A stretch of 41,252 bases of DNA. It comes from Planctomycetota bacterium. Lineage in GTDB: Bacteria; Planctomycetota; Phycisphaerae; UBA1845; CAIVHJ01. The stretch is taken from the NCBI GenBank assembly GCA_022573485.1, contig JACZTW010000001.1, positions 1-41,252 on the forward strand. Direction: 5' to 3'. This document shows, one piece after another, positions 1 to 41,252 of this stretch. Position 1 is the stretch's first letter. Every line of letters begins with the position of its first letter. A program made the position numbers and the translations under genes. A model generated the notes under the pieces. That model was not told the origin of the DNA. It was given only the letters and a program-made list of their open reading frames with translations, and made no database searches.

Positions 1-38
1 ATCACGCCTTCTTCATACCTGTTTTCGATCCAACTCAT
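1..38 (-). CDS. nuoB: Probable N-terminal 12 codons of NADH-quinone oxidoreductase subunit B; the gene runs off the window
   Basis: The reverse complement of 1-38 reads ATG AGT TGG ATC GAA AAC AGG TAT GAA GAA GGC GTG AT (MSWIENRYEEGV...). It lies 72 nt downstream of nuoA on the same strand, the position where nuoB normally follows nuoA. Only position and a very short peptide support this call. Confidence 0.3.
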   Translation of the reverse strand, partial: MSWIENRYEEGV

Positions 39-109
39 CGCGTCACCGCAATCATCCAAGGAGCCGCAGGCTTCAGCCTGCGCGAACGCCCATAAAGTGA
101 GAAGCCCGA

Positions 110-592
110 CTAGCTCATCCTCCGAGCCACTTCCGACAGTTTGGTCGGTTCGAAATCCTCTTCGCGGCGCTGGCCCGTGCTGGCCCGCACCCAGTCCAAA
201 TAGTCAAACTTCCACAGATACAAAAAGCCGACCACCACCACGCCGAAGAAGAACAGCATGTCATACAAGGCCGGCAGTCCGGCTTCTTTGAAAACCACCG
301 CCCACGGGTAAAACAGCACAATCTCGACATCGAACACGATGAAGACCAGCGCGACCACATAGAAGCGCAGGTCGAACTGCACCCAGCTCGTGCCGATGGC
401 CGGCTCGCCGCATTCGTACGGGGCGTCCTTCTCAGGATGGGCAACTTTCGGACGCAGCAGCTTGCCGGCGACCAGCACGGCGAAGGCCATCAGGAAGCCC
501 ACAACCAGAAAGAGCACCACGCCGACGACGAACTCGACGCTGGTGTCGCCTCGAACCGAATCAGGCAGCGATTGAGCTAATAGCATATACAT
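110..592 (-). CDS. nuoA: NADH-quinone oxidoreductase subunit A (ND3 family)
   Basis: 160-aa ORF with three hydrophobic helices. It carries the typical NuoA/ND3 core ...PYECGEP...FDLRFYVVALVFIVFDVEIVLFYPWAV... and ends in TAG. Confidence 0.9.
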   Translation of the reverse strand: MYMLLAQSLPDSVRGDTSVEFVVGVVLFLVVGFLMAFAVLVAGKLLRPKVAHPEKDAPYECGEPAIGTSWVQFDLRFYVVALVFIVFDVEIVLFYPWAVVFKEAGLPALYDMLFFFGVVVVGFLYLWKFDYLDWVRASTGQRREEDFEPTKLSEVARRMS

Positions 593-621
593 AACTTGTA
601 ATCCACCCGCTATGCTGTGGG

Positions 622-1296
622 CTATGCCGTAGGCGATGTCTTCGCGGCGGCCTTTTCCTTATCCTTGGCCGACTGCGACGGCGATAGCGCTTTGATCATT
701 TCCTCTTTCAATGGCTCGCCGCGATCGACCCAGTCCTGCTTCACTTCCGCAGCCCATTCAGGCAGCTTGTCTTTCTGTAGCCACAACGGCTGGGGCGTTT
801 GCAGGCCCTCTTTGGCCAGATCGGTGAATTCCACGGTCATGCTCTCACGATCATAACTCGACATGTCGTGCAGGTTTCCCATATGAATGCAATCCGTTGG
901 ACACGGCGGCACGCACAGTGCGCAGAACATACATTTTGAATAGTCAATCGCATAGCGCAGCATCGCCCCGCCGACGGCGATGCCGGTTTCCTTGTCAATC
1001 TTGCGCGGGCCGGATTTCTCGATGTAAATGCAATCCACCGGGCAGGCTTTGGCGCACATGTCACAAGCGATGCACTTCTCGATCTCGAAATAGTGAAATC
1101 CGCGAAAGCGCTTCTGCAACACCGGCGCCACGTCCGGATATTGCACGGTGATCGGCTTGGCGTACGCGTACTTCAGCGTGATGCGCATGCCGATGATGAC
1201 GGTCCGCAGGGCTTGATAGATGTTGCGGAAGTATGCACGCATGGAAACATGAACCGGCAGACCGGTCTCCAGGAGGTCGGACGCGATCCGAGCCAC
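622..1296 (-). CDS. nuoI: NuoI-like 2x[4Fe-4S] ferredoxin subunit of complex I, with a Lys/Glu-rich C-terminal extension
   Basis: Has ...RFRGFHYFEIEKCIACDMCAKACPVDCIYIE... and ...YSKCMFCALCVPPCPTDCIHMG..., two CxxCxxCxxxCP motifs with NuoI-type spacing. It sits 29 nt upstream of nuoA. An alternative start at the internal Met (MRAYFRN, about 1242) is possible. Confidence 0.8.
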   Translation of the reverse strand: MARIASDLLETGLPVHVSMRAYFRNIYQALRTVIIGMRITLKYAYAKPITVQYPDVAPVLQKRFRGFHYFEIEKCIACDMCAKACPVDCIYIEKSGPRKIDKETGIAVGGAMLRYAIDYSKCMFCALCVPPCPTDCIHMGNLHDMSSYDRESMTVEFTDLAKEGLQTPQPLWLQKDKLPEWAAEVKQDWVDRGEPLKEEMIKALSPSQSAKDKEKAAAKTSPTA

Positions 1297-1432
1297 CCTG
1301 ACGACCCGACTCGTTAGGTTTAGCGGCAGGCCGACCCTCCGATCGTGACCGAAACGCAGACCGCCGCGCGAATTAACTTCTTTGAGCCCTGCACTTTACG
1401 GGCTCCACAATTCCGCAGCATTGTAGTGACAC

Positions 1433-1459
1433 CCGGCAACGAGTTCAACGCGTTGCCGG
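1433..1459. promoter_or_regulatory. Perfect 9-bp inverted repeat (CCGGCAACG-n9-CGTTGCCGG) in the divergent nuoI/tal intergenic region
   Basis: Read directly: CCGGCAACG at 1433-1441 and CGTTGCCGG at 1451-1459. It could be an operator or an RNA hairpin. Function is unknown. Confidence 0.25.
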
Positions 1460-1642
1460 CATGAAACCGAGAGACCGAAAGGCCGTGCGTCAGCCCGGTT
1501 GCGAACAGCCCGCGCGGGAATCTCACAAGCCCGCCGTCCGCCTCCACCGCCCGGCCCTTGGCCGCTCACCAATTCGTGGTAGGATGCAGCCATCCACGAG
1601 CGGACGAATTGCCATATTTTCAAGAAAAGAGGGCCGCAAGAC

Positions 1643-2287
1643 ATGAAGTTCTTCGTCGACACCGCCAACGTCGATCAAATCAAGGCCGCCCACGACATGG
1701 GCCTGCTCGACGGCGTGACCACCAATCCGTCGCTCGTGGCCAAGGAGGGTAAGGAGTTCAAGTCCCTGATCGGCGAAATCTGCGGCATCACCTCCGGGCC
1801 GGTTTCGGCTGAGGTGCTCAGCACCGAGTGCGGCGCCATGGTCGAAGAAGCCAAGGAGCTGATCAAGATCGCGCCGAACGTCACCGTCAAGCTGCCGATC
1901 ATCACCGAAGGCATCAAAGCCCTGAAAATCTGCGTGGCTGAGGGCATGGACGTCAACATGACGCTCTGCTTCCAGCCGATCCAGGCCCTGATCGTCGCCA
2001 AGGTCGGCGCCGCTTGTTGCAGCCCGTTCTTGGGCCGGCTGGACGATATTGGCGAGGACGGCATGGAATTGGTCCGCGACATCCGCGAGATATACGACAA
2101 CTACGGCTTCACTACTCAGTTACTCGCCGCCAGCCTGCGTCACCCCAACCACGTCCTCGAAGCCGCCCTCGCCGGCGCCGACATCGGCACCATGCCCTAC
2201 TCCGTTTTCGAAAAACTCTGGAAACACCCCCTGACCGACATCGGCCTCAAGCGTTTCCTCGCCGATTGGAAGAAAACCCAGAAGTGA
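1643..2287 (+). CDS. tal: Transaldolase, short (type 3B) / fructose-6-phosphate aldolase family
   Basis: 214-aa protein beginning MKFFVDTANVDQIKAAHDMGLLDGVTTNPSLVAKEG..., with the Schiff-base lysine context NVTVKLPIT. Its length is typical of the short Tal/FSA family. A purine-rich stretch (AGAGGG) precedes the ATG. Confidence 0.92.
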   Translation: MKFFVDTANVDQIKAAHDMGLLDGVTTNPSLVAKEGKEFKSLIGEICGITSGPVSAEVLSTECGAMVEEAKELIKIAPNVTVKLPIITEGIKALKICVAEGMDVNMTLCFQPIQALIVAKVGAACCSPFLGRLDDIGEDGMELVRDIREIYDNYGFTTQLLAASLRHPNHVLEAALAGADIGTMPYSVFEKLWKHPLTDIGLKRFLADWKKTQK

Positions 2288-2317
2288 ACCCGCCCCAATA
2301 AACCCCACGCTATATAG

Positions 2318-2335
2318 CACCGGGCACGCCCGGTG
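2318..2335 (+). terminator. Weak hairpin downstream of tal (7-bp GC stem, 4-nt loop, short T-containing tail)
   Basis: CACCGGG-CACG-CCCGGTG followed by TTGACTTTG, about 30 nt after the tal stop codon. Confidence 0.35.
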
Positions 2336-2730
2336 TTGACTTTGAGAGCATTCCTGACCCCTTTAATCCTGACCGCTTTAACCCCCTTTTGCCCACATGC
2401 GAAGCTGACGCACACCGCCCGACATCGCGGTCGCCGAGAGGGTGGAGGCAGTAAGTCAATGCGGCGGTCGAGGTTGCGATGACAATGGAGCGTCGGTTTC
2501 GCGAGTTGCACCAAGGAGGTTCTGACGTCTCCCATGAGACCGCTGTAATCTTGGCGCGATGGCTGGAAAACCTCGGACTCGATCAGTAGGATAATCGCTT
2601 CCTCTGGAGGTCGCGGGGCGCGGGGTGCCGACCAGGTAATCCCTTTTTGCAGTCGCCGGGACTGTCAAGAGGTTGAAGTGCGGCGTGCCGGCCGTGTGGG
2701 TGGGCGGGCCAGCCAAACGGAGGTGTGGCG

Positions 2731-3384
2731 ATGCAGCGTTTCGTTCTGCCGTACTTGTTCGCGCTTGGCGTGTCGTGCTGGATTGTCGATGCACAGGCAT
2801 TGGCGGGTAGCTTCACGGTCGGCGGCTCGGTGTACACGGACCTCGACGATCCTCTGACCAGCGGCCTGACGGGTATCAACGTCTGCGTCGCGTGCATTGG
2901 CGGTTTCGTCGGTTGTGATGTCACCGGCGGATCGTGGGGTGGCTGGGACGTATCCGGTGTCCCCGCCGGTTCGTGTACGGTGACGCTGACGCTGCCCGGG
3001 TGGTGTTTCAGTCGCGTCGAGGGAGGCGAGATCGGCCTTCCCGCGCCGATAGCAATTGCCGTGGATGAGGCTCACCAGGCCCAGAACCTCAGCCTTCAGT
3101 TTTTGAGCACGACCGGTGCAAGTTATTGCTGTGTCGCAAGTGAAGATTGTGATGACGGCGAAGCATGTACGGATGATGAGTGTTTCAACGGTGTGTGTGC
3201 GAGCACGCCAAGCGACTGCGCAGCGGACTTCGACTGTGACGGCGTCGTCGGCGCGTCTGACCTGGCCTCGTTGCTGGGCAGTTGGGGGCTGTGTCCCGAA
3301 TGTGAAGCCGATTTTGATGACGACGGCGAGGTCGGGGCTTTCGACCTTGCGAGCCTGCTAGAGTCGTGGGGACGGTGCCCGTAG
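2731..3384 (+). CDS. Secreted protein with two C-terminal dockerin/EF-hand-like repeats and a Cys-rich linker
   Basis: Signal peptide MQRFVLPYLFALGVSCWIVDAQA. Tandem repeats DFDCDGVVGASDLASLLGSWGLCPEC and DFDDDGEVGAFDLASLLESWGRCP. GGAGG lies 7 nt upstream of the ATG at 2731; the track's GTG at 2725 is less likely. Confidence 0.75.
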   Translation: MQRFVLPYLFALGVSCWIVDAQALAGSFTVGGSVYTDLDDPLTSGLTGINVCVACIGGFVGCDVTGGSWGGWDVSGVPAGSCTVTLTLPGWCFSRVEGGEIGLPAPIAIAVDEAHQAQNLSLQFLSTTGASYCCVASEDCDDGEACTDDECFNGVCASTPSDCAADFDCDGVVGASDLASLLGSWGLCPECEADFDDDGEVGAFDLASLLESWGRCP

Positions 3385-3486
3385 GGCGGGGTCATGTGGC
3401 GGGAGACGAGCTGTCGCGCCTGCCAGGGCCGAAGATCATTTCGATGAATCTGTCGAGTATTCGAGGGCGGGAACGCTGATCGCCGG

Positions 3487-4548
3487 TCAGTTGCTCTCGG
3501 CCAGCCGCTGGCGAATGTAATCGGCGCGAAACACGCTTCGTTCCTCACCGTCCAATCGCATCCCGCGGATCTTTTGCAGATGAGCAGGCTGGGCCTTGAT
3601 GAAGAGATCGTTGATGGTCTGCAATGGGATGGTTTCGAGCCGGCCCAAGTGTATCCCCATGCGTAAGTGGGACAAGAGGTAAAGCGTTTCTTCGGTGCTC
3701 AGGGTGCGGGCGTTTTCCAGTGTGCCGTAGGCCCTCCAGATCTTGTCGTCGAGGGCGGTGGGACGGTCCTTCAGGAGCGCCTGTCGCGCCATCCTCTCGT
3801 AATCAACTATTTTCGGGATCACGATGCTGCAGAACTCAGCAATAATGTCCTTTTCGCTCTTGCCCAGCGTGGTTTGATTGGAAATCTGATAGAAATCGCC
3901 TGTGGCTTCGGTCCCTTCTCCGTGCAGACCGCGGACGGCGAGGCGCATGTTCTTGGCGGCGCGCGAGACTTTTTCCAGCTCGCCGGCGAGCTTCAGCGCA
4001 GGCAAGTGCAGCATGACGGAGACACGAATTCCCGTGCCCACATTCGTGGGGCAGGCGGTCAAGAAGCCGTATTGTTCGTGAAACGCGAAGTCGAGTTGCT
4101 GCTGGAGGATATCATCGAGTTTGTCGATTCGCTCCCACAGTTGCTCCAGCCGGAATCCGCTGCCGAGAACCTGGATGCGCAGGTGATCTTCCTCGTTGAC
4201 CATCAGCGCGAGGGTCTCTTTGTCGCTGACGGCGACGCCGCGACTGCCTTCTCCTTCCGCGTGTTGACGGCTGATGAGGTGTCGCTCGACGAGCACTTGG
4301 CGATCAAGCTCCGGCGCCTCCTCGATGTCCACAAAGAGGATGCGGCAGCCTAAGTCGGTGTGCATCACTCGATCGTAGAGCAAACGATAGATTTCGTTTC
4401 GCTGGCCGGTGTCGGACTTGGTCAGGAACGGAAAACCGGCCAGATTGCGCGCCAGACGAATCCGCGAGGAAATGACGATGTCATTCATCGGCCCCGTGCC
4501 GCTGAGCCAGGTGCCTGTTCGTTTAGCGATGTCGTCGATCATTTTCAT
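3487..4548 (-). CDS. mcsB: Protein-arginine kinase (ATP:guanido phosphotransferase family)
   Basis: 353 aa with an N-terminus typical of McsB, ...ISSRIRLARNLAGFPF..., and the guanido-kinase core ...LTACPTNVGTGIRVSVMLHLPAL... Its ATG overlaps the mcsA stop (ATGA, 4545-4548). Confidence 0.88.
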   Translation of the reverse strand: MKMIDDIAKRTGTWLSGTGPMNDIVISSRIRLARNLAGFPFLTKSDTGQRNEIYRLLYDRVMHTDLGCRILFVDIEEAPELDRQVLVERHLISRQHAEGEGSRGVAVSDKETLALMVNEEDHLRIQVLGSGFRLEQLWERIDKLDDILQQQLDFAFHEQYGFLTACPTNVGTGIRVSVMLHLPALKLAGELEKVSRAAKNMRLAVRGLHGEGTEATGDFYQISNQTTLGKSEKDIIAEFCSIVIPKIVDYERMARQALLKDRPTALDDKIWRAYGTLENARTLSTEETLYLLSHLRMGIHLGRLETIPLQTINDLFIKAQPAHLQKIRGMRLDGEERSVFRADYIRQRLAESN

Positions 4549-5036
4549 GAAGGCCCCAGTTTCTCGATTTCGTCGCGCAACCGCGCCGCCTTCTCATACT
4601 CCTCTTCCTGGATCGCCTGCTTCAGCTCGCGCTCCAAACGGGCGACGGTTTGTCGCGCCCGGACGTGTTCGCCGGCACGGACGGGGATCTTGCCAACATG
4701 CTGGACGTTGTCTTCGTGAGAACGTTCGATCAACGGTTCGAGGGCTTTCTTGAACGCATCGTAGTCATGGGGGCATCCCAGCAAGCCGTGCCTGCGGAAC
4801 TCGACGAAGCTCAGGCCGCAATGGTCGCAGGTCAAGTCGGCCAACTGCTGGACCATGGACTTGTGCATGACAAACTTCTGCAACATTTCGTTGAGCTGGG
4901 CCTTGGGCTTCATGATCACGCCTTCTTCCTCGGCACATTCGCTGCAGAGGTGGCGTTCTTGTTTCTCGCCGCCCATCAAATCAGTCAAATGCACCGTGGC
5001 CATGGCTTTGTTGCAGACTTGGCAGGTGATGTTCAT
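4545..5036 (-). CDS. mcsA: McsA-like activator: two zinc-finger motifs plus a UVR (UvrB/UvrC) motif
   Basis: MNITCQVCNKAMATVHLTDLMGGEKQERHLCSECAEE resembles the McsA N-terminus. A second Cys/His motif is CDHCGLSF...GCPHDY. The C-terminal UVR motif is ...LKQAIQEEEYEKAARLRDEIEKL. I chose the start at the Met preceding the first zinc finger; the track ORF extends to 5096. Confidence 0.8.
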   Translation of the reverse strand: MNITCQVCNKAMATVHLTDLMGGEKQERHLCSECAEEEGVIMKPKAQLNEMLQKFVMHKSMVQQLADLTCDHCGLSFVEFRRHGLLGCPHDYDAFKKALEPLIERSHEDNVQHVGKIPVRAGEHVRARQTVARLERELKQAIQEEEYEKAARLRDEIEKLGPS

Positions 5037-5134
5037 CGGCTGCGTCCCGTAAGATACCCTTACAAGTATGTTAGGATACATAGAGCCTATCGTCAATCGT
5101 CGGCGTGGGGACGACCGATTTGGGATGATCGGGG

Positions 5135-5536
5135 TTATTCTCTCCTGAGATTTGAGGCCGTTGTACCGGCCGGCCTCGAGAATATGGCGGAACAGCCAGG
5201 GGCCTCCACCACGGCGACACCGGCGAGTTCCGGACCGTGCCAGTCGAGGCGGTCCAGCGCTTCGAAGACTCGCTGCGCCACGGCCTCCGCCGAGGGTGGC
5301 ATTCCGGCAAGGAAAGAGTGTTCATTCAAATTCGCGCCGGTGAGCGGATCGAGGATGCGGTCCATCTCCTGCCGGACGAAACAAAAATCGACCAAGAACC
5401 CGTCCTTGCCGAGTTTGAGCCCGCGCAAGATCACAGTCACCCGCCAGTCGTGCTCGTGCAGCGGTTCCATGGCGCCGTCCGGCATTCGGACGGCGTGCGC
5501 GGCTCGGACAGTTCTCTCGACTCGAACTTCAAACAT
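5135..5536 (-). CDS. 6-pyruvoyl-tetrahydropterin synthase / QueD-family protein
   Basis: MFEVRVERTVRAAHAV...PLHEHDWRVTVILRG...GFLVDFCFVRQEMDRILDPLTGANLNE... follows the PTPS/QueD pattern, with the usual HGH replaced by HEH. The start is trimmed to the Met at 5536; the upstream part of the track ORF looks non-coding. Confidence 0.75.
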   Translation of the reverse strand: MFEVRVERTVRAAHAVRMPDGAMEPLHEHDWRVTVILRGLKLGKDGFLVDFCFVRQEMDRILDPLTGANLNEHSFLAGMPPSAEAVAQRVFEALDRLDWHGPELAGVAVVEAPGCSAIFSRPAGTTASNLRRE

Positions 5537-5633
5537 CTGCCGCTGCCCATTATCATCCTTTATGCCAGCGTGCCAAGTCCCGTGGTATCGTGGGTTCCGA
5601 TGCGAGGGCACAATCGCTACACTACTCAATACT

Positions 5634-6404
5634 ATGCGTGTCACAAAACAGCGTGCTCCCAGCCTGTTGAAGGCCCTCGGCAGGGCGCGCTTTCCCGATG
5701 CGCTTGACCTCCCGGCCGGCAAGTATCGGTTGGTGCGCGTCTTCAAGCACGATTTCTTCGCCGCCACCGGGTTGTTTCAGAGCGATGACGGTCGACAGGC
5801 CGTTTTGAAGATCGGACGGACGTCCGATGTGATGGGTCTGCCGGGGCGCTGGATCGGGCGCTATCTGGCCCGGCGCGAAGCCCGCATCTATCGAGCACTC
5901 GCCGATCTCGAAGCCGTGCCCGATTTTCTGGGGATGTGGCACGACTGTGGTTTCGTGCACGAGTTCGTGCCCGGCCACGAGCTACAAAAGGGCGAGGCAG
6001 TTGGGGACGAGTTTTTCGATCGCCTGGATGCACTCATCGGCTCGATCCACGAGCGCGCGATGGCCTATGTCGATCTTGAGAAATGTGAAAACATCATCGT
6101 CGGTGATGATGGTTTGCCCCATTTGATCGACTTTCAAATCTCCTGGCATGTGCCCGGTTGGTGGGGTTCGCGGTTTCCTCCGAGCGTTTGGCTCCGCGGG
6201 CTGTTTCAGGAAATGGACCGCTATCACTTGCTCAAACACCGCCGCCGGAACCGGCCCGACCAACTGGCCCCTGAACAATTGGATGAGTCCTTCAATCTTC
6301 CGGGCTACATCCGGCTGCATCGTGCCCTGACCCGGCCTCTTCAGATCGTTCGGCGGGGGCTGCTTCGCAGGCTCGATCCAGAGTACGCGGCGGCCCGCCG
6401 ATGA
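5634..6404 (+). CDS. Atypical protein-kinase-like fold protein (RIO / Kdo-WaaP lipopolysaccharide-kinase-like)
   Basis: Only the last 256 aa of the 584-aa track ORF look coding. They show a catalytic-loop-like YVDLEKCENIIV, a DFG-like LIDFQIS and a conserved Lys context AVLKIG. The upstream part of the ORF is antisense to mcsA and the QueD-like gene. Confidence 0.55.
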   Translation: MRVTKQRAPSLLKALGRARFPDALDLPAGKYRLVRVFKHDFFAATGLFQSDDGRQAVLKIGRTSDVMGLPGRWIGRYLARREARIYRALADLEAVPDFLGMWHDCGFVHEFVPGHELQKGEAVGDEFFDRLDALIGSIHERAMAYVDLEKCENIIVGDDGLPHLIDFQISWHVPGWWGSRFPPSVWLRGLFQEMDRYHLLKHRRRNRPDQLAPEQLDESFNLPGYIRLHRALTRPLQIVRRGLLRRLDPEYAAARR

Positions 6405-6565
6405 AACAGGGCGCGCCTCGGCCCCGCCGAAGTTCGCGCCGATTGCTCAACAGGCGCGTGGTGTGGCACCCCTTGGCAATAGCGGCTGTTGGCCTTAGAC
6501 TACTATTGCACCCGCTTCGAATCCGAGTCTGTGGAATTCATTGTGCCTGATCCCGAGGAGCGAAC

Positions 6566-8854
6566 ATGTCGCAGCAGTGCATCGATGTGAGCTTTGTGGC
6601 TTCTTTTGTTCCGCGGCAATGCGGCATCGCGACGTATACCAATGACTTGATTACCAATCTTGCCGCACATGTGCATAAGGTACCGCTCGCTGATGATGAT
6701 CATATCGGAATCGTCGCCCTGAACGATCGCGACGGTGAATACCAGTACGGCGAGCAGGTCCATTTCGAGATTCGTCAGCACCATCGGGGCGACTATCGCA
6801 ACGCGGCGGATTTTCTCAACACGAACAAGACGGACGTCATCAACTTACAGCACGAATACGGTTTGTTCGGAGGCACCGACGGCCGGTATGTCATCGAACT
6901 GCTCGAGCGCCTGAAGAAACCCGTGGTGACCACGTTGCACACCGTGCTGAGCGAACCGTCCGAAGGACAGCGTCACGTGCTGGGGAAGATTGGCGAGCTG
7001 AGCGCCACCGTGGTCGTGCTCGCGGAGCGCGCCAAATGGCTGCTGGAGGATCGCTACGGCGTGGACGCCGAGAAGATCCGCATGATCCATCACGGCACGC
7101 CGGACATTGAATTTCATGATCCCAACGAATTCAAAGAGCGCTTCATGGTCAAGGATCGACCGGTGCTTCTAACGTTTGGTTTGTTGGGTCCGGGCAAAGG
7201 CATCGAGACGATGCTGGATGCGCTGGCCATCGTCGCGCGGCGGCATCCCAACGTGGCCTACATGATCTTGGGCGCGACTCATCCGGCGGTGCGGCGGGAA
7301 TCGGGCGAATCGTATCGCCTCGGGCTGGAACGGCGGGCGGTGGACCTCGGTATCGCCAACAATGTCTTTTTCCATAATCATTATGTGACGCTGCCGGTGC
7401 TGGTGGATTTTCTGAAGGCTGCTGATCTGTACGTCACGCCGTATCGCTCGAAGGAGCAAATCGTCTCGGGCACGCTGGCCTTCGCGGTGGCCTGTGGTAA
7501 AGCAGTTGTCTCGACACCCTATTGGTATGCTCAGGAACTGCTCGGCGACGGTCGGGGACGACTGGTCGACTTCGATGACCCCGAAAGCATGGCTTGCGGT
7601 ATCAACGAACTGCTGGATGATGATGCTCTGCGGCTGGACCTTCAGAAAAAGGCCTACAAGTTCGGCCGCCGGATGATCTGGCCCGCGGTAGCGCGCGAGT
7701 ATAACGATACGTACCAGAAAGTGCTCAAGCAGGCTGCGCGGTGGGCGCCGGTCGAGGTCGGCGCCGGGAAGCCGACGCTTCAATTGTCGCTGCCCGAGGT
7801 GCGGCTCGATCACATGTTTCTGCTTACCGATGACACCGGGATGTTGCAGCACGCAGTCTACTCGACTCCAGATCGCAACCACGGCTATTGCACGGACGAC
7901 AACGCCCGGGCGCTCCTCGCCGCCACCATGAGCTATCGCCTGCTGAGCGACGCGACGGTCCTGCCGTATCTTGAGCGGTATCTTTCGTTTGTGGTCCATG
8001 CGTGGAACGATGAACTCAAACGTTTCCGCAATTTCATGTCGTATGATCGCCGCTGGCTGGATCAAGAGGGCACGGAGGACAGTTTGGCCCGCGTGATTTG
8101 GGCGCTGGGCTACTTGACAACCCATCCGCCGGCTGAGCAAGATCTCTCGCTGGCGGGCGAATTGTTCCACAAAGCGGTGGACTCGACGCGCTCCGTAGCG
8201 CATCCACGTGCCCAGGCGCTGTGCATTATTGGTTTCAGTTACTACCTGCGGCGCTTCGAGGGGGCCACGCAGATCCGCGAGCGCATGCGCACGATGGCCG
8301 ACGCCCTGTTTGCGCGATATGAACAGTATCGCAGCGACGATTGGGAATGGTGTGACGGGCACCTGACGTACAATAGCGGGCGTATGCCCCAGGCGCTTCT
8401 TCTTGCCGGGCAGGCGCTCGGAGAACAGCGATTTGTCGATTGCGGGATGCGTTCGCTGCAATGGCTGCTCAAGATCCACACCACGCCAAGCGGCGCGATA
8501 TCCCTGGTGGGCAACCGCGGGTGGTGGCCCAAGGGCGGCGAGCGGGCGGAGTTTGACCAACAACCCATCGATGCGGCGGCCTTGGTCGGCGCCTGCAAGT
8601 CGGCCTACAAAGTCACTGGCGAGCAGAAGTGGCTCGCGCAGATGCGCCTCTGTTTCGAGTGGTTTCTGGGCAGGAACATCCTCGAAACACCTCTGGTGGA
8701 CTTCAAAACGCGGGGCTGCTGCGACGGCCTCAATGCCGACGGCGTGAATCGCAATCAGGGCGCCGAGTCAACGTTGAGTTGGATTCTGTCGCTCTTGATT
8801 ATGCACGAGATGCATCCCGGCGAGCCTCAGGATCACGACGCCCGGATTGGCTGA
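6566..8854 (+). CDS. Fusion protein: N-terminal GT4 (group 1) glycosyltransferase plus a C-terminal ~370-aa domain of unknown function, possibly an alpha/alpha-toroid glycoside-hydrolase-like fold
   Basis: The N-terminal half has GT-B/GT4 hallmarks (...INLQHEYGLFGG..., ...DLYVTPYRSKEQIVSGTLAFAVACGKAVVSTP...). The C-terminal half (...LLTDDTGMLQHAVYSTPDRNHGYCTDDNARALLA...) is helix-rich with Trp/Asp motifs. Confidence 0.7.
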   Translation: MSQQCIDVSFVASFVPRQCGIATYTNDLITNLAAHVHKVPLADDDHIGIVALNDRDGEYQYGEQVHFEIRQHHRGDYRNAADFLNTNKTDVINLQHEYGLFGGTDGRYVIELLERLKKPVVTTLHTVLSEPSEGQRHVLGKIGELSATVVVLAERAKWLLEDRYGVDAEKIRMIHHGTPDIEFHDPNEFKERFMVKDRPVLLTFGLLGPGKGIETMLDALAIVARRHPNVAYMILGATHPAVRRESGESYRLGLERRAVDLGIANNVFFHNHYVTLPVLVDFLKAADLYVTPYRSKEQIVSGTLAFAVACGKAVVSTPYWYAQELLGDGRGRLVDFDDPESMACGINELLDDDALRLDLQKKAYKFGRRMIWPAVAREYNDTYQKVLKQAARWAPVEVGAGKPTLQLSLPEVRLDHMFLLTDDTGMLQHAVYSTPDRNHGYCTDDNARALLAATMSYRLLSDATVLPYLERYLSFVVHAWNDELKRFRNFMSYDRRWLDQEGTEDSLARVIWALGYLTTHPPAEQDLSLAGELFHKAVDSTRSVAHPRAQALCIIGFSYYLRRFEGATQIRERMRTMADALFARYEQYRSDDWEWCDGHLTYNSGRMPQALLLAGQALGEQRFVDCGMRSLQWLLKIHTTPSGAISLVGNRGWWPKGGERAEFDQQPIDAAALVGACKSAYKVTGEQKWLAQMRLCFEWFLGRNILETPLVDFKTRGCCDGLNADGVNRNQGAESTLSWILSLLIMHEMHPGEPQDHDARIG

Positions 8855-10238
8855 GGGGTGCCTGGGGCGACCGGCGAAAGAACAACAGGTAGCAGATCGC
8901 CGCGGCGATGATCCAGCCAACGCCGATAAACGCGACCGACCGAACCTCGGGATTGCGGAAGGCGCCGACCACAATGCCGATCTCACCAACCACGAACAGC
9001 AGCGGCACGACCGGATAGCCCGGCACGCGCAACGGTCGGTCGGCTTGGGGTCGTTTTCGCCGCAACACCAAAAGTGCGCAACCCGTCAGCGCGAAGAAGA
9101 CTCCGTCGATGAAGACGACGCCGGTGATCAGCTTGCCCACGCTTTCTTCCCCAGCGAGCAGCAGGAGCACGAGGGCCATGCCGGCGATCAGCATGATCGC
9201 GGGAATCGGCGTTGCGCGGTGCGCACTGATACGGGCGAACGGGCTGAAGAATCTGCCGTCCAAAGCCATGCCGTAGACCAGTCGAGGCCCCGACAGAAGC
9301 TGGGCATTGAGTACGCCGCACGCGGAGAGCGCGACGCCCGCTGCGATGGCCCGTCTGCCATACCCCGGCCAGACTCCGGCCACTGCGTCCGCCGCCAGGG
9401 TCTCGCTGCCCGCCACGCCGCCGTAGCCAAGCAGCCGAAAGTACGCCCAGTTTACCAACAGGTAGACGACAACGACCGTCACGACACCCGTGATGATGGC
9501 GAACGGTACGTTGCGCTGCGGCTGGCGGATTTCGCCGCCGATCCACAGCGCGTGCTGCCAACCTCCGAACGAAAACATCGCTGGAATCATTGCCGCGAAC
9601 ACCAAGCCTACAATTCCGATGCCCGCCACGCCATTCTGCTGCGCGTTCATTAAGCCCACAGCAGGCTTCGCGGAATCGACGGTCGCGGCGATCCCTGTGA
9701 TTACGAGAAGCGTTCCTACCTTGGCACAGACCGTGAGATTCTGGACACTGGATCCCCACTTCACGCCTATGCCGTTTGCCAACGCCAAACCGACGATCAA
9801 CATCGCTGAAGCCGCGCTGACTTGCAGCGCGTCCGGAGTCCCGGTGCCCACCGCCTCCCACAGATTCCGCACGCAGATGATGGCGATGATGGCGATGGCT
9901 CCCGCCTGGATAGCCGTCGCATTGCAAAAGACGTAGACGAATGCCGGGAGCGGCCCGTAAGAGTCACGCAGAAGCTCATATTGGCCGCCCGTGTGCGGAT
10001 AGAGACCCCCGAGCTCGGCGAACGTCAGAGCGCCGGTCAGCGCGATAGCCCCGGCGATGGCCCAGGCCAACATCGCCATCCCGCTGCTGCCTGCCAATCG
10101 CGCTACCTCGCTGGGCGTGAAGAAGATGCCGACGCCGATGATGGCGCCGATGACGACACACGTCGCCCCGAAGGGACCCATTACACGACGCAGCCCTGTT
10201 TCTGAGTCGTTCCTTTCAGCAGTTTCGTTCATTCCCAT
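8799..10238 (-). CDS. APC-superfamily amino acid permease
   Basis: 479 aa with about 12 hydrophobic segments. The N-terminal motif ...GATCVVIGAIIGVGIFFTPSEVA... is typical of amino acid/polyamine/organocation transporters. Confidence 0.85.
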   Translation of the reverse strand: MGMNETAERNDSETGLRRVMGPFGATCVVIGAIIGVGIFFTPSEVARLAGSSGMAMLAWAIAGAIALTGALTFAELGGLYPHTGGQYELLRDSYGPLPAFVYVFCNATAIQAGAIAIIAIICVRNLWEAVGTGTPDALQVSAASAMLIVGLALANGIGVKWGSSVQNLTVCAKVGTLLVITGIAATVDSAKPAVGLMNAQQNGVAGIGIVGLVFAAMIPAMFSFGGWQHALWIGGEIRQPQRNVPFAIITGVVTVVVVYLLVNWAYFRLLGYGGVAGSETLAADAVAGVWPGYGRRAIAAGVALSACGVLNAQLLSGPRLVYGMALDGRFFSPFARISAHRATPIPAIMLIAGMALVLLLLAGEESVGKLITGVVFIDGVFFALTGCALLVLRRKRPQADRPLRVPGYPVVPLLFVVGEIGIVVGAFRNPEVRSVAFIGVGWIIAAAICYLLFFRRSPQAPLSQSGRRDPEARRDASRA

Positions 10239-10327
10239 TTGGCCCTCAGTATAGCGTCAACCTTGATATCGCGGGTTCAGTCTCGAACTAGCGGCCTGCT
10301 GCGAGGCGCTCGAGAATGTAGTATTCT

Positions 10328-10427
10328 AGGCTTTGTCTGAAAACGCATGTAGTGGTCGGCGTCCCTGCCGACCGTCGGCCGGCACAGAGGCCGGCCACTA
10401 CGACAGCCGAGTTTTCAGACAAGGCCT
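10328..10427. repeat. About 100-bp imperfect palindromic element (REP/MITE-like)
   Basis: Left arm AGGCTTTGTCTGAAAAC...GTAGTGGTCGGC. Right arm GCCGGCCACTAC...GTTTTCAGACAAGGCCT. The GC-rich core also contains CCGACCGTCGGCCGG. It lies in a 414-bp intergenic gap. Confidence 0.6.
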
Positions 10428-10652
10428 TGAACAATTTCTATCCTGTTGCAGCGTTTCGGAGTCGATTCTTCCTTGAGGATCTTCCAACGCGGACGCCATA
10501 CGATGATCGCAAGCGCTCTAAACCTCGGGGCGGTCGCGAACGGCGCAGGCTGGAGATGCAGGCATTGCGGCTTCAACTTCCAGAGGAATTCGAGTAGGCT
10601 ATCGATGTGACCTGGCGCGTGTCGAGTAGTTCTTGCATGGAAGGCGCGGGCG

Positions 10653-11216
10653 ATGGCTGAAACCAACACACCGACGACAGTTCTGCGTGAAGAGCACCGG
10701 CTCATTTTGAAGGTTCTGGACGCGTTAGAGCGCGTTCTGAACGAGGGCTCGGCCGTGAGCGCGCAGAATGTTGAGACGCTCGCTAAGTTCGTCTCTTTCT
10801 TCCGGCTTTTTGCGGATGCTTGTCATCATGGCAAGGAGGAGGACTTGCTTTTCCCCGAACTGGAAGCGCGTGGGATTCCCCGCGAGGGCGGGCCGATCGG
10901 CGTGATGCTGGCGGAACATGAGCAGGGCCGAGGGTTCGTGCGGCAGATGCACGAAGCGCTGCCGGGGGCCCGCGCCGGTGAGGCAGCGGCCGTGGATGCG
11001 CTGGTCTCGGCGGGCAGGGACTACATTGATCTTCTTCGTCAGCACATCGACAAGGAAAACAACGTGCTGTTCATGATGGCGGATCGCGTCGTGGACGAGT
11101 CGTCCTGCGCCAGACTCTGCGGGGAGTACGCCCACGTCTGCAGCGGGAAGTTTTCCGGTCAGACAAAAGACGAATTACAGGAATTGGCAGCGGAACTCAT
11201 CCGCGCGGCAGTTTAA
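10653..11216 (+). CDS. Hemerythrin-like (HHE cation-binding) domain protein
   Basis: ...LREEHRLILKVLDALE..., ...ADACHHGKEEDLLFPELE..., ...MLAEHEQGR... and ...QHIDKENNVLFMMAD... form the His/Glu pattern of hemerythrin-like domains. Confidence 0.8.
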   Translation: MAETNTPTTVLREEHRLILKVLDALERVLNEGSAVSAQNVETLAKFVSFFRLFADACHHGKEEDLLFPELEARGIPREGGPIGVMLAEHEQGRGFVRQMHEALPGARAGEAAAVDALVSAGRDYIDLLRQHIDKENNVLFMMADRVVDESSCARLCGEYAHVCSGKFSGQTKDELQELAAELIRAAV

Positions 11217-11321
11217 TCCGGAACGGACGGTGATCGGGCATTGGTTGAGACGTGAGTTCGTACGCCGGCGGTGGTACTGCCGCATCTGGCAATTCAGGTT
11301 GGCGCTTGTAGTTGATGTGCA

Positions 11322-12419
11322 ATGAGTATGGTTCTCGCAGTTGTCATGCCGAAGCCCGATGTGCCGGTCGAGCTTCGCGAGATACCTGAGCCGGTCCTGG
11401 AGCCGAATTCGGCCCTTCTGGGCGTGGAACTCAGCGAAGTCTGCGGGACCGATGTGCACCTCCAGCAGGGCCGACTGGCCGACGTGCCATATCCCATCAT
11501 CCCGGGCCATGTCTCGATCGGGCGCCTCGAGAAGATTCGAGGTGAGCTGCTCGACGTACACGGTCAGCCGTTCGCCGAGGGCGATCGAGTCACGTTTCTG
11601 GATGTCCACAAGACTTGCAACGCATGTTGGCATTGCCTCGTTGCAAAGGCGAGCACGCGCTGCCCACACCGCAAGGTCTACGGAATCACGTACGGATTGG
11701 ACGACGGCCTGACCGGCGGCTGGGCCCAGAAAGTGTATCTCAAACCGGGGACGCGCTGCATCCGCTTCGATGCGGGCGATCCGGCCGCGTTCATGGCGGG
11801 TGGCTGCGCGCTGCCGACGGCGCTGCACGCGGTACAGCGAGCGGAAGTGTCGATCGGCGACACCGTCCTGGTACTGGGCAGCGGTCCGGTTGGCCTGTCG
11901 TGCATTATCTGCGCGGCCATGCAGGGCGCGCTTCGCGTCTTGTGCATCGGCGCACCGCAAAACCGACTCGAAGCCGCCGAGACCGTCGGCGCGGCGGCGA
12001 CCCTCGACTTTGAAAAGCATGATGAAGAGTCGCGTCGTCAGTGGGTGTTGGATCATACGCAGGGTCGCGGGGCAGACATCACCATCGAAGCCTCGGGCGC
12101 TCCGGCGGCGGTGGTGCAGGCCATGCGGTTCACACGCGACGCCGGGCGCGTTGTGATCGTCGGGCAATACACGGATCACGGTGAAGTGTCGTTCAATCCG
12201 CATCTCGATTTGAACAAGAAACATCTCGACGTTCGCGGCTGCTGGGGGTCGGATTTTTCGCATTTCTATCTGGGCGTCCAGATCATGAGCGACGCGGTGC
12301 GATCCGATCCCTGGAAGCGCTTGCGGCTCCAAAGCTTCGGCCTGTCCGAAGCTAATGAGGCGCTGGATCGAGTCGCTTCCGGAGGCGTGATCAAAGCTCT
12401 GATCGATCCCAGCATGTGA
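11322..12419 (+). CDS. Zinc-dependent medium-chain alcohol dehydrogenase/reductase
   Basis: ...SEVCGTDVHLQQGRL...PIIPGHVSIG... is the catalytic Zn site. ...CNACWHCLVAKASTRC... is the structural Zn loop. ...VLVLGSGPVGL... is the Rossmann motif. Confidence 0.88.
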   Translation: MSMVLAVVMPKPDVPVELREIPEPVLEPNSALLGVELSEVCGTDVHLQQGRLADVPYPIIPGHVSIGRLEKIRGELLDVHGQPFAEGDRVTFLDVHKTCNACWHCLVAKASTRCPHRKVYGITYGLDDGLTGGWAQKVYLKPGTRCIRFDAGDPAAFMAGGCALPTALHAVQRAEVSIGDTVLVLGSGPVGLSCIICAAMQGALRVLCIGAPQNRLEAAETVGAAATLDFEKHDEESRRQWVLDHTQGRGADITIEASGAPAAVVQAMRFTRDAGRVVIVGQYTDHGEVSFNPHLDLNKKHLDVRGCWGSDFSHFYLGVQIMSDAVRSDPWKRLRLQSFGLSEANEALDRVASGGVIKALIDPSM

Positions 12420-12468
12420 AGGTGTCTTACCGCGCGATACTCGTGATTTCGATACACGTACCGCAATA

Positions 12469-12535
12469 CGTGGCGTCTGCTAAACGACGAAGTCACTTCG
12501 ACGCACCCTATATGTAGCTTGCGGTTTGGCAGCGG
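12469..12535 (-). repeat. Copy C (inverted orientation) of a ~67-nt intergenic repeat with CTGCTAAACG / CGTTTGGCAG-type terminal inverted arms
   Basis: The reverse complement aligns without gaps to 39973-40039 at about 70% identity by hand count. This includes the 20-of-21-nt block GTGACTTCGTCGTTT(A/G)GCAGAC. Confidence 0.55.
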
Positions 12536-12655
12536 ATGCGAAGGAGTGATGATTTTCAATCGGATCAGATTTGCAATGCAGGTGGATTTTACAAGTCCGG
12601 CGTGTAGCGCGACGGCGATCCTCAGTTGACGATCCGTGCCGATTTCCCGCAGCAG

Positions 12656-12664
12656 TGCTATAAT
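12656..12664 (+). promoter_or_regulatory. Candidate extended -10 promoter element TGcTATAAT
   Basis: TGCTATAAT at 12656-12664, followed by AAGGAG (12675-12680) and the ATG at 12689. No good -35 element at 17-bp spacing. Confidence 0.3.
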
Positions 12665-12688
12665 GTCCAAATCAAAGGAGTTCGGAGT

Positions 12689-13703
12689 ATGCCCACATTG
12701 TTCGGGCGACGTTACATGCGCCCGGAATTGAAGAGTTCGGGTGAGATTTACGTCGGCATCTTTGTGTTGATTCTTGCGGGTTCGCTGTGTGCCGCGCTGG
12801 TGGTTCATTCACAGGGTGACGCCCCCAAGCTGTTTGAGATCGCACCGGAGTACTCGCAGGGGCGGAAAGTGCAGGAGGCGGCGGCTGCCGCGCTGCCGCG
12901 GCTGGACTCGCCGGACTGGAGCGAAGCGCGGGATGTTCGCACGTTCACGAAGAATACGCTCTACGAGAAGATCAACGGTCGGGCAGATATCTACTTCGAG
13001 TACAATTTCAAGCTGCTGACATTCGCCAAGTACGTCAACATCCAATCGCCCGATGAGGACATTCAAGTTTATATCTATGACATGGCTGAGCCCGCGAACG
13101 CTCTGGGCATCTACAAAGCGGAGCTGTCTGAGAACCCAGTATTGGCCGAGGTGGGTCGCGAGGGTTACCGCTCCGGGCCGAGTGTGTTCTTTTGGAAAGG
13201 GCCTATGTATATCTCAGTGATGGCGTTCGAGCCCTCGCTGGCGGACATTTGCTTGACCCTGGCTCGGAAACTTGCCGAAACGATCGAAAACAGCGAACAG
13301 CTTCACTGGTCGGAAGTCCTTTTCCCCAAAGAAGATATGACTTCCGAAGGGCTTCAATACAAGGCCAATAACGTCTTCGGGCTCGATTTCTTGAATGCAG
13401 TGTATCTCGTAGAGTATTCTAGTAGTAGTGGCCGGGCCAAACTTTTTTGCTCATCAGGCGGCGAGCGAATCGACCGCCCAACAACTGCTTCAGAGCTACG
13501 TTGCGTCCTTCCGAGAGTGTGGTGAAGTGCTCAGTGAGGCGGACGGAATCGTCATCGGCGATGCCGGCGGCGTTATCGACGCCGTGTTCCGCGTGGGCCG
13601 ATACTTGGCGGGCATCAGTGAAGCAAAAGACGCCCAGGCGGCTGGCGAGCAAGCGAGGCGTTTCCGTGAACGCGTGCGACAGGTGATCGATCAATTGCCG
13701 TAG
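12689..13703 (+). pseudogene. Membrane-anchored protein of unknown function, split by a +1 frameshift in a T6 run (13443-13448)
   Basis: The frame starting at 12689 (MPTLFGRRYMRPEL..., one TM helix) reads ...YLVEYSSSSGRAKLF, then decays into 27 more codons before a stop at 13525. The next frame continues sensibly as AHQAASESTAQQLLQSYVASFRECGEVL... to 13703. Removing one T from CTTTTTTG joins them as ...KLFAHQAAS... Confidence 0.65.
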
Positions 13704-13714
13704 GACACGCAGGC

Positions 13715-14809
13715 ATGGGCAATCATTCAGAATCCACTCCTTCGAGGCAGCTTAGTCGGCGTGAGATGCTGATCCGCGGCGGGCAGACGCTCGGTGCGAG
13801 CGCGCTGGCGCTGGCCGGGGGCAAGTGGCTCTACGATACGTAGGGCGATGCGGGTCTGGCGTTTGGCGAGCCGGAGCACTTCAAGAACTACTTTGAAGAA
13901 ATCGATTTTCCCGCGAGCCTGCCGCGCATCAGCGTTGCCCGGGGCACGCCGGGGAATATCGAAAAAATGTTGCAGGCCGCCATCGGCGAACTGGGCGGCG
14001 AACAGGGCATCGGGCGGTTCATCAAGAAGGGCGATGTCGTTCTCATCAAACCGAATGTGGGCTTCGAGCGCGACCCGCGCCTGGGCGCCACCACTAATCC
14101 GGACGTGCTGCGCAGCTTGATCCGGCTGGTCCGACAGGCGGGCGCGAAGAAGATTCTGGTCGCTGACAATCCGATCGAGCAACCGGCGGCCTGTTTCTTG
14201 CGATCGAAGATCCAGGAAGCCGCCGAGCAGGAAGGCGCCAAAGTGATCCTGCCGGCGGCCGTTCATTTTCAATCGGTTCAGATCCGCGCCGGCCTGCCCG
14301 ATGCCGGTCGGCATGAGGCGCTGGGCACCTGGCCGATCTTTTGGAAACCGCTGGCCGAGGCGAACAAGGTCATCGGCATCGCCCCGGTCAAGGATCACAA
14401 TCTGTGCAACGCGTCCATGAGCATGAAGAACTGGTACGGCCTGCTGGGCGGGCGGCGGAATCAGTTTCATCAAGCCATCCACCACATCGTCAGCGATTTG
14501 GGCTTTATGATGTCGCCGACTCTGGTGATCAATGACGGAACGCTCGTCATGATGCGGAATGGACCGACCGGCGGACGTCTCGAGGACGTTAAGGAAGGCA
14601 ATGTCATCGTCGCGGGCGTGGATCCGATCGCTACGGATGCCTGGACCTGTGAGCATGTGCTCGGCCGCGATCCGGCGCATTTGACCTACCTGCAATATGC
14701 ACATGACAAGTTCGGCGGGCAACACTTCGAGCAAGCTAATCGCTTCGGGCAGCTCGACTGGTCGAGCTTGCAGCGCGAAGGCAAGATCGTCGAGACTTTG
14801 GTGGGTTGA
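13715..14809 (+). pseudogene. Tat-signal DUF362-domain protein interrupted by an in-frame TAG at 13841-13843
   Basis: The ATG at 13715 encodes MGNHSESTPSRQLSRREMLIRGGQTLGASALALAGGKWLYDT, then TAG. The same frame continues GDAGLAFGEPEHFKNYFEEIDFPASLPRISVARGTPGNIEKMLQAAIGELGG...KKGDVVLIKPNVGFE...TTNPDVL..., which is the DUF362 core. No ATG/GTG/TTG lies in frame between the TAG and the Met at 13967, yet conserved-looking sequence (RISVARG) lies in that gap. Confidence 0.7.
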
Positions 14810-14864
14810 TGGAACTCGAATCGAACGTGCAAGACGGCGCTATGATCCTATTTGCATCGGCGAT

Positions 14865-14927
14865 GCTGCTAAACGGCAAGCCACGGGCTGCGTTTTGGGG
14901 TTTGGCCTTGTCGTTTCTCGACTGCTC
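14865..14927 (+). repeat. Copy A (3' half degenerate) of the ~67-nt intergenic repeat
   Basis: GCTGCTAAACGGCAAGCCACGGGCTG matches 39975-40000 (GCTGCTAAACGGCAAGCCAACGGCTG) with 2 mismatches in 26. The remainder is more diverged. Confidence 0.5.
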
Positions 14928-14967
14928 AAACGAATGTCGTTCATCAGAGAGACAGTAGTCGATAGAC

Positions 14968-17184
14968 TTGATCAAACACGTCAATGATCGTAATCGGGCC
15001 GAGCGCCTCAGTAAGCTGTTTTGGTTGATTGCGACCGTGCCGATCGGTTTTGGTCTCATGCAGTTTACGGAGTTCGGCCTGCTGATCTTTCCCAGCGTGC
15101 GCGATTTCCTGTCGGAAAATGTGAGCGTTCTGCCGGCGGGCTTCTGGCCGATCCTGATGTTTACGTTCGGGGCGGGGTTTGGTCTGCTGGGCTTCTTCAA
15201 GTTCACGCCGCTGCGGATTACGACTGTTCGCATCATCGTACAGACTGTCGTTTTCGCGCTGTTCATGCTCTTCGTGTTCGCGACGAGCTTCACGCAGCTT
15301 AGTGATCGGCCGCGCATGCAATTCTGGCTGAGCAAGTTTCTGGAAATCGATCCATTGGTGTCGATCGCCACGGCAATCACCACGCACACAGTCTACAAAG
15401 GCTTGATTTGGTCGCTGATCTTGCTCGTGCCGACGCTGTTTCTGGGACGGTTCTTCTGCAACTGGATCTGCCCTTACGGCATTATTCACCAGTTCGTCGG
15501 CTGGCTCTTCGGCGCCAGGGACGAAAAGCAGCGCATCGAAGCGAACCGCTATCGGTGGTATTACTCGATCAAGTATTACATCCTCATCGGGATGATCGCG
15601 GCGGCGCTGTTCGGCAATCTCGCCATCGGGCTGCTGGACCCGATCTGCCTGCTGCACCGCTCGTTCACGGCGGCCATTCTGCCGACGCTCAACATGCCGT
15701 TGCAGGGCATCTTCGGCGACTACAACATGCACGTGGGCGGCTGGATCATTGGATTCATTATGCTGGCCTTCATCGGCCTGAATCTCGTCATTCCGCGTTT
15801 TTTCTGCCGCGTGTTGTGCCCGCTGGGGGCCATGTTGGGCGTTTTCAGCCGTTTCGCCTTCTGGCGGATCGAGCGCGATACCAAGAAATGTACTGACTGC
15901 GATATGTGCCTGCAAAGTTGCGAAGGCGCGTCTGACCCGCATACGCAATTGCGCATGAGTGAGTGTTTCGTGTGCTTCAATTGCATCGAGGACTGCCCAG
16001 AGGACGCGCTGAGTTTTGCCTTCCTGCCGAAGAAGCAACACGAGGTTCGTGAACCGGATCTTAAGCGGCGGCACACCATCTTCGCAGCCCTGATCGGGGC
16101 GTTGTTCTTCGGTTTTACGAAGGTAAGCGGCAAGTCCACCAAGAATTACTCGACGAAAGTGATTCGTCCCCCCGGGACGCTCGAAGAGCAAGAATTCCTG
16201 AAACGCTGCATCAAATGCGATCAGTGCATTCGTGTGTGCCCGACGAATGTGTTGCAGCCGGCGTTGTTCGAGAGTGGACTGGAAGGCCTGTGGACGCCGG
16301 TGATGAATTTCCGCATGGGCTTCTGCCAGCTCAACTGCACTGCCTGCGGGCAGGTCTGCCCGACGGGAGCAATACAGCGGATCACTGTCGAAGAGAAGGT
16401 CGGCCTCGGGTCGTTCAGCGACGATGGGCCGGTGAAGTTGGGCACCGCCCACTATGACTTCGGCCGATGCTTGCCCTGGAGCAAGAACATCCCGTGCGTG
16501 GTCTGCGAGGAAGTCTGCCCAACATCGCCCAAGGCCATTCACAGCGAGCGTCGAAAGCTGATGATCCGCGACGGCAAAATGCAAGTGGTCGGCGGCAGCG
16601 ACAGCACGATCACCCTTCGCGAATATCCCAAACCGGGTGAGGCCAGCGGCCGCGCTGCTGCGTTTGTGCCGAATCAGTTCAGCGGCGACCAGACCATGTC
16701 CTACCACGTGGAGATCGTTCGCCGCGAAGGTCGCAGCGGCTACCGCAGGATCACCGGCAATTCCACGGACTCGCTGACGCTTGACGGGCCGTTCGGCTTC
16801 ACGCCCGCTGAGGGTGATATCGCGGTGATTTACAATGAGTTCAAGGTGCCCAAGATCGATACGGAATACTGCATCGGTTGCGGCATTTGTGAGCATGAGT
16901 GCCCGGTCAACGGTGATCGTCGGGCGGTTTATGTGACCGCCGAGGGCGAAACGCGATCGCAGCACTATCTCGAGCGCAACCGCAACCGATCCGTGCGCCT
17001 GCAAAAGAGCGCCGATGCGTCGTCCGCGATGCCCGGCGACTTGAGCCTGTCCGGGATGATTCTTGCTTTGGACAAGCGAGATGGATGTGGTAGCGGTTGC
17101 GGCTGCAACCATTCGGAGACAAAGGACTTGCCGGCAGCGCCGCCGGAGGCTCCAACAATCGACTTGCGAATGTTCCTCGGTTAA
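14968..17184 (+). CDS. Membrane-bound polyferredoxin: NapH/MauN-like transmembrane module fused to several 4Fe-4S ferredoxin domains
   Basis: Multiple TM helices with two NapH-type motifs, FFCNWICPYG and FFCRVLCPLG. It also has CTDCDMCLQSC...CFVCFNCIEDCP, CIKCDQCIRVCP...CTACGQVCP, CVVCEEVCP and CIGCGICEHECP. The C-terminal tail is GCGSGCGC (17086-17106). TTG at 14968 is the first in-frame start; the first in-frame Met is at 15058. Confidence 0.85.
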   Translation: MIKHVNDRNRAERLSKLFWLIATVPIGFGLMQFTEFGLLIFPSVRDFLSENVSVLPAGFWPILMFTFGAGFGLLGFFKFTPLRITTVRIIVQTVVFALFMLFVFATSFTQLSDRPRMQFWLSKFLEIDPLVSIATAITTHTVYKGLIWSLILLVPTLFLGRFFCNWICPYGIIHQFVGWLFGARDEKQRIEANRYRWYYSIKYYILIGMIAAALFGNLAIGLLDPICLLHRSFTAAILPTLNMPLQGIFGDYNMHVGGWIIGFIMLAFIGLNLVIPRFFCRVLCPLGAMLGVFSRFAFWRIERDTKKCTDCDMCLQSCEGASDPHTQLRMSECFVCFNCIEDCPEDALSFAFLPKKQHEVREPDLKRRHTIFAALIGALFFGFTKVSGKSTKNYSTKVIRPPGTLEEQEFLKRCIKCDQCIRVCPTNVLQPALFESGLEGLWTPVMNFRMGFCQLNCTACGQVCPTGAIQRITVEEKVGLGSFSDDGPVKLGTAHYDFGRCLPWSKNIPCVVCEEVCPTSPKAIHSERRKLMIRDGKMQVVGGSDSTITLREYPKPGEASGRAAAFVPNQFSGDQTMSYHVEIVRREGRSGYRRITGNSTDSLTLDGPFGFTPAEGDIAVIYNEFKVPKIDTEYCIGCGICEHECPVNGDRRAVYVTAEGETRSQHYLERNRNRSVRLQKSADASSAMPGDLSLSGMILALDKRDGCGSGCGCNHSETKDLPAAPPEAPTIDLRMFLG

Positions 17185-17272
17185 ACTACAGTTTATGCGC
17201 AGGCAATGTCGAGCAAATCGAATCGGGCCGAAACAGAATCGGGTCAGCAGCGCAGCCTAGGAGGCTTTTCGT

Positions 17273-18502
17273 ATGCACGATCGCATGTGTGAAGTATCTC
17301 GCCGCGAATTCATGAAGACCGGATCGGCGTTGACCGCCGCCGCAGCGGCCGCGGCAAGCCTGCCCGCCGTCGCCGCGTTCGCCGAAGAAAAGCCCGCAAG
17401 AGGCGCATTGGCCATGCGCAAGTTGGGCAAGACGAACGTGGGCGTTACGATTTTGAACCTCGGCACTGCCGGCGACACGGACACGCGTCTGATGAATACA
17501 GCCTGGGCCGAAGGCGTGCGCTATTTCGACACAGCGGATTGCTATAAGGGGGGCAATAGCGAGAAGGCTGTCGGCGAATGGCTGGCCAAGACCGGCCGGC
17601 GCAAAGACATGTTCATCGTCACCAAGGATCACCCGAAGACACCCGACGAATGGGTCAAAATGATCGACGCCCGGCTCGAAGCCCTGCAAACCGACTATGT
17701 GGACTTGTTCTTCCTGCACGGTCTCGGTGGTGGGTTCAGAGGTGGCGGCGTCGAGGATCATCGGGGCATCCCGAAGGACAAGGACTGGGCCAAGGCTGCC
17801 GACACGCTCAAGAAATCGGGTAAGGTCAAGTTCGTCGGCTTCAGCACGCACACCGAGATCGATCTGCGCAGCTCGCTGCTCAACGATGCGGCCGTCGGCT
17901 GGGCGGATGCGATCATGGTGGCATCTGATCCGAGACTCGTGCGCAAGAACAGCGACTTCAACAAGGCCCTGGACGCGTGTTATAAGGCCGGGGTTGGCCT
18001 GATCTGTATGAAGGAAATGCGGGGGGCGGACCAGATTCCCGAGATTGTTCCCGAGTTCGAGAAGATGGGGCTGACCAAGTATGCCGCCGTGCTCCACGCC
18101 GTGTGGACGGACCAGCGCTTCGCCAGCATTTGCTCGAACATGCAGAACCTCAAGATCGTCAAGGAAAACTCAGAATCCGCCCGGACCTTCAAACCGTTGA
18201 CCGACGACCAATTGGGCATGCTGGATACGGTCATGGATCGATATGCCAGCAGTTTCTGCGTCGGCTGCGACGGGAGCTGCGCCGTAGCCGCTGGTACGGA
18301 CGCGGCCCTCGGCGACATCGTGCGCTACTTGTCTTACTGCGAAATGGATGGCGATCGGGCGACGGCTCGGCGGCTGTTCCGTGAGCTGCCGCCGGCGCAG
18401 CGCGACTGGTCCGGCGCTGATCTCAAGGCGGCCCAGGCCGCCTGTGTGTCGAACATCGATTTTGAGGACTATCTCGCGCGGGCCAAGACGAAGCTGGCCT
18501 AG
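17273..18502 (+). CDS. Aldo/keto reductase with an N-terminal twin-arginine (Tat) signal and a C-terminal Cys motif
   Basis: The signal is SRREFMKTGSALTAAAAAAASLPAVAAFA. The AKR core includes ...GVRYFDTADCYKGGNSEKAVGEWL... and ...DYVDLFFLHG... CVGCDGSC lies at 18257-18280. AGGAGG sits 8 nt upstream of the ATG. Confidence 0.85.
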   Translation: MHDRMCEVSRREFMKTGSALTAAAAAAASLPAVAAFAEEKPARGALAMRKLGKTNVGVTILNLGTAGDTDTRLMNTAWAEGVRYFDTADCYKGGNSEKAVGEWLAKTGRRKDMFIVTKDHPKTPDEWVKMIDARLEALQTDYVDLFFLHGLGGGFRGGGVEDHRGIPKDKDWAKAADTLKKSGKVKFVGFSTHTEIDLRSSLLNDAAVGWADAIMVASDPRLVRKNSDFNKALDACYKAGVGLICMKEMRGADQIPEIVPEFEKMGLTKYAAVLHAVWTDQRFASICSNMQNLKIVKENSESARTFKPLTDDQLGMLDTVMDRYASSFCVGCDGSCAVAAGTDAALGDIVRYLSYCEMDGDRATARRLFRELPPAQRDWSGADLKAAQAACVSNIDFEDYLARAKTKLA

Positions 18503-18639
18503 GCACCGATTCTTCAAAGGGCTGAACTGCGACCATCTTTGTAGAGTGCCGTACTTCGAAAGTGACTCGATCTGCTGCCACGGTCGTTGCAGATGGACGC
18601 TTTCAGGGTGCGGCACTTTCTTGCGCAGGGAGAAGTCAT

Positions 18640-18801
18640 TTACCGCAGAGATCGCAGAGATCGCAGAGAAATTGAATTGTTGCCTTGAGCGCGTCTGCAA
18701 GCCAGTCATGACAGATGCACTCCCTTGCCCGCTCGACTGGGCGAAAATCCTCGGCTTGCTCCCCTATCCTTCTCTGCGTTCTCTACGTTCTCTGCGGTGA
18801 A
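18640..18801. repeat. About 160-bp element bounded by inverted triplets of a 9-mer, (A[T/C]CGCAGAG)x3 ... (TTCTCT[G/A]CG)x3
   Basis: Left arm TTACCGCAGAGATCGCAGAGATCGCAGAGAA (18640-18670). Right arm TTCTCTGCGTTCTCTACGTTCTCTGCGGTGAA (18770-18801). The arms are imperfect reverse complements. Confidence 0.65.
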
Positions 18802-18812
18802 TCCCAGGTGCT

Positions 18813-19388
18813 TCAGCGCGGAGCGACCGTGATTGCCTTGGGTTGCGTGGGGCAGTGGAATTGGCACACGCCGCAGCCGACGCAGCCGGGATCCAGAACT
18901 TCAACTTGTCCGGCGGCATCCAGGTGTATCGCCGATTCTCCCATTGGGCACAGAGTGATGCATTCCGTGCAGTCTTCGCCCGTCGTGCGTACGCAAACAG
19001 AGTGATCGACGACAGCCAGTCCCATCCGGATGTCCGCCGGCGAATCGACGAGTTGCAGCGCGCCGCTGGGACAGGCTTTCATGCAGGCCAGTTCGTCGCA
19101 GACCACGCAGGCGCCGATGTCCGGATCGATGATCGGCGTGCGGTTGAGGTTGTCGTCGGTGCTGCCGAACAGCTTGATGGCATCGGCGGGGCAGTCCTCG
19201 ACGCAGTTGCCGCAGCGATAGCACACGTCCAGAAACTCTGCCTCCGGGATGGCCCCTGGCGGGCGCAGCAGTGTGCGTCGGACCGGTTCTTCGAGATTCA
19301 TACGCTCGGTCAGGAATTCTGCCACCGGCTTCATGATCGAGCGGAAGCTCTCGCGAAAGAATTGTCGGCGGTCGCCGGTGTCGCTCAT
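18813..19388 (-). CDS. NapF/NapG-like multi-[4Fe-4S] ferredoxin
   Basis: MSDTGDRRQFFRESF...LLRPPGAIPEAEFLDVCYRCGNCVEDCPADAI...CVVCDELACMKACPSGAL...CTECITLCP...CVGCGVCQFHCPTQ. The RRxFF plus RPPGA..E..F..C..CG.C pattern resembles NapF-type proteins. No hydrophobic h-region follows the RR, so it is probably not exported. The start is trimmed to 19388. Confidence 0.75.
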   Translation of the reverse strand: MSDTGDRRQFFRESFRSIMKPVAEFLTERMNLEEPVRRTLLRPPGAIPEAEFLDVCYRCGNCVEDCPADAIKLFGSTDDNLNRTPIIDPDIGACVVCDELACMKACPSGALQLVDSPADIRMGLAVVDHSVCVRTTGEDCTECITLCPMGESAIHLDAAGQVEVLDPGCVGCGVCQFHCPTQPKAITVAPR

Positions 19389-19398
19389 CGGTGTGGCC

Positions 19399-19602
19399 TC
19401 AGGGGTGCTGTTTCTTGAGCTTTTCGATCTCAGCCTCATGCCGTTTGAGGCGGCGGGTGAGCTGCTCAAAGATCTTCCGCAGTTCGGGCTTGATCGCGGC
19501 ACAGTCCGGACAGTGGAACCGCGTCGCGCCGCTCTTGGCTACCGGGTAGTCAAACCTTCGCCCGCAACAACGGCACACACGTTTCTTGATTTCGTCGCTC
19601 AT
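19399..19602 (-). CDS. Small zinc-ribbon protein with a C-terminal charged helix
   Basis: MSDEIKKRVCRCCGRRFDYPVAKSGATRFHCPDCAAIKPELRKIFEQLTRRLKRHEAEIEKLKKQHP has CxxC...CxxC. It ends 10 nt before the ferredoxin start. I prefer the ATG at 19602 over the GTG at 19608. Confidence 0.5.
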   Translation of the reverse strand: MSDEIKKRVCRCCGRRFDYPVAKSGATRFHCPDCAAIKPELRKIFEQLTRRLKRHEAEIEKLKKQHP

Positions 19603-19603
19603 C

Positions 19604-19651
19604 CGCACACTCCACGCGATTTCACAAGATCCTATTGTACCGGAGTGTGCG
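19604..19651 (-). promoter_or_regulatory. 10-bp perfect inverted repeat in the 5' leader whose 3' arm contains the GGAG Shine-Dalgarno of the Zn-ribbon gene
   Basis: The minus-strand RNA reads CGCACACUCC-n28-GGAGUGUGCG-g-AUG. The arms are at 19642-19651 and 19604-19613. Confidence 0.4.
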
Positions 19652-19767
19652 CAATCGTGCGACGCCCTTCAGAGCCGGGAGCGCCAGCGACCGGTCATTC
19701 AAAGAAAGCAAGTGTTCAGAGGGAGTAGCTTGGGCGATGCCTGAACTCTCGGTCAGAGGCGAGTCCG

Positions 19768-21201
19768 TTATGGAGCTGCAGGAGCATCGCCAAGGTAGAA
19801 GAAGACACCTTTGAGATCCTCAGTCGTGCTGATCGCCGTTCGCGGGCCGTTGCGCTCCCGGAAGGACGTGGCCCGGAACTGGTAGAACATCCCGATCTCC
19901 AGAGGCGGCCCGGCATAAGTGTGCGTGACGGTCTCGGCGCCGCTGATCGAACCGATTTCAGCGCTCCAAATCTCCTCGCCGAACGAATCGAAGACGCGGA
20001 TCTCGTAGCCGTCCTCGCTGGAATCATCTTCCCACTCGAGCACCGGCGTGGTCGTGTCTACTTCCTCCGGCCCGTCCGACCCCGGGCTGACCACCGCGAG
20101 CGCCCCGGTGACCTTGAACCCTTCGGAGATGGACAGCATGTTTCCTTGGTCGGGATTAGGCACTTCGATGCGGACGACTTGCGTGCCACTGATGGACTGG
20201 TCGGGATCGCGAACCAAACCGTCATTCTCAAAGGCTGCCAGCACCACATAGCTTCCGTCGGGAATGTCTTCGATGACGAATGCCCCGTCGACCTCGCCGA
20301 CGCGCAGGCCGGGCGGTACCGTTCCCCGGCCGGCGGCTTCAACGAATGTGCTTTCGACGGCCAGGATGACGCTGGTCAATGATCCGCCCGGCGCGTTGAC
20401 GATTTGAACACTGCCCGACACTGTATTCAGCGGCCGATTGGATTCCGTCAAATCAATCCCGGTCTGATCCTCGCCGGCCTGCACGGAAGTACTCACTGCA
20501 TCGAGTTGCACGCCGGCAGCGTATCCCTGGACCGAGTAGGTTCCGGCGGGCACGTTGAAGATGATGTAAGCGCCCTCGCCGTCACTGAATCCAGTGAGCG
20601 CCGTGTCCGCGTTTTCGGCGACCAACAGCAATCCGGCAAGGGTCTCGGCCTGGATGGTGCCGGAGATGGAGCCCAGATCGGACGTGTCACCCGGCAGGGC
20701 GATGAGCTTGATCGTGGTCAAGGCGTTTTCGATGATCCAACCGTCGTCCTCCGCTGCGGCGGTCATGGCATCGAGCGGCAGAGCGGGGCGGATGGCTGTC
20801 GGGAATTCGATGAAGCTCGCGGCCTGTGCCCGCAGCGTATACGAACCAGCCAGCGGCATTAAATCGGCGTCTCGATTTGCCGGTACGATCAATTCGTAGG
20901 CGCCGTCGCTATCCGTGGCGGCTGACGTGCCCACCGCAGCGCCGTTGGCATCGACCGCCTGGACCCGGGCGTCCGCGATGGGTTCATCGTCGGCGATGTT
21001 CAAGACGCGTCCGCGAATCACCAGCGGCGCCAGACACTGCGATTCGCCGCCCGACACTGATTCGCACACCCGCCCGTCCGCGCATTCGGGGGCCAGCGGG
21101 TCGCAGGTCGTGTCGCCGCCGCTGTCCGGGCTGCAACCCCAGCAGCCAATCACCAGCGATAACATGACAGCAGTGAGTCGTTTACTATGACATGCGCTCA
21201 T
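19768..21201 (-). CDS. Secreted/lipoprotein with two to three carboxypeptidase-regulatory-like (Ig-like beta-sandwich) repeats and an FN3-like C-terminus
   Basis: Signal/lipobox-like MSACHSKRLTAVMLSLVIGCWGC. Repeats of the pattern I.G.V......P...A.V.......G...TD.DG.Y.L.VP.G.Y. Confidence 0.65.
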   Translation of the reverse strand: MSACHSKRLTAVMLSLVIGCWGCSPDSGGDTTCDPLAPECADGRVCESVSGGESQCLAPLVIRGRVLNIADDEPIADARVQAVDANGAAVGTSAATDSDGAYELIVPANRDADLMPLAGSYTLRAQAASFIEFPTAIRPALPLDAMTAAAEDDGWIIENALTTIKLIALPGDTSDLGSISGTIQAETLAGLLLVAENADTALTGFSDGEGAYIIFNVPAGTYSVQGYAAGVQLDAVSTSVQAGEDQTGIDLTESNRPLNTVSGSVQIVNAPGGSLTSVILAVESTFVEAAGRGTVPPGLRVGEVDGAFVIEDIPDGSYVVLAAFENDGLVRDPDQSISGTQVVRIEVPNPDQGNMLSISEGFKVTGALAVVSPGSDGPEEVDTTTPVLEWEDDSSEDGYEIRVFDSFGEEIWSAEIGSISGAETVTHTYAGPPLEIGMFYQFRATSFRERNGPRTAISTTEDLKGVFFYLGDAPAAP

Positions 21202-21272
21202 TGAGGATCTCCTTCATACATCACTCCATCGGCCGATCGAGCTCGGCAACGGTAGAATGAGCGTCGCCCGTC

Positions 21273-21842
21273 CTAGAGTGTGTCGCAGCGCCGCCGGATC
21301 AAATCGAGCAGCCTTTGCTCCATGGCAGCGTCTCTGCCTTCGGGCGTCCAGGTCATGTCCGTGGCGGGGTCGAACTGTCGGCCGGCGGTGGTGGGCAGGT
21401 CGGCGCTGAAGACGCGGAGGGCGGCGGCGGCGTTGTTGATCTGCCGCTCGACGGCGTGCAGGCGTTCCTTGTTGACGGCCACGTCGATGACGTACTCGCC
21501 CTGGTCCTGCGGCTTCGAGATTTGGATGGTCACGGATCGGCGGACGGTACGCATGCTGGATTCTGCCAAGTCGTAGGGCGTATCGACGTCATGTCGCCAG
21601 AATTCGAGGAAATGCTGCGAAGTCTGCGGAAATGTGGTAATCAGCCCAGCCCGCAGATCCTTGCGATCGATCTCGAAGCGGTGCCGCCGCAGCACGGCCT
21701 GACAGGCCTCCCACAGCCCACGGAAGTCGTCATCACTCGTCGCCAGGACTGCGCCCTGCGTCGGGTCCTGCGGCGCCGCCGGCCGGTGGCAGCCGGCGAA
21801 GGAAACGATTCCGATCACACTTGAGACGAACAGCGGTTTCAT
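21273..21842 (-). CDS. Lipoprotein of unknown function
   Basis: MKPLFVSSVIGIVSFAGC carries a lipobox (FAGC). The start is trimmed to 21842; the track ORF extends to 21971. I recognise no family. Confidence 0.55.
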   Translation of the reverse strand: MKPLFVSSVIGIVSFAGCHRPAAPQDPTQGAVLATSDDDFRGLWEACQAVLRRHRFEIDRKDLRAGLITTFPQTSQHFLEFWRHDVDTPYDLAESSMRTVRRSVTIQISKPQDQGEYVIDVAVNKERLHAVERQINNAAAALRVFSADLPTTAGRQFDPATDMTWTPEGRDAAMEQRLLDLIRRRCDTL

Positions 21843-21952
21843 TGCTCGCCATATGATACGCGGGGGCACAAGCGGGTCAATGCCGGGTGTTGATCTTTCC
21901 GATACAAAGTGCAGAGAGCAACCTCGGCTAGTGGACGACGGCTTGGACTGAA

Positions 21953-24151
21953 ATGAACATTCAACAAGCACGGCAGCAGATTATCGCGCTCCGGCAGCAG
22001 GGGAAGAAATACGCCGTGCTCGATGTCGGCTGGCGGTATCTGGCGGCGGTGCCTGACGACACCGAGATCACGGAGTTGGTGCTTGGAGGGCTGCTGGATG
22101 TCGGTTTGGGCGGGCTGGTCCGCGAGTTGCTCCAACTCCGCGGGGATCTTGATCAACAGGCGGCCAAGAAATGGCAGGCCGCTGCCGATGCGGTGCCGGT
22201 GGGGCGCGTGCCCTGGACGGAGCTGGCCGACACCTATCGAGCGAATCTCGCTCTGCTGATCGCCAATCATCCACACATGGCGGAACATGAACAGGCGTTG
22301 GAGCAGTCGTTGCGCGGTCTACACTTGTACCGTACGACGGATGGGCACCATCTGCTGTCGCGTCGCCAGGCCGGGCATTACCGCGAGTGGCTGCCGGCGA
22401 TCACGGACCATACGCACGACGTGAAAATGGAGCTACCGGAGCTGCGCCACGGTACGCCGATCTTCATCGACGGCATTTCGCTCGGCCCGATCGTGGAGCG
22501 CGTGTTTGATGCCACGGCTTCGATCGGCCTCAATCAGAGTTTGCCGGTGTTTTTGGTTGATGAAGAATTGTCTCACCTGGCGGCATGGCTGCACGTGGCG
22601 GATCGCTCGAAGCAGCTTGCGGATGAACGGTTCTTCGTGTTCTGCGGAGCGCGGGCGCTCGATGACCTCGTGGAGTTTCTTGACGGACATGACGATCTGG
22701 CCAGCGCGCCCTGTTGCGCGATCACGCCGCCGGGTGTCGTCGCGCTGCGGGACAAGTTGATGTCTCTTCATGCGGGCGTCCTGTTGCGCCGACAGAACGC
22801 ATACTTGGAAATCGTGAAGCAACTGAAGGATCGCTACGCCCAGCGCGACCTGGACTACTGGCGGGCTCGGGTGCAGGACAAAGGTCCGGTTATTGCGGTG
22901 ACTTCGCGGGCGACAACGATGTTGCAGTACTCTGCCCGAGATATTGGGCATGCACTCGAAGATATGGGCTATGAGTTCCACTTGCTGATCGAAGCAGCGG
23001 ATCATCTTCAGCTTACGGGACTTCATGTTGTGCGGCACATCTTGGAAGTCGATCCAGTGTTATGCGTGCTGATCGACCATCTTCGCTGCGAGCAAGACAA
23101 ACTGCTGTTCAACATTCCGACGCTGACCTGGGTGCAGGATCCGCTTCCGAATTTGCTCAATGCCCAAGCCGGGGCATCGATCGGGCCCCTTGATTTTGTG
23201 TGCGGCTATTATCAGGATCGTCTGGTGGGTGAGTTCGGCTATCCCGAGTCGCAGTTCATCGTCGCTCCGTTTCCAGTCTCGACGCGTGCGTTCCACGCGG
23301 ATCCGGTTTCAACAGATCACGGGCCGGAGTACGACTGTGACATCGTTTACGTCGGCCACATGCCGGGCACGATGGAGTCGCACTTTGCGAAGTGGCACGG
23401 CGACAGCCCGGCCGAAATCGGGCCGTTTCTTCAGATCCTCTACGAACGCGTCAAAAATGTTCTGGACAGTGGAAAACACATTACGCTGCCGGCCGTGTTC
23501 TTACGCGGGATCGTGAACGAACTTGGCGTGCGCATGGACGAAAAGGAATTCGAGAATCTGGCCTACGCGTTCGCCTACCGCCTGTTCGACCTGGGCTATC
23601 GGCAGCAGACATTGTCGTGGGTCGGCGAATGGGCCCGGCGGACCGGGCGCCGGTTCCGGATCTACGGCAGAGGTTGGGATGATCATTCAGAGTTGGGCAG
23701 TTTCGCAGCCGGTCCGATCGCGCATGGCGAACCGTTGCGGCGTGTGTATTGCTCCACGCCCCTTGTCTTGCAGTGCATTCCGGGCGGTTTCATGCATCAG
23801 CGGACCTACGAGGCAATCGCCTGCGGCGCACTCGTTCTGGTGCGCTTCAGTCCCAAGGATTTCTATCAAGTCTCCGTCGAAGAGTGGACGCGGCGCACCG
23901 CAGCCGGTGAAGTGATGGACAGCGCTGCCAACGACTTCCCAGGCCTCGCAAAACTCGTGTTCCACGATGCCGCAGAATTTGAACAATCAGCGGAAAAGTA
24001 TTTACAAGATCGCCGCACGCGCGAACGCACATTGGCGCCGATTCGCGATGTGGTGCTCCAAAAATACACCTACGCCAGTGTGATGAAGCGAATCATGACC
24101 GAGATCAAGCAGCGCCTGGGCACGGCCGAACTGGCTGAGGCCGCTCGCTGA
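21953..24151 (+). CDS. Large two-part protein: unknown N-terminal ~350 aa plus a C-terminal CgeB-like (GT-B, Glyco_trans_1_2-type) glycosyltransferase domain
   Basis: The C-terminal region has ...DCDIVYVGHMPG..., ...RFRIYGRGW... and ...HQRTYEAIACGALVLV..., a pattern seen in CgeB-family/DUF3880-type proteins. The N-terminal part has no motif I can name with confidence. Confidence 0.5.
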   Translation: MNIQQARQQIIALRQQGKKYAVLDVGWRYLAAVPDDTEITELVLGGLLDVGLGGLVRELLQLRGDLDQQAAKKWQAAADAVPVGRVPWTELADTYRANLALLIANHPHMAEHEQALEQSLRGLHLYRTTDGHHLLSRRQAGHYREWLPAITDHTHDVKMELPELRHGTPIFIDGISLGPIVERVFDATASIGLNQSLPVFLVDEELSHLAAWLHVADRSKQLADERFFVFCGARALDDLVEFLDGHDDLASAPCCAITPPGVVALRDKLMSLHAGVLLRRQNAYLEIVKQLKDRYAQRDLDYWRARVQDKGPVIAVTSRATTMLQYSARDIGHALEDMGYEFHLLIEAADHLQLTGLHVVRHILEVDPVLCVLIDHLRCEQDKLLFNIPTLTWVQDPLPNLLNAQAGASIGPLDFVCGYYQDRLVGEFGYPESQFIVAPFPVSTRAFHADPVSTDHGPEYDCDIVYVGHMPGTMESHFAKWHGDSPAEIGPFLQILYERVKNVLDSGKHITLPAVFLRGIVNELGVRMDEKEFENLAYAFAYRLFDLGYRQQTLSWVGEWARRTGRRFRIYGRGWDDHSELGSFAAGPIAHGEPLRRVYCSTPLVLQCIPGGFMHQRTYEAIACGALVLVRFSPKDFYQVSVEEWTRRTAAGEVMDSAANDFPGLAKLVFHDAAEFEQSAEKYLQDRRTRERTLAPIRDVVLQKYTYASVMKRIMTEIKQRLGTAELAEAAR

Positions 24152-25058
24152 TCGTTCGCTGATAGTGATACCCGATTCGAAAGCAAATGAACTTCAAATA
24201 GGGCAGGTTCCAGTTCATGCGAATGAGGTTGGCGAGAAGATTGGACAGAACCCGCGCTCGCGACAGGTACAAGCCCGATTCAAACCCGTGTCGCGCCTCC
24301 AGCATATATTGACTGCGTCCGTGGTTGAAGGCTCGCCGGAGAATGAAGCGGCGCGTCAGCCGTTCGCCGGTGGCCCGGTGGTGGACGGGGGCTGCGGGCG
24401 TGTAGTGAATCTCCCAGTCGCGTTGCTCCATTCTCAAGCAAAGCTCCCCTTCCTCGCCGGCCAGCAGTCCGGCACCGCTGCGTCCCAGTTGGGGCAGGAA
24501 ACCACCGACCTCGTCGATGGCCACGCTTCGGACCGCAAAGTTCCCGCCGTAAGGAAATCGAGGGTATCGGAGTTGCGTCTGCTCGTCGCTCGGTGAAAAT
24601 CGGCCCATGGCTTCGTCGAGCCGATCGTCCCACCAGCGCGGCTTGGGCGCATCCCATTGCACTTCAATACGGCCGCCGACAACGCCCGCGCACGGATGGG
24701 CATCAAACACATCAGCGAGTGATTCAAGCCAGCTTTCTTCCGCCACTGAATCGGCATCGAGAAACGCGACCAGCGGTGCAGCGGCTTGGGCGAGCGCTCG
24801 ATTTCGGGCGTGAGAAAGGCCTTGTTGCGTTTCGGAAACCACGCGGAGGCGATGGCCGAACCGTTCCTTCAGTTCGTGAAGGACATTTGGTGTTTCGTCG
24901 GTGCTGTTATTGTCCACGACGAGCACTTCGTACGCATCCGCCGGCAGCGTTTGCGCCATGACGCTCTCGACAACGTCGGCGAGGTGATGAGCGGCGTTGT
25001 ACGCGCAGATTGCGGCAGTGATTCGATTATTGGATTGTGTTTCAGTAGACGAGTTCAT
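24105..25058 (-). CDS. Family 2 glycosyltransferase (GT-A)
   Basis: ...ITAAICAYNAAHHLADVVESVMAQT...YEVLVVDNNSTDET... and the DAD motif (FLDADS) are classic GT2 features. Its 3' end overlaps the convergent 21953-24151 gene by 47 nt. Confidence 0.88.
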   Translation of the reverse strand: MNSSTETQSNNRITAAICAYNAAHHLADVVESVMAQTLPADAYEVLVVDNNSTDETPNVLHELKERFGHRLRVVSETQQGLSHARNRALAQAAAPLVAFLDADSVAEESWLESLADVFDAHPCAGVVGGRIEVQWDAPKPRWWDDRLDEAMGRFSPSDEQTQLRYPRFPYGGNFAVRSVAIDEVGGFLPQLGRSGAGLLAGEEGELCLRMEQRDWEIHYTPAAPVHHRATGERLTRRFILRRAFNHGRSQYMLEARHGFESGLYLSRARVLSNLLANLIRMNWNLPYLKFICFRIGYHYQRTISERPQPVRPCPGAA

Positions 25059-25149
25059 TCTGAGGTATCGCGCGCATTCGCAGGACCGCTACACGTCTCA
25101 CCTTAGCGGCGCAATTCGAGAGAGCAAGCGTGTGCTGAGCGGCTGGCGC

Positions 25150-25158
25150 TGCTATAAT
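25150..25158 (+). promoter_or_regulatory. Candidate extended -10 promoter element TGcTATAAT upstream of the long glycan operon
   Basis: TGCTATAAT at 25150-25158, 40 nt upstream of the ATG at 25199, in the divergent region between the GT2 gene and the radical SAM gene. It is the same 9-mer as at 12656. Confidence 0.3.
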
Positions 25159-25198
25159 CGGAGTCGCATCGGATGCGTGAGTCCTATGAGGGCGTCAA

Positions 25199-26146
25199 AT
25201 GGACTGGATCGCCGGGAAGCACAGACCGTTCCCAACTCATATCCAAATTCAAACCACTTCCGCCTGCGGTGCGGCCTGTCAAATATGTCCGCATCCTGTC
25301 GAATCGCCTAACTGGCCCAACGGCTTGATGGGTGATGAGTTATTTGTTCACATTGTTTCGCAATTGCAGGGGCGCGCGATTGAGTACCTCTGTCCCTACT
25401 TGATGGCGGATCCAATGTCGGATCGCAGGATCTTCGATCGAGTGGAGGCCCTGCGCCAGGCTCTGCCGCAAACGACCCTCGAGATGAGCACAACCGGCCT
25501 CTATTTGGTTCCGAAACTGGCAGATCGGCTGCTGGAGTCGCCAATCTCGGAGTTGCGTATCAGCAGTCACGGGATTTCAGCCGCCGAATATGCCACGACC
25601 ATGCCGGGCGTCGATTTTGCTAAAGCAATGCCCAACATCGAGCGTTTCATTTCTGCTTGGAGCGCGCACAAGCCGTTCAAGTTGAGCGTGGTTTGCCTGT
25701 GGGGACTTTGGCCGGCGGATCGAGAGCGGGAAATCGAGGCATTCTGGAAAGAAAAGGGCGTCGAGCTGTCCAAGTGGCGCGTTATTTCACGGGCCGAACA
25801 AGTTGACCTGACGATCTACGGCGAGGCCGAGGCCGATCCGACGCCGTATCACGAAGGCAAACAAGCACCGCCGTATCTCTGTCGCCATCACCGCGACACC
25901 CAATGGCTGCACATTCTGAGCGACGGCAGAGTGACGTTGTGCTGCATGGATTATCGTCACGAAGAGATCCTCGGCGATGTTCGTGAGGCGTCGTTGGAGG
26001 AAATCTGGAACAGCGAGGCGTTCGAGCAAGCGCGCGCCCGAATTCGGGGTGATGCGCCCGCAGGTCCGAACTTCCTGTGCGATCGCTGCGAATATCACGT
26101 CAGCCGATCCGTTCATGAGCAGCGCGCGTTGGAGGCGGCGCCTTGA
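25199..26146 (+). CDS. Radical SAM enzyme with a C-terminal SPASM/twitch-like Cys-rich domain
   Basis: CGAACQIC (CxxxCxxC) occurs near the N-terminus. The C-terminal cysteines are ...YLCRHH...VTLCCMDY...FLCDRCEY. Confidence 0.85.
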   Translation: MDWIAGKHRPFPTHIQIQTTSACGAACQICPHPVESPNWPNGLMGDELFVHIVSQLQGRAIEYLCPYLMADPMSDRRIFDRVEALRQALPQTTLEMSTTGLYLVPKLADRLLESPISELRISSHGISAAEYATTMPGVDFAKAMPNIERFISAWSAHKPFKLSVVCLWGLWPADREREIEAFWKEKGVELSKWRVISRAEQVDLTIYGEAEADPTPYHEGKQAPPYLCRHHRDTQWLHILSDGRVTLCCMDYRHEEILGDVREASLEEIWNSEAFEQARARIRGDAPAGPNFLCDRCEYHVSRSVHEQRALEAAP

Positions 26147-28041
26147 GCAAATCGCTGACGTTTCTGCTGGATCGCGACGACTTGGCCTGCCTCGAGGCTC
26201 TCTGCCCGGCGGCCTTGAGCGGTACGATTGTTGCCTTTGATCCTGACTTACACATTGAGCTGCTGTCGCGGGAGGTGGCTCACGTTACTCCCTGGAGTTT
26301 TGTTGGAAGCGCCGAACTCGATGCGGTCCGGGAGTTTGAGCAGGCGGTGTGGGAGTTCTGGCGGGCGAACGCAAGCGCGCCGTTCGCCGGCATGGACTTG
26401 CTGCACATGGTCTCCTTTCGGCACCGCAGTTGCTTCAGCCGCATCGCCTGGGCGGCGTATGTGATCAGGCGGGTGTTCGAGGAAGTTCAGCCGCGGGAAG
26501 TTGCGGTGTTCGAGGAGCGCACAGGCCACGGTTTGGAGCAGCCGCCGGAACATAACAAGATGCCGTTGTTGCAAGCGTTGGTTCGCGGTGCGGCGGAGCA
26601 GGGCGGTGTGGCTGTTCGGTTGCTGCGGCGCAAGGAAGTGCCCGGGCACGGCGAGTTCGTGGACTGGACCGCGAAGAAGAGCACGGTGACGCTGCCCAAG
26701 GTTGACCTAGAGGAGGCACTGCGGGGCCGGCCTTACGTTTTGATGCCGGGCAGCGGGGTGGATTTGCTGCGTCCACTGCCGTTGGCGCGGGCGTTGCATT
26801 CCGATGGCGAGTTGGCAGTGGTTCAATTGTACAAGTCGGCGAGGCCGGAGGTGCTCAAGCAAGCCCAGGACGCCGGGCATTTTGTGTGGCACGAGTCGCA
26901 GGTCGTCGGCAATGCGGGCCCGTCAGCCGCCGCCACTTGTTTCAAAGGCTGTCGCGACCGGTTCGATCAGGCGCGGCAACGCGTTTCCGGTCATCTGCGG
27001 TCGATATTTGCCAATCCGTACATGAATATCCACTTCGATTTTATTTTCGGTGAATACTTGGCGAAGATGGCGTGGAATGTTTACGCCGCGAAGTCGTTTC
27101 TCGAACGGCATCCTCCTCATGCATTGGTCGCGACGAGCTACAGCCCGCTGAACGATGTGGCTTGCGCGGTGGGCATACCCTGCCTTGGGCTGCCGCACGG
27201 CGCCATGATGGTCGGCAACGTTCGGTGGTTCGAGGGTTACCGATCGTCGGTCATCGGGGCTCTGTCTACTCCTCATCGGCAGCGACTCATCGAGGCGGGG
27301 ATCGGCGCGGACCGTGTCGTGGTTACCGGTGATCCCAGTCTCGACGCAACGTCGCCGCCTGAGGCGGTTGATCCGCTGGCGACTCTGCGCGCATCACAAT
27401 GCCGGCAGCGGTGGGGCGTTGATTCGAATCAGCGCGCCGTATTGCTGGTGATGGGCAACATGGGGATGCTGGCCAAGCTCGGCGACCTGCCGGTCTACGA
27501 TTGGTCGGAATCGGTGCGCTGCCTTCGAGAGTTGGGCGCGATGGCGCCTCGTCATCCGGATTGGCGCTTCGTGGTGCGTCCGCATCCGCGCTACGACCAT
27601 GCAGGCTTGTACGAGTTGATCAATCGCGAGCTGCCTAAGCAACAACACTTCATCGTGGACGGCGCAGACACGCTCGAATCGGCAGTGCGGGCTGTCGATG
27701 TGGTCGTGATTTGCAATGTTCTGACCTCTGCGATCTTGGAATCCTCGCTGTGGGGCAAACCTGTATTCGTGCTGTCGCAGAGCATGATTTGGTATCAGGC
27801 TGCCGATTGGGCTACGGGGCGATGGCCTCATGTGCGGTCGATCGGGGAGCTGGAGCGGGAGTTGGAAGAAATGTTTACGAAACAAAATCGGTACAAAGAG
27901 CGTGCCAGCCAGACGCGCGCGGCGGCGAAGGAGTACTCAAGGGGTGCTCCGGCACGGGGCATCCGGGCATGCCTGGACTTGATCTACTCCATGAAGTCTC
28001 GCGCGAACGCGCCGTGCGCTCTTGCAGCGTCCGCACGATAA
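26143..28041 (+). CDS. 632-aa protein of unknown function; the C-terminal half resembles a GT-B fold (epimerase_2 / TagF / capsule-synthesis-like)
   Basis: Motifs VVVTGDPSLDA, LLVMGNMG and FVVRPHPRYDH recall GT-B sugar-nucleotide enzymes. The TTG start overlaps the radical SAM stop (TTGA). Family assignment is weak. Confidence 0.4.
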   Translation: MSKSLTFLLDRDDLACLEALCPAALSGTIVAFDPDLHIELLSREVAHVTPWSFVGSAELDAVREFEQAVWEFWRANASAPFAGMDLLHMVSFRHRSCFSRIAWAAYVIRRVFEEVQPREVAVFEERTGHGLEQPPEHNKMPLLQALVRGAAEQGGVAVRLLRRKEVPGHGEFVDWTAKKSTVTLPKVDLEEALRGRPYVLMPGSGVDLLRPLPLARALHSDGELAVVQLYKSARPEVLKQAQDAGHFVWHESQVVGNAGPSAAATCFKGCRDRFDQARQRVSGHLRSIFANPYMNIHFDFIFGEYLAKMAWNVYAAKSFLERHPPHALVATSYSPLNDVACAVGIPCLGLPHGAMMVGNVRWFEGYRSSVIGALSTPHRQRLIEAGIGADRVVVTGDPSLDATSPPEAVDPLATLRASQCRQRWGVDSNQRAVLLVMGNMGMLAKLGDLPVYDWSESVRCLRELGAMAPRHPDWRFVVRPHPRYDHAGLYELINRELPKQQHFIVDGADTLESAVRAVDVVVICNVLTSAILESSLWGKPVFVLSQSMIWYQAADWATGRWPHVRSIGELERELEEMFTKQNRYKERASQTRAAAKEYSRGAPARGIRACLDLIYSMKSRANAPCALAASAR

Positions 28042-28055
28042 GGAATCCGTGACTC

Positions 28056-28760
28056 ATGATGATTGGAGCAATCATTCAGGCGCGGATGAGTTCGGTGCGG
28101 TTGCCCGGCAAGGTCTTGATGAAGGCTGCGGGCCGGACCGTGCTGCAGTACGTCATCGAGCGATTGAAACAATGTACCGCACTCGATGGGATCGTCGTCG
28201 CCGTTTCGACGGATGATCGCGATACGCCTATCGTGAAGCACTGCGAAGAACTCGGCGTGGCGGTGTGCCGTGGCAGCTTGGATGATGTGGCGCGGCGATT
28301 CCTGGATGCTGCTGAGCGGTTCGGATTCGATGCGTTTGTGCGCGCGTGCGCCGACAGTCCTTTGCTCGATGCGGACCTTGTGGATCGTGCCGTAGAGCGT
28401 TACCGAGAATGCAAATGTGATATCGTGACAAACGTGATGCCGCGGACCTACCCGCATGGGCAATCGGTGGAGGTCGTTCGGACGGAGCTTCTGCGAGCGA
28501 CGTGGCCGAAGCTGAGCACGCCGGAACATTTGGAACACGTGACGTCGTTCTTCTATGAGCATAGGTCGGATTTCAGCATCGTGAACCTCTGTGCGCCGCG
28601 CGACATGAGTGGCCTGCGCCTGGTGGTTGATACTGAGGAAGATTGGGAGCGGTTTACCCGGATCGTGGATCGTTTTGTGGGGCCGCATTGGCAGTACGGC
28701 CTCGCGGAGATCATCGAGATTTGTGAATCGCTCGACGTGTGTGGTGTGGAACAAGCTTGA
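28056..28760 (+). CDS. Cytidylyltransferase of the SpsF / acylneuraminate cytidylyltransferase family
   Basis: GAIIQARMSSVRLPGKVL...VIERL...DGIVVAVSTDDRD matches the N-terminal signature of SpsF-type (CMP-sugar synthetase-like) enzymes. Confidence 0.8.
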   Translation: MMIGAIIQARMSSVRLPGKVLMKAAGRTVLQYVIERLKQCTALDGIVVAVSTDDRDTPIVKHCEELGVAVCRGSLDDVARRFLDAAERFGFDAFVRACADSPLLDADLVDRAVERYRECKCDIVTNVMPRTYPHGQSVEVVRTELLRATWPKLSTPEHLEHVTSFFYEHRSDFSIVNLCAPRDMSGLRLVVDTEEDWERFTRIVDRFVGPHWQYGLAEIIEICESLDVCGVEQA

Positions 28761-29764
28761 TGGTCAAGTTGCGAGCGGGCATCATTGGTCTGGGCGTCGG
28801 CGAACAGCACATCGTCGGCTATGACAAGCACCCGCAGTGTGAGGTTGTCGCGTTGTGCGATTGTGACGAGCGGCGGTTGGCGGATGCCCGACGAAAATAC
28901 CCCGCCATGCAACACTACAGCAATGCCGACGATTTGTTGGCGGAGCCGGGGATCGACGTGGTGTCGATCGCTTCGTACGACAACGACCACTACGGGCAGA
29001 CGCGGGCGGCGATCCTGGCGGGCAAGCACGTCTTTGTGGAGAAGCCTCTGTGCCTTTATCCGGAAGAAGCGCAGGCGCTGCGAATACTGCTGAACGATCA
29101 TCCCGAGGTCCTGCTGTCCTCCAATTTGATTCTGCGTAAGGTGCCCCGGTTTGTGGAACTCCGACGCCTCATCGCCGACGGCGAGCTGGGGGAGTTGTTT
29201 CACGTCGAGGGCGATTACAATTATGGGCGCCTGCACAAGATCACGGAGGGCTGGCGCGGGCAGCTCGATTTCTATTCCGTTGTCTATGGCGGCGCGGTTC
29301 ACTTGATTGATTTGCTGCTGTGGTTGACCGGCGACCGAGTCATCGAAGTGTCCGCCGTGGGGAACGCCGTTGCTTCTCGCGGGTCGCAGTTTCAATTCGA
29401 TGATTTGGTGGTCGCTCTGTTGCGCTTCGAAAGCGGCATGGTCGGAAAGGTGAGCGCCAATTACGGCTGCATGGTGCCGCACTTCCATGGATTGACGATT
29501 TACGGTACGAAAGGGACATACATCAACGGCGCGCGCGATGCACAGTTGTATCATTCTCGCGATCCCGATCAGCCGCCACGGACGATCACAACGAAGTACC
29601 CGGGCGTTCACAAAGGCGATTTGGCTTACGACTTTGTCGAGTCGATCGTGAGCGGCCGTGTACCGCTGGTGACTATGGAAGACGTGTTTCGAGTGATGTC
29701 GGTGTGCTTTGCAATCGAGCAGGCTCGCGACCGGGGTGGGGCGGTTGAGGTGGAATACATTTGA
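28760..29764 (+). CDS. Gfo/Idh/MocA-family NAD(P)-dependent oxidoreductase
   Basis: MVKLRAGIIGLGVGEQH... is the Rossmann N-terminus, followed by ...KHVFVEKPLC... (the EKP motif). Its ATG overlaps the previous stop (TGATG). Confidence 0.85.
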   Translation: MVKLRAGIIGLGVGEQHIVGYDKHPQCEVVALCDCDERRLADARRKYPAMQHYSNADDLLAEPGIDVVSIASYDNDHYGQTRAAILAGKHVFVEKPLCLYPEEAQALRILLNDHPEVLLSSNLILRKVPRFVELRRLIADGELGELFHVEGDYNYGRLHKITEGWRGQLDFYSVVYGGAVHLIDLLLWLTGDRVIEVSAVGNAVASRGSQFQFDDLVVALLRFESGMVGKVSANYGCMVPHFHGLTIYGTKGTYINGARDAQLYHSRDPDQPPRTITTKYPGVHKGDLAYDFVESIVSGRVPLVTMEDVFRVMSVCFAIEQARDRGGAVEVEYI

Positions 29765-29777
29765 CGGAGATTCGTTG

Positions 29778-30926
29778 GTGAGAACGGTACCATTTGGACG
29801 CCCGATGATTGGTGAAGAGGAGCGCCGCGCGGTCGATGCGGTCCTGCAAGGCCATGTTTTGACGCACGGTTCGCGCGTGCGGGAATTTGAAGCCGCCTTC
29901 GCACGATACACCGGCGCGCCGCACGCAGTGGCCACCGCCTCCTGCACAGCGGCAATGCAGTTGGCTTACATGCATCTGGGCATTGGCCCGGGCGATGAAG
30001 TCATCGTGCCCGCACAAACGCACGTTGGTACGGCTCACGCAGTCGAGCTGTGTGGGGCCGGGTGCTTGTTTGCGGATTCAGAGCCTCTCACGGGAAACAT
30101 TGATTTGGATCAAGTTGAAGCGCTGGTTTCGGATCGCACGCGGGCGCTGGCGGTCGTCCACTATCTGGGTGTGCCGGTTGATATGGATCGAGTGATGGAC
30201 ATCGCAGAGCGTCATAGGTTGTTCGTGGTTGAGGATTGTGCTCTGGCGCTGGGAGCGACTTACCAGCGGGCTCACGTTGGCCTGCGGGGCGACGTGGGGT
30301 GTTTTTCATTCTATCCTGTCAAACATATCACAACCGCCGAGGGCGGGATGTTGATTACACGTCATGCGGATCTGGCTGAGCGGGTGGCATCGCTGCGCGC
30401 GTTCGGCATTGATCGGCACGATCCAGAACGACGAGATACGCCGGGTGAGTACGATGTTGCACTGCTTGGCGCCAACTTCCGCATGAATGAAATGGGGGCG
30501 GCCCTCGGTGTCGAGCAAATGAAGCGCTTGCCGGAGTTCCTCAAGCGGCGGCGGGAAAATTACGAGGTTCTGAGGGATGGGCTGGCGGGCATTGAGCAAT
30601 TGGAGTTTCTTGATCCGGCTGCTGGGGATTATCAACAGAGTCACTACTGCTTGGTCGTGCTGCTGCGGGATTCGATCTATCGACGCCGGCCGGAGATTAT
30701 TAAACAGTTAGGCGATCGCGGCATAGGCACGAGTATTTACTATCCGAAGCCAGTTCCGCACATGAGCTACTACCGGGGCAAGTATGGGATTTCGGAGAGT
30801 GACCTCCCCGTTGCTTCCAGAATCAGCTTGCGGTCCTTGGCGCTGCCCGTCGGTCCCCACCTGAACGTGGACGACATGCACTATATGGTCAATAATGTCG
30901 CCGAAGTACTTAGGCGACTGGAGTAA
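29778..30926 (+). CDS. DegT/DnrJ/EryC1/StrS-family PLP-dependent sugar aminotransferase
   Basis: VPFGRPMIGEEERRAVDAVLQGHVLTHGSRVREFEAAFARYTG...; ...FSFYPVKHITTAEGGM... holds the PLP lysine in the PVKHIT context. A GTG start at 29778 is assumed; TTG at 29775 is also possible. Confidence 0.88.
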   Translation: MRTVPFGRPMIGEEERRAVDAVLQGHVLTHGSRVREFEAAFARYTGAPHAVATASCTAAMQLAYMHLGIGPGDEVIVPAQTHVGTAHAVELCGAGCLFADSEPLTGNIDLDQVEALVSDRTRALAVVHYLGVPVDMDRVMDIAERHRLFVVEDCALALGATYQRAHVGLRGDVGCFSFYPVKHITTAEGGMLITRHADLAERVASLRAFGIDRHDPERRDTPGEYDVALLGANFRMNEMGAALGVEQMKRLPEFLKRRRENYEVLRDGLAGIEQLEFLDPAAGDYQQSHYCLVVLLRDSIYRRRPEIIKQLGDRGIGTSIYYPKPVPHMSYYRGKYGISESDLPVASRISLRSLALPVGPHLNVDDMHYMVNNVAEVLRRLE

Positions 30927-30927
30927 C

Positions 30928-31971
30928 ATGGGCCAACTGTCAGGAAGACGCATTTGCCTTATCGGCGGAGCCGGATTCGTAGGGCATCATCTCGCGCTGC
31001 GATTGAGGCAGCTTGAGGCCGAGGTCATCGTTTTGGACAGTCTGGGTGTCAACAACTACCACAGCCTGTCGGCCAGTACAGAATCCAATCCGAACGCCGT
31101 TCTGTATTTGAAGATCATCGCGGAGCGGCTGGAGTTGCTGAGAGAATTCGGCATTCCGCTGATCGAAGCGGACGCCCGCGACTACGACTTACTCTGTCGG
31201 CATCTGGCTGACGTAGACGCTGACGCGGTTGTTCATCTGGCTGCCGTCTCGCACGCAGGGCGGTCGAACAAGGATCCGTACTCGACATTCGACCACAGCC
31301 TGCGGACGCTGGAGAACGCGCTGGACAACGCGCGGTCGACCAAGCTGCGCATCCGCCACTTCATCTATCTTTCATCCAGCATGGTCTACGGCCACTTCAA
31401 CGGTCAAACGGTGACCGAAGAGACGCCCTGCGAACCGTTGGGCATCTACGGCGCGCTGAAGTTCGCCGGCGAGAAGCTGGTGATCGCGTACAACCAAGTG
31501 TTCGGCATGAACTACACGATCATTCGTCCGTCCGCGCTGTACGGCGAACGGTGCGTCAGCCGTCGCGTCGGTCAGGTCTTCATCGAGAACGCACTCCGCG
31601 GCGACAGCATCCGGGTCAAAGGAGACGGATCGGACCGCTTGGACTTCACTTATATTGGTGATCTGGTGGAGGGCATCGTCGCTGCACTCACCGATGAGAA
31701 CGCGTACAACCAGATTTTCAATATGACCTTTGGCTGCGGCCGGTCCATTGGTGAACTCGTCGGCTTGCTCCAGGCTCATTTCGGCGACTTGACCGTGCGG
31801 TATGAGCCCAAGGACGATTTGACTCCCGACCGGGGTACGTTGAGTATCGAGAAGGCCCGGCGCTTGATCGGCTACGAGCCGCAGTATGATCTGGAACGAG
31901 GATTTCGGCGGTATTTCGACTGGTACGAGCAGTTCGTGGGTGTCCGCACTAGCCTGGAGGTGTCCGCGTGA
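30928..31971 (+). CDS. NAD-dependent sugar-nucleotide epimerase/dehydratase (extended SDR)
   Basis: ICLIGGAGFVGHHLALRL is the GxxGxxG motif. The catalytic YGALK is a YxxxK motif. Confidence 0.85.
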   Translation: MGQLSGRRICLIGGAGFVGHHLALRLRQLEAEVIVLDSLGVNNYHSLSASTESNPNAVLYLKIIAERLELLREFGIPLIEADARDYDLLCRHLADVDADAVVHLAAVSHAGRSNKDPYSTFDHSLRTLENALDNARSTKLRIRHFIYLSSSMVYGHFNGQTVTEETPCEPLGIYGALKFAGEKLVIAYNQVFGMNYTIIRPSALYGERCVSRRVGQVFIENALRGDSIRVKGDGSDRLDFTYIGDLVEGIVAALTDENAYNQIFNMTFGCGRSIGELVGLLQAHFGDLTVRYEPKDDLTPDRGTLSIEKARRLIGYEPQYDLERGFRRYFDWYEQFVGVRTSLEVSA

Positions 31972-32699
31972 GTGAGCAAGCTGCCTCGTATCAGGCGATG
32001 CCATCGCTCAGCCCGTATGTGGGTACGGATCGCTACGACCATCCGAAAGAGGATCACAAATTCATCGCCGAACAATTGCGCCGCTTCGTGGACGTAGATC
32101 GGCCCATGCGGGTTGGCGATCTCGGCTGTGGCAACGGTGAGTTGATCTACTTTCTGAAATCGCAGTTCCCGCACTGGGAGTACTCCGGTTTCGATTACAC
32201 CGAATCGTTTATCGACGCCGCGCTCAGTTTCGAAGGGCTCGCGGGTGTGCGATTCAGAGTTCAGGACTTGTTGGACATTGCAGAGACATTTGAAGGCGTA
32301 CTGTGTACAGGCGTGGCGAACATCTTTCCGGATGTCGGCGAGTTGTTGGACAAGCTGTTGTCCGTCTGCGAGAGTGGCGGTTGGGTGCTTATCGACGGGC
32401 TGTTCAATCGACACCCTGTGGATGTGCGAGTAACCTTCCGTGACAACTCCTTTCCGGAGTCGCAGGGCCTGTGGCGTACTGCGTTCAATCAGCATTCTCG
32501 CGAGTCGATCACTACGATGCTTCGGGGACGTGTGCGGTCTTTTGAATTTGTGGACATGATCATGGACAAGGATTTGCCGTTTGACCCAGCCAAGCCGGCC
32601 GTGAACAGCTTCACGTTTCGCGCGGCGGACGGCCACAACGTACTCACCAACGGCCTGAATCTGATTGTCAATCGCACGCTTCTTGCGATCGAGAAGTAA
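31968..32699 (+). CDS. Class I SAM-dependent methyltransferase
   Basis: Motif I is VGDLGCGNGELIYFL. Its GTG start overlaps the SDR stop (GTGA). Confidence 0.75.
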   Translation: MSEQAASYQAMPSLSPYVGTDRYDHPKEDHKFIAEQLRRFVDVDRPMRVGDLGCGNGELIYFLKSQFPHWEYSGFDYTESFIDAALSFEGLAGVRFRVQDLLDIAETFEGVLCTGVANIFPDVGELLDKLLSVCESGGWVLIDGLFNRHPVDVRVTFRDNSFPESQGLWRTAFNQHSRESITTMLRGRVRSFEFVDMIMDKDLPFDPAKPAVNSFTFRAADGHNVLTNGLNLIVNRTLLAIEK

Positions 32700-32861
32700 C
32701 GCGCGTGAGAATTTTTCTTGCATAACGGGAGCCGAGGCGTTTCCTGTTTGCGGGCGCTGTGTGAGCGCGGCTGCGCTGGCCGAAGTTGGATTTACGCACA
32801 GCCCTGCCGGTGTGTTCATGAAAATGGTGCCTCGGCGAGCGAATGGAGTGCAACGGCCGCA

Positions 32862-33602
32862 ATGTCCGAGTTCCTCAAAACCGATGTATGGCTCTCTAAG
32901 ATCCTGGAACGGGACGTTTACAAGTTGATCGTTGATGAATCCTCCATTGATGGTGATCGATTCGTCGAGTGCGAAGGGTTTGCCGCCCTGAAATCGGCCC
33001 GCGCGTTTGCTTATGCCAAAACCGCCGTCGATTTTATGTCAGGAATTCGGAGCCTGACTCGGATGGGTTTCACGCTGGTTGATACGAATGTGCTCTTCAG
33101 CAAGCCGATTGGGCAACCTGATTGCGCGCCCGGCAAGTATGAGATCCAACCGGCCATTGCGGCGCATGAAGACCAAGTGGCCGCTGTTGCCTTCAGCAGC
33201 TTCGAGTTTTCGAGGTTCCACCTTGATCCGTTGATCCCGAATGAGCTTGCCAATCGCGTCAAGGCCGAGTGGACACGCTCCTACTTTCGCGGGCAGCGTG
33301 GAGATCAAATGACGGTCGCGACTCTGGACGGCGTGGTGGCGGGCTTTGTTATGCTGATCGACTGTGACGACGGCACGCGGACCATTGATTTGATCGCCGT
33401 CGATCGGCGACACCGGGGCCGAGGCGTTGCCAGGGGAATGATCTCTCACGTGGAGGCGCATTCTGAAGGCTTCACGCGCATCCGCGTCGGTACGCAACTG
33501 GCCAACATCCCGTCCATCCGGCTGTATGCGCGGTTAGGGTTCGTTATGGATGAGGCACACTACGTGTTTCACCATCATCAGGCGGAAGGTTGCCGGCCAT
33601 GA
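32862..33602 (+). CDS. GNAT-family N-acetyltransferase (WecD/PseH-like aminosugar acetyltransferase)
   Basis: The acetyl-CoA binding motif is ...IAVDRRHRGRGVARGMI... The N-terminal domain resembles WecD-type proteins. The start is trimmed to the Met at 32862. Confidence 0.7.
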   Translation: MSEFLKTDVWLSKILERDVYKLIVDESSIDGDRFVECEGFAALKSARAFAYAKTAVDFMSGIRSLTRMGFTLVDTNVLFSKPIGQPDCAPGKYEIQPAIAAHEDQVAAVAFSSFEFSRFHLDPLIPNELANRVKAEWTRSYFRGQRGDQMTVATLDGVVAGFVMLIDCDDGTRTIDLIAVDRRHRGRGVARGMISHVEAHSEGFTRIRVGTQLANIPSIRLYARLGFVMDEAHYVFHHHQAEGCRP

Positions 33603-34612
33603 GAATCGCCGACGCTGATTTGAGTGAGCGTGTTCTGATCGTCGCGGAGATCGGCAACAATCACGAGGGCAATTATGCCTTGGCCGAGGAGATGATTGGC
33701 CGGGCTGCCGAAGCTGGCGTCGATGCTGTGAAGTTCCAGACATTCCGAACCGAACACTACGTCAGCCGACGTGACGACGCGCGTTTCGAGCGTCTCAAGT
33801 CGTTCGAGCTGACCCACAGCGAATTCACCAAGCTCGCGGTTGTTGCCCGGCAGGAAGGAGTGATCTTCCTGTCGACGCCGTTCGATCTGGAGAGTGTGCG
33901 GTTTCTCGATGGGCTGGTGCCGGCGTTCAAGATTGCGTCGGGCGACAATACGTTTTATCCATTGCTCGACGCAGTGGCGCGGACGGGCAAGCCGATCATG
34001 CTTTCGACGGGACTGGCCGATACGACCCAAATCAGGCAGGCGAAGGCCGTCATCGAGACCGCCTGGGCTGAGAAGGGCGTCGATCCTGGCCTGGCATTGT
34101 TGCACTGTGTCAGCAGTTATCCCGTGCCGCCGGCGCAGGCCAACCTGGCGTCGATCGGGCAACTTCGTGCGGAGTTCGATTGCACCATCGGGTATTCGGA
34201 TCACACGCTGGGGATTGAGGCCTGCCGCGTCGCCGCGTCGCTGGGGGCCCGGATCATCGAGAAACATTTCACGCTCGACAAAAACCACTCCCAATTCCGC
34301 GACCACCAATTGTCGGCGGACCCCGGAGAGATGGCCGACGTTGTGCAGGCGGTACGCCAGACTGAAACACTGCTCGGATCGGGCGAAAAGTGCCCCCAGG
34401 AGTGCGAGCACTCAGCGGAGCGCACCATGCGGCGGTCGATCGCGGCTGCGCGTGATTTGGCCTGCGGGGCCATCATCACTTGGGAGGACATCACCTGGGT
34501 GCGGCCCGGCGGGGGGCTGCCGCCGGGGAAAGAGCATGTGATATTGGGTAGGAAATTGGCAAAGCCGGTGCGCGGGGGTGATCGCATCACGCTCGAATCA
34601 GTGCAGGAATGA
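33599..34612 (+). CDS. Nonulosonic acid synthase (NeuB / PseI / LegI family) with a C-terminal SAF domain
   Basis: ...VLIVAEIGNNHEGNYALAEEMIGRAAEAGVDAVKFQTF... and ...IGYSDHTLG... are the NeuB-family signature. Its ATG overlaps the GNAT stop (ATGA). Confidence 0.88.
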   Translation: MRIADADLSERVLIVAEIGNNHEGNYALAEEMIGRAAEAGVDAVKFQTFRTEHYVSRRDDARFERLKSFELTHSEFTKLAVVARQEGVIFLSTPFDLESVRFLDGLVPAFKIASGDNTFYPLLDAVARTGKPIMLSTGLADTTQIRQAKAVIETAWAEKGVDPGLALLHCVSSYPVPPAQANLASIGQLRAEFDCTIGYSDHTLGIEACRVAASLGARIIEKHFTLDKNHSQFRDHQLSADPGEMADVVQAVRQTETLLGSGEKCPQECEHSAERTMRRSIAAARDLACGAIITWEDITWVRPGGGLPPGKEHVILGRKLAKPVRGGDRITLESVQE

Positions 34613-34621
34613 GCGCGTCGT

Positions 34622-35332
34622 ATGAGGCTGGTGATTCTGACGACGGAGACATTGCACCACTGCTACTTCGTTCGCGAGGTGACGGCGTCGAATCCGGTCG
34701 ATCTTGTCGTCATCGAGCGCGATCACCCGATCGCGCCGTTTGATACGCACCACGCCTTCGAGGATCAGCGTGACGCTTACGAACGGGCGACCTGGTTCGG
34801 CGACGGTCGTGCGTCAATCGAGGAGTTCGCCGAGACGCTGGAAGTCAAATCCGCCAACGATCCCGATGCCATCGATCGCTTGCGGCGGATACGGCCCGAA
34901 GTCATCATCGTGTTTGGCACGGCCAAGCTATCGCGGGCGGTCATCGAGACTTGCTCAAACGGAATTGTCAACCTGCACGGCGGCGATCCAGAGCATTATC
35001 GCGGACTCGATTCGCGTCTGTGGGCGATTTATCACGGCGAGTATGAGCAGTTGATGGTCACGCTTCACCGCTTGAACGATCGTCTGGACGACGGCGAGAT
35101 CGTCGTGCAACGCCCGCTGCCGCTTCGCCGCGGTATGGGGATCCACGAACTCCGCCGCGTCAGCACTGAAGTCTGCGTGGCTGTGGTTCGCACAGCTCTG
35201 GGACAATGGGTCGGTGATGGAGGCTTCACCTCCCGTCCTCAGCGACGGCCGGGCCGGTATTATTCGTTCATGCCGGCAGTGCTCAAGGAATTATGCAGGA
35301 GTAAATTCGAGGCCTATACGCGAGAACTGTGA
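34622..35332 (+). CDS. Formyltransferase-like protein (Fmt/PurN N-terminal domain fold)
   Basis: ...IIVFGTAKLSRAVIETCSNGIVNLHGGDPEHYRGLD... resembles the formyltransferase catalytic loop (N.H.s.LP.yRG). Confidence 0.6.
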   Translation: MRLVILTTETLHHCYFVREVTASNPVDLVVIERDHPIAPFDTHHAFEDQRDAYERATWFGDGRASIEEFAETLEVKSANDPDAIDRLRRIRPEVIIVFGTAKLSRAVIETCSNGIVNLHGGDPEHYRGLDSRLWAIYHGEYEQLMVTLHRLNDRLDDGEIVVQRPLPLRRGMGIHELRRVSTEVCVAVVRTALGQWVGDGGFTSRPQRRPGRYYSFMPAVLKELCRSKFEAYTREL

Positions 35333-36238
35333 ATGGAAGGTGTGGATCGACTCACAACCGACGGATTGGCCATCTTCTTGTTCCACGGCGTGGTTCGGCA
35401 GTCCCGCTATGCAGTGCGCAACTATACCGGCAAGCACATGGAGCGCGATCGATTCTATCGGATCGTCGAGGGGCTCAAGCACGCGGGCAGCGCGCTCTCG
35501 ATGGATGAGGTGGTCGATCATTGCCAGTCCGGCAGGCGGTTCCCGCCGCGTGCATTCGTGGTGACGTTCGACGACGGCTTCGAGAACAACTTCTCGATCG
35601 CGGCCCCGATTCTCAAGGAGTTCTCAGTGCCGGCGACGTTTTACATCACCACTGGTTTCGTCGAGCACAATGCCATGTCCTGGATCGACCGTATCGAGCA
35701 CTGCCTGGAAGAAGTCTCGTCCGGCGTGTTGCAGTTTGGGTGGGATGAGCGGACGCACTCATTTGCAACGGTTGAAGATAAGATCGGCGTGCTCAAGCTC
35801 ATCCGCGATCGAGTGAAGACCGATCCGAAGATCGATTCTGATGAGGTAGTTGAAATGGTATGCGCGCAGTGCGGCGTGGCAGAGGTTTGCCACAGCGCGG
35901 AGCCGATCGATCAAAAAATGAGCTGGGAGCAAGTGGCCCGGTTGGGCGATGACGAACTTTTTACGATCGGCGGGCATTCGCACGGGCACAAGATACTGTC
36001 GTTTCTGTCCGCCGAGGAACTCGAAGCCGAGATTGCGACGAGCATCGACTTGATCCAAGAGAAAATTGGCCTGCGCGTGCGGCATTATTCCTATCCGGAA
36101 GGATTGGAGCACTGTTATTCGAATGAAGTGATCGAAGTGCTGCGCGGCCAGGGCGTCGTCTGTTGCCCGACGGCGGTGGACGGCATCAACGACCCGCAGA
36201 CAGACTTGTTTCGCCTGCGGCGGATCATGATCACGTAG
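35333..36238 (+). CDS. Polysaccharide deacetylase (NodB/CE4 family)
   Basis: ...FVVTFDDGFENNFSIAAPILKEFSVPATFYITTG... plus a downstream His motif (GGHSHGH). It starts directly after the previous stop codon. Confidence 0.85.
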   Translation: MEGVDRLTTDGLAIFLFHGVVRQSRYAVRNYTGKHMERDRFYRIVEGLKHAGSALSMDEVVDHCQSGRRFPPRAFVVTFDDGFENNFSIAAPILKEFSVPATFYITTGFVEHNAMSWIDRIEHCLEEVSSGVLQFGWDERTHSFATVEDKIGVLKLIRDRVKTDPKIDSDEVVEMVCAQCGVAEVCHSAEPIDQKMSWEQVARLGDDELFTIGGHSHGHKILSFLSAEELEAEIATSIDLIQEKIGLRVRHYSYPEGLEHCYSNEVIEVLRGQGVVCCPTAVDGINDPQTDLFRLRRIMIT

Positions 36239-36256
36239 CGAGGACGGAACCGATCG

Positions 36257-38134
36257 ATGTGCGGAATCGCCGGACATATTGGAACGCGGGCGATCGACGA
36301 GGAGCGGGTCTCGTCTGCGCTGGGGTTGATGAAGAACCGTGGGCCGGATCATCAGGACAGTGTGGCATTCCGGCATGGCGAACTGCACGTCTCGCTGCTG
36401 CACTCGCGCTTGAGCATCATCGATCTGGAGCCGCGATCCAATCAGCCGTTCACGATCGGCGATTGCACGCTGGTCTTCAACGGTGAGATTTACAATTACA
36501 TTGAGTTGCGGCAGCGTTTGCGGGCACGCGGTGTGACGTTCCGGACGGAGTCGGATACGGAGGTGCTGCTGCAATCCTATTTGACCTTCGGCGCGGATTG
36601 CGTGAATGACTTCGAGGGCATGTGGGCCTTCGCGATTTATGATCGGCGGAGCGGCGTGTTGCTGCTGTCGCGGGATCGCTTTGCCGAGAAGCCGCTGTAC
36701 TACGCGCAGACGGGTCGTGGTGTGTTCTTCGGATCGGAAGTCAAGTTCATCCGCGCCCTGATGGGCCGGCGACCGCCGCTGAATCTGCGGCATCTCTCGC
36801 GGTATCTCGTGAACGGATACAAGTCTCTGTACAAGACGTCGGATACATTCTTCGAGGGCGTGTGCGAAGTGCCGTACGCGACCGCGCTGAGCATCGGCGC
36901 GGACCTTGAGCCGCATCAACGCCGCTACTGGAATCCGACCCATCAGCCGGTGGCCATGACGTTGGACGAGGCGGTTGAGGGTTTTCGTGAGCGCCTGTAC
37001 GACAGCGTGCGGCTGCGCCTGCGCGCCGATGTGCCCATGGCGTTTTGCTTGAGCGGCGGGGTCGATTCCGGCGCTCTGGCATCCATAGCTGCCAAGGAAT
37101 TCAACCACAACGTACACGCGTTCTCAATCATCGACGCCGATCCGCGATACGACGAGTCGGCCAACATTCAGGCCACCGTCAACGACCTGTCGTGTGAACA
37201 TGCGACGATCACGATTAAGCGGTCATCCTCGCTCGATGAACTGGAGCACTTGATCCGCTGCCATGACGCGCCGGTCTATACGATTTCGTACTACATCCAC
37301 GCCATGCTCTCACGAGCCATGGCGGAGCGCGGTTTCAAGGTGGCCTTTTCCGGTACGGGTGCCGACGAACTCGTCACCGGCTATTACGATCACTTCAACC
37401 TGCACTTGTACGAGCTGCGCGAGCACGCGGACCATGCTCAGTGGGTGGACGACTGGAACACGCACGTTCGCCCGCTGGTGAGGAATCCGCATCTGCGGAA
37501 TCCGTCGCTGTATATCGAGAATCCAAGCGCCCGGGCGCATGTGTTCATGCACAGTGATCGCTTCGCGGGGTTTCTGAAGCAGGAGTTCCGTGAGTCGTTT
37601 CGTGAAGAGCACTTTTGCGATTCACTGCTGCGCAACCGCATGATGAACGAGCTGTTTCACGAAGTTGTGCCCGCCATTCTGCACGAAGATGACCTCAACT
37701 CGATGCGCTATTCGATCGAGAACCGTAGTCCGTATCTGGACTCCAGGCTGTTCGAGTTCGCCTATTCGATCCCGCCTGAACACTTGATCCGCGACGGGTT
37801 TGCCAAATACGTGCTCCGCGAGGCCGTCAAAGGCACTTTGAATGAGCAGGTGCGAACGGACCGCCGTAAGGTCGGCTTCAATGCGTCGATCGGCTCGCTG
37901 TTTGATTTTCGCTCGCCGAACGTGCGCGAACGGATTCTCGAGGACGGGCCAGTCTATGAACTGTTGCATCAGTCGAAGGTGGCCTCGCTGCTCGATCAGG
38001 ACCGATGGACCAATAGTGAGAGCAAGTTTCTGTTCAACATCGTATGCGCAAGGCTGTTCCTGGACATCGAGGACGAGCAGCCGATACAGCCCACTGCGTC
38101 TATGGAGCAGTCGTTCGTCGGCACAGCCACGTGA
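36257..38134 (+). CDS. Asparagine synthase (glutamine-hydrolysing)-like amidotransferase
   Basis: MCGIAG provides the N-terminal nucleophile Cys2. The PP-loop is ...FCLSGGVDSGALA... A 625-aa length is typical of AsnB paralogues found in glycan clusters. Confidence 0.88.
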   Translation: MCGIAGHIGTRAIDEERVSSALGLMKNRGPDHQDSVAFRHGELHVSLLHSRLSIIDLEPRSNQPFTIGDCTLVFNGEIYNYIELRQRLRARGVTFRTESDTEVLLQSYLTFGADCVNDFEGMWAFAIYDRRSGVLLLSRDRFAEKPLYYAQTGRGVFFGSEVKFIRALMGRRPPLNLRHLSRYLVNGYKSLYKTSDTFFEGVCEVPYATALSIGADLEPHQRRYWNPTHQPVAMTLDEAVEGFRERLYDSVRLRLRADVPMAFCLSGGVDSGALASIAAKEFNHNVHAFSIIDADPRYDESANIQATVNDLSCEHATITIKRSSSLDELEHLIRCHDAPVYTISYYIHAMLSRAMAERGFKVAFSGTGADELVTGYYDHFNLHLYELREHADHAQWVDDWNTHVRPLVRNPHLRNPSLYIENPSARAHVFMHSDRFAGFLKQEFRESFREEHFCDSLLRNRMMNELFHEVVPAILHEDDLNSMRYSIENRSPYLDSRLFEFAYSIPPEHLIRDGFAKYVLREAVKGTLNEQVRTDRRKVGFNASIGSLFDFRSPNVRERILEDGPVYELLHQSKVASLLDQDRWTNSESKFLFNIVCARLFLDIEDEQPIQPTASMEQSFVGTAT

Positions 38135-38141
38135 AGTAGCT

Positions 38142-38741
38142 ATGTGGAACTGGATTCGCACACTGTATTGGAGGCTGAAGCTGCGGACGTGCGGCGCGCG
38201 GGTTGGCAGGAAGTTTCGCGTTCGGGGGCCGCTTGAGGTCTTGCTTCGCGACGGTGCTTCGTGGCGCAATATCACCATTGGTGACGATGTGACGCTCGGC
38301 GGCAGGACTTACATTCGCCTGCGAAAGAATGGGCGGATTGCGATCGGCAATGGAGTGAGCACTGGTTCAGAGGTGTGGTTCGTGGGCGCCAACGACGCAG
38401 AATTGGCTGTGGGCGATGCGACGACCATCGGCAGCTATTGCATTCTGAACGGCGGCCATGGGCTGCGGCTCGGGGCCCATTGTATTCTCGCGGCGTTTGC
38501 GTACTTCAACAGCTCGGATCACGCCTTCGTCCGGGGCGATTTGATTCAACGGCAGGGCTTTGTCGGCGCGCCGATCGAAGTGGGTGATGACGTGTGGATC
38601 GGCGGGCATGTGTACGTTGGCAAAGGCGTGACCATCGGGCGGGGGAGCGTGATCGGTGCGGGTGCGGTTGTGGTGCGGGACATTCCAGAGTACAAAGTGG
38701 CGGTGGGTAATCCCGCGCGAGTTGTGAAAAATCGAGAGTGA
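38142..38741 (+). CDS. Hexapeptide-repeat (left-handed beta-helix) acyl/acetyltransferase
   Basis: ...IGDDVWIGGHVYVGKGVTIGRGSVIGAGAVVVRDIPEYKVAVGNPARVV... The start is trimmed to the Met at 38142. Confidence 0.88.
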   Translation: MWNWIRTLYWRLKLRTCGARVGRKFRVRGPLEVLLRDGASWRNITIGDDVTLGGRTYIRLRKNGRIAIGNGVSTGSEVWFVGANDAELAVGDATTIGSYCILNGGHGLRLGAHCILAAFAYFNSSDHAFVRGDLIQRQGFVGAPIEVGDDVWIGGHVYVGKGVTIGRGSVIGAGAVVVRDIPEYKVAVGNPARVVKNRE

Positions 38742-38747
38742 TCCACG

Positions 38748-39887
38748 ATGAAGAAGCTGACCTACTGCACAAAATGCGTCATGCCGGACTCCAAGCCGTT
38801 TCTGACTTTCGATGCCGACGGTGTGTGTGCTGCCTGCCAGGCTCACGAGACCAAACAGGCGCACCTCAACGGCATCGACTGGACTGCGCGCCGGCGCCAG
38901 CTTGACGAGTTAGTCGAACAGGCCAAGGAAAGGAAGGCACCGTTCTACGACGTGCTCGTGCCGGTGAGCGGCGGCAAGGACAGCATCTTTCAAGTCCACA
39001 TTGCCATGAAGTATGGCCTGCGCGTTTTGGCGGTGAACGTGGACTACGGCATCAAGACCGAGATCGGCCGTCAGAATCTCGAGTTGATTCCGAAGATGGG
39101 GGCTTCGCTGATCATCATCAGGCCAGAGCAAAAGTTCCACACTCAAATGATCCGCCTCGGCTTCGAGGACTACGGCGACCCGGACCTGATGAGTCACGGG
39201 CTGCTGTTCGCCTATCCATTGTGGACGGCGGTCCAGTTTCAAGTGCCGCTGGTGTTCGAGGGCGAAAACTCGGCCTTCGAGTACGGCGGGGACGAAGCCT
39301 CACGGCGGAAATTCCACATCGATCGCGCGTGGTTCCTCAAGCATGTTATGACCAAAGGCATCACCGTCCAGGACATCTGTGCGAAGTACGATATCCCCGA
39401 GCGCGTTTTGAAGGTCTACGATTTTCCGGAAGCGGAACTCGCTGCCGCGAATATCGAAGCTGTTTTCCTGAGCAGCTTCTTTCCGTGGGATTCGGAGACG
39501 CACCTGGAGATCGCCAGGGAATACGGGTTTCAATCGCTGCGCGAGCCGCGCGAAGGCACATTCCGCGATTACGTGGGCATCGACGAGAAAATCAACCGCA
39601 TTCATCAATACATGAAGGTGCTCAAATTCGGCTACGGCAGGGCGACCGACCACGCCTGCGAAGAGATTCGCAGTGGGCGAATGACGCGCGCGGAAGCGAT
39701 CACAATCGTCCGCAGCCATGATCGCCGGGATCTTTCGGATTATTATGTGGATGATTTCGTTGATTTGCTGCGCTGTTCCAAAGAGCAGTTCTGGGCGGTG
39801 ATGGACAAGTATCGTAACGGGGAGATTTGGGGGGAAGTGGACGGGCGGTGGCAGTTGGACGATTCGGCGCTGGATGAATCGCTATGA
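38748..39887 (+). CDS. N-acetyl sugar amidotransferase (PP-loop ATPase; WbpG/WbuX/PseA-like)
   Basis: MKKLTYCTKCVMPDSKPFLTFDADGVCAACQ is an N-terminal Zn-ribbon-like motif. ...VPVSGGKDS... is the PP-loop. Confidence 0.82.
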   Translation: MKKLTYCTKCVMPDSKPFLTFDADGVCAACQAHETKQAHLNGIDWTARRRQLDELVEQAKERKAPFYDVLVPVSGGKDSIFQVHIAMKYGLRVLAVNVDYGIKTEIGRQNLELIPKMGASLIIIRPEQKFHTQMIRLGFEDYGDPDLMSHGLLFAYPLWTAVQFQVPLVFEGENSAFEYGGDEASRRKFHIDRAWFLKHVMTKGITVQDICAKYDIPERVLKVYDFPEAELAAANIEAVFLSSFFPWDSETHLEIAREYGFQSLREPREGTFRDYVGIDEKINRIHQYMKVLKFGYGRATDHACEEIRSGRMTRAEAITIVRSHDRRDLSDYYVDDFVDLLRCSKEQFWAVMDKYRNGEIWGEVDGRWQLDDSALDESL

Positions 39888-39972
39888 TGCTGAGTCTCCA
39901 GGGAGTCGGGCGGTCGGATGGAATGTTGTGTTGCTAAAACAACTCGTGGCCATACGCCGACCGTCTTCGGTA

Positions 39973-40039
39973 GGGCTGCTAAACGGCAAGCCAACGGCTG
40001 GGTCTCTCGATGTGACTTCGTCGTTTGGCAGACGTTGCG
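39973..40039 (+). repeat. Copy B (reference copy) of the ~67-nt intergenic repeat; able to form a 10-bp stem CTGCTAAACG / CGTTTGGCAG
   Basis: GGGCTGCTAAACGGCAAGCCAACGGCTGGGTCTCTCGATGTGACTTCGTCGTTTGGCAGACGTTGCG. Related copies lie at 12469-12535 (minus orientation) and 14865-14927. Confidence 0.55.
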
Positions 40040-40112
40040 CACTGCGCTTTCCATTCAGAAACCAATTGTTCGGGCGAACATTCGGTAGTGGGAGGGAAGT
40101 ACATAGAATCTC

Positions 40113-40454
40113 ATGAGAATTGAGACGAGCAATCCACGGCGCGTGTTTCAAGTGGGCCTGCGCAAGCAGATCGATATTTCCGACTGCGGTCGTGTCTATC
40201 TGGAGCCGGACGAGCAAGTCACCTTCGTTACGCCCAGCGGCAAGGAACATGACTTCGTCGCCAAAAGCTGGGGTTTCTACGCCACGCCCTCAATCAACGG
40301 CCGGCTCGCCGATCAGGGCTTCAAGACCGCCTTGGTCAAGAACAGCTTCGGCAAGTACTACATCATGGTCGTCGATCCGGATCAAATGGCCGACTTCAAC
40401 GCCTATCTCGAAATCGAGCGCCACGAAATAGCTGAGTGGCTCGACGAGCGCTGA
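40113..40454 (+). CDS. Small (113 aa) soluble protein of unknown function
   Basis: A clean ORF beginning MRIETSNPRRVFQVGLRKQIDISDCGRVYLEPDEQVTFVTPSGKEHDF..., with coding-like composition. I recognise no motif. Confidence 0.5.
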   Translation: MRIETSNPRRVFQVGLRKQIDISDCGRVYLEPDEQVTFVTPSGKEHDFVAKSWGFYATPSINGRLADQGFKTALVKNSFGKYYIMVVDPDQMADFNAYLEIERHEIAEWLDER

Positions 40455-40578
40455 TCTGGAGCGACGGATTCTTCCCCGGCCGTTTGACGAGTCACTTGCC
40501 ACGCAAGCGCAAAGGCGCGAAGGCAGAGAAGACCGATTGTCTCCCATCTTTGTGTCTTGACGCCTTGGTGGCCGGAAT

Positions 40579-41252
40579 TCACGCCTGCCATAGCTGTTTC
40601 AGCCAGTCGTCGGTTTGCCCGACGTCGGCGGGGCTGGGCTCCGGCTGGTCTTCGGCGGCTTGTTCCTGCGGTGGAGTGCGCTCCTCGAAGAGCGCCCGGA
40701 CCGGCTTGGTGATGAAGCGGGTCAATTGGGCGAAGCTGTGGCCGTCGCCGAGGGCGTGGCGGCGATGGTAATAGCGCAGGGGAAAGTACACGTACAGCAT
40801 GTCTTTGGCGCGCGTCATCGCCACATAGAACAGGCGTCGCTCTTCGTCAATTCCGGCGTCGTTGCCGGTGGACATGTCTGACGGAATCATGCCGTCGGCG
40901 GCGTGAATAATGTGCACCACGTCCCACTCGCAGCCCTTGGCGGAGTGGATGGTGCTGAGGATCAAGTAGTCTTCATCAAGGTGCGGCGGTCCGGCGAGAT
41001 CGGATGTTGAACTCGGCGGATCGAGTGTCAAGTCGGTGATGAACTTGCAGCGCGATTTGTACGAGGCGGCGATGTTCTGCAATTGCTCGATGTCGCGCAG
41101 GCGGATGGTGTAGTTGTCATATGTTCGCTGGAAGATCGGCTCGTAGAATTCGTACAGTCGTTCCATCTGTGTCGGCAACGGTACGCCGTCAGGCTGTCCT
41201 GCGTCGGCTTGGACGCCGCTGAGTTGTTTCAAGACGGTGCAGAGCTGCTCAA
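40579..41252 (-). CDS. UvrD/Rep/PcrA-family DNA helicase, C-terminal part; the gene continues beyond the window
   Basis: ...ILSTIHSAKGCEWDVVHIIH... and ...RRLFYVAMTRAKDMLYVY... are helicase motifs V/VI of superfamily 1A. The reading frame stays open to the window edge. Confidence 0.85.
   Translation of the reverse strand, partial: EQLCTVLKQLSGVQADAGQPDGVPLPTQMERLYEFYEPIFQRTYDNYTIRLRDIEQLQNIAASYKSRCKFITDLTLDPPSSTSDLAGPPHLDEDYLILSTIHSAKGCEWDVVHIIHAADGMIPSDMSTGNDAGIDEERRLFYVAMTRAKDMLYVYFPLRYYHRRHALGDGHSFAQLTRFITKPVRALFEERTPPQEQAAEDQPEPSPADVGQTDDWLKQLWQA

Follow-up and report, generated by a model that had tools for sequence, protein, structure and literature searches.

The window analyzed here, a stretch of 41,252 nucleotides from a bacterium of the phylum Planctomycetota, contains four plus-strand genes for a DUF6599 protein, a DUF362 protein with a twin-arginine (Tat) leader, a polyferredoxin (PFD) and an aldo/keto reductase (AKR), together with a convergent minus-strand pair encoding a ferredoxin and a Zn-ribbon protein. 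An earlier note on this DNA had grouped all six genes into one cluster. The six reading frames and the motifs quoted for them were recovered, but two of the genes are disrupted by lesions which the note had overlooked. As it had observed, no molybdoenzyme, cytochrome or nitrate reductase is present among the large open reading frames (ORFs) of the window.

Genes of the plus strand

The DUF6599 gene (12689..13703, plus strand; Pfam PF20244, 142 bits) had been described as encoding a single-pass membrane protein. Its product does contain one transmembrane (TM) segment (residues 20–38), and it is predicted to be an N-in signal-anchored protein with its domain in the periplasm, but the 1015 nt involved do not form a single ORF. 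Frame 1 ends at a stop at 13525, and the conserved C-terminus lies in frame +1, from about 13449 to the TAG at 13701–13703; this reading requires a +1 frameshift at a T-run (13444–13449), which consists of six T residues in the window versus five in the relatives L001 and L085 (i.e., one extra T). The conserved residues of this protein (G97, G308, and L91) are structural only, and both halves of the gene show dN/dS values of 0.13–0.15 against an 89%-identical relative.

The DUF362 gene (13715..14809, plus strand; PF04015, 132 bits) is likewise not continuous. The family assignment and the twin-arginine leader reported for it (SRREMLIRGG) both hold, but an in-frame TAG is present at 13841–13843 (codon 43), just past the hydrophobic region of the Tat signal, after which the first possible start in this frame is an ATG at 13967. 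TAG is a genuine stop in this operon, as it terminates both the DUF6599 and the AKR gene. In relatives codon 43 is AAG or AGG, and the codon preceding it also differs (GCC AAG in relatives versus ACG TAG in the window); their proteins are intact (363–380 aa), with K, E, or V at the stop position. The RR motif is conserved in 67 of 73 relatives, and dN/dS versus the 89%-identical relative is 0.085. For the AF2 model of this protein (pLDDT 91) the only significant PDB matches were LarA, LarA-like enzymes and the malate racemase Mar2 (E-values 5e-6 to 1e-4), which suggests a LarA-like fold, although the TM-scores are modest (0.40–0.46). The residues K112, N114, D151, K226, H228, K238, N239, R248, H252, Q253, G286, and G287 are invariant, whereas the alignment of relatives contains no conserved Cys.

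The PFD gene (14968..17184, plus strand) codes for a protein of 738 aa which, as judged from profile matches, alignment, and topology, is a fusion of NapH-like and NapG-like halves. The ATG start of the closest relative is ATA in the window (14962–14964), and a TTG available two codons downstream is provisionally taken as the start. The NCBIfam NapH and NapG models match residues 83–356 and 375–530, respectively, both below their equivalog cut-offs (81 versus 234 bits and 85 versus 269 bits); as these scores are far below the cut-offs, a quinol dehydrogenase activity of PFD would be an analogy. At the subfamily level PFD is matched best by two combined models, NapH/MauN and MauM/NapG (TIGR02163, TIGR00397). 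The NapH-like half (residues 83–356; 15214..16035), delimited by the NapH match, alignment, and hydropathy, has four core TM helices, the two expected FFCxxxCPxG motifs (RFFCNWICPYG and RFFCRVLCPLG; C164/C168 and C280/C284) and two 4Fe-4S motifs (C308–C318, C333–C343); its Cys motifs lie in K/R-rich loops that are predicted to be on the cytoplasmic side. Alignment and hydropathy place an internal twin-arginine (R367 R368, the latter invariant) and a fifth core TM helix (residues 370–388) at 16066..16131. This helix is weakly hydrophobic (mean Kyte-Doolittle value of 1.58, versus 2.2–2.4 for TM1, TM3, and TM4), it is followed by a lysine-rich stretch (TKVSGKSTKNYSTK), and it is predicted to be Tat-dependent. 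An RR before a weakly hydrophobic fifth helix would put the NapG-like half (residues 389–738; 16132..17184; defined by the NapG match and alignment) outside the cytoplasm. This half carries four 4Fe-4S motifs (C414–C424, C453–C464, C501/C510–C517, and C635–C645), an insert of ~100 aa at about residues 525–630, the Cys-rich GCGSGCGC tail already noticed, and a terminal IDLRxFL. Where at least four CxxCxxCxxxCP clusters had been noted, PFD has six Cys motifs of the 4Fe-4S type, three of which fit this pattern exactly and three of which are spacing variants.

The AKR gene (17273..18502, plus strand; PF00248, 82.6 bits) encodes, as had been stated, a protein with a Tat signal (SRREFMKTG...AFA; TIGR01409 score 17.0, cut-off 16.7), and an RR motif is present in 30 of 34 AKRs. 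In common with the AKR superfamily (AKR11, AKR14, L-galactose dehydrogenases) it shows an above-threshold Pfam match and an invariant D-Y-K-H tetrad (D86, Y91, K118, and H149), and its AF2 model (pLDDT 88) contains a full TIM, or (alpha/beta)8, barrel that is closest to L-galactose dehydrogenases and AKR11/14 (TM-scores of ~0.7 relative to the targets). It differs from these enzymes in its genomic linkage to a polyferredoxin, in its altered cofactor motifs (GxSN is replaced by GFSTH and the Q of QxxxxP is absent), in a Tat signal that would direct it to a compartment without free NAD(P)H, and in a C-terminal Cys-rich helical domain of ~100 aa, where a CxxCxxxC motif is found among five invariant Cys (C287, C329, C332, C336, and C391). 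Due to these invariant Cys the protein is a probable Fe-S carrier, with the cluster bound by its C-terminal domain.

Genes of the minus strand and the intervening hairpin

The convergent operons are separated by a long imperfect hairpin (18638..18802, not assigned to a strand), recognized from its inverted repeat and its folding energy (−74.1 kcal/mol, z = −6.2). Its 33 nt arms are 88% complementary, each is built of tandem CGCAGAGAT 9-mers, and this motif is unique to the site within the window; the element is probably a bidirectional terminator or REP-like.

The multi-cluster ferredoxin and Zn-ribbon ORF recorded earlier at 18813–19602 are both present. The four-cluster ferredoxin (18813..19388, minus strand), which probably starts at the ATG at 19388, scores 122 bits with the NCBIfam model for NapG and 45 bits with that for NapF, against cut-offs of 269 and 102 bits, respectively, and is thus NapG/NapF-like. 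It contains an RRQFF motif but no hydrophobic segment, and because it lacks such a signal region it is probably cytoplasmic, as NapF is. The Zn-ribbon protein (19399..19602, minus strand; 67 aa), in which CRCCG...HCPDC is followed by a basic coiled-coil, is separated from the ferredoxin gene by 10 nt, and the two are probably co-transcribed.

Conservation of the gene cluster in other bacteria

Homologs of PFD number more than 3495, with 1199 representatives at 50% identity (E ≤ 1e-30), and gene neighborhoods were compared for 80 loci from more than 10 phyla, the hosts including Planctomycetota, Verrucomicrobiota, Acidobacteriota, Nitrospirota, Desulfobacterota, Myxococcota, SAR324, Gemmatimonadota, and others. 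A Tat-DUF362 gene lies directly upstream of the polyferredoxin in 65 of the 70 loci with enough flanking sequence; the two are separated by a median of 93 nt, measured to the PFD match, with overlaps in many of the pairs. Upstream of DUF362, DUF6599 is found in 44 of 64 loci, and a Tat-AKR in 31 of 72 (43%). Reverse look-ups starting from DUF362 returned the same gene order, and all-versus-all clustering of the neighbors across the loci revealed no further recurrent partner family. The AKR is an optional member; in one case an AKR-started look-up retrieved PFD and AKR alone, without DUF362, and some close AKR homologs have no PFD nearby. All four plus-strand genes show dN/dS values of 0.07–0.15 versus the 89%-identical relative.

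The association of these genes is far beyond chance, and the window contains one copy of a widely conserved gene cluster. The gene-neighborhood comparison and the topology and Tat predictions proposed in the earlier note showed the plus-strand genes to be syntenic across many phyla, the RR motifs of DUF362 and AKR to be conserved, and the NapG-like half of PFD to be predicted extracytoplasmic. Its description of an uncharacterised extracytoplasmic redox module applies to these four genes, and no pathway assignment for them was found in the literature searched. However, the inclusion of the minus-strand pair could not be upheld: ferredoxin homologs occur in just two other loci, L001 and L014, and the Zn-ribbon family in 12 loci, in 10 of which (all Verrucomicrobiota-type) it is directly downstream of PFD on the same strand, while the arrangement in L014 matches that in the window. 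These two genes are lineage-specific accessories only.

Discussion

The architecture of PFD has been described previously. Tooke et al. (2017, eLife; PMC5449189) reported a dual Sec/Tat-inserted polyferredoxin, Q1NSB0 of the delta proteobacterium MLMS-1, and demonstrated by experiment that its TMD5 depends on Tat, with low hydrophobicity of TMD5 and downstream positive charges governing the handover from Sec to Tat. They described it as a NapH+NapG fusion and assigned no function, and DUF362 does not occur in their paper. The window PFD shares with it the five-TM core, Cys-rich cytoplasmic loops, four periplasmic 4Fe-4S motifs, and a TMD5 of weak hydrophobicity that has a twin-arginine immediately in front of it and positive charges behind it; it differs in having two additional N-terminal hydrophobic helices, the ~100-aa insert between clusters 3 and 4, and the Cys-rich tail.

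The four plus-strand genes form a single module, conserved and operon-like, whose probable role is extracytoplasmic electron transfer. Based upon gene content, synteny, the conserved signals and motifs, and the predicted folds, its best reading, which we favor with moderate confidence, is a quinone-linked electron hub serving two Tat-exported enzymes; how the parts dock physically, how they are coupled to quinones, which way electrons flow, and what reactions take place is what we infer from these data. The hub would be PFD, in which NapH and NapG are combined in one chain inserted via both Sec and Tat. Its membrane half, the presumed quinone/quinol site, would carry both CX3CP motifs and a pair of 4Fe-4S clusters on the cytoplasmic face, and the internal twin-arginine helix would carry the four-cluster half to the periplasmic face. 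DUF362 and AKR, exported folded by Tat, may dock on these periplasmic clusters as catalytic subunits that work either in parallel or as alternatives to each other. The former, having no Fe-S ligands of its own, would need electrons from a separate partner protein, whereas the latter has an intact tetrad and a probable C-terminal cluster. DUF6599 would be an accessory anchored in the membrane and exposed to the periplasm, where it probably acts as a scaffold or in substrate binding, and the NapF-like ferredoxin and Zn-ribbon protein may act as a cytoplasmic donor or assembly factor. By analogy with NapGH and NosGH, flow outward from quinol or ferredoxin to periplasmic reductases is somewhat favored. 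This preference is weakened by the fact that carbonyl reduction by quinol is thermodynamically unfavorable. Also counting against the electron hub are the low NapH and NapG scores of PFD, the disruption of DUF6599 and DUF362 in this window, the fact that most loci lack AKR and that some close AKR homologs have no PFD in their vicinity, the mismatch between AKR hydride chemistry and one-electron Fe-S carriers unless a further cofactor is involved, and the lack of conserved Cys or an identified cofactor in DUF362, which leaves its acceptance of single electrons unaccounted for.

Known systems provide partial parallels. In NapGH of E. coli and Wolinella succinogenes (and the related NosGH, NosR, and MauMN) a NapH-type membrane protein, which has two CX3CP motifs and a pair of 4Fe-4S clusters on the cytoplasmic side, is combined with a four-cluster NapG-type periplasmic ferredoxin, and the concept of periplasmic Tat enzymes fed from the quinone pool is the same (PMC5449189). 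In PFD, however, both parts are fused into one polypeptide and the partners are DUF362 and AKR; no NapA/B/C, NosZ, or MauAB is found near the module. In MsrPQ (YedYZ), of which a fused dual Sec/Tat version exists (PMC5449189), a periplasmic enzyme exported by Tat likewise receives electrons of the respiratory chain through a membrane redox protein. The parallel does not go beyond analogy: MsrPQ uses heme b and Mo-pterin instead of Fe-S clusters and has no sequence relationship. The LarA superfamily (nickel-pincer nucleotide enzymes; DUF2088/Lar_N, clan CL0471) is related to DUF362 through the fold matches, and DUF362, DUF2088, and LarA_N share a Pfam clan (PMC11770544). The pattern H228-x9-K238-x13-H252 appears to resemble H174-x9-K184-x15-H200 of LarA1, although no sequence match of DUF362 to LarA or Lar_N was detectable, nor did the window show a larB, larC, or larE gene. 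In contrast to LarA, the DUF362 protein is predicted to be Tat-exported and is paired with a polyferredoxin, which suggests that electrons are transferred on balance and not that a hydride is shuttled internally. Other members of the DUF362 family have a Fer4 dicluster domain nested within them (PMC7955657), a tie to Fe-S partners by way of fusion.

Electrons could instead flow inward, with DUF362 and AKR acting as periplasmic dehydrogenases (e.g., of aldoses, sugar acids or other 2-hydroxy acids) that deliver electrons via the NapG-like clusters into the quinone pool, an Fe-S-wired counterpart of the periplasmic glucose/gluconate dehydrogenases. Oxidation of alcohols or aldoses by quinone is, from their redox potentials, thermodynamically downhill, many of the hosts degrade polysaccharides, and in structure AKR is most similar to aldose (L-galactose) dehydrogenases. 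However, the NapH-type systems characterised so far are all regarded as outward electron donors, the structural similarities do not go beyond the fold, and the neighboring genes show no sugar-uptake or catabolic pattern. The fold of LarA 2-hydroxy-acid enzymes in DUF362 (PMC11770544) and the extracellular DUF362-CBM9-dockerin proteins of lignocellulose-degrading consortia (PMC5742341) also point to such substrates, but the DUF362-PFD pair occurs in nitrite oxidisers, anammox, sulfate-reducing, sulfur-disproportionating, and magnetotactic bacteria, where a sugar pathway is unexpected. We give inward flow a minor but appreciable probability.

Still less probable is that PFD, DUF362, and DUF6599 form a system for maturation or maintenance of periplasmic redox proteins rather than a catalytic respiratory module, serving in reactivation, or in the biogenesis of cofactors as MauM/MauN do for methylamine dehydrogenase and NosR/NosX do for NosZ. 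Two of these names, MauN and MauM, recur in the best PFD profiles, no terminal reductase is encoded nearby, and the neighbors are genes for housekeeping and the cell envelope (those for an AmiC-type amidase and for Wzy_C in 4 loci each, and the dcw cluster in L088); yet the core pair has no conserved client protein, AKR being limited to a minority of loci, and the highly conserved polar pocket of DUF362 (K, H, K, H, D, N, R) is more enzyme-like. That the six genes are adjacent by chance and functionally unlinked, as might be suggested by the gaps of 158 and 88 nt inside the plus-strand set and by promoter and terminator signals none of which is above chance, is very improbable: order and orientation are kept across more than 10 phyla, by which chance adjacency is effectively refuted for the four plus-strand genes, although the genes of the minus-strand pair, which recur in L001 and L014 (ferredoxin) and in 12 loci (Zn-ribbon), may be adjacent to them by chance.

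As sequenced, the first two genes of the module are disrupted, either by recent inactivation or by sequencing errors. The module in this genome may be a recently decaying, non-functional remnant, with DUF6599 truncated, DUF362 reduced to a signal peptide and PFD lacking an ATG, and we give this a substantial chance, somewhat short of even. None of the three nearest relatives shares the frameshift or the TAG of the window, the PFD start has changed from ATG to ATA, the change in the codon adjacent to the TAG is atypical of a single-base sequencing error, and ~30 other genes of the 41-kb window look intact in their Pfam coverage, so that the lesions are concentrated in this operon. On the other hand, the T6 homopolymer is a classic site of sequencing or assembly error, TTG is usable as a start for PFD, and the low dN/dS values of DUF362 and both DUF6599 halves indicate that any inactivation was very recent. 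Decay in this genome is compatible with a functional module elsewhere; the conserved partnership of PFD with Tat-DUF362, DUF6599, and Tat-AKR is a result of the present comparison of loci.

Conservation of the Polyferredoxin Gene Cluster

The six ORFs that the earlier note had grouped into a redox module are present in the window, and their identities are borne out by Pfam and NCBIfam. They comprise, on the plus strand, a DUF6599 protein (12689-13703), a DUF362 protein (13715-14809), a polyferredoxin (PFD) of 738 aa (14968-17184) and an aldo/keto reductase (AKR; 17273-18502), and on the minus strand a four-cluster NapG/NapF-like ferredoxin (18813-19388) and a small Zn-ribbon ORF (19399-19602). 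The motifs reported for them, viz. RFFCNWICPYG, RFFCRVLCPLG and the GCGSGCGC tail in PFD and the leaders SRREMLIRGG (DUF362) and SRREFMKTG...AFA (AKR), were all found. As had been stated, the large ORFs of the window include no molybdoenzyme, cytochrome or nitrate reductase, and napA/napB/napC, nos or mau genes were found neither in the window nor in the related loci. To our knowledge, the only role established for polyferredoxins of the NapH/NapG type is that of supplying electrons to reductases for nitrate, nitrous oxide and the like, and the fused PFD form has received attention solely as a curiosity of membrane insertion.

A word-indexed search yielded more than 3495 homologues of PFD at E ≤ 1e-10, with 1199 representatives at 50% identity and E ≤ 1e-30; an exact look-up of the PFD sequence from the window returned no record. 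Synteny was compared in a sample of 80 loci, one genome per species, and the counts are based upon those loci with enough flanking sequence. The sample covers Planctomycetota, Verrucomicrobiota, Acidobacteriota, Nitrospirota, Desulfobacterota, Myxococcota, SAR324, Gemmatimonadota, Kuenenia, Aminicenantes, Magnetococcales and others. In this comparison, which the earlier note had proposed, the gene for DUF362 was located directly upstream of PFD on the same strand in 65 of 70 loci, with a median gap of 93 nt and frequent overlap. A DUF6599 gene was present upstream of DUF362 in 44/64 loci, and an AKR was found in 31 of the 72 loci (downstream in 20, upstream in 11). When every ORF of these loci was clustered all-vs-all, only the four module families reached more than five loci; the minor clusters consisted of housekeeping proteins (phosphoglycerate mutase, AmiC-type amidase, ABC ATPases, histidine kinases and ETF). 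An additional conserved catalytic subunit was therefore rejected.

Reverse look-ups starting from two DUF362 homologues led back to DUF6599-DUF362-PFD, with or without AKR. Those starting from the AKR led to a locus with PFD and AKR and no DUF362 (L088), to a Fer4 protein together with an AKR (L087) and to two tandem AKRs on their own (L090). Based upon the locus counts and these look-ups, the invariable core of the cluster consists of Tat-DUF362 and PFD, with the AKR in the role of a second, optional client.

Some other neighbours were observed in individual lineages. Four Phycisphaeraceae-type loci carry a Wzy_C (O-antigen ligase-like) gene immediately upstream; as it was limited to these four loci from one lineage, it was rejected as a member of the module. 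In loci lacking DUF6599 (L071, L080, L081, L083), the genes preceding DUF362 encode a phosphoglycerate-mutase-like protein and an AmiC-type N-acetylmuramoyl-L-alanine amidase, and in L088 the mraZ-mraW-PBP-mur (dcw) cluster adjoins the PFD-AKR pair downstream of AKR. The arrangements in these five loci provide anecdotal hints of a cell-envelope context. A scan for promoters and terminators gave counts equal to the shuffled expectation, and Rfam showed no match over window positions 10000-22000.

Architecture of the Polyferredoxin

The PFD family was described by Tooke et al. (2017; PMC5449189), who referred to it as a fusion of NapH and NapG and reported five transmembrane domains (TMDs), clusters on both sides of the membrane and an RR motif before TMD5. 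The Tat-dependence of TMD5 was shown by means of reporter fusions for Q1NSB0 only; the paper assigns PFD no function, and DUF362 is absent from it (PMC5449189). By its architecture, the hub protein of the window appears to be a member of this family. Hydropathy and charge distribution indicate five core helices (residues 87-105, 142-160, 205-223, 257-275 and 370-388), and two additional N-terminal helices (17-41 and 55-77), common only to the closest relatives, leave the topology unaffected. An even number of TM helices precedes R367 R368, which is located directly before helix 370-388 (R368 is invariant in 22 sequences), and this single TM helix comes right after the motif. The fifth helix is the least hydrophobic, with a mean Kyte-Doolittle value of 1.58 compared with 2.2-2.4 for TM1, TM3 and TM4, on what is a crude scale (dGpred was used in PMC5449189), and it is followed by a lysine-rich segment with five K/R within 20 residues.

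Upstream of the RR motif lie two CX3CP and two 4Fe-4S motifs, and a further four 4Fe-4S motifs lie downstream of it; all of their Cys residues are invariant. The earlier note had described at least four CxxCxxCxxxCP clusters; six motifs of the 4Fe-4S type are indeed present, but just three of these match that pattern exactly and the other three are spacing variants. The K/R-rich loops carrying the CX3CP motifs and the first two 4Fe-4S motifs are predicted to be cytoplasmic, whereas the C-terminal 350 residues with the other four 4Fe-4S motifs would be periplasmic. In the predicted-periplasmic tail (window 17070-17184, approximately residues 700-738), GCGSGCGC precedes a conserved IDLRxFL at the terminus. 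These features are confined to a subset of Phycisphaerae polyferredoxins, in which the Cys-rich part, possibly serving in metal or sulfur binding, varies in length and composition.

In its arrangement of four TM helices and two CX3CP motifs, with two 4Fe-4S motifs on the C-terminal side, PFD resembles NapH. NapH profiles align with residues 83-356, covering profile positions 23-282 of 286, with scores below the cut-offs (NF007013, 81.1 vs 234 bits; TIGR02163, 76.6 vs 213), and residues 375-530, in the C-terminal half, match the NapG/MauM profiles (NF007012/TIGR00397; 84.8 bits vs a cut-off of 269). However, a NapG/MauM protein is expected to be a separate polypeptide with an N-terminal Tat signal, whereas PFD contains an internal RR-TM helix. 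PFD also differs from NapGH in falling below both equivalog thresholds and in lacking their genomic partners. By analogy, the PFD hub may nevertheless work like NapGH.

The DUF362 Protein

The DUF362 protein matches PF04015 with 132.2 bits (gathering threshold 24) over profile positions 1-199 of 200. Its leader, like that of the AKR, contains a consensus twin-arginine motif and a hydrophobic region that are conserved in orthologues, and the RR motif is kept in 67/73 PFD-linked DUF362 proteins. When the predicted model (pLDDT 91) was compared with the PDB using Foldseek, the top eight matches were all from the LarA family (E 5e-6 to 1e-4 and probability 1.00, though TMq was only 0.38-0.46), and lactate racemase, LarA-like NPN enzymes and malate racemase were the only significant matches. 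These matches agree with the placement of DUF362 and the LarA family in a common Pfam clan, CL0471 (PMC11770544). Searches of PDB sequences with DUF362, either as a single sequence or as a profile, detected no relatives and no LarA chain. The model thus suggests a PF04015 member that has the two-domain LarA fold and is LarA-like in fold only.

Among 57 DUF362 sequences drawn from many phyla, the invariant polar residues are K112, N114, D151, K226, H228, K238, N239, R248, H252 and Q253, together with G286 and G287. The spacing H228-x9-K238-x13-H252 resembles H174-x9-K184-x15-H200 of LarA1, in which H108 and H174 are the catalytic His residues, K184 tethers the NPN cofactor and H200 is a Ni ligand (PMC11770544). 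Because the Lar_N/DUF2088 profile of Pfam did not match DUF362 even at E ≤ 10, this H/K/H correspondence is one that we infer. No larB, larC or larE was found within the 41-kb window.

Binding of an Fe-S cluster by DUF362 itself was rejected, as no Cys is conserved in the 57 sequences compared. Other DUF362 proteins have a Fer4 dicluster domain nested within them (PMC7955657), which supports the view that DUF362 acts with Fe-S partners. For the protein of the window, PFD would be this partner, encoded as a separate polypeptide. The literature on DUF362/PF04015 does not give a function.

The Aldo/Keto Reductase, Predicted to Be Tat-Exported, and DUF6599

The AKR matches PF00248 with 82.6 bits (threshold 24), a match covering only profile positions 20-191 of 291. 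The Tat signal that had been noted for this protein is recognised by TIGR01409 (17.0 bits vs a cut-off of 16.7) and is accompanied by the AFA cleavage motif. The predicted model (pLDDT 88) consists of a complete TIM barrel and a helical domain bearing the Cys residues, and it is nearest to L-galactose dehydrogenases, AKR11 and AKR14 (Foldseek E 1e-17, TMt ~0.7). The tetrad D86, Y91, K118 and H149 and the residues C287, C329, C332, C336 and C391 are all invariant in 37 close homologues. Among PFD-linked AKRs, an N-terminal RR signal is found in 30/34 and a C-terminal CxxCxxxC in 29/34. Of the nucleotide-site motifs, the terminal E298-N299 is retained but those of the SN and Q type are altered. 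As modelled, the protein is a true AKR by fold and tetrad, with atypical additions. The periplasm contains no free NAD(P)H, and hence we infer that an Fe-S cluster wired to PFD would provide the alternative electron route for the AKR. The literature search on Tat-exported AKRs gave nothing relevant.

DUF6599 possesses an N-in signal anchor, and its few conserved residues are structural. Its sequence has the look of a scaffold or accessory protein and not of an enzyme; DUF6599 is not mentioned in the literature searched. In some lineages this protein is 500-614 aa long, about double the usual length (L091, 5094-6920; L007-L010 and L039, upstream of DUF362).

The Minus-Strand Pair and the Intergenic Repeat

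The two minus-strand ORFs, which the earlier note had included in the cluster, are present, but the ferredoxin recurs solely in the closest relative of the window (L001) and in the Gemmatimonadota locus L014. Its start is most likely the ATG at 19388 (MSDTGDRRQFF...), and the homologue in L014 starts equivalently. It scores below the cut-offs of NapG/MauM (NF007012, 122 vs 269 bits; TIGR00397, 111 vs 179) and NapF (TIGR00402, 45.1 vs 102.2). RRQFF is followed by an amphipathic, charged stretch, and the protein has no hydrophobic segment; it thus differs from NapG/MauM in lacking the hydrophobic region of a Tat signal. With an RR motif but no hydrophobic region, the ferredoxin resembles E. coli NapF, a cytoplasmic multi-cluster ferredoxin with a vestigial RR motif, and by this analogy it is probably cytoplasmic. 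It could feed the cytoplasmic clusters of PFD or serve in assembly.

The Zn-ribbon protein consists of CRCCG...HCPDC and a basic coiled-coil. Since its end is located 10 nt upstream of the ferredoxin start, the two genes are probably co-transcribed. Twelve loci, the window among them, contain this family; in 10 loci of Verrucomicrobiota type its gene directly follows PFD on the same strand, and in L014 the arrangement is as in the window.

A 33-nt inverted repeat with a 99-nt spacer, its arms formed by three tandem CGCAGAGAT 9-mers, occupies the region between AKR and the convergent ferredoxin gene (18638-18802). The region folds with -74.1 kcal/mol (z = -6.2). The CGCAGAGAT motif occurs nowhere else in the window and is partially conserved in L001, and the repeat probably represents either a REP-like element or a terminator acting in both directions.

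Lesions in the Window Copy

Two genes of the plus-strand module are broken as sequenced. DUF6599 had been described as a single ORF, but its span of 1015 nt is frameshifted: frame 1 ends at 13525 and the conserved C-terminus resumes in frame +1. The T-run at 13444-13449 is T6 in the window, compared with T5 in L001 (89% identical) and in another related locus, L085. The C-terminal quarter is therefore out of frame, and the match to PF20244 (142 bits vs a threshold of 27) represents the frame-1 part. Programmed +1 frameshifting at CTT TTT TGC was rejected in view of the lack of a stop or other stimulatory context and the T5 in relatives. For DUF362, the family assignment and the leader reported earlier hold, but the reading frame contains a TAG at codon 43 (13841-13843), directly after the Tat hydrophobic region. 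The site reads ACG TAG in the window vs GCC AAG or GCC AGG in the three closest relatives, and among the 120 matches listed for DUF362 (about 257-409 aa, mostly 340-395 aa) none has a break. Because TAG also terminates DUF6599 and AKR in the same operon, it is a genuine stop and recoding was rejected. At the PFD start (14962-14970), the ATG used by L001 is ATA in the window, leaving only a TTG two codons downstream, possibly a third change weakening the same operon.

Relative to L001, dN/dS is 0.07-0.15 in all four plus-strand genes, both halves of DUF6599 included, which indicates purifying selection on these sequences. Hence, the lesions in DUF6599 and DUF362 are either very recent or sequencing errors. 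Pfam coverage revealed no comparable breaks in the other genes of the window. The two broken genes temper the interest of this particular copy, and a read-level check is due before the locus is treated as functional.

Other Genes of the Window

At the window edge (110-1296, minus strand), a NuoA-like gene (Oxidored_q4) adjoins a 224-aa two-cluster Fer4 protein; these are part of an NADH:quinone oxidoreductase-type operon unrelated to the module. An ATP:guanido phosphotransferase (McsB-like) adjoins a UVR-motif protein (McsA-like) at 3487-5096 (minus strand). They constitute a protein-arginine kinase pair of a kind better known from Firmicutes. A radical SAM/SPASM-domain protein (25199-26146) is grouped with glycosyltransferases (21953-25058), and beside it a 632-aa ORF (26143-28041) has no Pfam match. 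The region 28056-36238 holds sugar-nucleotide/nonulosonic-acid genes (a CMP-type cytidylyltransferase, GFO/IDH/MocA, a DegT aminotransferase, an epimerase/dehydratase, a methyltransferase, GNAT, NeuB, a formyltransferase and a polysaccharide deacetylase), followed by an asparagine synthase (36257-38134) and a hexapeptide transferase.

Function and Significance of the Module

From the observed synteny, signals, motifs and folds, a docking of the partners onto PFD, its coupling to quinone and a redox chemistry can be proposed. The family precedent of NapGH and NosGH favours an outward flow of electrons, and we lean to this direction. Inward flow is a somewhat less likely rival, for which the thermodynamics of carbonyl/alcohol couples, the sugar-dehydrogenase-like fold of the AKR and the extracellular DUF362-CBM9-dockerin proteins (PMC5742341) argue. 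The module may possibly have, instead, a maintenance role like that of MauMN or NosR.

The most specific reading, which as a whole we consider rather unlikely, is that DUF362 is a Tat-exported cofactor enzyme of LarA fold that carries out net redox chemistry with PFD, that the AKR is Fe-S-wired and that together they constitute a new and widespread class of oxidoreductases. DUF362 would then hold an organic or metal cofactor, possibly pincer-like, and, unlike the LarA racemases, it would exchange electrons with the seven-centre transmembrane PFD, while the AKR would be independent of NAD(P)H.

In the literature searched, the partnership of PFD with Tat-DUF362, with or without DUF6599 and Tat-AKR, is not described, and nothing relevant was found on fusions of NapH and NapG in Planctomycetes. 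Across more than 10 phyla, PFD is nearly always encoded with Tat-DUF362 and often with DUF6599 and a Tat-AKR that is a putative Fe-S protein, and these conserved neighbours provide concrete candidate clients for PFD. The large DUF362 family thereby gains a testable role as an Fe-S-dependent periplasmic enzyme, and the AKR may represent one with no need for a free nicotinamide cofactor. If the specific reading outlined here were true, these proteins would be quinone-linked periplasmic oxidoreductases, perhaps for sugars, 2-hydroxy acids or cell-envelope carbonyls.

Follow-up and report, generated by a model that had tools for sequence, protein, structure and literature searches.

A lineage-wide amber codon in a DUF362 gene and a frameshift in the adjacent DUF6599 gene of a planctomycete: probable recent inactivation of a gene pair

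An amber codon that directly follows an export leader, with a conserved domain still open in the same frame behind it, may be a very recent nonsense mutation, a base-call or assembly error, or a stop codon that is read through. Which of these applies to the twin-arginine (Tat)-DUF362 gene of the window (the whole 41,252-nt stretch of planctomycete DNA that was analysed) is the question raised by this locus. The window comes from a metagenome-assembled genome (MAG) with 345 contigs, of which it is the largest; this MAG has 3.37 Mb, 81% completeness, 5.8% contamination, and 59.7% G+C. Very probably the locus holds an ordinary, recently inactivated gene pair and not a case of stop-codon recoding: a genuine AAG-to-TAG nonsense change in the DUF362 gene is accompanied by a frameshift in the DUF6599 gene before it, and the first two genes of a module would thereby have lost their function recently. 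The features are listed in Table 1.

Table 1. Features of the interrupted gene pair and of the adjoining gene, with positions in the window.
Feature	Position	Strand	Basis or remark
DUF6599 gene, part before the frameshift	12689..13442	+	Pfam PF20244, E 2.6e-41; aligns to '...GRAKLF' with the L007 and L006 orthologues
T6 run, one T more than in L004 (T5); frameshift lesion of DUF6599	13443..13448	+	Comparison with relatives
DUF6599 conserved C-terminal ~85 codons in the +1 frame (ORF 13428-13703)	13449..13703	+	Ends with TAG 13701-13703
DUF362 gene, 5' part, 42 codons	13715..13840	+	Twin-arginine-type leader (SRREMLIRGG and h-region), start of linker
In-frame TAG, codon 43 of the DUF362 gene	13841..13843	+	AAG (Lys) in the nearest intact relatives
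DUF362 frame after the TAG, 321 codons and TGA 14807-14809	13844..14809	+	Open, almost unchanged
Met85, first canonical start after the TAG	13967..13969	+	Start of the 280-aa protein in public gene calls
Polyferredoxin (Fer4_5/NapH-like, 738 aa), intact	14968..17184	+	Pfam matches

The reading frame of the DUF362 gene agrees closely with a preliminary description of the locus. The ATG at 13715 begins a run of 42 sense codons that encode the peptide MGNHSESTPSRQLSRREMLIRGGQTLGASALALAGGKWLYDT, and the TAG comes next, in the frame and at the coordinates that had been given; the frame is also open behind the TAG as stated, only that the 322 codons counted earlier are 321 sense codons and a stop. 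As had likewise been claimed, no ATG, GTG, or TTG occurs in frame between the TAG and the ATG at 13967, where the ORF listed for this region starts. The frame in the window is thus interrupted at codon 43 where that of the orthologues runs through. In the conceptual read-through protein, residues 109-312 match the Pfam DUF362 model (PF04015) at positions 1-199 of 200, with an E value of 4.6e-38 and a score of 131.7 bits against a gathering cut-off of 24 bits; the score was 133.6 bits in a search of the whole genome.

The stretch between the TAG and Met85 had been described as apparently conserved domain sequence, and alignments with homologues bear this out. G44, A46, F60, and R71 are invariant in both a 24-homologue and a 34-homologue alignment, and Y59, P66, and S73 are invariant in the former and at least 90% conserved in the latter. 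Conserved positions after the TAG are unchanged with the exception of L56F, which falls in a column that is at least 90% conserved.

The part in front of the TAG has the appearance of a twin-arginine leader. The motif S-R-R-E-M-L-I and a weakly hydrophobic stretch, TLGASALALAGG, can be read directly in its sequence, and all 42 residues can be aligned with the N-terminal ends of intact homologues, in which R15 and R16 are invariant (24- and 34-sequence alignments). When the 42-residue peptide was compared with Pfam and NCBIfam, no Tat profile was matched; PF10399, a Rieske Tat-signal model, is matched by two homologues, of which one exceeds the cut-off (29.4 bits against 24).

More than 2800 homologues of the read-through protein were found. 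Among the matches listed, most are about 345-395 aa long and span 95% or more of the query together with its leader, and those with a named source are Phycisphaerae or Planctomycetota MAG proteins. Whether orthologues carry an N-terminal extension at all had been posed as a check on the preliminary description; they do, since homologues align from residue 1 and keep the RR motif without exception.

The residue opposite the TAG, which the same description had left to be looked up, is Lys in the nearest intact relatives, L004 and L005 (94% protein identity). Codons 41-44 read GAT ACG TAG GGC in the window and GAT GCC AAG GGC in both relatives; the TAG is therefore one A-to-T change away. By this comparison AAG is the ancestral state of codon 43. 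Across the family the column is variable (K/E/V/T/S/R/D/Q/I). A six-frame search of 30 related genomes recovered 17 orthologues, all of them free of stops, and among the 31 genomes searched only the window's own was flagged with one TAG. The first of the explanations proposed earlier, a very recent nonsense mutation, fits well with these results, AAG being present in the nearest intact relatives and TAG in this lineage only. JGI metagenomes and GTDB representative genomes were also scanned with a lineage-signature pattern allowing any base at the T of the TAG; neither a match nor an intermediate haplotype was found in these two collections, from which the lineage is absent.

The same TAG is carried by 14 other contigs (L020-L033) from at least ten samples and several assemblers. 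They were found through the 90%-identity cluster of the 280-aa fragment, to which further variants of 280 aa and 309 aa from NCBI, ENA, and Logan belong, and they come from one NCBI MAG (GCA_022574055.1), ten ENA assemblies with three naming series, and three Logan runs. Together with the window they form a lineage set of 15 sequences, which have a mean pairwise identity of 99.84% and 17 variable sites over a 2121-column alignment. Given these 17 sites, L020-L033 and the window are distinct strains or samples. The layout is the same in all of L020-L033: a 278-aa DUF6599 fragment, a 58-aa or 91-aa ORF, and a 280-aa or 309-aa DUF362 fragment. The 42-aa leader ORF is called at every one of these loci except L032.

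This layout shows that the TAG does not stand by itself. The DUF6599 gene immediately upstream is split over two frames, with the Pfam domain in the ORF 12626/12689-13525 and the C-terminal part in the second ORF of Table 1, which gene callers split off as 58-aa or 91-aa ORFs. Past the T-run, the zero frame continues for 25 wrong-frame codons and ends at TGA 13523-13525. The run reads CTTTTTTG in 15/15 lineage sequences, compared with C-TTTTTG in L004, TCTTC in L018, and AGTTC in L019. The displaced C-terminal motif, 'AHQAAS...GIVIGDAGGVIDAVF..GRYLAG', aligns with L004, L006, and L007, and the gene is intact in orthologues such as the 343-aa copy of L007 and the copy of L006, which runs off its contig end at 351 aa. 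The terminator of the displaced frame is shared with L004, L005, and L019, and lies 11 nt before the DUF362 ATG. The preliminary description, which was concerned with a single odd codon, had overlooked this extra T; with DUF6599 broken as well, both members of a gene pair have been hit.

The T6 run and GATACGTAGGGC occur together in 15/15 lineage sequences, so that, measured against the intact orthologues L004/L005, both AAG to TAG and T5 to T6 are real changes in the DNA. In one species-level lineage, the two lesions have reached fixation or at any rate predominate. A distance of 400 nt separates them, in neighbouring genes of the same operon, and this proximity, along with an adjoining polyferredoxin that aligns over nearly its whole length, was counted in favour of inactivation, although the significance of two adjacent lesions is only qualitative. 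The polyferredoxin and its L007 orthologue share 72% identity over an alignment of 689 residues (13-700 of 738).

The likely course of events can be described as follows. In an uncultured, Phycisphaerae-like planctomycete lineage, a single-base change would have turned the AAG (Lys) of codon 43 into TAG, and a one-base insertion in the T-run would have cut off the conserved last ~85 residues of DUF6599. Translation of the DUF362 gene would end after the 42-residue leader peptide, and the full-length exported protein would not be made. The first two genes of a module of DUF6599, DUF362, polyferredoxin, and aldo-keto reductase would in this way have become non-functional recently. The reality of the two lesions, the ancestral AAG, the intactness of the relatives, and the ordinary use of TAG as a terminator in this genome are observed; the loss of function and its recency are what we infer from them. 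A second intact copy could lie in the unassembled part of the 81%-complete MAG, and intact alleles may persist as a minority in the lineage.

The age of the break can be approached through the substitutions that have accumulated. In a comparison with L004 and L005, 26 sites are unique to the window; they change 13 codons synonymously and 10 non-synonymously, and most of them fall in the first 280 nt of the DUF362 gene, a region that is fast in the intact L004 too. Codons 85-364 contain one non-synonymous and eight synonymous window-unique changes, which suggests that they diverged mostly under purifying selection and hence that the break is recent. Variation within the lineage (8 non-synonymous and 9 synonymous of the 17 sites) is too scarce to show relaxed selection. 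The appearance of the fully open 321 codons is ambiguous; it is the look of a very young pseudogene and equally that of a gene still in use.

In its similarity to these two relatives, the DUF362 gene forms a mosaic. Most 90-nt blocks of nucleotides 361-1095 share 96-100% identity with L004 (92% in block 541-630), whereas over nucleotides 1-180 the closer relative is L005, at 90-92% against 82-84% for L004. This pattern suggests recombination among closely related strains.

The explanation that competes best with inactivation is that some function is retained without recoding. Re-initiation at CTG48, at TTG56 (in the L033 variant), or at ATG85, or else rare near-cognate readthrough, would supply DUF362 protein at a low level and mostly without its leader. 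We consider this unlikely. It would account for a downstream frame that is intact in 15/15 sequences and for the excess of synonymous changes in codons 85-364, beside which codons 44-84 have four non-synonymous changes to one synonymous, including L56F at a nearly invariant column. However, the first 84 codons are also fast in the intact L004, where 8/12 unique non-synonymous changes fall, so the pattern in codons 44-84 is not specific to the window lineage. Codon 56 is TTG in L033, and gene callers do call a 309-aa product there; yet a leaderless product would presumably be in the wrong compartment, as the listed homologues keep the RR motif, and the partner gene DUF6599 is broken as well.

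What a shortened product would lack was considered on an AlphaFold2 model of an intact relative, P0002 (pLDDT 86.7, pTM 0.83). The model has a leader helix at residues 15-39, a pLDDT below 50 at residues 39-42, and a low-confidence stretch up to about residue 50 (mean ~52 for 41-50), which places codon 43 in a predicted flexible linker between the export leader and the mature DUF362 domain. A well-ordered domain follows the linker and includes a strand at 72-77 (RISVAR) and a helix at 79-101; Met85 lies inside this helix, past the strand. Therefore, if the model is right, a product started at Met85 would be without the core strand 72-77 of a predicted LarA-like fold. It would also miss the start of helix 79-101 as well as G44, A46, Y59, F60, P66, R71, and S73, which argues against residual function from this start. 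The LarA-like similarity comes from a fold search with the P0002 model, in which the best PDB matches were the LarA-like structures 9q3j, 6c1w, and 7s91 (E 1e-6 to 1e-5) at 9-15% identity and a TM score of ~0.4; a sequence search of the PDB gave no match.

Readthrough, the third of the explanations proposed at first, finds no support in this genome. TAG terminates 258 of its 712 long training ORFs (36%), which extends to the genome what had been argued from a few genes of the window, namely that TAG is a genuine terminator and has not been reassigned genome-wide; only two weak TAG-interrupted candidates were found in the whole genome, in disagreement with a use of TAG as a sense codon. These figures come from a codon-usage scan that discriminated poorly, antisense frames scoring about as high as coding frames and the codon-43 site itself being missed, and we rely on the scan only for how often each stop codon is used and how rare TAG-interrupted candidates are; it is no census of pseudogenes. 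Three specific means of decoding were considered and rejected. No tRNA-CUA is present among the 39 tRNAs found by ARAGORN in the 81%-complete genome, the missing part of which could hold a suppressor. The best PylS_Cterm match in the same incomplete MAG reached 25 bits against a cut-off of 178 bits, and similar matches occur in control genomes. RNA folding predicted for 126 nt around the TAG and behind it proved ordinary (z = -1.1 versus shuffled sequences).

There is only a very slight chance that both interruptions are bypassed at a low and possibly regulated rate, with ribosomes reading through the amber at codon 43 in the linker and slipping by +1 at CUU UUU U, giving a throttled, exported DUF6599/DUF362 redox module, or that the leader peptide and a re-initiated DUF362 body function as two distinct products. 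Even less credit can be given to programmed recoding in the full sense, in which the TAG would be decoded by a suppressor tRNA, by pyrrolysine, or by context-dependent readthrough, the T-run would be passed by +1 frameshifting or by transcriptional slippage, and both genes would be regulated to a low level. Such a scheme would suit the presence of both lesions, each with an open frame downstream, in every lineage sequence, and if tRNA-Leu slipped by +1 from CUU to UUU, the ancestral ...KLFAHQ... would be recovered exactly, as read from the sequence. It is opposed by the lack of a tRNA-CUA or PylS match, the ordinary fold behind the TAG, the common use of TAG as a terminator with almost no TAG-interrupted coding frames, and the single uninterrupted frame of both proteins in every relative. 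The T-run does not resemble a prfB-type +1 site either. It reads CUU UUU UGC, where CUU is followed by neither a stop nor a rare codon, and the sequence 5' of it, GGCCGGGCCAAA, is not Shine-Dalgarno-like, so that the slow or stop codon and the upstream stimulator which we take to be features of such sites are both missing. A run of six T is short for efficient transcriptional slippage.

Least probable is a sequencing or assembly artefact, in which case the true genome would have five T's in the run and keep a sense codon at 13841-13843: although the source MAG is fragmented and incomplete and its DUF362 gene joins L004-like with L005-like stretches, the identical lesions recur in 14 contigs of differently built assemblies (NCBI MAG, k141- and scaffold-named ENA, Logan) that differ from the window at other positions, which makes an assembly or base-call error very unlikely and, as far as assemblies show, refutes the earlier suggestion of one; neither an A-to-T substitution nor an error in a 6-nt homopolymer is typical of systematic short-read errors.

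Recent inactivation thus remains the preferred reading, and inactivation by nonsense mutation plus frameshift is an ordinary, already known kind of event. As in other bacterial nonsense and frameshift pseudogenes, a stop change and a homopolymer insertion are found in genes that are intact in all relatives, and the frame is still open. The present case differs from the usual ones in that two adjacent operon genes are affected and both lesions are present in every sampled member of the species, and the loss of function is again deduced. Within the Tat-leader subgroup of Pfam DUF362, which is common in Phycisphaerae and Planctomycetota MAGs, the gene resembles the ~363-aa homologues in holding the domain from end to end, but the window copy is interrupted at codon 43. 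We know of no function for the DUF362 family.

Three other systems share single features with the locus. In amber recoding (pyrrolysine, suppressor tRNAs, TAG reassignment), an in-frame TAG is likewise followed by an open, conserved frame, whereas the site here is a variable Lys/Arg/Glu linker position in a genome with neither a PylS nor a tRNA-CUA detected and with TAG as a frequent terminator. Tat hitchhiking of the MelC1/MelC2 type also places a short ORF with a twin-arginine leader directly before a leaderless enzyme ORF; in contrast, the split here is a lineage-specific stop in a gene that is fused in every relative, with no conserved two-gene arrangement, and the second ORF, which reaches its first start codon only after 41 codons, would miss a core strand. 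The LarA (lactate racemase) superfamily of nickel-pincer-nucleotide enzymes, with DUF2088, is related by fold matches and by clan, since DUF362 is placed in Pfam clan CL0471 as is the LarA N-terminal domain (PMC11770544). The low identity and TM score of the DUF362 model, however, make this a likeness of fold from which no function is transferred.

The main value of the analysis is a negative result: an amber codon behind an export leader is real and ordinary, being the product of neither recoding nor sequencing error. In public protein collections, the 280-aa and 309-aa 'DUF362' proteins and the 42-aa, 58-aa, and 91-aa ORFs (the P0003 cluster; P0123-P0131, P0136) are fragments of two broken genes. 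The species may be regarded as a naturally occurring double knockout that affects the two leading genes of a widespread, uncharacterised Planctomycetota module. Therefore, DUF6599 and DUF362 would be dispensable in at least one environmental lineage, which offers a comparison point for studies of the module.

The order of DUF6599, Tat-DUF362, NapH-like polyferredoxin, and one or two aldo-keto reductases (12689-18502 in the window) is kept in L006 and L007, the DUF362 proteins of which are 67-68% identical to that of the window. This four-gene order looks like one uncharacterised functional module, judging by gene order. The polyferredoxin starts with TTG 14968, and its relatives start at the equivalent position.

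A second TAG, at 14956-14958 and directly ahead of the polyferredoxin start, shares the frame of a 50-codon ORF overlapping the DUF362 stop. It was considered as a sign of a further broken gene and rejected, as it lies in a ~150-nt spacer that is absent from L005. This spacer (14810-14967) holds a small intergenic repeat with its core at about 14865-14927, GCTGCTAAACGGCAAGCCAC, and further copies of the repeat are found at 12469-12535 on the minus strand and at 39973-40039 on the plus strand. The spacer with its repeat is present in the window lineage and in L004, and is absent in L005, L006, and L007, in which the genes overlap or nearly abut. Since an inverted copy lies just upstream of DUF6599 and another copy in the spacer, the two broken genes are bracketed by copies of the repeat.

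Follow-up and report, generated by a model that had tools for sequence, protein, structure and literature searches.

The 41,252-nt stretch of Planctomycetota DNA analysed here (the window) comes from an uncultured, Phycisphaerae-type planctomycete. It carries a 15-gene operon whose most likely product, as predicted from its genes, is a modified nine-carbon acidic sugar of the sialic-acid family in activated form. The operon (25199-40454, plus strand) is tightly packed and co-directional; its intergenic gaps measure -4 to +18 nt, and only two are wider, at 162 and 225 nt. A glycosyltransferase gene just upstream of it, GT732, belongs to the system, and a minus-strand GT2 gene points towards GT732 and away from the operon. 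The features are as follows.

21953..24151, +, GT732, 732-aa soluble glycosyltransferase (Glyco_trans_1_2, CgeB-like; PF13524 1.7e-15, residues 556-715)
24105..25058, -, soluble GT2 family glycosyltransferase (PF00535 9.2e-31)
25199..26146, +, radical SAM/SPASM-twitch enzyme (rSAM), first gene of the operon (SPASM 5.7e-14, weak Radical_SAM)
26143..28041, +, 632-aa protein (U632), extra N-terminal alpha/beta domain and GT-B fold (AF2 pLDDT 89)
28056..28760, +, SpsF/KdsB-like cytidylyltransferase, predicted CMP activation of ulosonic acid (PF02348, CTP_transf_3, 1.9e-24)
28769..29764 (alternative start 28739), +, Gfo/Idh/MocA oxidoreductase in a PtmF-like position (PF01408, PF22725, PF02894)
29778..30926, +, DegT-family PLP sugar aminotransferase, own clade (PF01041 2.1e-108)
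30928..31971, +, extended SDR of 4-epimerase type, not 4,6-dehydratase (motif, PDB matches)
31968..32699, +, class I SAM methyltransferase, accessory (PF13847, PF13489)
32862..33602, +, WecD-like GNAT N-acetyltransferase (PF00583 4.1e-16)
33599..34612, +, NeuB-family nonulosonate synthase with SAF domain, own clade (PF03102 2.9e-73)
34622..35332, +, formyltransferase N-domain protein, ArnA-N/Fmt-like (PF00551, Formyl_trans_N, 1.4e-12; NF005414 and ArnA matches)
35333..36238, +, CE4 polysaccharide deacetylase/deformylase-family protein (PF01522 5.5e-19)
36257..38134, +, AsnB-type glutamine amidotransferase (TIGR01536 389.1 bits, cut-off 267.1; N-terminal MCGIAG)
38142..38741, +, hexapeptide-repeat acyltransferase, WcaF/WbbJ-like, probably an O-acetyltransferase (PF00132 2.1e-13; NF007797 1.7e-22)
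38748..39887, +, WbuX/PseA/PtmG-type PP-loop N-acetyl-sugar amidotransferase, predicted acetamidino formation (TIGR03573 313.9 bits, cut-off 203.2)
40113..40454, +, conserved 113-aa protein, always downstream of a WbuX gene (homologues in other loci)

Extent and origin of the operon

A sequence-only reading had described a nonulosonate cluster rich in modifying enzymes. This was confirmed, with both a NeuB-family synthase and a cytidylyltransferase present, and every gene that it listed was found in the named family, with coordinates that are exact or at most a few codons off. Pfam and NCBI profile searches gave strong matches for all the operon genes it named except U632. The last open reading frame (40113-40454) is a real and widely conserved gene, the hexapeptide transferase has its true start codon at 38142, and 39874-40116 and 40436-40771 appear non-coding. 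The proposed extent, 24105-40454, was correct for the part from 25199 onward, but 24105 is the 3' end of the minus-strand GT2 gene; GT2 and GT732 were both left out of the earlier gene list.

The same reading had called the cluster an island and had suggested looking for a GC or codon-usage shift. No shift was found at 25199-40454 (GC flat, GC3 0.71 vs 0.75, codon correlation 0.915), and no tRNA or flanking repeats were found bordering it, indicating that the operon is native rather than a mobile island. Export and polymerase genes, including Wzx, Wzy and ABC types, are absent across the whole window, as had been noted for the cluster, and the window's polytopic membrane proteins are limited to NuoA, a polyferredoxin and an amino-acid permease.

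Core enzymes and the conserved block

A block of genes in the same order, encoding the cytidylyltransferase, Gfo/Idh/MocA protein, DegT, SDR, GNAT and NeuB together with AsnB, WbuX and the 113-aa protein, was found in Phycisphaerae/Planctomycetales MAGs (loci L008, L018 and L019), a Chloroflexi MAG (L025) and plasmid p5 of Azospirillum brasilense (L024). Its amino-acid identity in other Phycisphaerae and other phyla was 45-69%, which also speaks against an island. The last three genes form a conserved triad: AsnB orthologues (49-60% identical) occur in L006, L018, L019, L024 and L025, and homologues of the 113-aa protein follow WbuX in L006, L018 and L025 (59-66%) and in L024 (50%). In the protein collection the 113-aa family spans at least 930 clusters, and none of these carries a Pfam domain. 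The "tailoring set" of the earlier reading does contain modifying enzymes, but AsnB, WbuX and the 113-aa protein belong to the conserved block, and part of that set is therefore core. The methyltransferase gene between SDR and GNAT is absent in L008, L019, L024 and L025, and in L019 the GNAT is replaced by a full-length formyltransferase.

None of the core enzymes reached the NCBI equivalog cut-offs for Pse, Leg or Neu proteins. The cytidylyltransferase scored 28.5 bits against PseF (cut-off 205.7), with 6oew 'Cytidylyltransferase' as its top PDB match (1.8e-34). DegT scored 308.7 bits against PseC (cut-off 423.5) and 217.9 against LegC (cut-off 420), was 28-30% identical to PGAP-named LegC and PseC, and was closest in the PDB to the C4 aminotransferases ArnB and perosamine synthase. 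The synthase scored 304.1 bits against NeuB/NnaB (cut-off 399.65) and 248 against PseI (cut-off 340.25); its identity was 34-41% to PGAP-named PseI, LegI and NeuB and 53-57% to syntenic homologues. Placing the synthase and the aminotransferase against Pse, Leg and Neu references, as had been suggested for predicting stereochemistry, put each in a clade of its own. Residues 54-284 of the longer GNAT ORF matched NF008212 (WecD) at 1.1e-21, and by analogy the enzyme may act on an NDP-4-amino sugar. Gfo/Idh/MocA orthologues (54-63% identical) were found in L008, L019 and L025. The position of this gene beside the CMP-synthetase is usual in Leg clusters, where the PtmF 'oxidoreductase' adjoins LegF (PMC4481668).

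The SDR had been counted towards a 5,7-diamino enzyme logic. Its motif, YLSSSMVYG with YGALK, is kept in four orthologues, and the site reads SSSMVYG here, whereas it is STSETYG in LegB and STDK in PseB. The top PDB matches were the 4-epimerases WbpP and WbgU. We rejected a 4,6-dehydratase assignment because the acid/base residues of LegB/PseB are missing; the first committed step of the 5,7-diamino pathway is thus not encoded here, and this, with the equivalog scores, leaves the earlier logic unsupported. Neither a 4,6-dehydratase nor an NDP-sugar hydrolase or 2-epimerase could be recognised in the cluster or its syntenic relatives, in line with the earlier failure to identify a PseG/LegG/NeuC in the cluster, so that the classical route is incomplete as encoded.

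The 632-aa protein and neighbouring glycosyltransferases

U632 gave no Pfam match above threshold. Its top Foldseek matches were UDP-GlcNAc 2-epimerases (TM 0.70), including N. meningitidis 6vlb, which we take to be a hydrolysing UDP-GlcNAc 2-epimerase. The earlier suggestion that U632 supplies the hydrolase/2-epimerase step therefore agrees with the nearest fold, but not with the catalytic carboxylates: in a low-confidence alignment (hhalign probability 24%), D95 and E117 of WecB face Y333 and P351, and E131 falls on a position that is not conserved. The U632 profile also had no significant match to PGAP-named NeuC from a Leg cluster (E 0.13) or to PseG (E 0.33). An HP motif (H481 P482) is invariant in the family. 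Of 21 members of the U632 family, 17 weakly matched the BFO_1060 family and 16 weakly matched Epimerase_2. The T. forsythia members of BFO_1060 carry an HP motif and are genetically proven transferases of Pse/Leg derivatives. The likeness of U632 to nonulosonate transferases is weak (30.8 bits, cut-off 200) and not above that to Epimerase_2 (best 4e-7 vs 1.6e-7). One distant relative exceeded the Capsule_synth (KpsC/S) cut-off.

From the GT-B fold, the HP motif, the missing carboxylates, the BFO_1060 and KpsC/S matches and the gene context, we propose that U632 is a CMP-nonulosonate glycosyltransferase, which fits better than the missing hydrolase. The opposite assignment, with U632 as the LegG/NeuC/PseG equivalent (an NDP-sugar hydrolase or hydrolysing 2-epimerase) and GT732 or GT2 transferring the nonulosonate, could draw on the fold and Epimerase_2 matches, on the place of U632 as second gene of a biosynthetic operon, and on its being the sole 2-epimerase-fold protein, and so the only candidate for this step, in the window, L008 and L019. 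We consider it unlikely, given the carboxylate positions and profile comparisons and also the distribution of the family. The syntenic Azospirillum and Chloroflexi clusters differ in having no U632, whereas in L004 a homologue lies beside a Pse-type gene set with a PseG-like gene, its visible part lacking only PseH and PseI. Further homologues accompany glycosyltransferases, with no nonulosonate genes within 10 kb (L007), or GT2, Bac_transf and Poly_export (L021).

GT732 consists of N-terminal helical repeats, alpha/beta domains and a terminal GT-B fold (AF2 pLDDT 91.5). It matched GT4-type glycosyltransferases in Foldseek and resembles the TPR and GT-B protein glycosyltransferases OGT and SPY in architecture only. 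GT732 homologues adjoin the 632-aa family in eight other loci, a GT2 gene comes immediately before the homologue of U632 in L008, L019 and L021, and L008 has an operon-like run GT2-U632-GT732. L007 has an rSAM homologue (50% identical) alongside members of the GT732 and 632-aa families. No transmembrane segments were found in U632, GT2 or GT732.

Proposed pathway and alternatives

With slightly more confidence than doubt, we regard as the best explanation of the whole an operon that yields a CMP-activated, N-acylated amino-nonulosonic acid with U632 as its transferase. In the pathway we infer, DegT would transaminate an NDP-4-keto-HexNAc at C4, the keto sugar coming either from the operon's oxidoreductases or from a dehydratase encoded elsewhere, as for spsM of B. 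subtilis, which lies away from its cluster (PMC7439481). The GNAT would then N-acylate the C4 amine, and the formyltransferase and CE4 protein may give transient or alternative N-formylation. The sugar would be freed, condensed with PEP by NeuB and CMP-activated. WbuX would turn one N-acetyl group into acetamidino, with AsnB the likely donor of ammonia or an amide, while the methyltransferase, hexapeptide O-acetyltransferase and rSAM/SPASM enzyme may add decorations limited to this lineage. U632, with the soluble GT2 and GT732, would assemble the glycan in the cytoplasm. The roles of the Gfo/Idh/MocA protein, SDR, rSAM, AsnB and 113-aa protein are guesses.

A non-canonical route needing neither 4,6-dehydratase nor NDP-sugar hydrolase would explain a block that occurs in three phyla without either enzyme, the epimerase-type SDR, and the separation of synthase and aminotransferase from Pse and Leg references. 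It would give an undescribed nonulosonate class, such as a 9-hydroxy 5,7-diamino sugar, by C4 oxidation without 6-deoxygenation or by late oxidation and transamination of a ready (CMP-)nonulosonate by the Gfo/Idh/MocA protein or rSAM with DegT. For DegT, KdnA, a Kdo8N aminotransferase acting after ulosonate formation, outscored PseC (159 vs 147 bits), and the rSAM, in which CxxxCxxC is present as CGAACQIC, matched in the PDB only the auxiliary-cluster domain of BtrN, a sugar dehydrogenase. We nevertheless think this route quite improbable: the WecD-like GNAT and a DegT nearest to NDP-4-keto-sugar aminotransferases both indicate nucleotide-sugar chemistry, the dehydratase may be unlinked as in B. 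subtilis, a Polysacc_synt_2-type SDR lies about 15 kb away at the Chloroflexi locus, and the source MAG is incomplete.

WbuX-family enzymes are not nonulosonate-specific (WbpG in P. aeruginosa O5, WbuX in E. coli O145), and the sugar-active Gfo/Idh/MocA proteins matched are mostly C3 dehydrogenases (UDP-GlcNAc 3-dehydrogenase, 82.6 bits; glycoside 3-dehydrogenases). Two interleaved pathways, a 2,3-diamino (acetamidino, amidated) hexuronic-acid-type sugar from Gfo/Idh/MocA, DegT, N-acetyltransferase, WbuX and AsnB (WbpB/WbpE/WbpD/WbpG/WbpS logic) beside a plain nonulosonate from NeuB and the cytidylyltransferase, are nonetheless very improbable, since DegT scored 124 bits with the C3 aminotransferase WbpE, well under C4 aminotransferases (about 200), UDP-GlcNAc 6-dehydrogenase is absent, NeuB and the cytidylyltransferase are encoded among the other genes and conserved with them in one fixed order across phyla, and it is normal for Leg clusters to have a Gfo/Idh/MocA gene beside that of the CMP-synthetase.

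The preferred pathway would deliver its sugar to an acceptor, protein or lipid-linked glycan, that is not encoded in the window; GT2 and GT732 bear directly on this question. The gene cluster is a distinct, widespread and unstudied form of a known pathway type rather than a new kind of system.

Organization and origin of the operon

The ORF map revealed fifteen co-directional genes at 25199-40454 (+), with intergenic gaps of -4 to +18 nt except for two wider spacers, one of 162 nt ahead of the GNAT gene and one of 225 nt ahead of the final gene. Pfam and NCBIfam searches of the window ORFs recovered every gene family named in the earlier sequence-only reading: radical SAM/SPASM, CTP_transf_3, Gfo/Idh/MocA, DegT, extended SDR, class I methyltransferase, GNAT, NeuB with SAF, Formyl_trans_N, CE4, AsnB, hexapeptide transferase, and WbuX-type amidotransferase. 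That reading began the cluster at 24105, which is in fact the 3' boundary of a GT2 gene on the minus strand that it did not mention.

Genes in and beside the operon discussed in the text (coordinates, strand, description)
21953-24151 (+): GT732, a 732-aa glycosyltransferase just upstream
24105-25058 (-): GT2 glycosyltransferase gene
25199-26146 (+): radical SAM/SPASM protein
26143-28041 (+): U632, a 632-aa protein
28056-28760 (+): cytidylyltransferase
28769-29764 (+): Gfo/Idh/MocA oxidoreductase
33590-34612 (+): NeuB-family synthase
38142 (+, corrected start): hexapeptide transferase
40113-40454 (+): 113-aa gene, a real conserved gene

Two small ORFs, 39874-40116 and 40436-40771, are unlikely to be genes: neither had a match or a homologue in the related loci, and their translations are of low complexity and rich in Arg/Ser. 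A promoter and terminator scan of the cluster found fewer sites than, or no more than, in shuffled sequence. An exact look-up of the window's own translations gave no match; U632 is also present in the protein collection as P0001, the same protein.

The cluster had been described as an island, which in the mobile sense was not borne out by composition, tRNA, repeats or integrases. The G + C content was flat along the window (0.55-0.63), GC3 was 0.71 in the operon versus 0.75 outside it (a difference of roughly one standard deviation), and codon frequencies of the operon and the rest correlated at 0.915. No tRNA was found in the window, the flanking repeats were chance-level pairs only, and no integrase was present among the flanking genes. 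A 12.9-kb metagenome scaffold (ENA ERZ23499190) carried the same genes at 97-100% identity, and GT732 was 98% identical to a protein from an NCBI “Planctomycetes bacterium” MAG. All 14 genome loci with U632 relatives came from Phycisphaerae/Planctomycetales MAGs, except one from an unclassified bacterial MAG. The stretch at 25199-40454 is a real, native nonulosonate biosynthesis operon.

Several other genes in the window were annotated. An overlapping pair at 3487-5096 (-) encodes a McsB-like ATP:guanido phosphotransferase and a McsA-like UVR-motif protein. The 584-aa ORF at 4650-6404 (+), which has no family match and overlaps the mcsA-like gene on the opposite strand, is probably not a gene at its full length. 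A 762-aa protein (6566-8854, +) has an N-terminal GT4 domain (residues ~20-365) and a ~390-aa C-terminal extension without a Pfam match. A run at 12626-17184 (+), unrelated to the glycan cluster, encodes DUF6599 and DUF362 proteins as well as a membrane polyferredoxin of 738 aa that has several 4Fe-4S domains and five predicted TM segments. The 232-aa ORF at 21273-21971 had no informative NCBIfam match.

Core enzymes and missing pathway steps

The ORF at 33590-34612 is a NeuB-family synthase, with the NeuB domain PF03102 (246.7 bits, cut-off 22.1) and a C-terminal SAF domain (24.0 bits, cut-off 21) both above the Pfam gathering score. Among pathway-specific models, the only one exceeded at its curated cut-off was TIGR03573 (313.9 versus 203.2 bits, model positions 2-344 of 344), placing the WbuX gene product among the N-acetyl sugar amidotransferases (WbuX/PseA/PtmG/WbpG). 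AsnB also scored above its equivalog cut-off and retained the N-terminal Cys. None of the core enzymes reached the cut-off of an NCBI Pse, Leg or Neu equivalog.

Scores of core enzymes against NCBIfam models (bits, score versus cut-off)
Synthase, TIGR03569 (NeuB/NnaB): 304.1 versus 399.65; best-scoring model for the synthase
Synthase, TIGR03586 (PseI): 248.0 versus 340.25
DegT, TIGR03588 (PseC): 308.7 versus 423.5; best NCBIfam model for DegT
DegT, TIGR04181 (LegC): 217.9 versus 420
SDR, TIGR04180 (LegB): 84.6 versus 475
Cytidylyltransferase, TIGR03584 (PseF): 28.5 versus 205.7; membership of Pfam CTP_transf_3 only

Among solved structures, the synthase was about equidistant from CjPseI, sialic acid synthase (6ncs), SpsE and NmNeuB (160-136 bits). 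Neighbour-joining trees of NeuB and DegT were built with four and three PGAP-named references, respectively, and show separateness, not stereochemistry; the PGAP-annotated reference clusters were Sulfitobacter LegB-LegC-NeuC-NeuB, Agrobacterium and Parabacteroides PseBCFGIH, and A. lipoferum NeuB. The window synthase and aminotransferase grouped only with syntenic homologues (53-68% identity), and identities to the references were 38-41% for LegI/NeuB, 34-35% for PseI (n = 2), 28% for LegC and 30% for PseC. Placement against these PGAP-named references yielded separate clades for both enzymes, but not the stereochemistry, which cannot be called from sequence; the literature likewise finds NeuB and LegI inseparable by phylogeny (PMC8208679).

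DegT was nearest to C4 aminotransferases (ArnB, perosamine synthase) and farther from the C3 aminotransferase WbpE, and the GNAT protein was WecD-like by NCBIfam. Judged by these family assignments, the two would suit a nucleotide sugar that is aminated and then acylated at C4, as in classical 5,7-diamino pathways. To that extent they agree with the sequence-only reading, but no recognisable 4,6-dehydratase accompanies them in the cluster. The best structural relatives of the SDR were the 4-epimerases WbpP and WbgU, and it scored 23.7 bits against PF02719 (Polysacc_synt_2) versus 164 bits against PF01370. Its catalytic Ser/Thr site, YLSSSMVYG, was strictly conserved in four orthologues, whereas the same site reads STSETYG in PGAP-named LegB and STDK in the PseB references, with Met in the SDR replacing the LegB Glu. 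Sugar 4,6-dehydratases require an acid/base residue at that position, so the cluster has no recognisable 4,6-dehydratase. The SDR was accordingly rejected as LegB or PseB, having SSSMVYG instead of STSETYG/STDK. A literature search on 8VR2, the PDB entry of a related SDR, returned nothing relevant.

In B. subtilis, the Leg dehydratase gene spsM is encoded apart from spsC-G (PMC7439481), and on this precedent the cautious view is that the dehydratase is unlinked; a route without 6-deoxygenation is the less likely rival. The hydrolysis step also has no recognisable enzyme in the cluster: no protein matched a PseG model at E ≤ 1e-5, and profile models together with the comparisons of U632 described below identified no PseG, LegG or NeuC there, in agreement with the sequence-only reading.

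A block conserved across phyla

We mapped the operon proteins onto related loci for presence, order and identity. Locus L008 had contiguous genes for the cytidylyltransferase, Gfo/Idh/MocA, DegT, SDR, GNAT and NeuB at 45-69% identity. Locus L019 carried the same run with a full-length formyltransferase replacing GNAT, followed by AsnB, and loci L018 and L006 added AsnB, a methyltransferase, WbuX and the 113-aa gene. A search of plasmid proteins with NeuB gave a single outlier at 52.8% identity, every other match being at or below 40%. This outlier was encoded on Azospirillum brasilense MTCC4039 plasmid p5 (L024, NZ_CP032350.1, 6100-15150), in which the gene order was that of the window: cytidylyltransferase, Gfo/Idh/MocA, DegT, SDR, GNAT, NeuB, AsnB, WbuX and the 113-aa gene. 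The plasmid copy showed apparent frameshifts in the Gfo/Idh/MocA and DegT genes and an apparently partial cytidylyltransferase, from sequencing error or decay. A Chloroflexi MAG (L025) carried the same two modules, namely the run from cytidylyltransferase to NeuB and the AsnB-WbuX-113-aa genes. Since these genes recur as a block, the radical SAM/SPASM protein, methyltransferase, short formyltransferase, CE4 protein and hexapeptide transferase are extras specific to the window.

The 113-aa protein occurred in at least 930 sequence clusters, nearly always at a length of ~113 aa, with 60-70% identity across Planctomycetota, Chloroflexota and Azospirillum and no match to a Pfam domain or NCBIfam family. 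Its gene lay directly downstream of a WbuX-type amidotransferase gene in four of the five loci inspected, and it is a candidate partner subunit of these amidotransferases. Because the position of AsnB before WbuX is fixed, AsnB may supply ammonia or make a second amide. Among the neighbours of the block, a Chloroflexi 370-aa protein with a YHPGH motif was rejected as a member of BFO_1060 or TIGR04396, having no NCBIfam match, and two Azospirillum proteins had no informative NCBIfam match, one giving generic TPR-repeat models.

Compared with the CMP-Leg pathway (C. jejuni LegB/C/H/G/I/F with PtmA/E/F/G/H; PGAP-annotated example on Sulfitobacter faviae plasmid NZ_CP139727.1), the operon shares a NeuB/LegI-type synthase, DegT and a PtmG/PseA-type amidotransferase, and its methyltransferase could parallel PtmH. 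It has neither LegB nor LegG/NeuC, a WecD-like GNAT stands in place of the hexapeptide LegH, and identity is 28% to LegC and 38% to LegI. A PtmF-like oxidoreductase adjacent to the CMP-synthetase has been described for Leg clusters (PMC4481668); here the Gfo/Idh/MocA gene (28769-29764) adjoins the cytidylyltransferase gene (28056-28760) as PtmF adjoins LegF, a likeness of position. With the CMP-Pse pathway (PseB/C/H/G/I/F, PseA) the operon has in common a GNAT-type N-acetyltransferase, a DegT whose best-scoring NCBIfam model is PseC, a PseA-like amidotransferase and CTP_transf_3. By contrast, it lacks PseB (STDK is absent) and PseG, scores below the cut-offs for PseI, PseC and PseF, and is only 30-35% identical to the PseI and PseC references, which fall in other clades. 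With the B. subtilis sps pathway for Leg (SpsM, C, D, G, E, F; spore crust; PMC7439481) it shares an SpsC-like DegT, an SpsD-like GNAT, an SpsE-like NeuB and an SpsF-type cytidylyltransferase. The operon differs from it in the absence of an SpsG-type hydrolase, the additional Gfo/Idh/MocA, epimerase-type SDR, AsnB, WbuX and 113-aa proteins, and its non-spore-forming host. The cluster type is widespread. Two steps of the canonical Pse, Leg and Neu pathways are missing from it, and its enzymes are of a different lineage.

Among the window-specific enzymes, the radical SAM/SPASM protein had a single match, to the auxiliary-cluster domain of BtrN, a sugar dehydrogenase, and we found no paper linking radical SAM/SPASM enzymes to nonulosonates. 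ArnB was the best PDB match for DegT, and an ArnA-N-like formyltransferase lies directly beside the CE4 gene, the family to which the deformylase ArnD belongs. By analogy, the formyltransferase-CE4 pair together with the ArnB-like DegT may recall the formylation/deformylation logic of the Arn system. Unlike that system, the operon lacks an ArnA-type decarboxylase, ArnT and any membrane step of the ArnC type, and the pairing is specific to the window, outside the conserved block.

Candidate transfer machinery and wider significance

U632 had 22 word-sharing relatives among 5.8 billion proteins, and an exhaustive profile search returned 101 family representatives at E 1e-30 and 621 at 1e-10. The AF2 model was confident (pLDDT 89, pTM 0.90). 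Its first Foldseek matches were UDP-GlcNAc 2-epimerases (E 7e-12 to ~1e-11, TM 0.70 on target), including E. coli WecB and the hydrolysing N. meningitidis enzyme 6vlb; generic GT-B glycosyltransferases ranked close behind. Pfam Epimerase_2 weakly matched 16 of 21 family members (best 4e-7), with U632 itself at 17.4 versus a cut-off of 30.6 bits, and BFO_1060 (NF046086) weakly matched 17 of the 21 (best 1.6e-7), with U632 at E 1.6e-7, 30.8 versus 200 bits, and the alignment confined to its C-terminal domain (residues 465-592). Leptospira-type “surface carbohydrate biosynthesis” models also matched the family. Ten more distant relatives, 750-840 aa in length, included two that matched Pfam Capsule_synth (KpsC/S Kdo transferases), with P0102 exceeding the cut-off, and two with sub-threshold matches to a putative-glycosyltransferase DUF.

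We lean towards U632 being a CMP-nonulosonate transferase. The BFO_1060 family includes T. forsythia Tanf_01245 and TFUB4_00887, HP-motif enzymes that transfer Pse/Leg derivatives onto an O-glycan, as established by knockout, complementation and glycan mass spectrometry (PMC5420450). Like these and the CMP-Kdo transferases KpsC/KpsS, U632 is a soluble GT-B protein whose C-terminal nucleotide-binding domain bears an HP motif, and all are encoded beside CMP-nonulosonate genes; U632 differs in having an additional alpha/beta domain at its N terminus and some 190 more residues. H481 and P482 were invariant in 21 sequences, and we infer, at the level of the motif, that they correspond to the HP pair of the T. 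forsythia enzymes. No clear D/E-D/E-G motif was found in U632. The family adjoined a GT732 homologue in eight loci and nonulosonate genes in nine, and L008 had a GT2-U632-GT732 run. At L004, a U632 homologue stood beside a Pse-type locus already holding a PseG-like gene.

The alternative that U632 supplies the missing hydrolase or 2-epimerase, raised in the sequence-only reading, is unlikely. Its predicted fold is indeed 2-epimerase-like, the UDP-GlcNAc 2-epimerases (WecB; NeuC/SiaA/LegG) being the best structural match, and VTG(D/N)P and HP-type motifs are equivalently placed in both. The catalytic carboxylates D95, E117 and E131 of E. coli WecB are nevertheless not conserved, aligning in the U632 profile to Y333, P351 and a non-conserved position, with low alignment confidence, and the profile had no significant similarity to a Leg-cluster NeuC (E 0.13) or to Agrobacterium PseG (E 0.33).

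U632 homologues also occurred in other settings. A self-contained module amid housekeeping genes in a Planctomycetales MAG (L007, CAYUQT010000017.1, 7488-17410) comprised a GT732 paralogue, a U632 homologue, a B12-binding radical SAM protein, a second GT732 paralogue and a radical SAM/SPASM protein 50% identical to that of window 25199-26146; no nonulosonate genes lay within 10 kb. In three Phycisphaerae MAGs (L004, L012 and L020, 10001-21830), the U632 homologue was followed by DUF4910/DUF2172, sulfotransferase, Methyltransf_21 and B12-radical SAM genes and then a Pse-type set (PseB-like SDR, DegT, Gfo/Idh/MocA, short-chain SDR, cytidylyltransferase and PseG-like genes). These represent a different decorated nonulosonate locus with the same candidate transferase family.

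The confident AF2 model of GT732 (pLDDT 91.5) showed helical repeats in the N-terminal part and, at the C terminus, a GT-B fold. A sequence search against the PDB gave nothing usable, and only the fold search was informative: Foldseek returned GT4-type enzymes and, at low TM, the TPR plus GT-B protein glycosyltransferases OGT and SPY. The modelled likeness to OGT/SPY may be taken as a lead towards protein glycosylation, not as a test of it. The B. subtilis crust glycan machinery is likewise soluble and includes the GT2 protein SpsA and CgeB, the latter with the Glyco_trans_1_2 domain of GT732. No TM segments were predicted in GT732, GT2 or U632. Pfam and hydropathy analyses found no Wzx, Wzy, ABC, GT-C, Bac_transf or export protein among the window ORFs, upholding the earlier observation that export and polymerase genes are absent. 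At L021, the U632 homologue lay beside GT2, Bac_transf and Poly_export genes, and these polysaccharide-type neighbours speak for the family being able to act on lipid-linked glycans as well. Neither the Azospirillum nor the Chloroflexi copy of the block includes U632. In Phycisphaerae, the operon is joined by soluble glycosyltransferase-like proteins, a set specific to that lineage.

The gene at 19768-21201 (-), 750 nt upstream of GT732, encodes a 477-aa predicted lipoprotein with CarboxypepD_reg repeats; its signal peptide closes with a lipobox-like stretch that contains Cys. The protein may lie at the cell surface, and no link to the system was found.

We assign a low probability to reading the cluster as new chemistry. 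In its fullest form, the conserved block would be a self-sufficient third amino-nonulosonate route without 4,6-dehydratase or NDP-sugar hydrolase, giving an undescribed nonulosonate class that in Phycisphaerae would be installed by U632, as a new HP-motif GT-B transferase family, with GT732 glycosylating proteins in the cytoplasm; we consider this quite improbable.

Nonulosonic acids shape bacterial surfaces, and knowledge of them comes mostly from pathogens and three canonical routes (Neu, Leg, Pse). The block keeps its gene order across Planctomycetota, Chloroflexota and Azospirillum, with a synthase and aminotransferase outside the Pse and Leg reference clades and without the first and fourth canonical enzymes; knowing its product would either broaden the established routes or reveal a further sugar. 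The cluster is accompanied by two unannotated families, the 113-aa candidate WbuX partner and the ~630-aa GT-B candidate nonulosonate transferases; few nonulosonate transferases are known. The cluster is of moderate interest for glycobiology, and the A. brasilense plasmid copy provides a culturable entry point.
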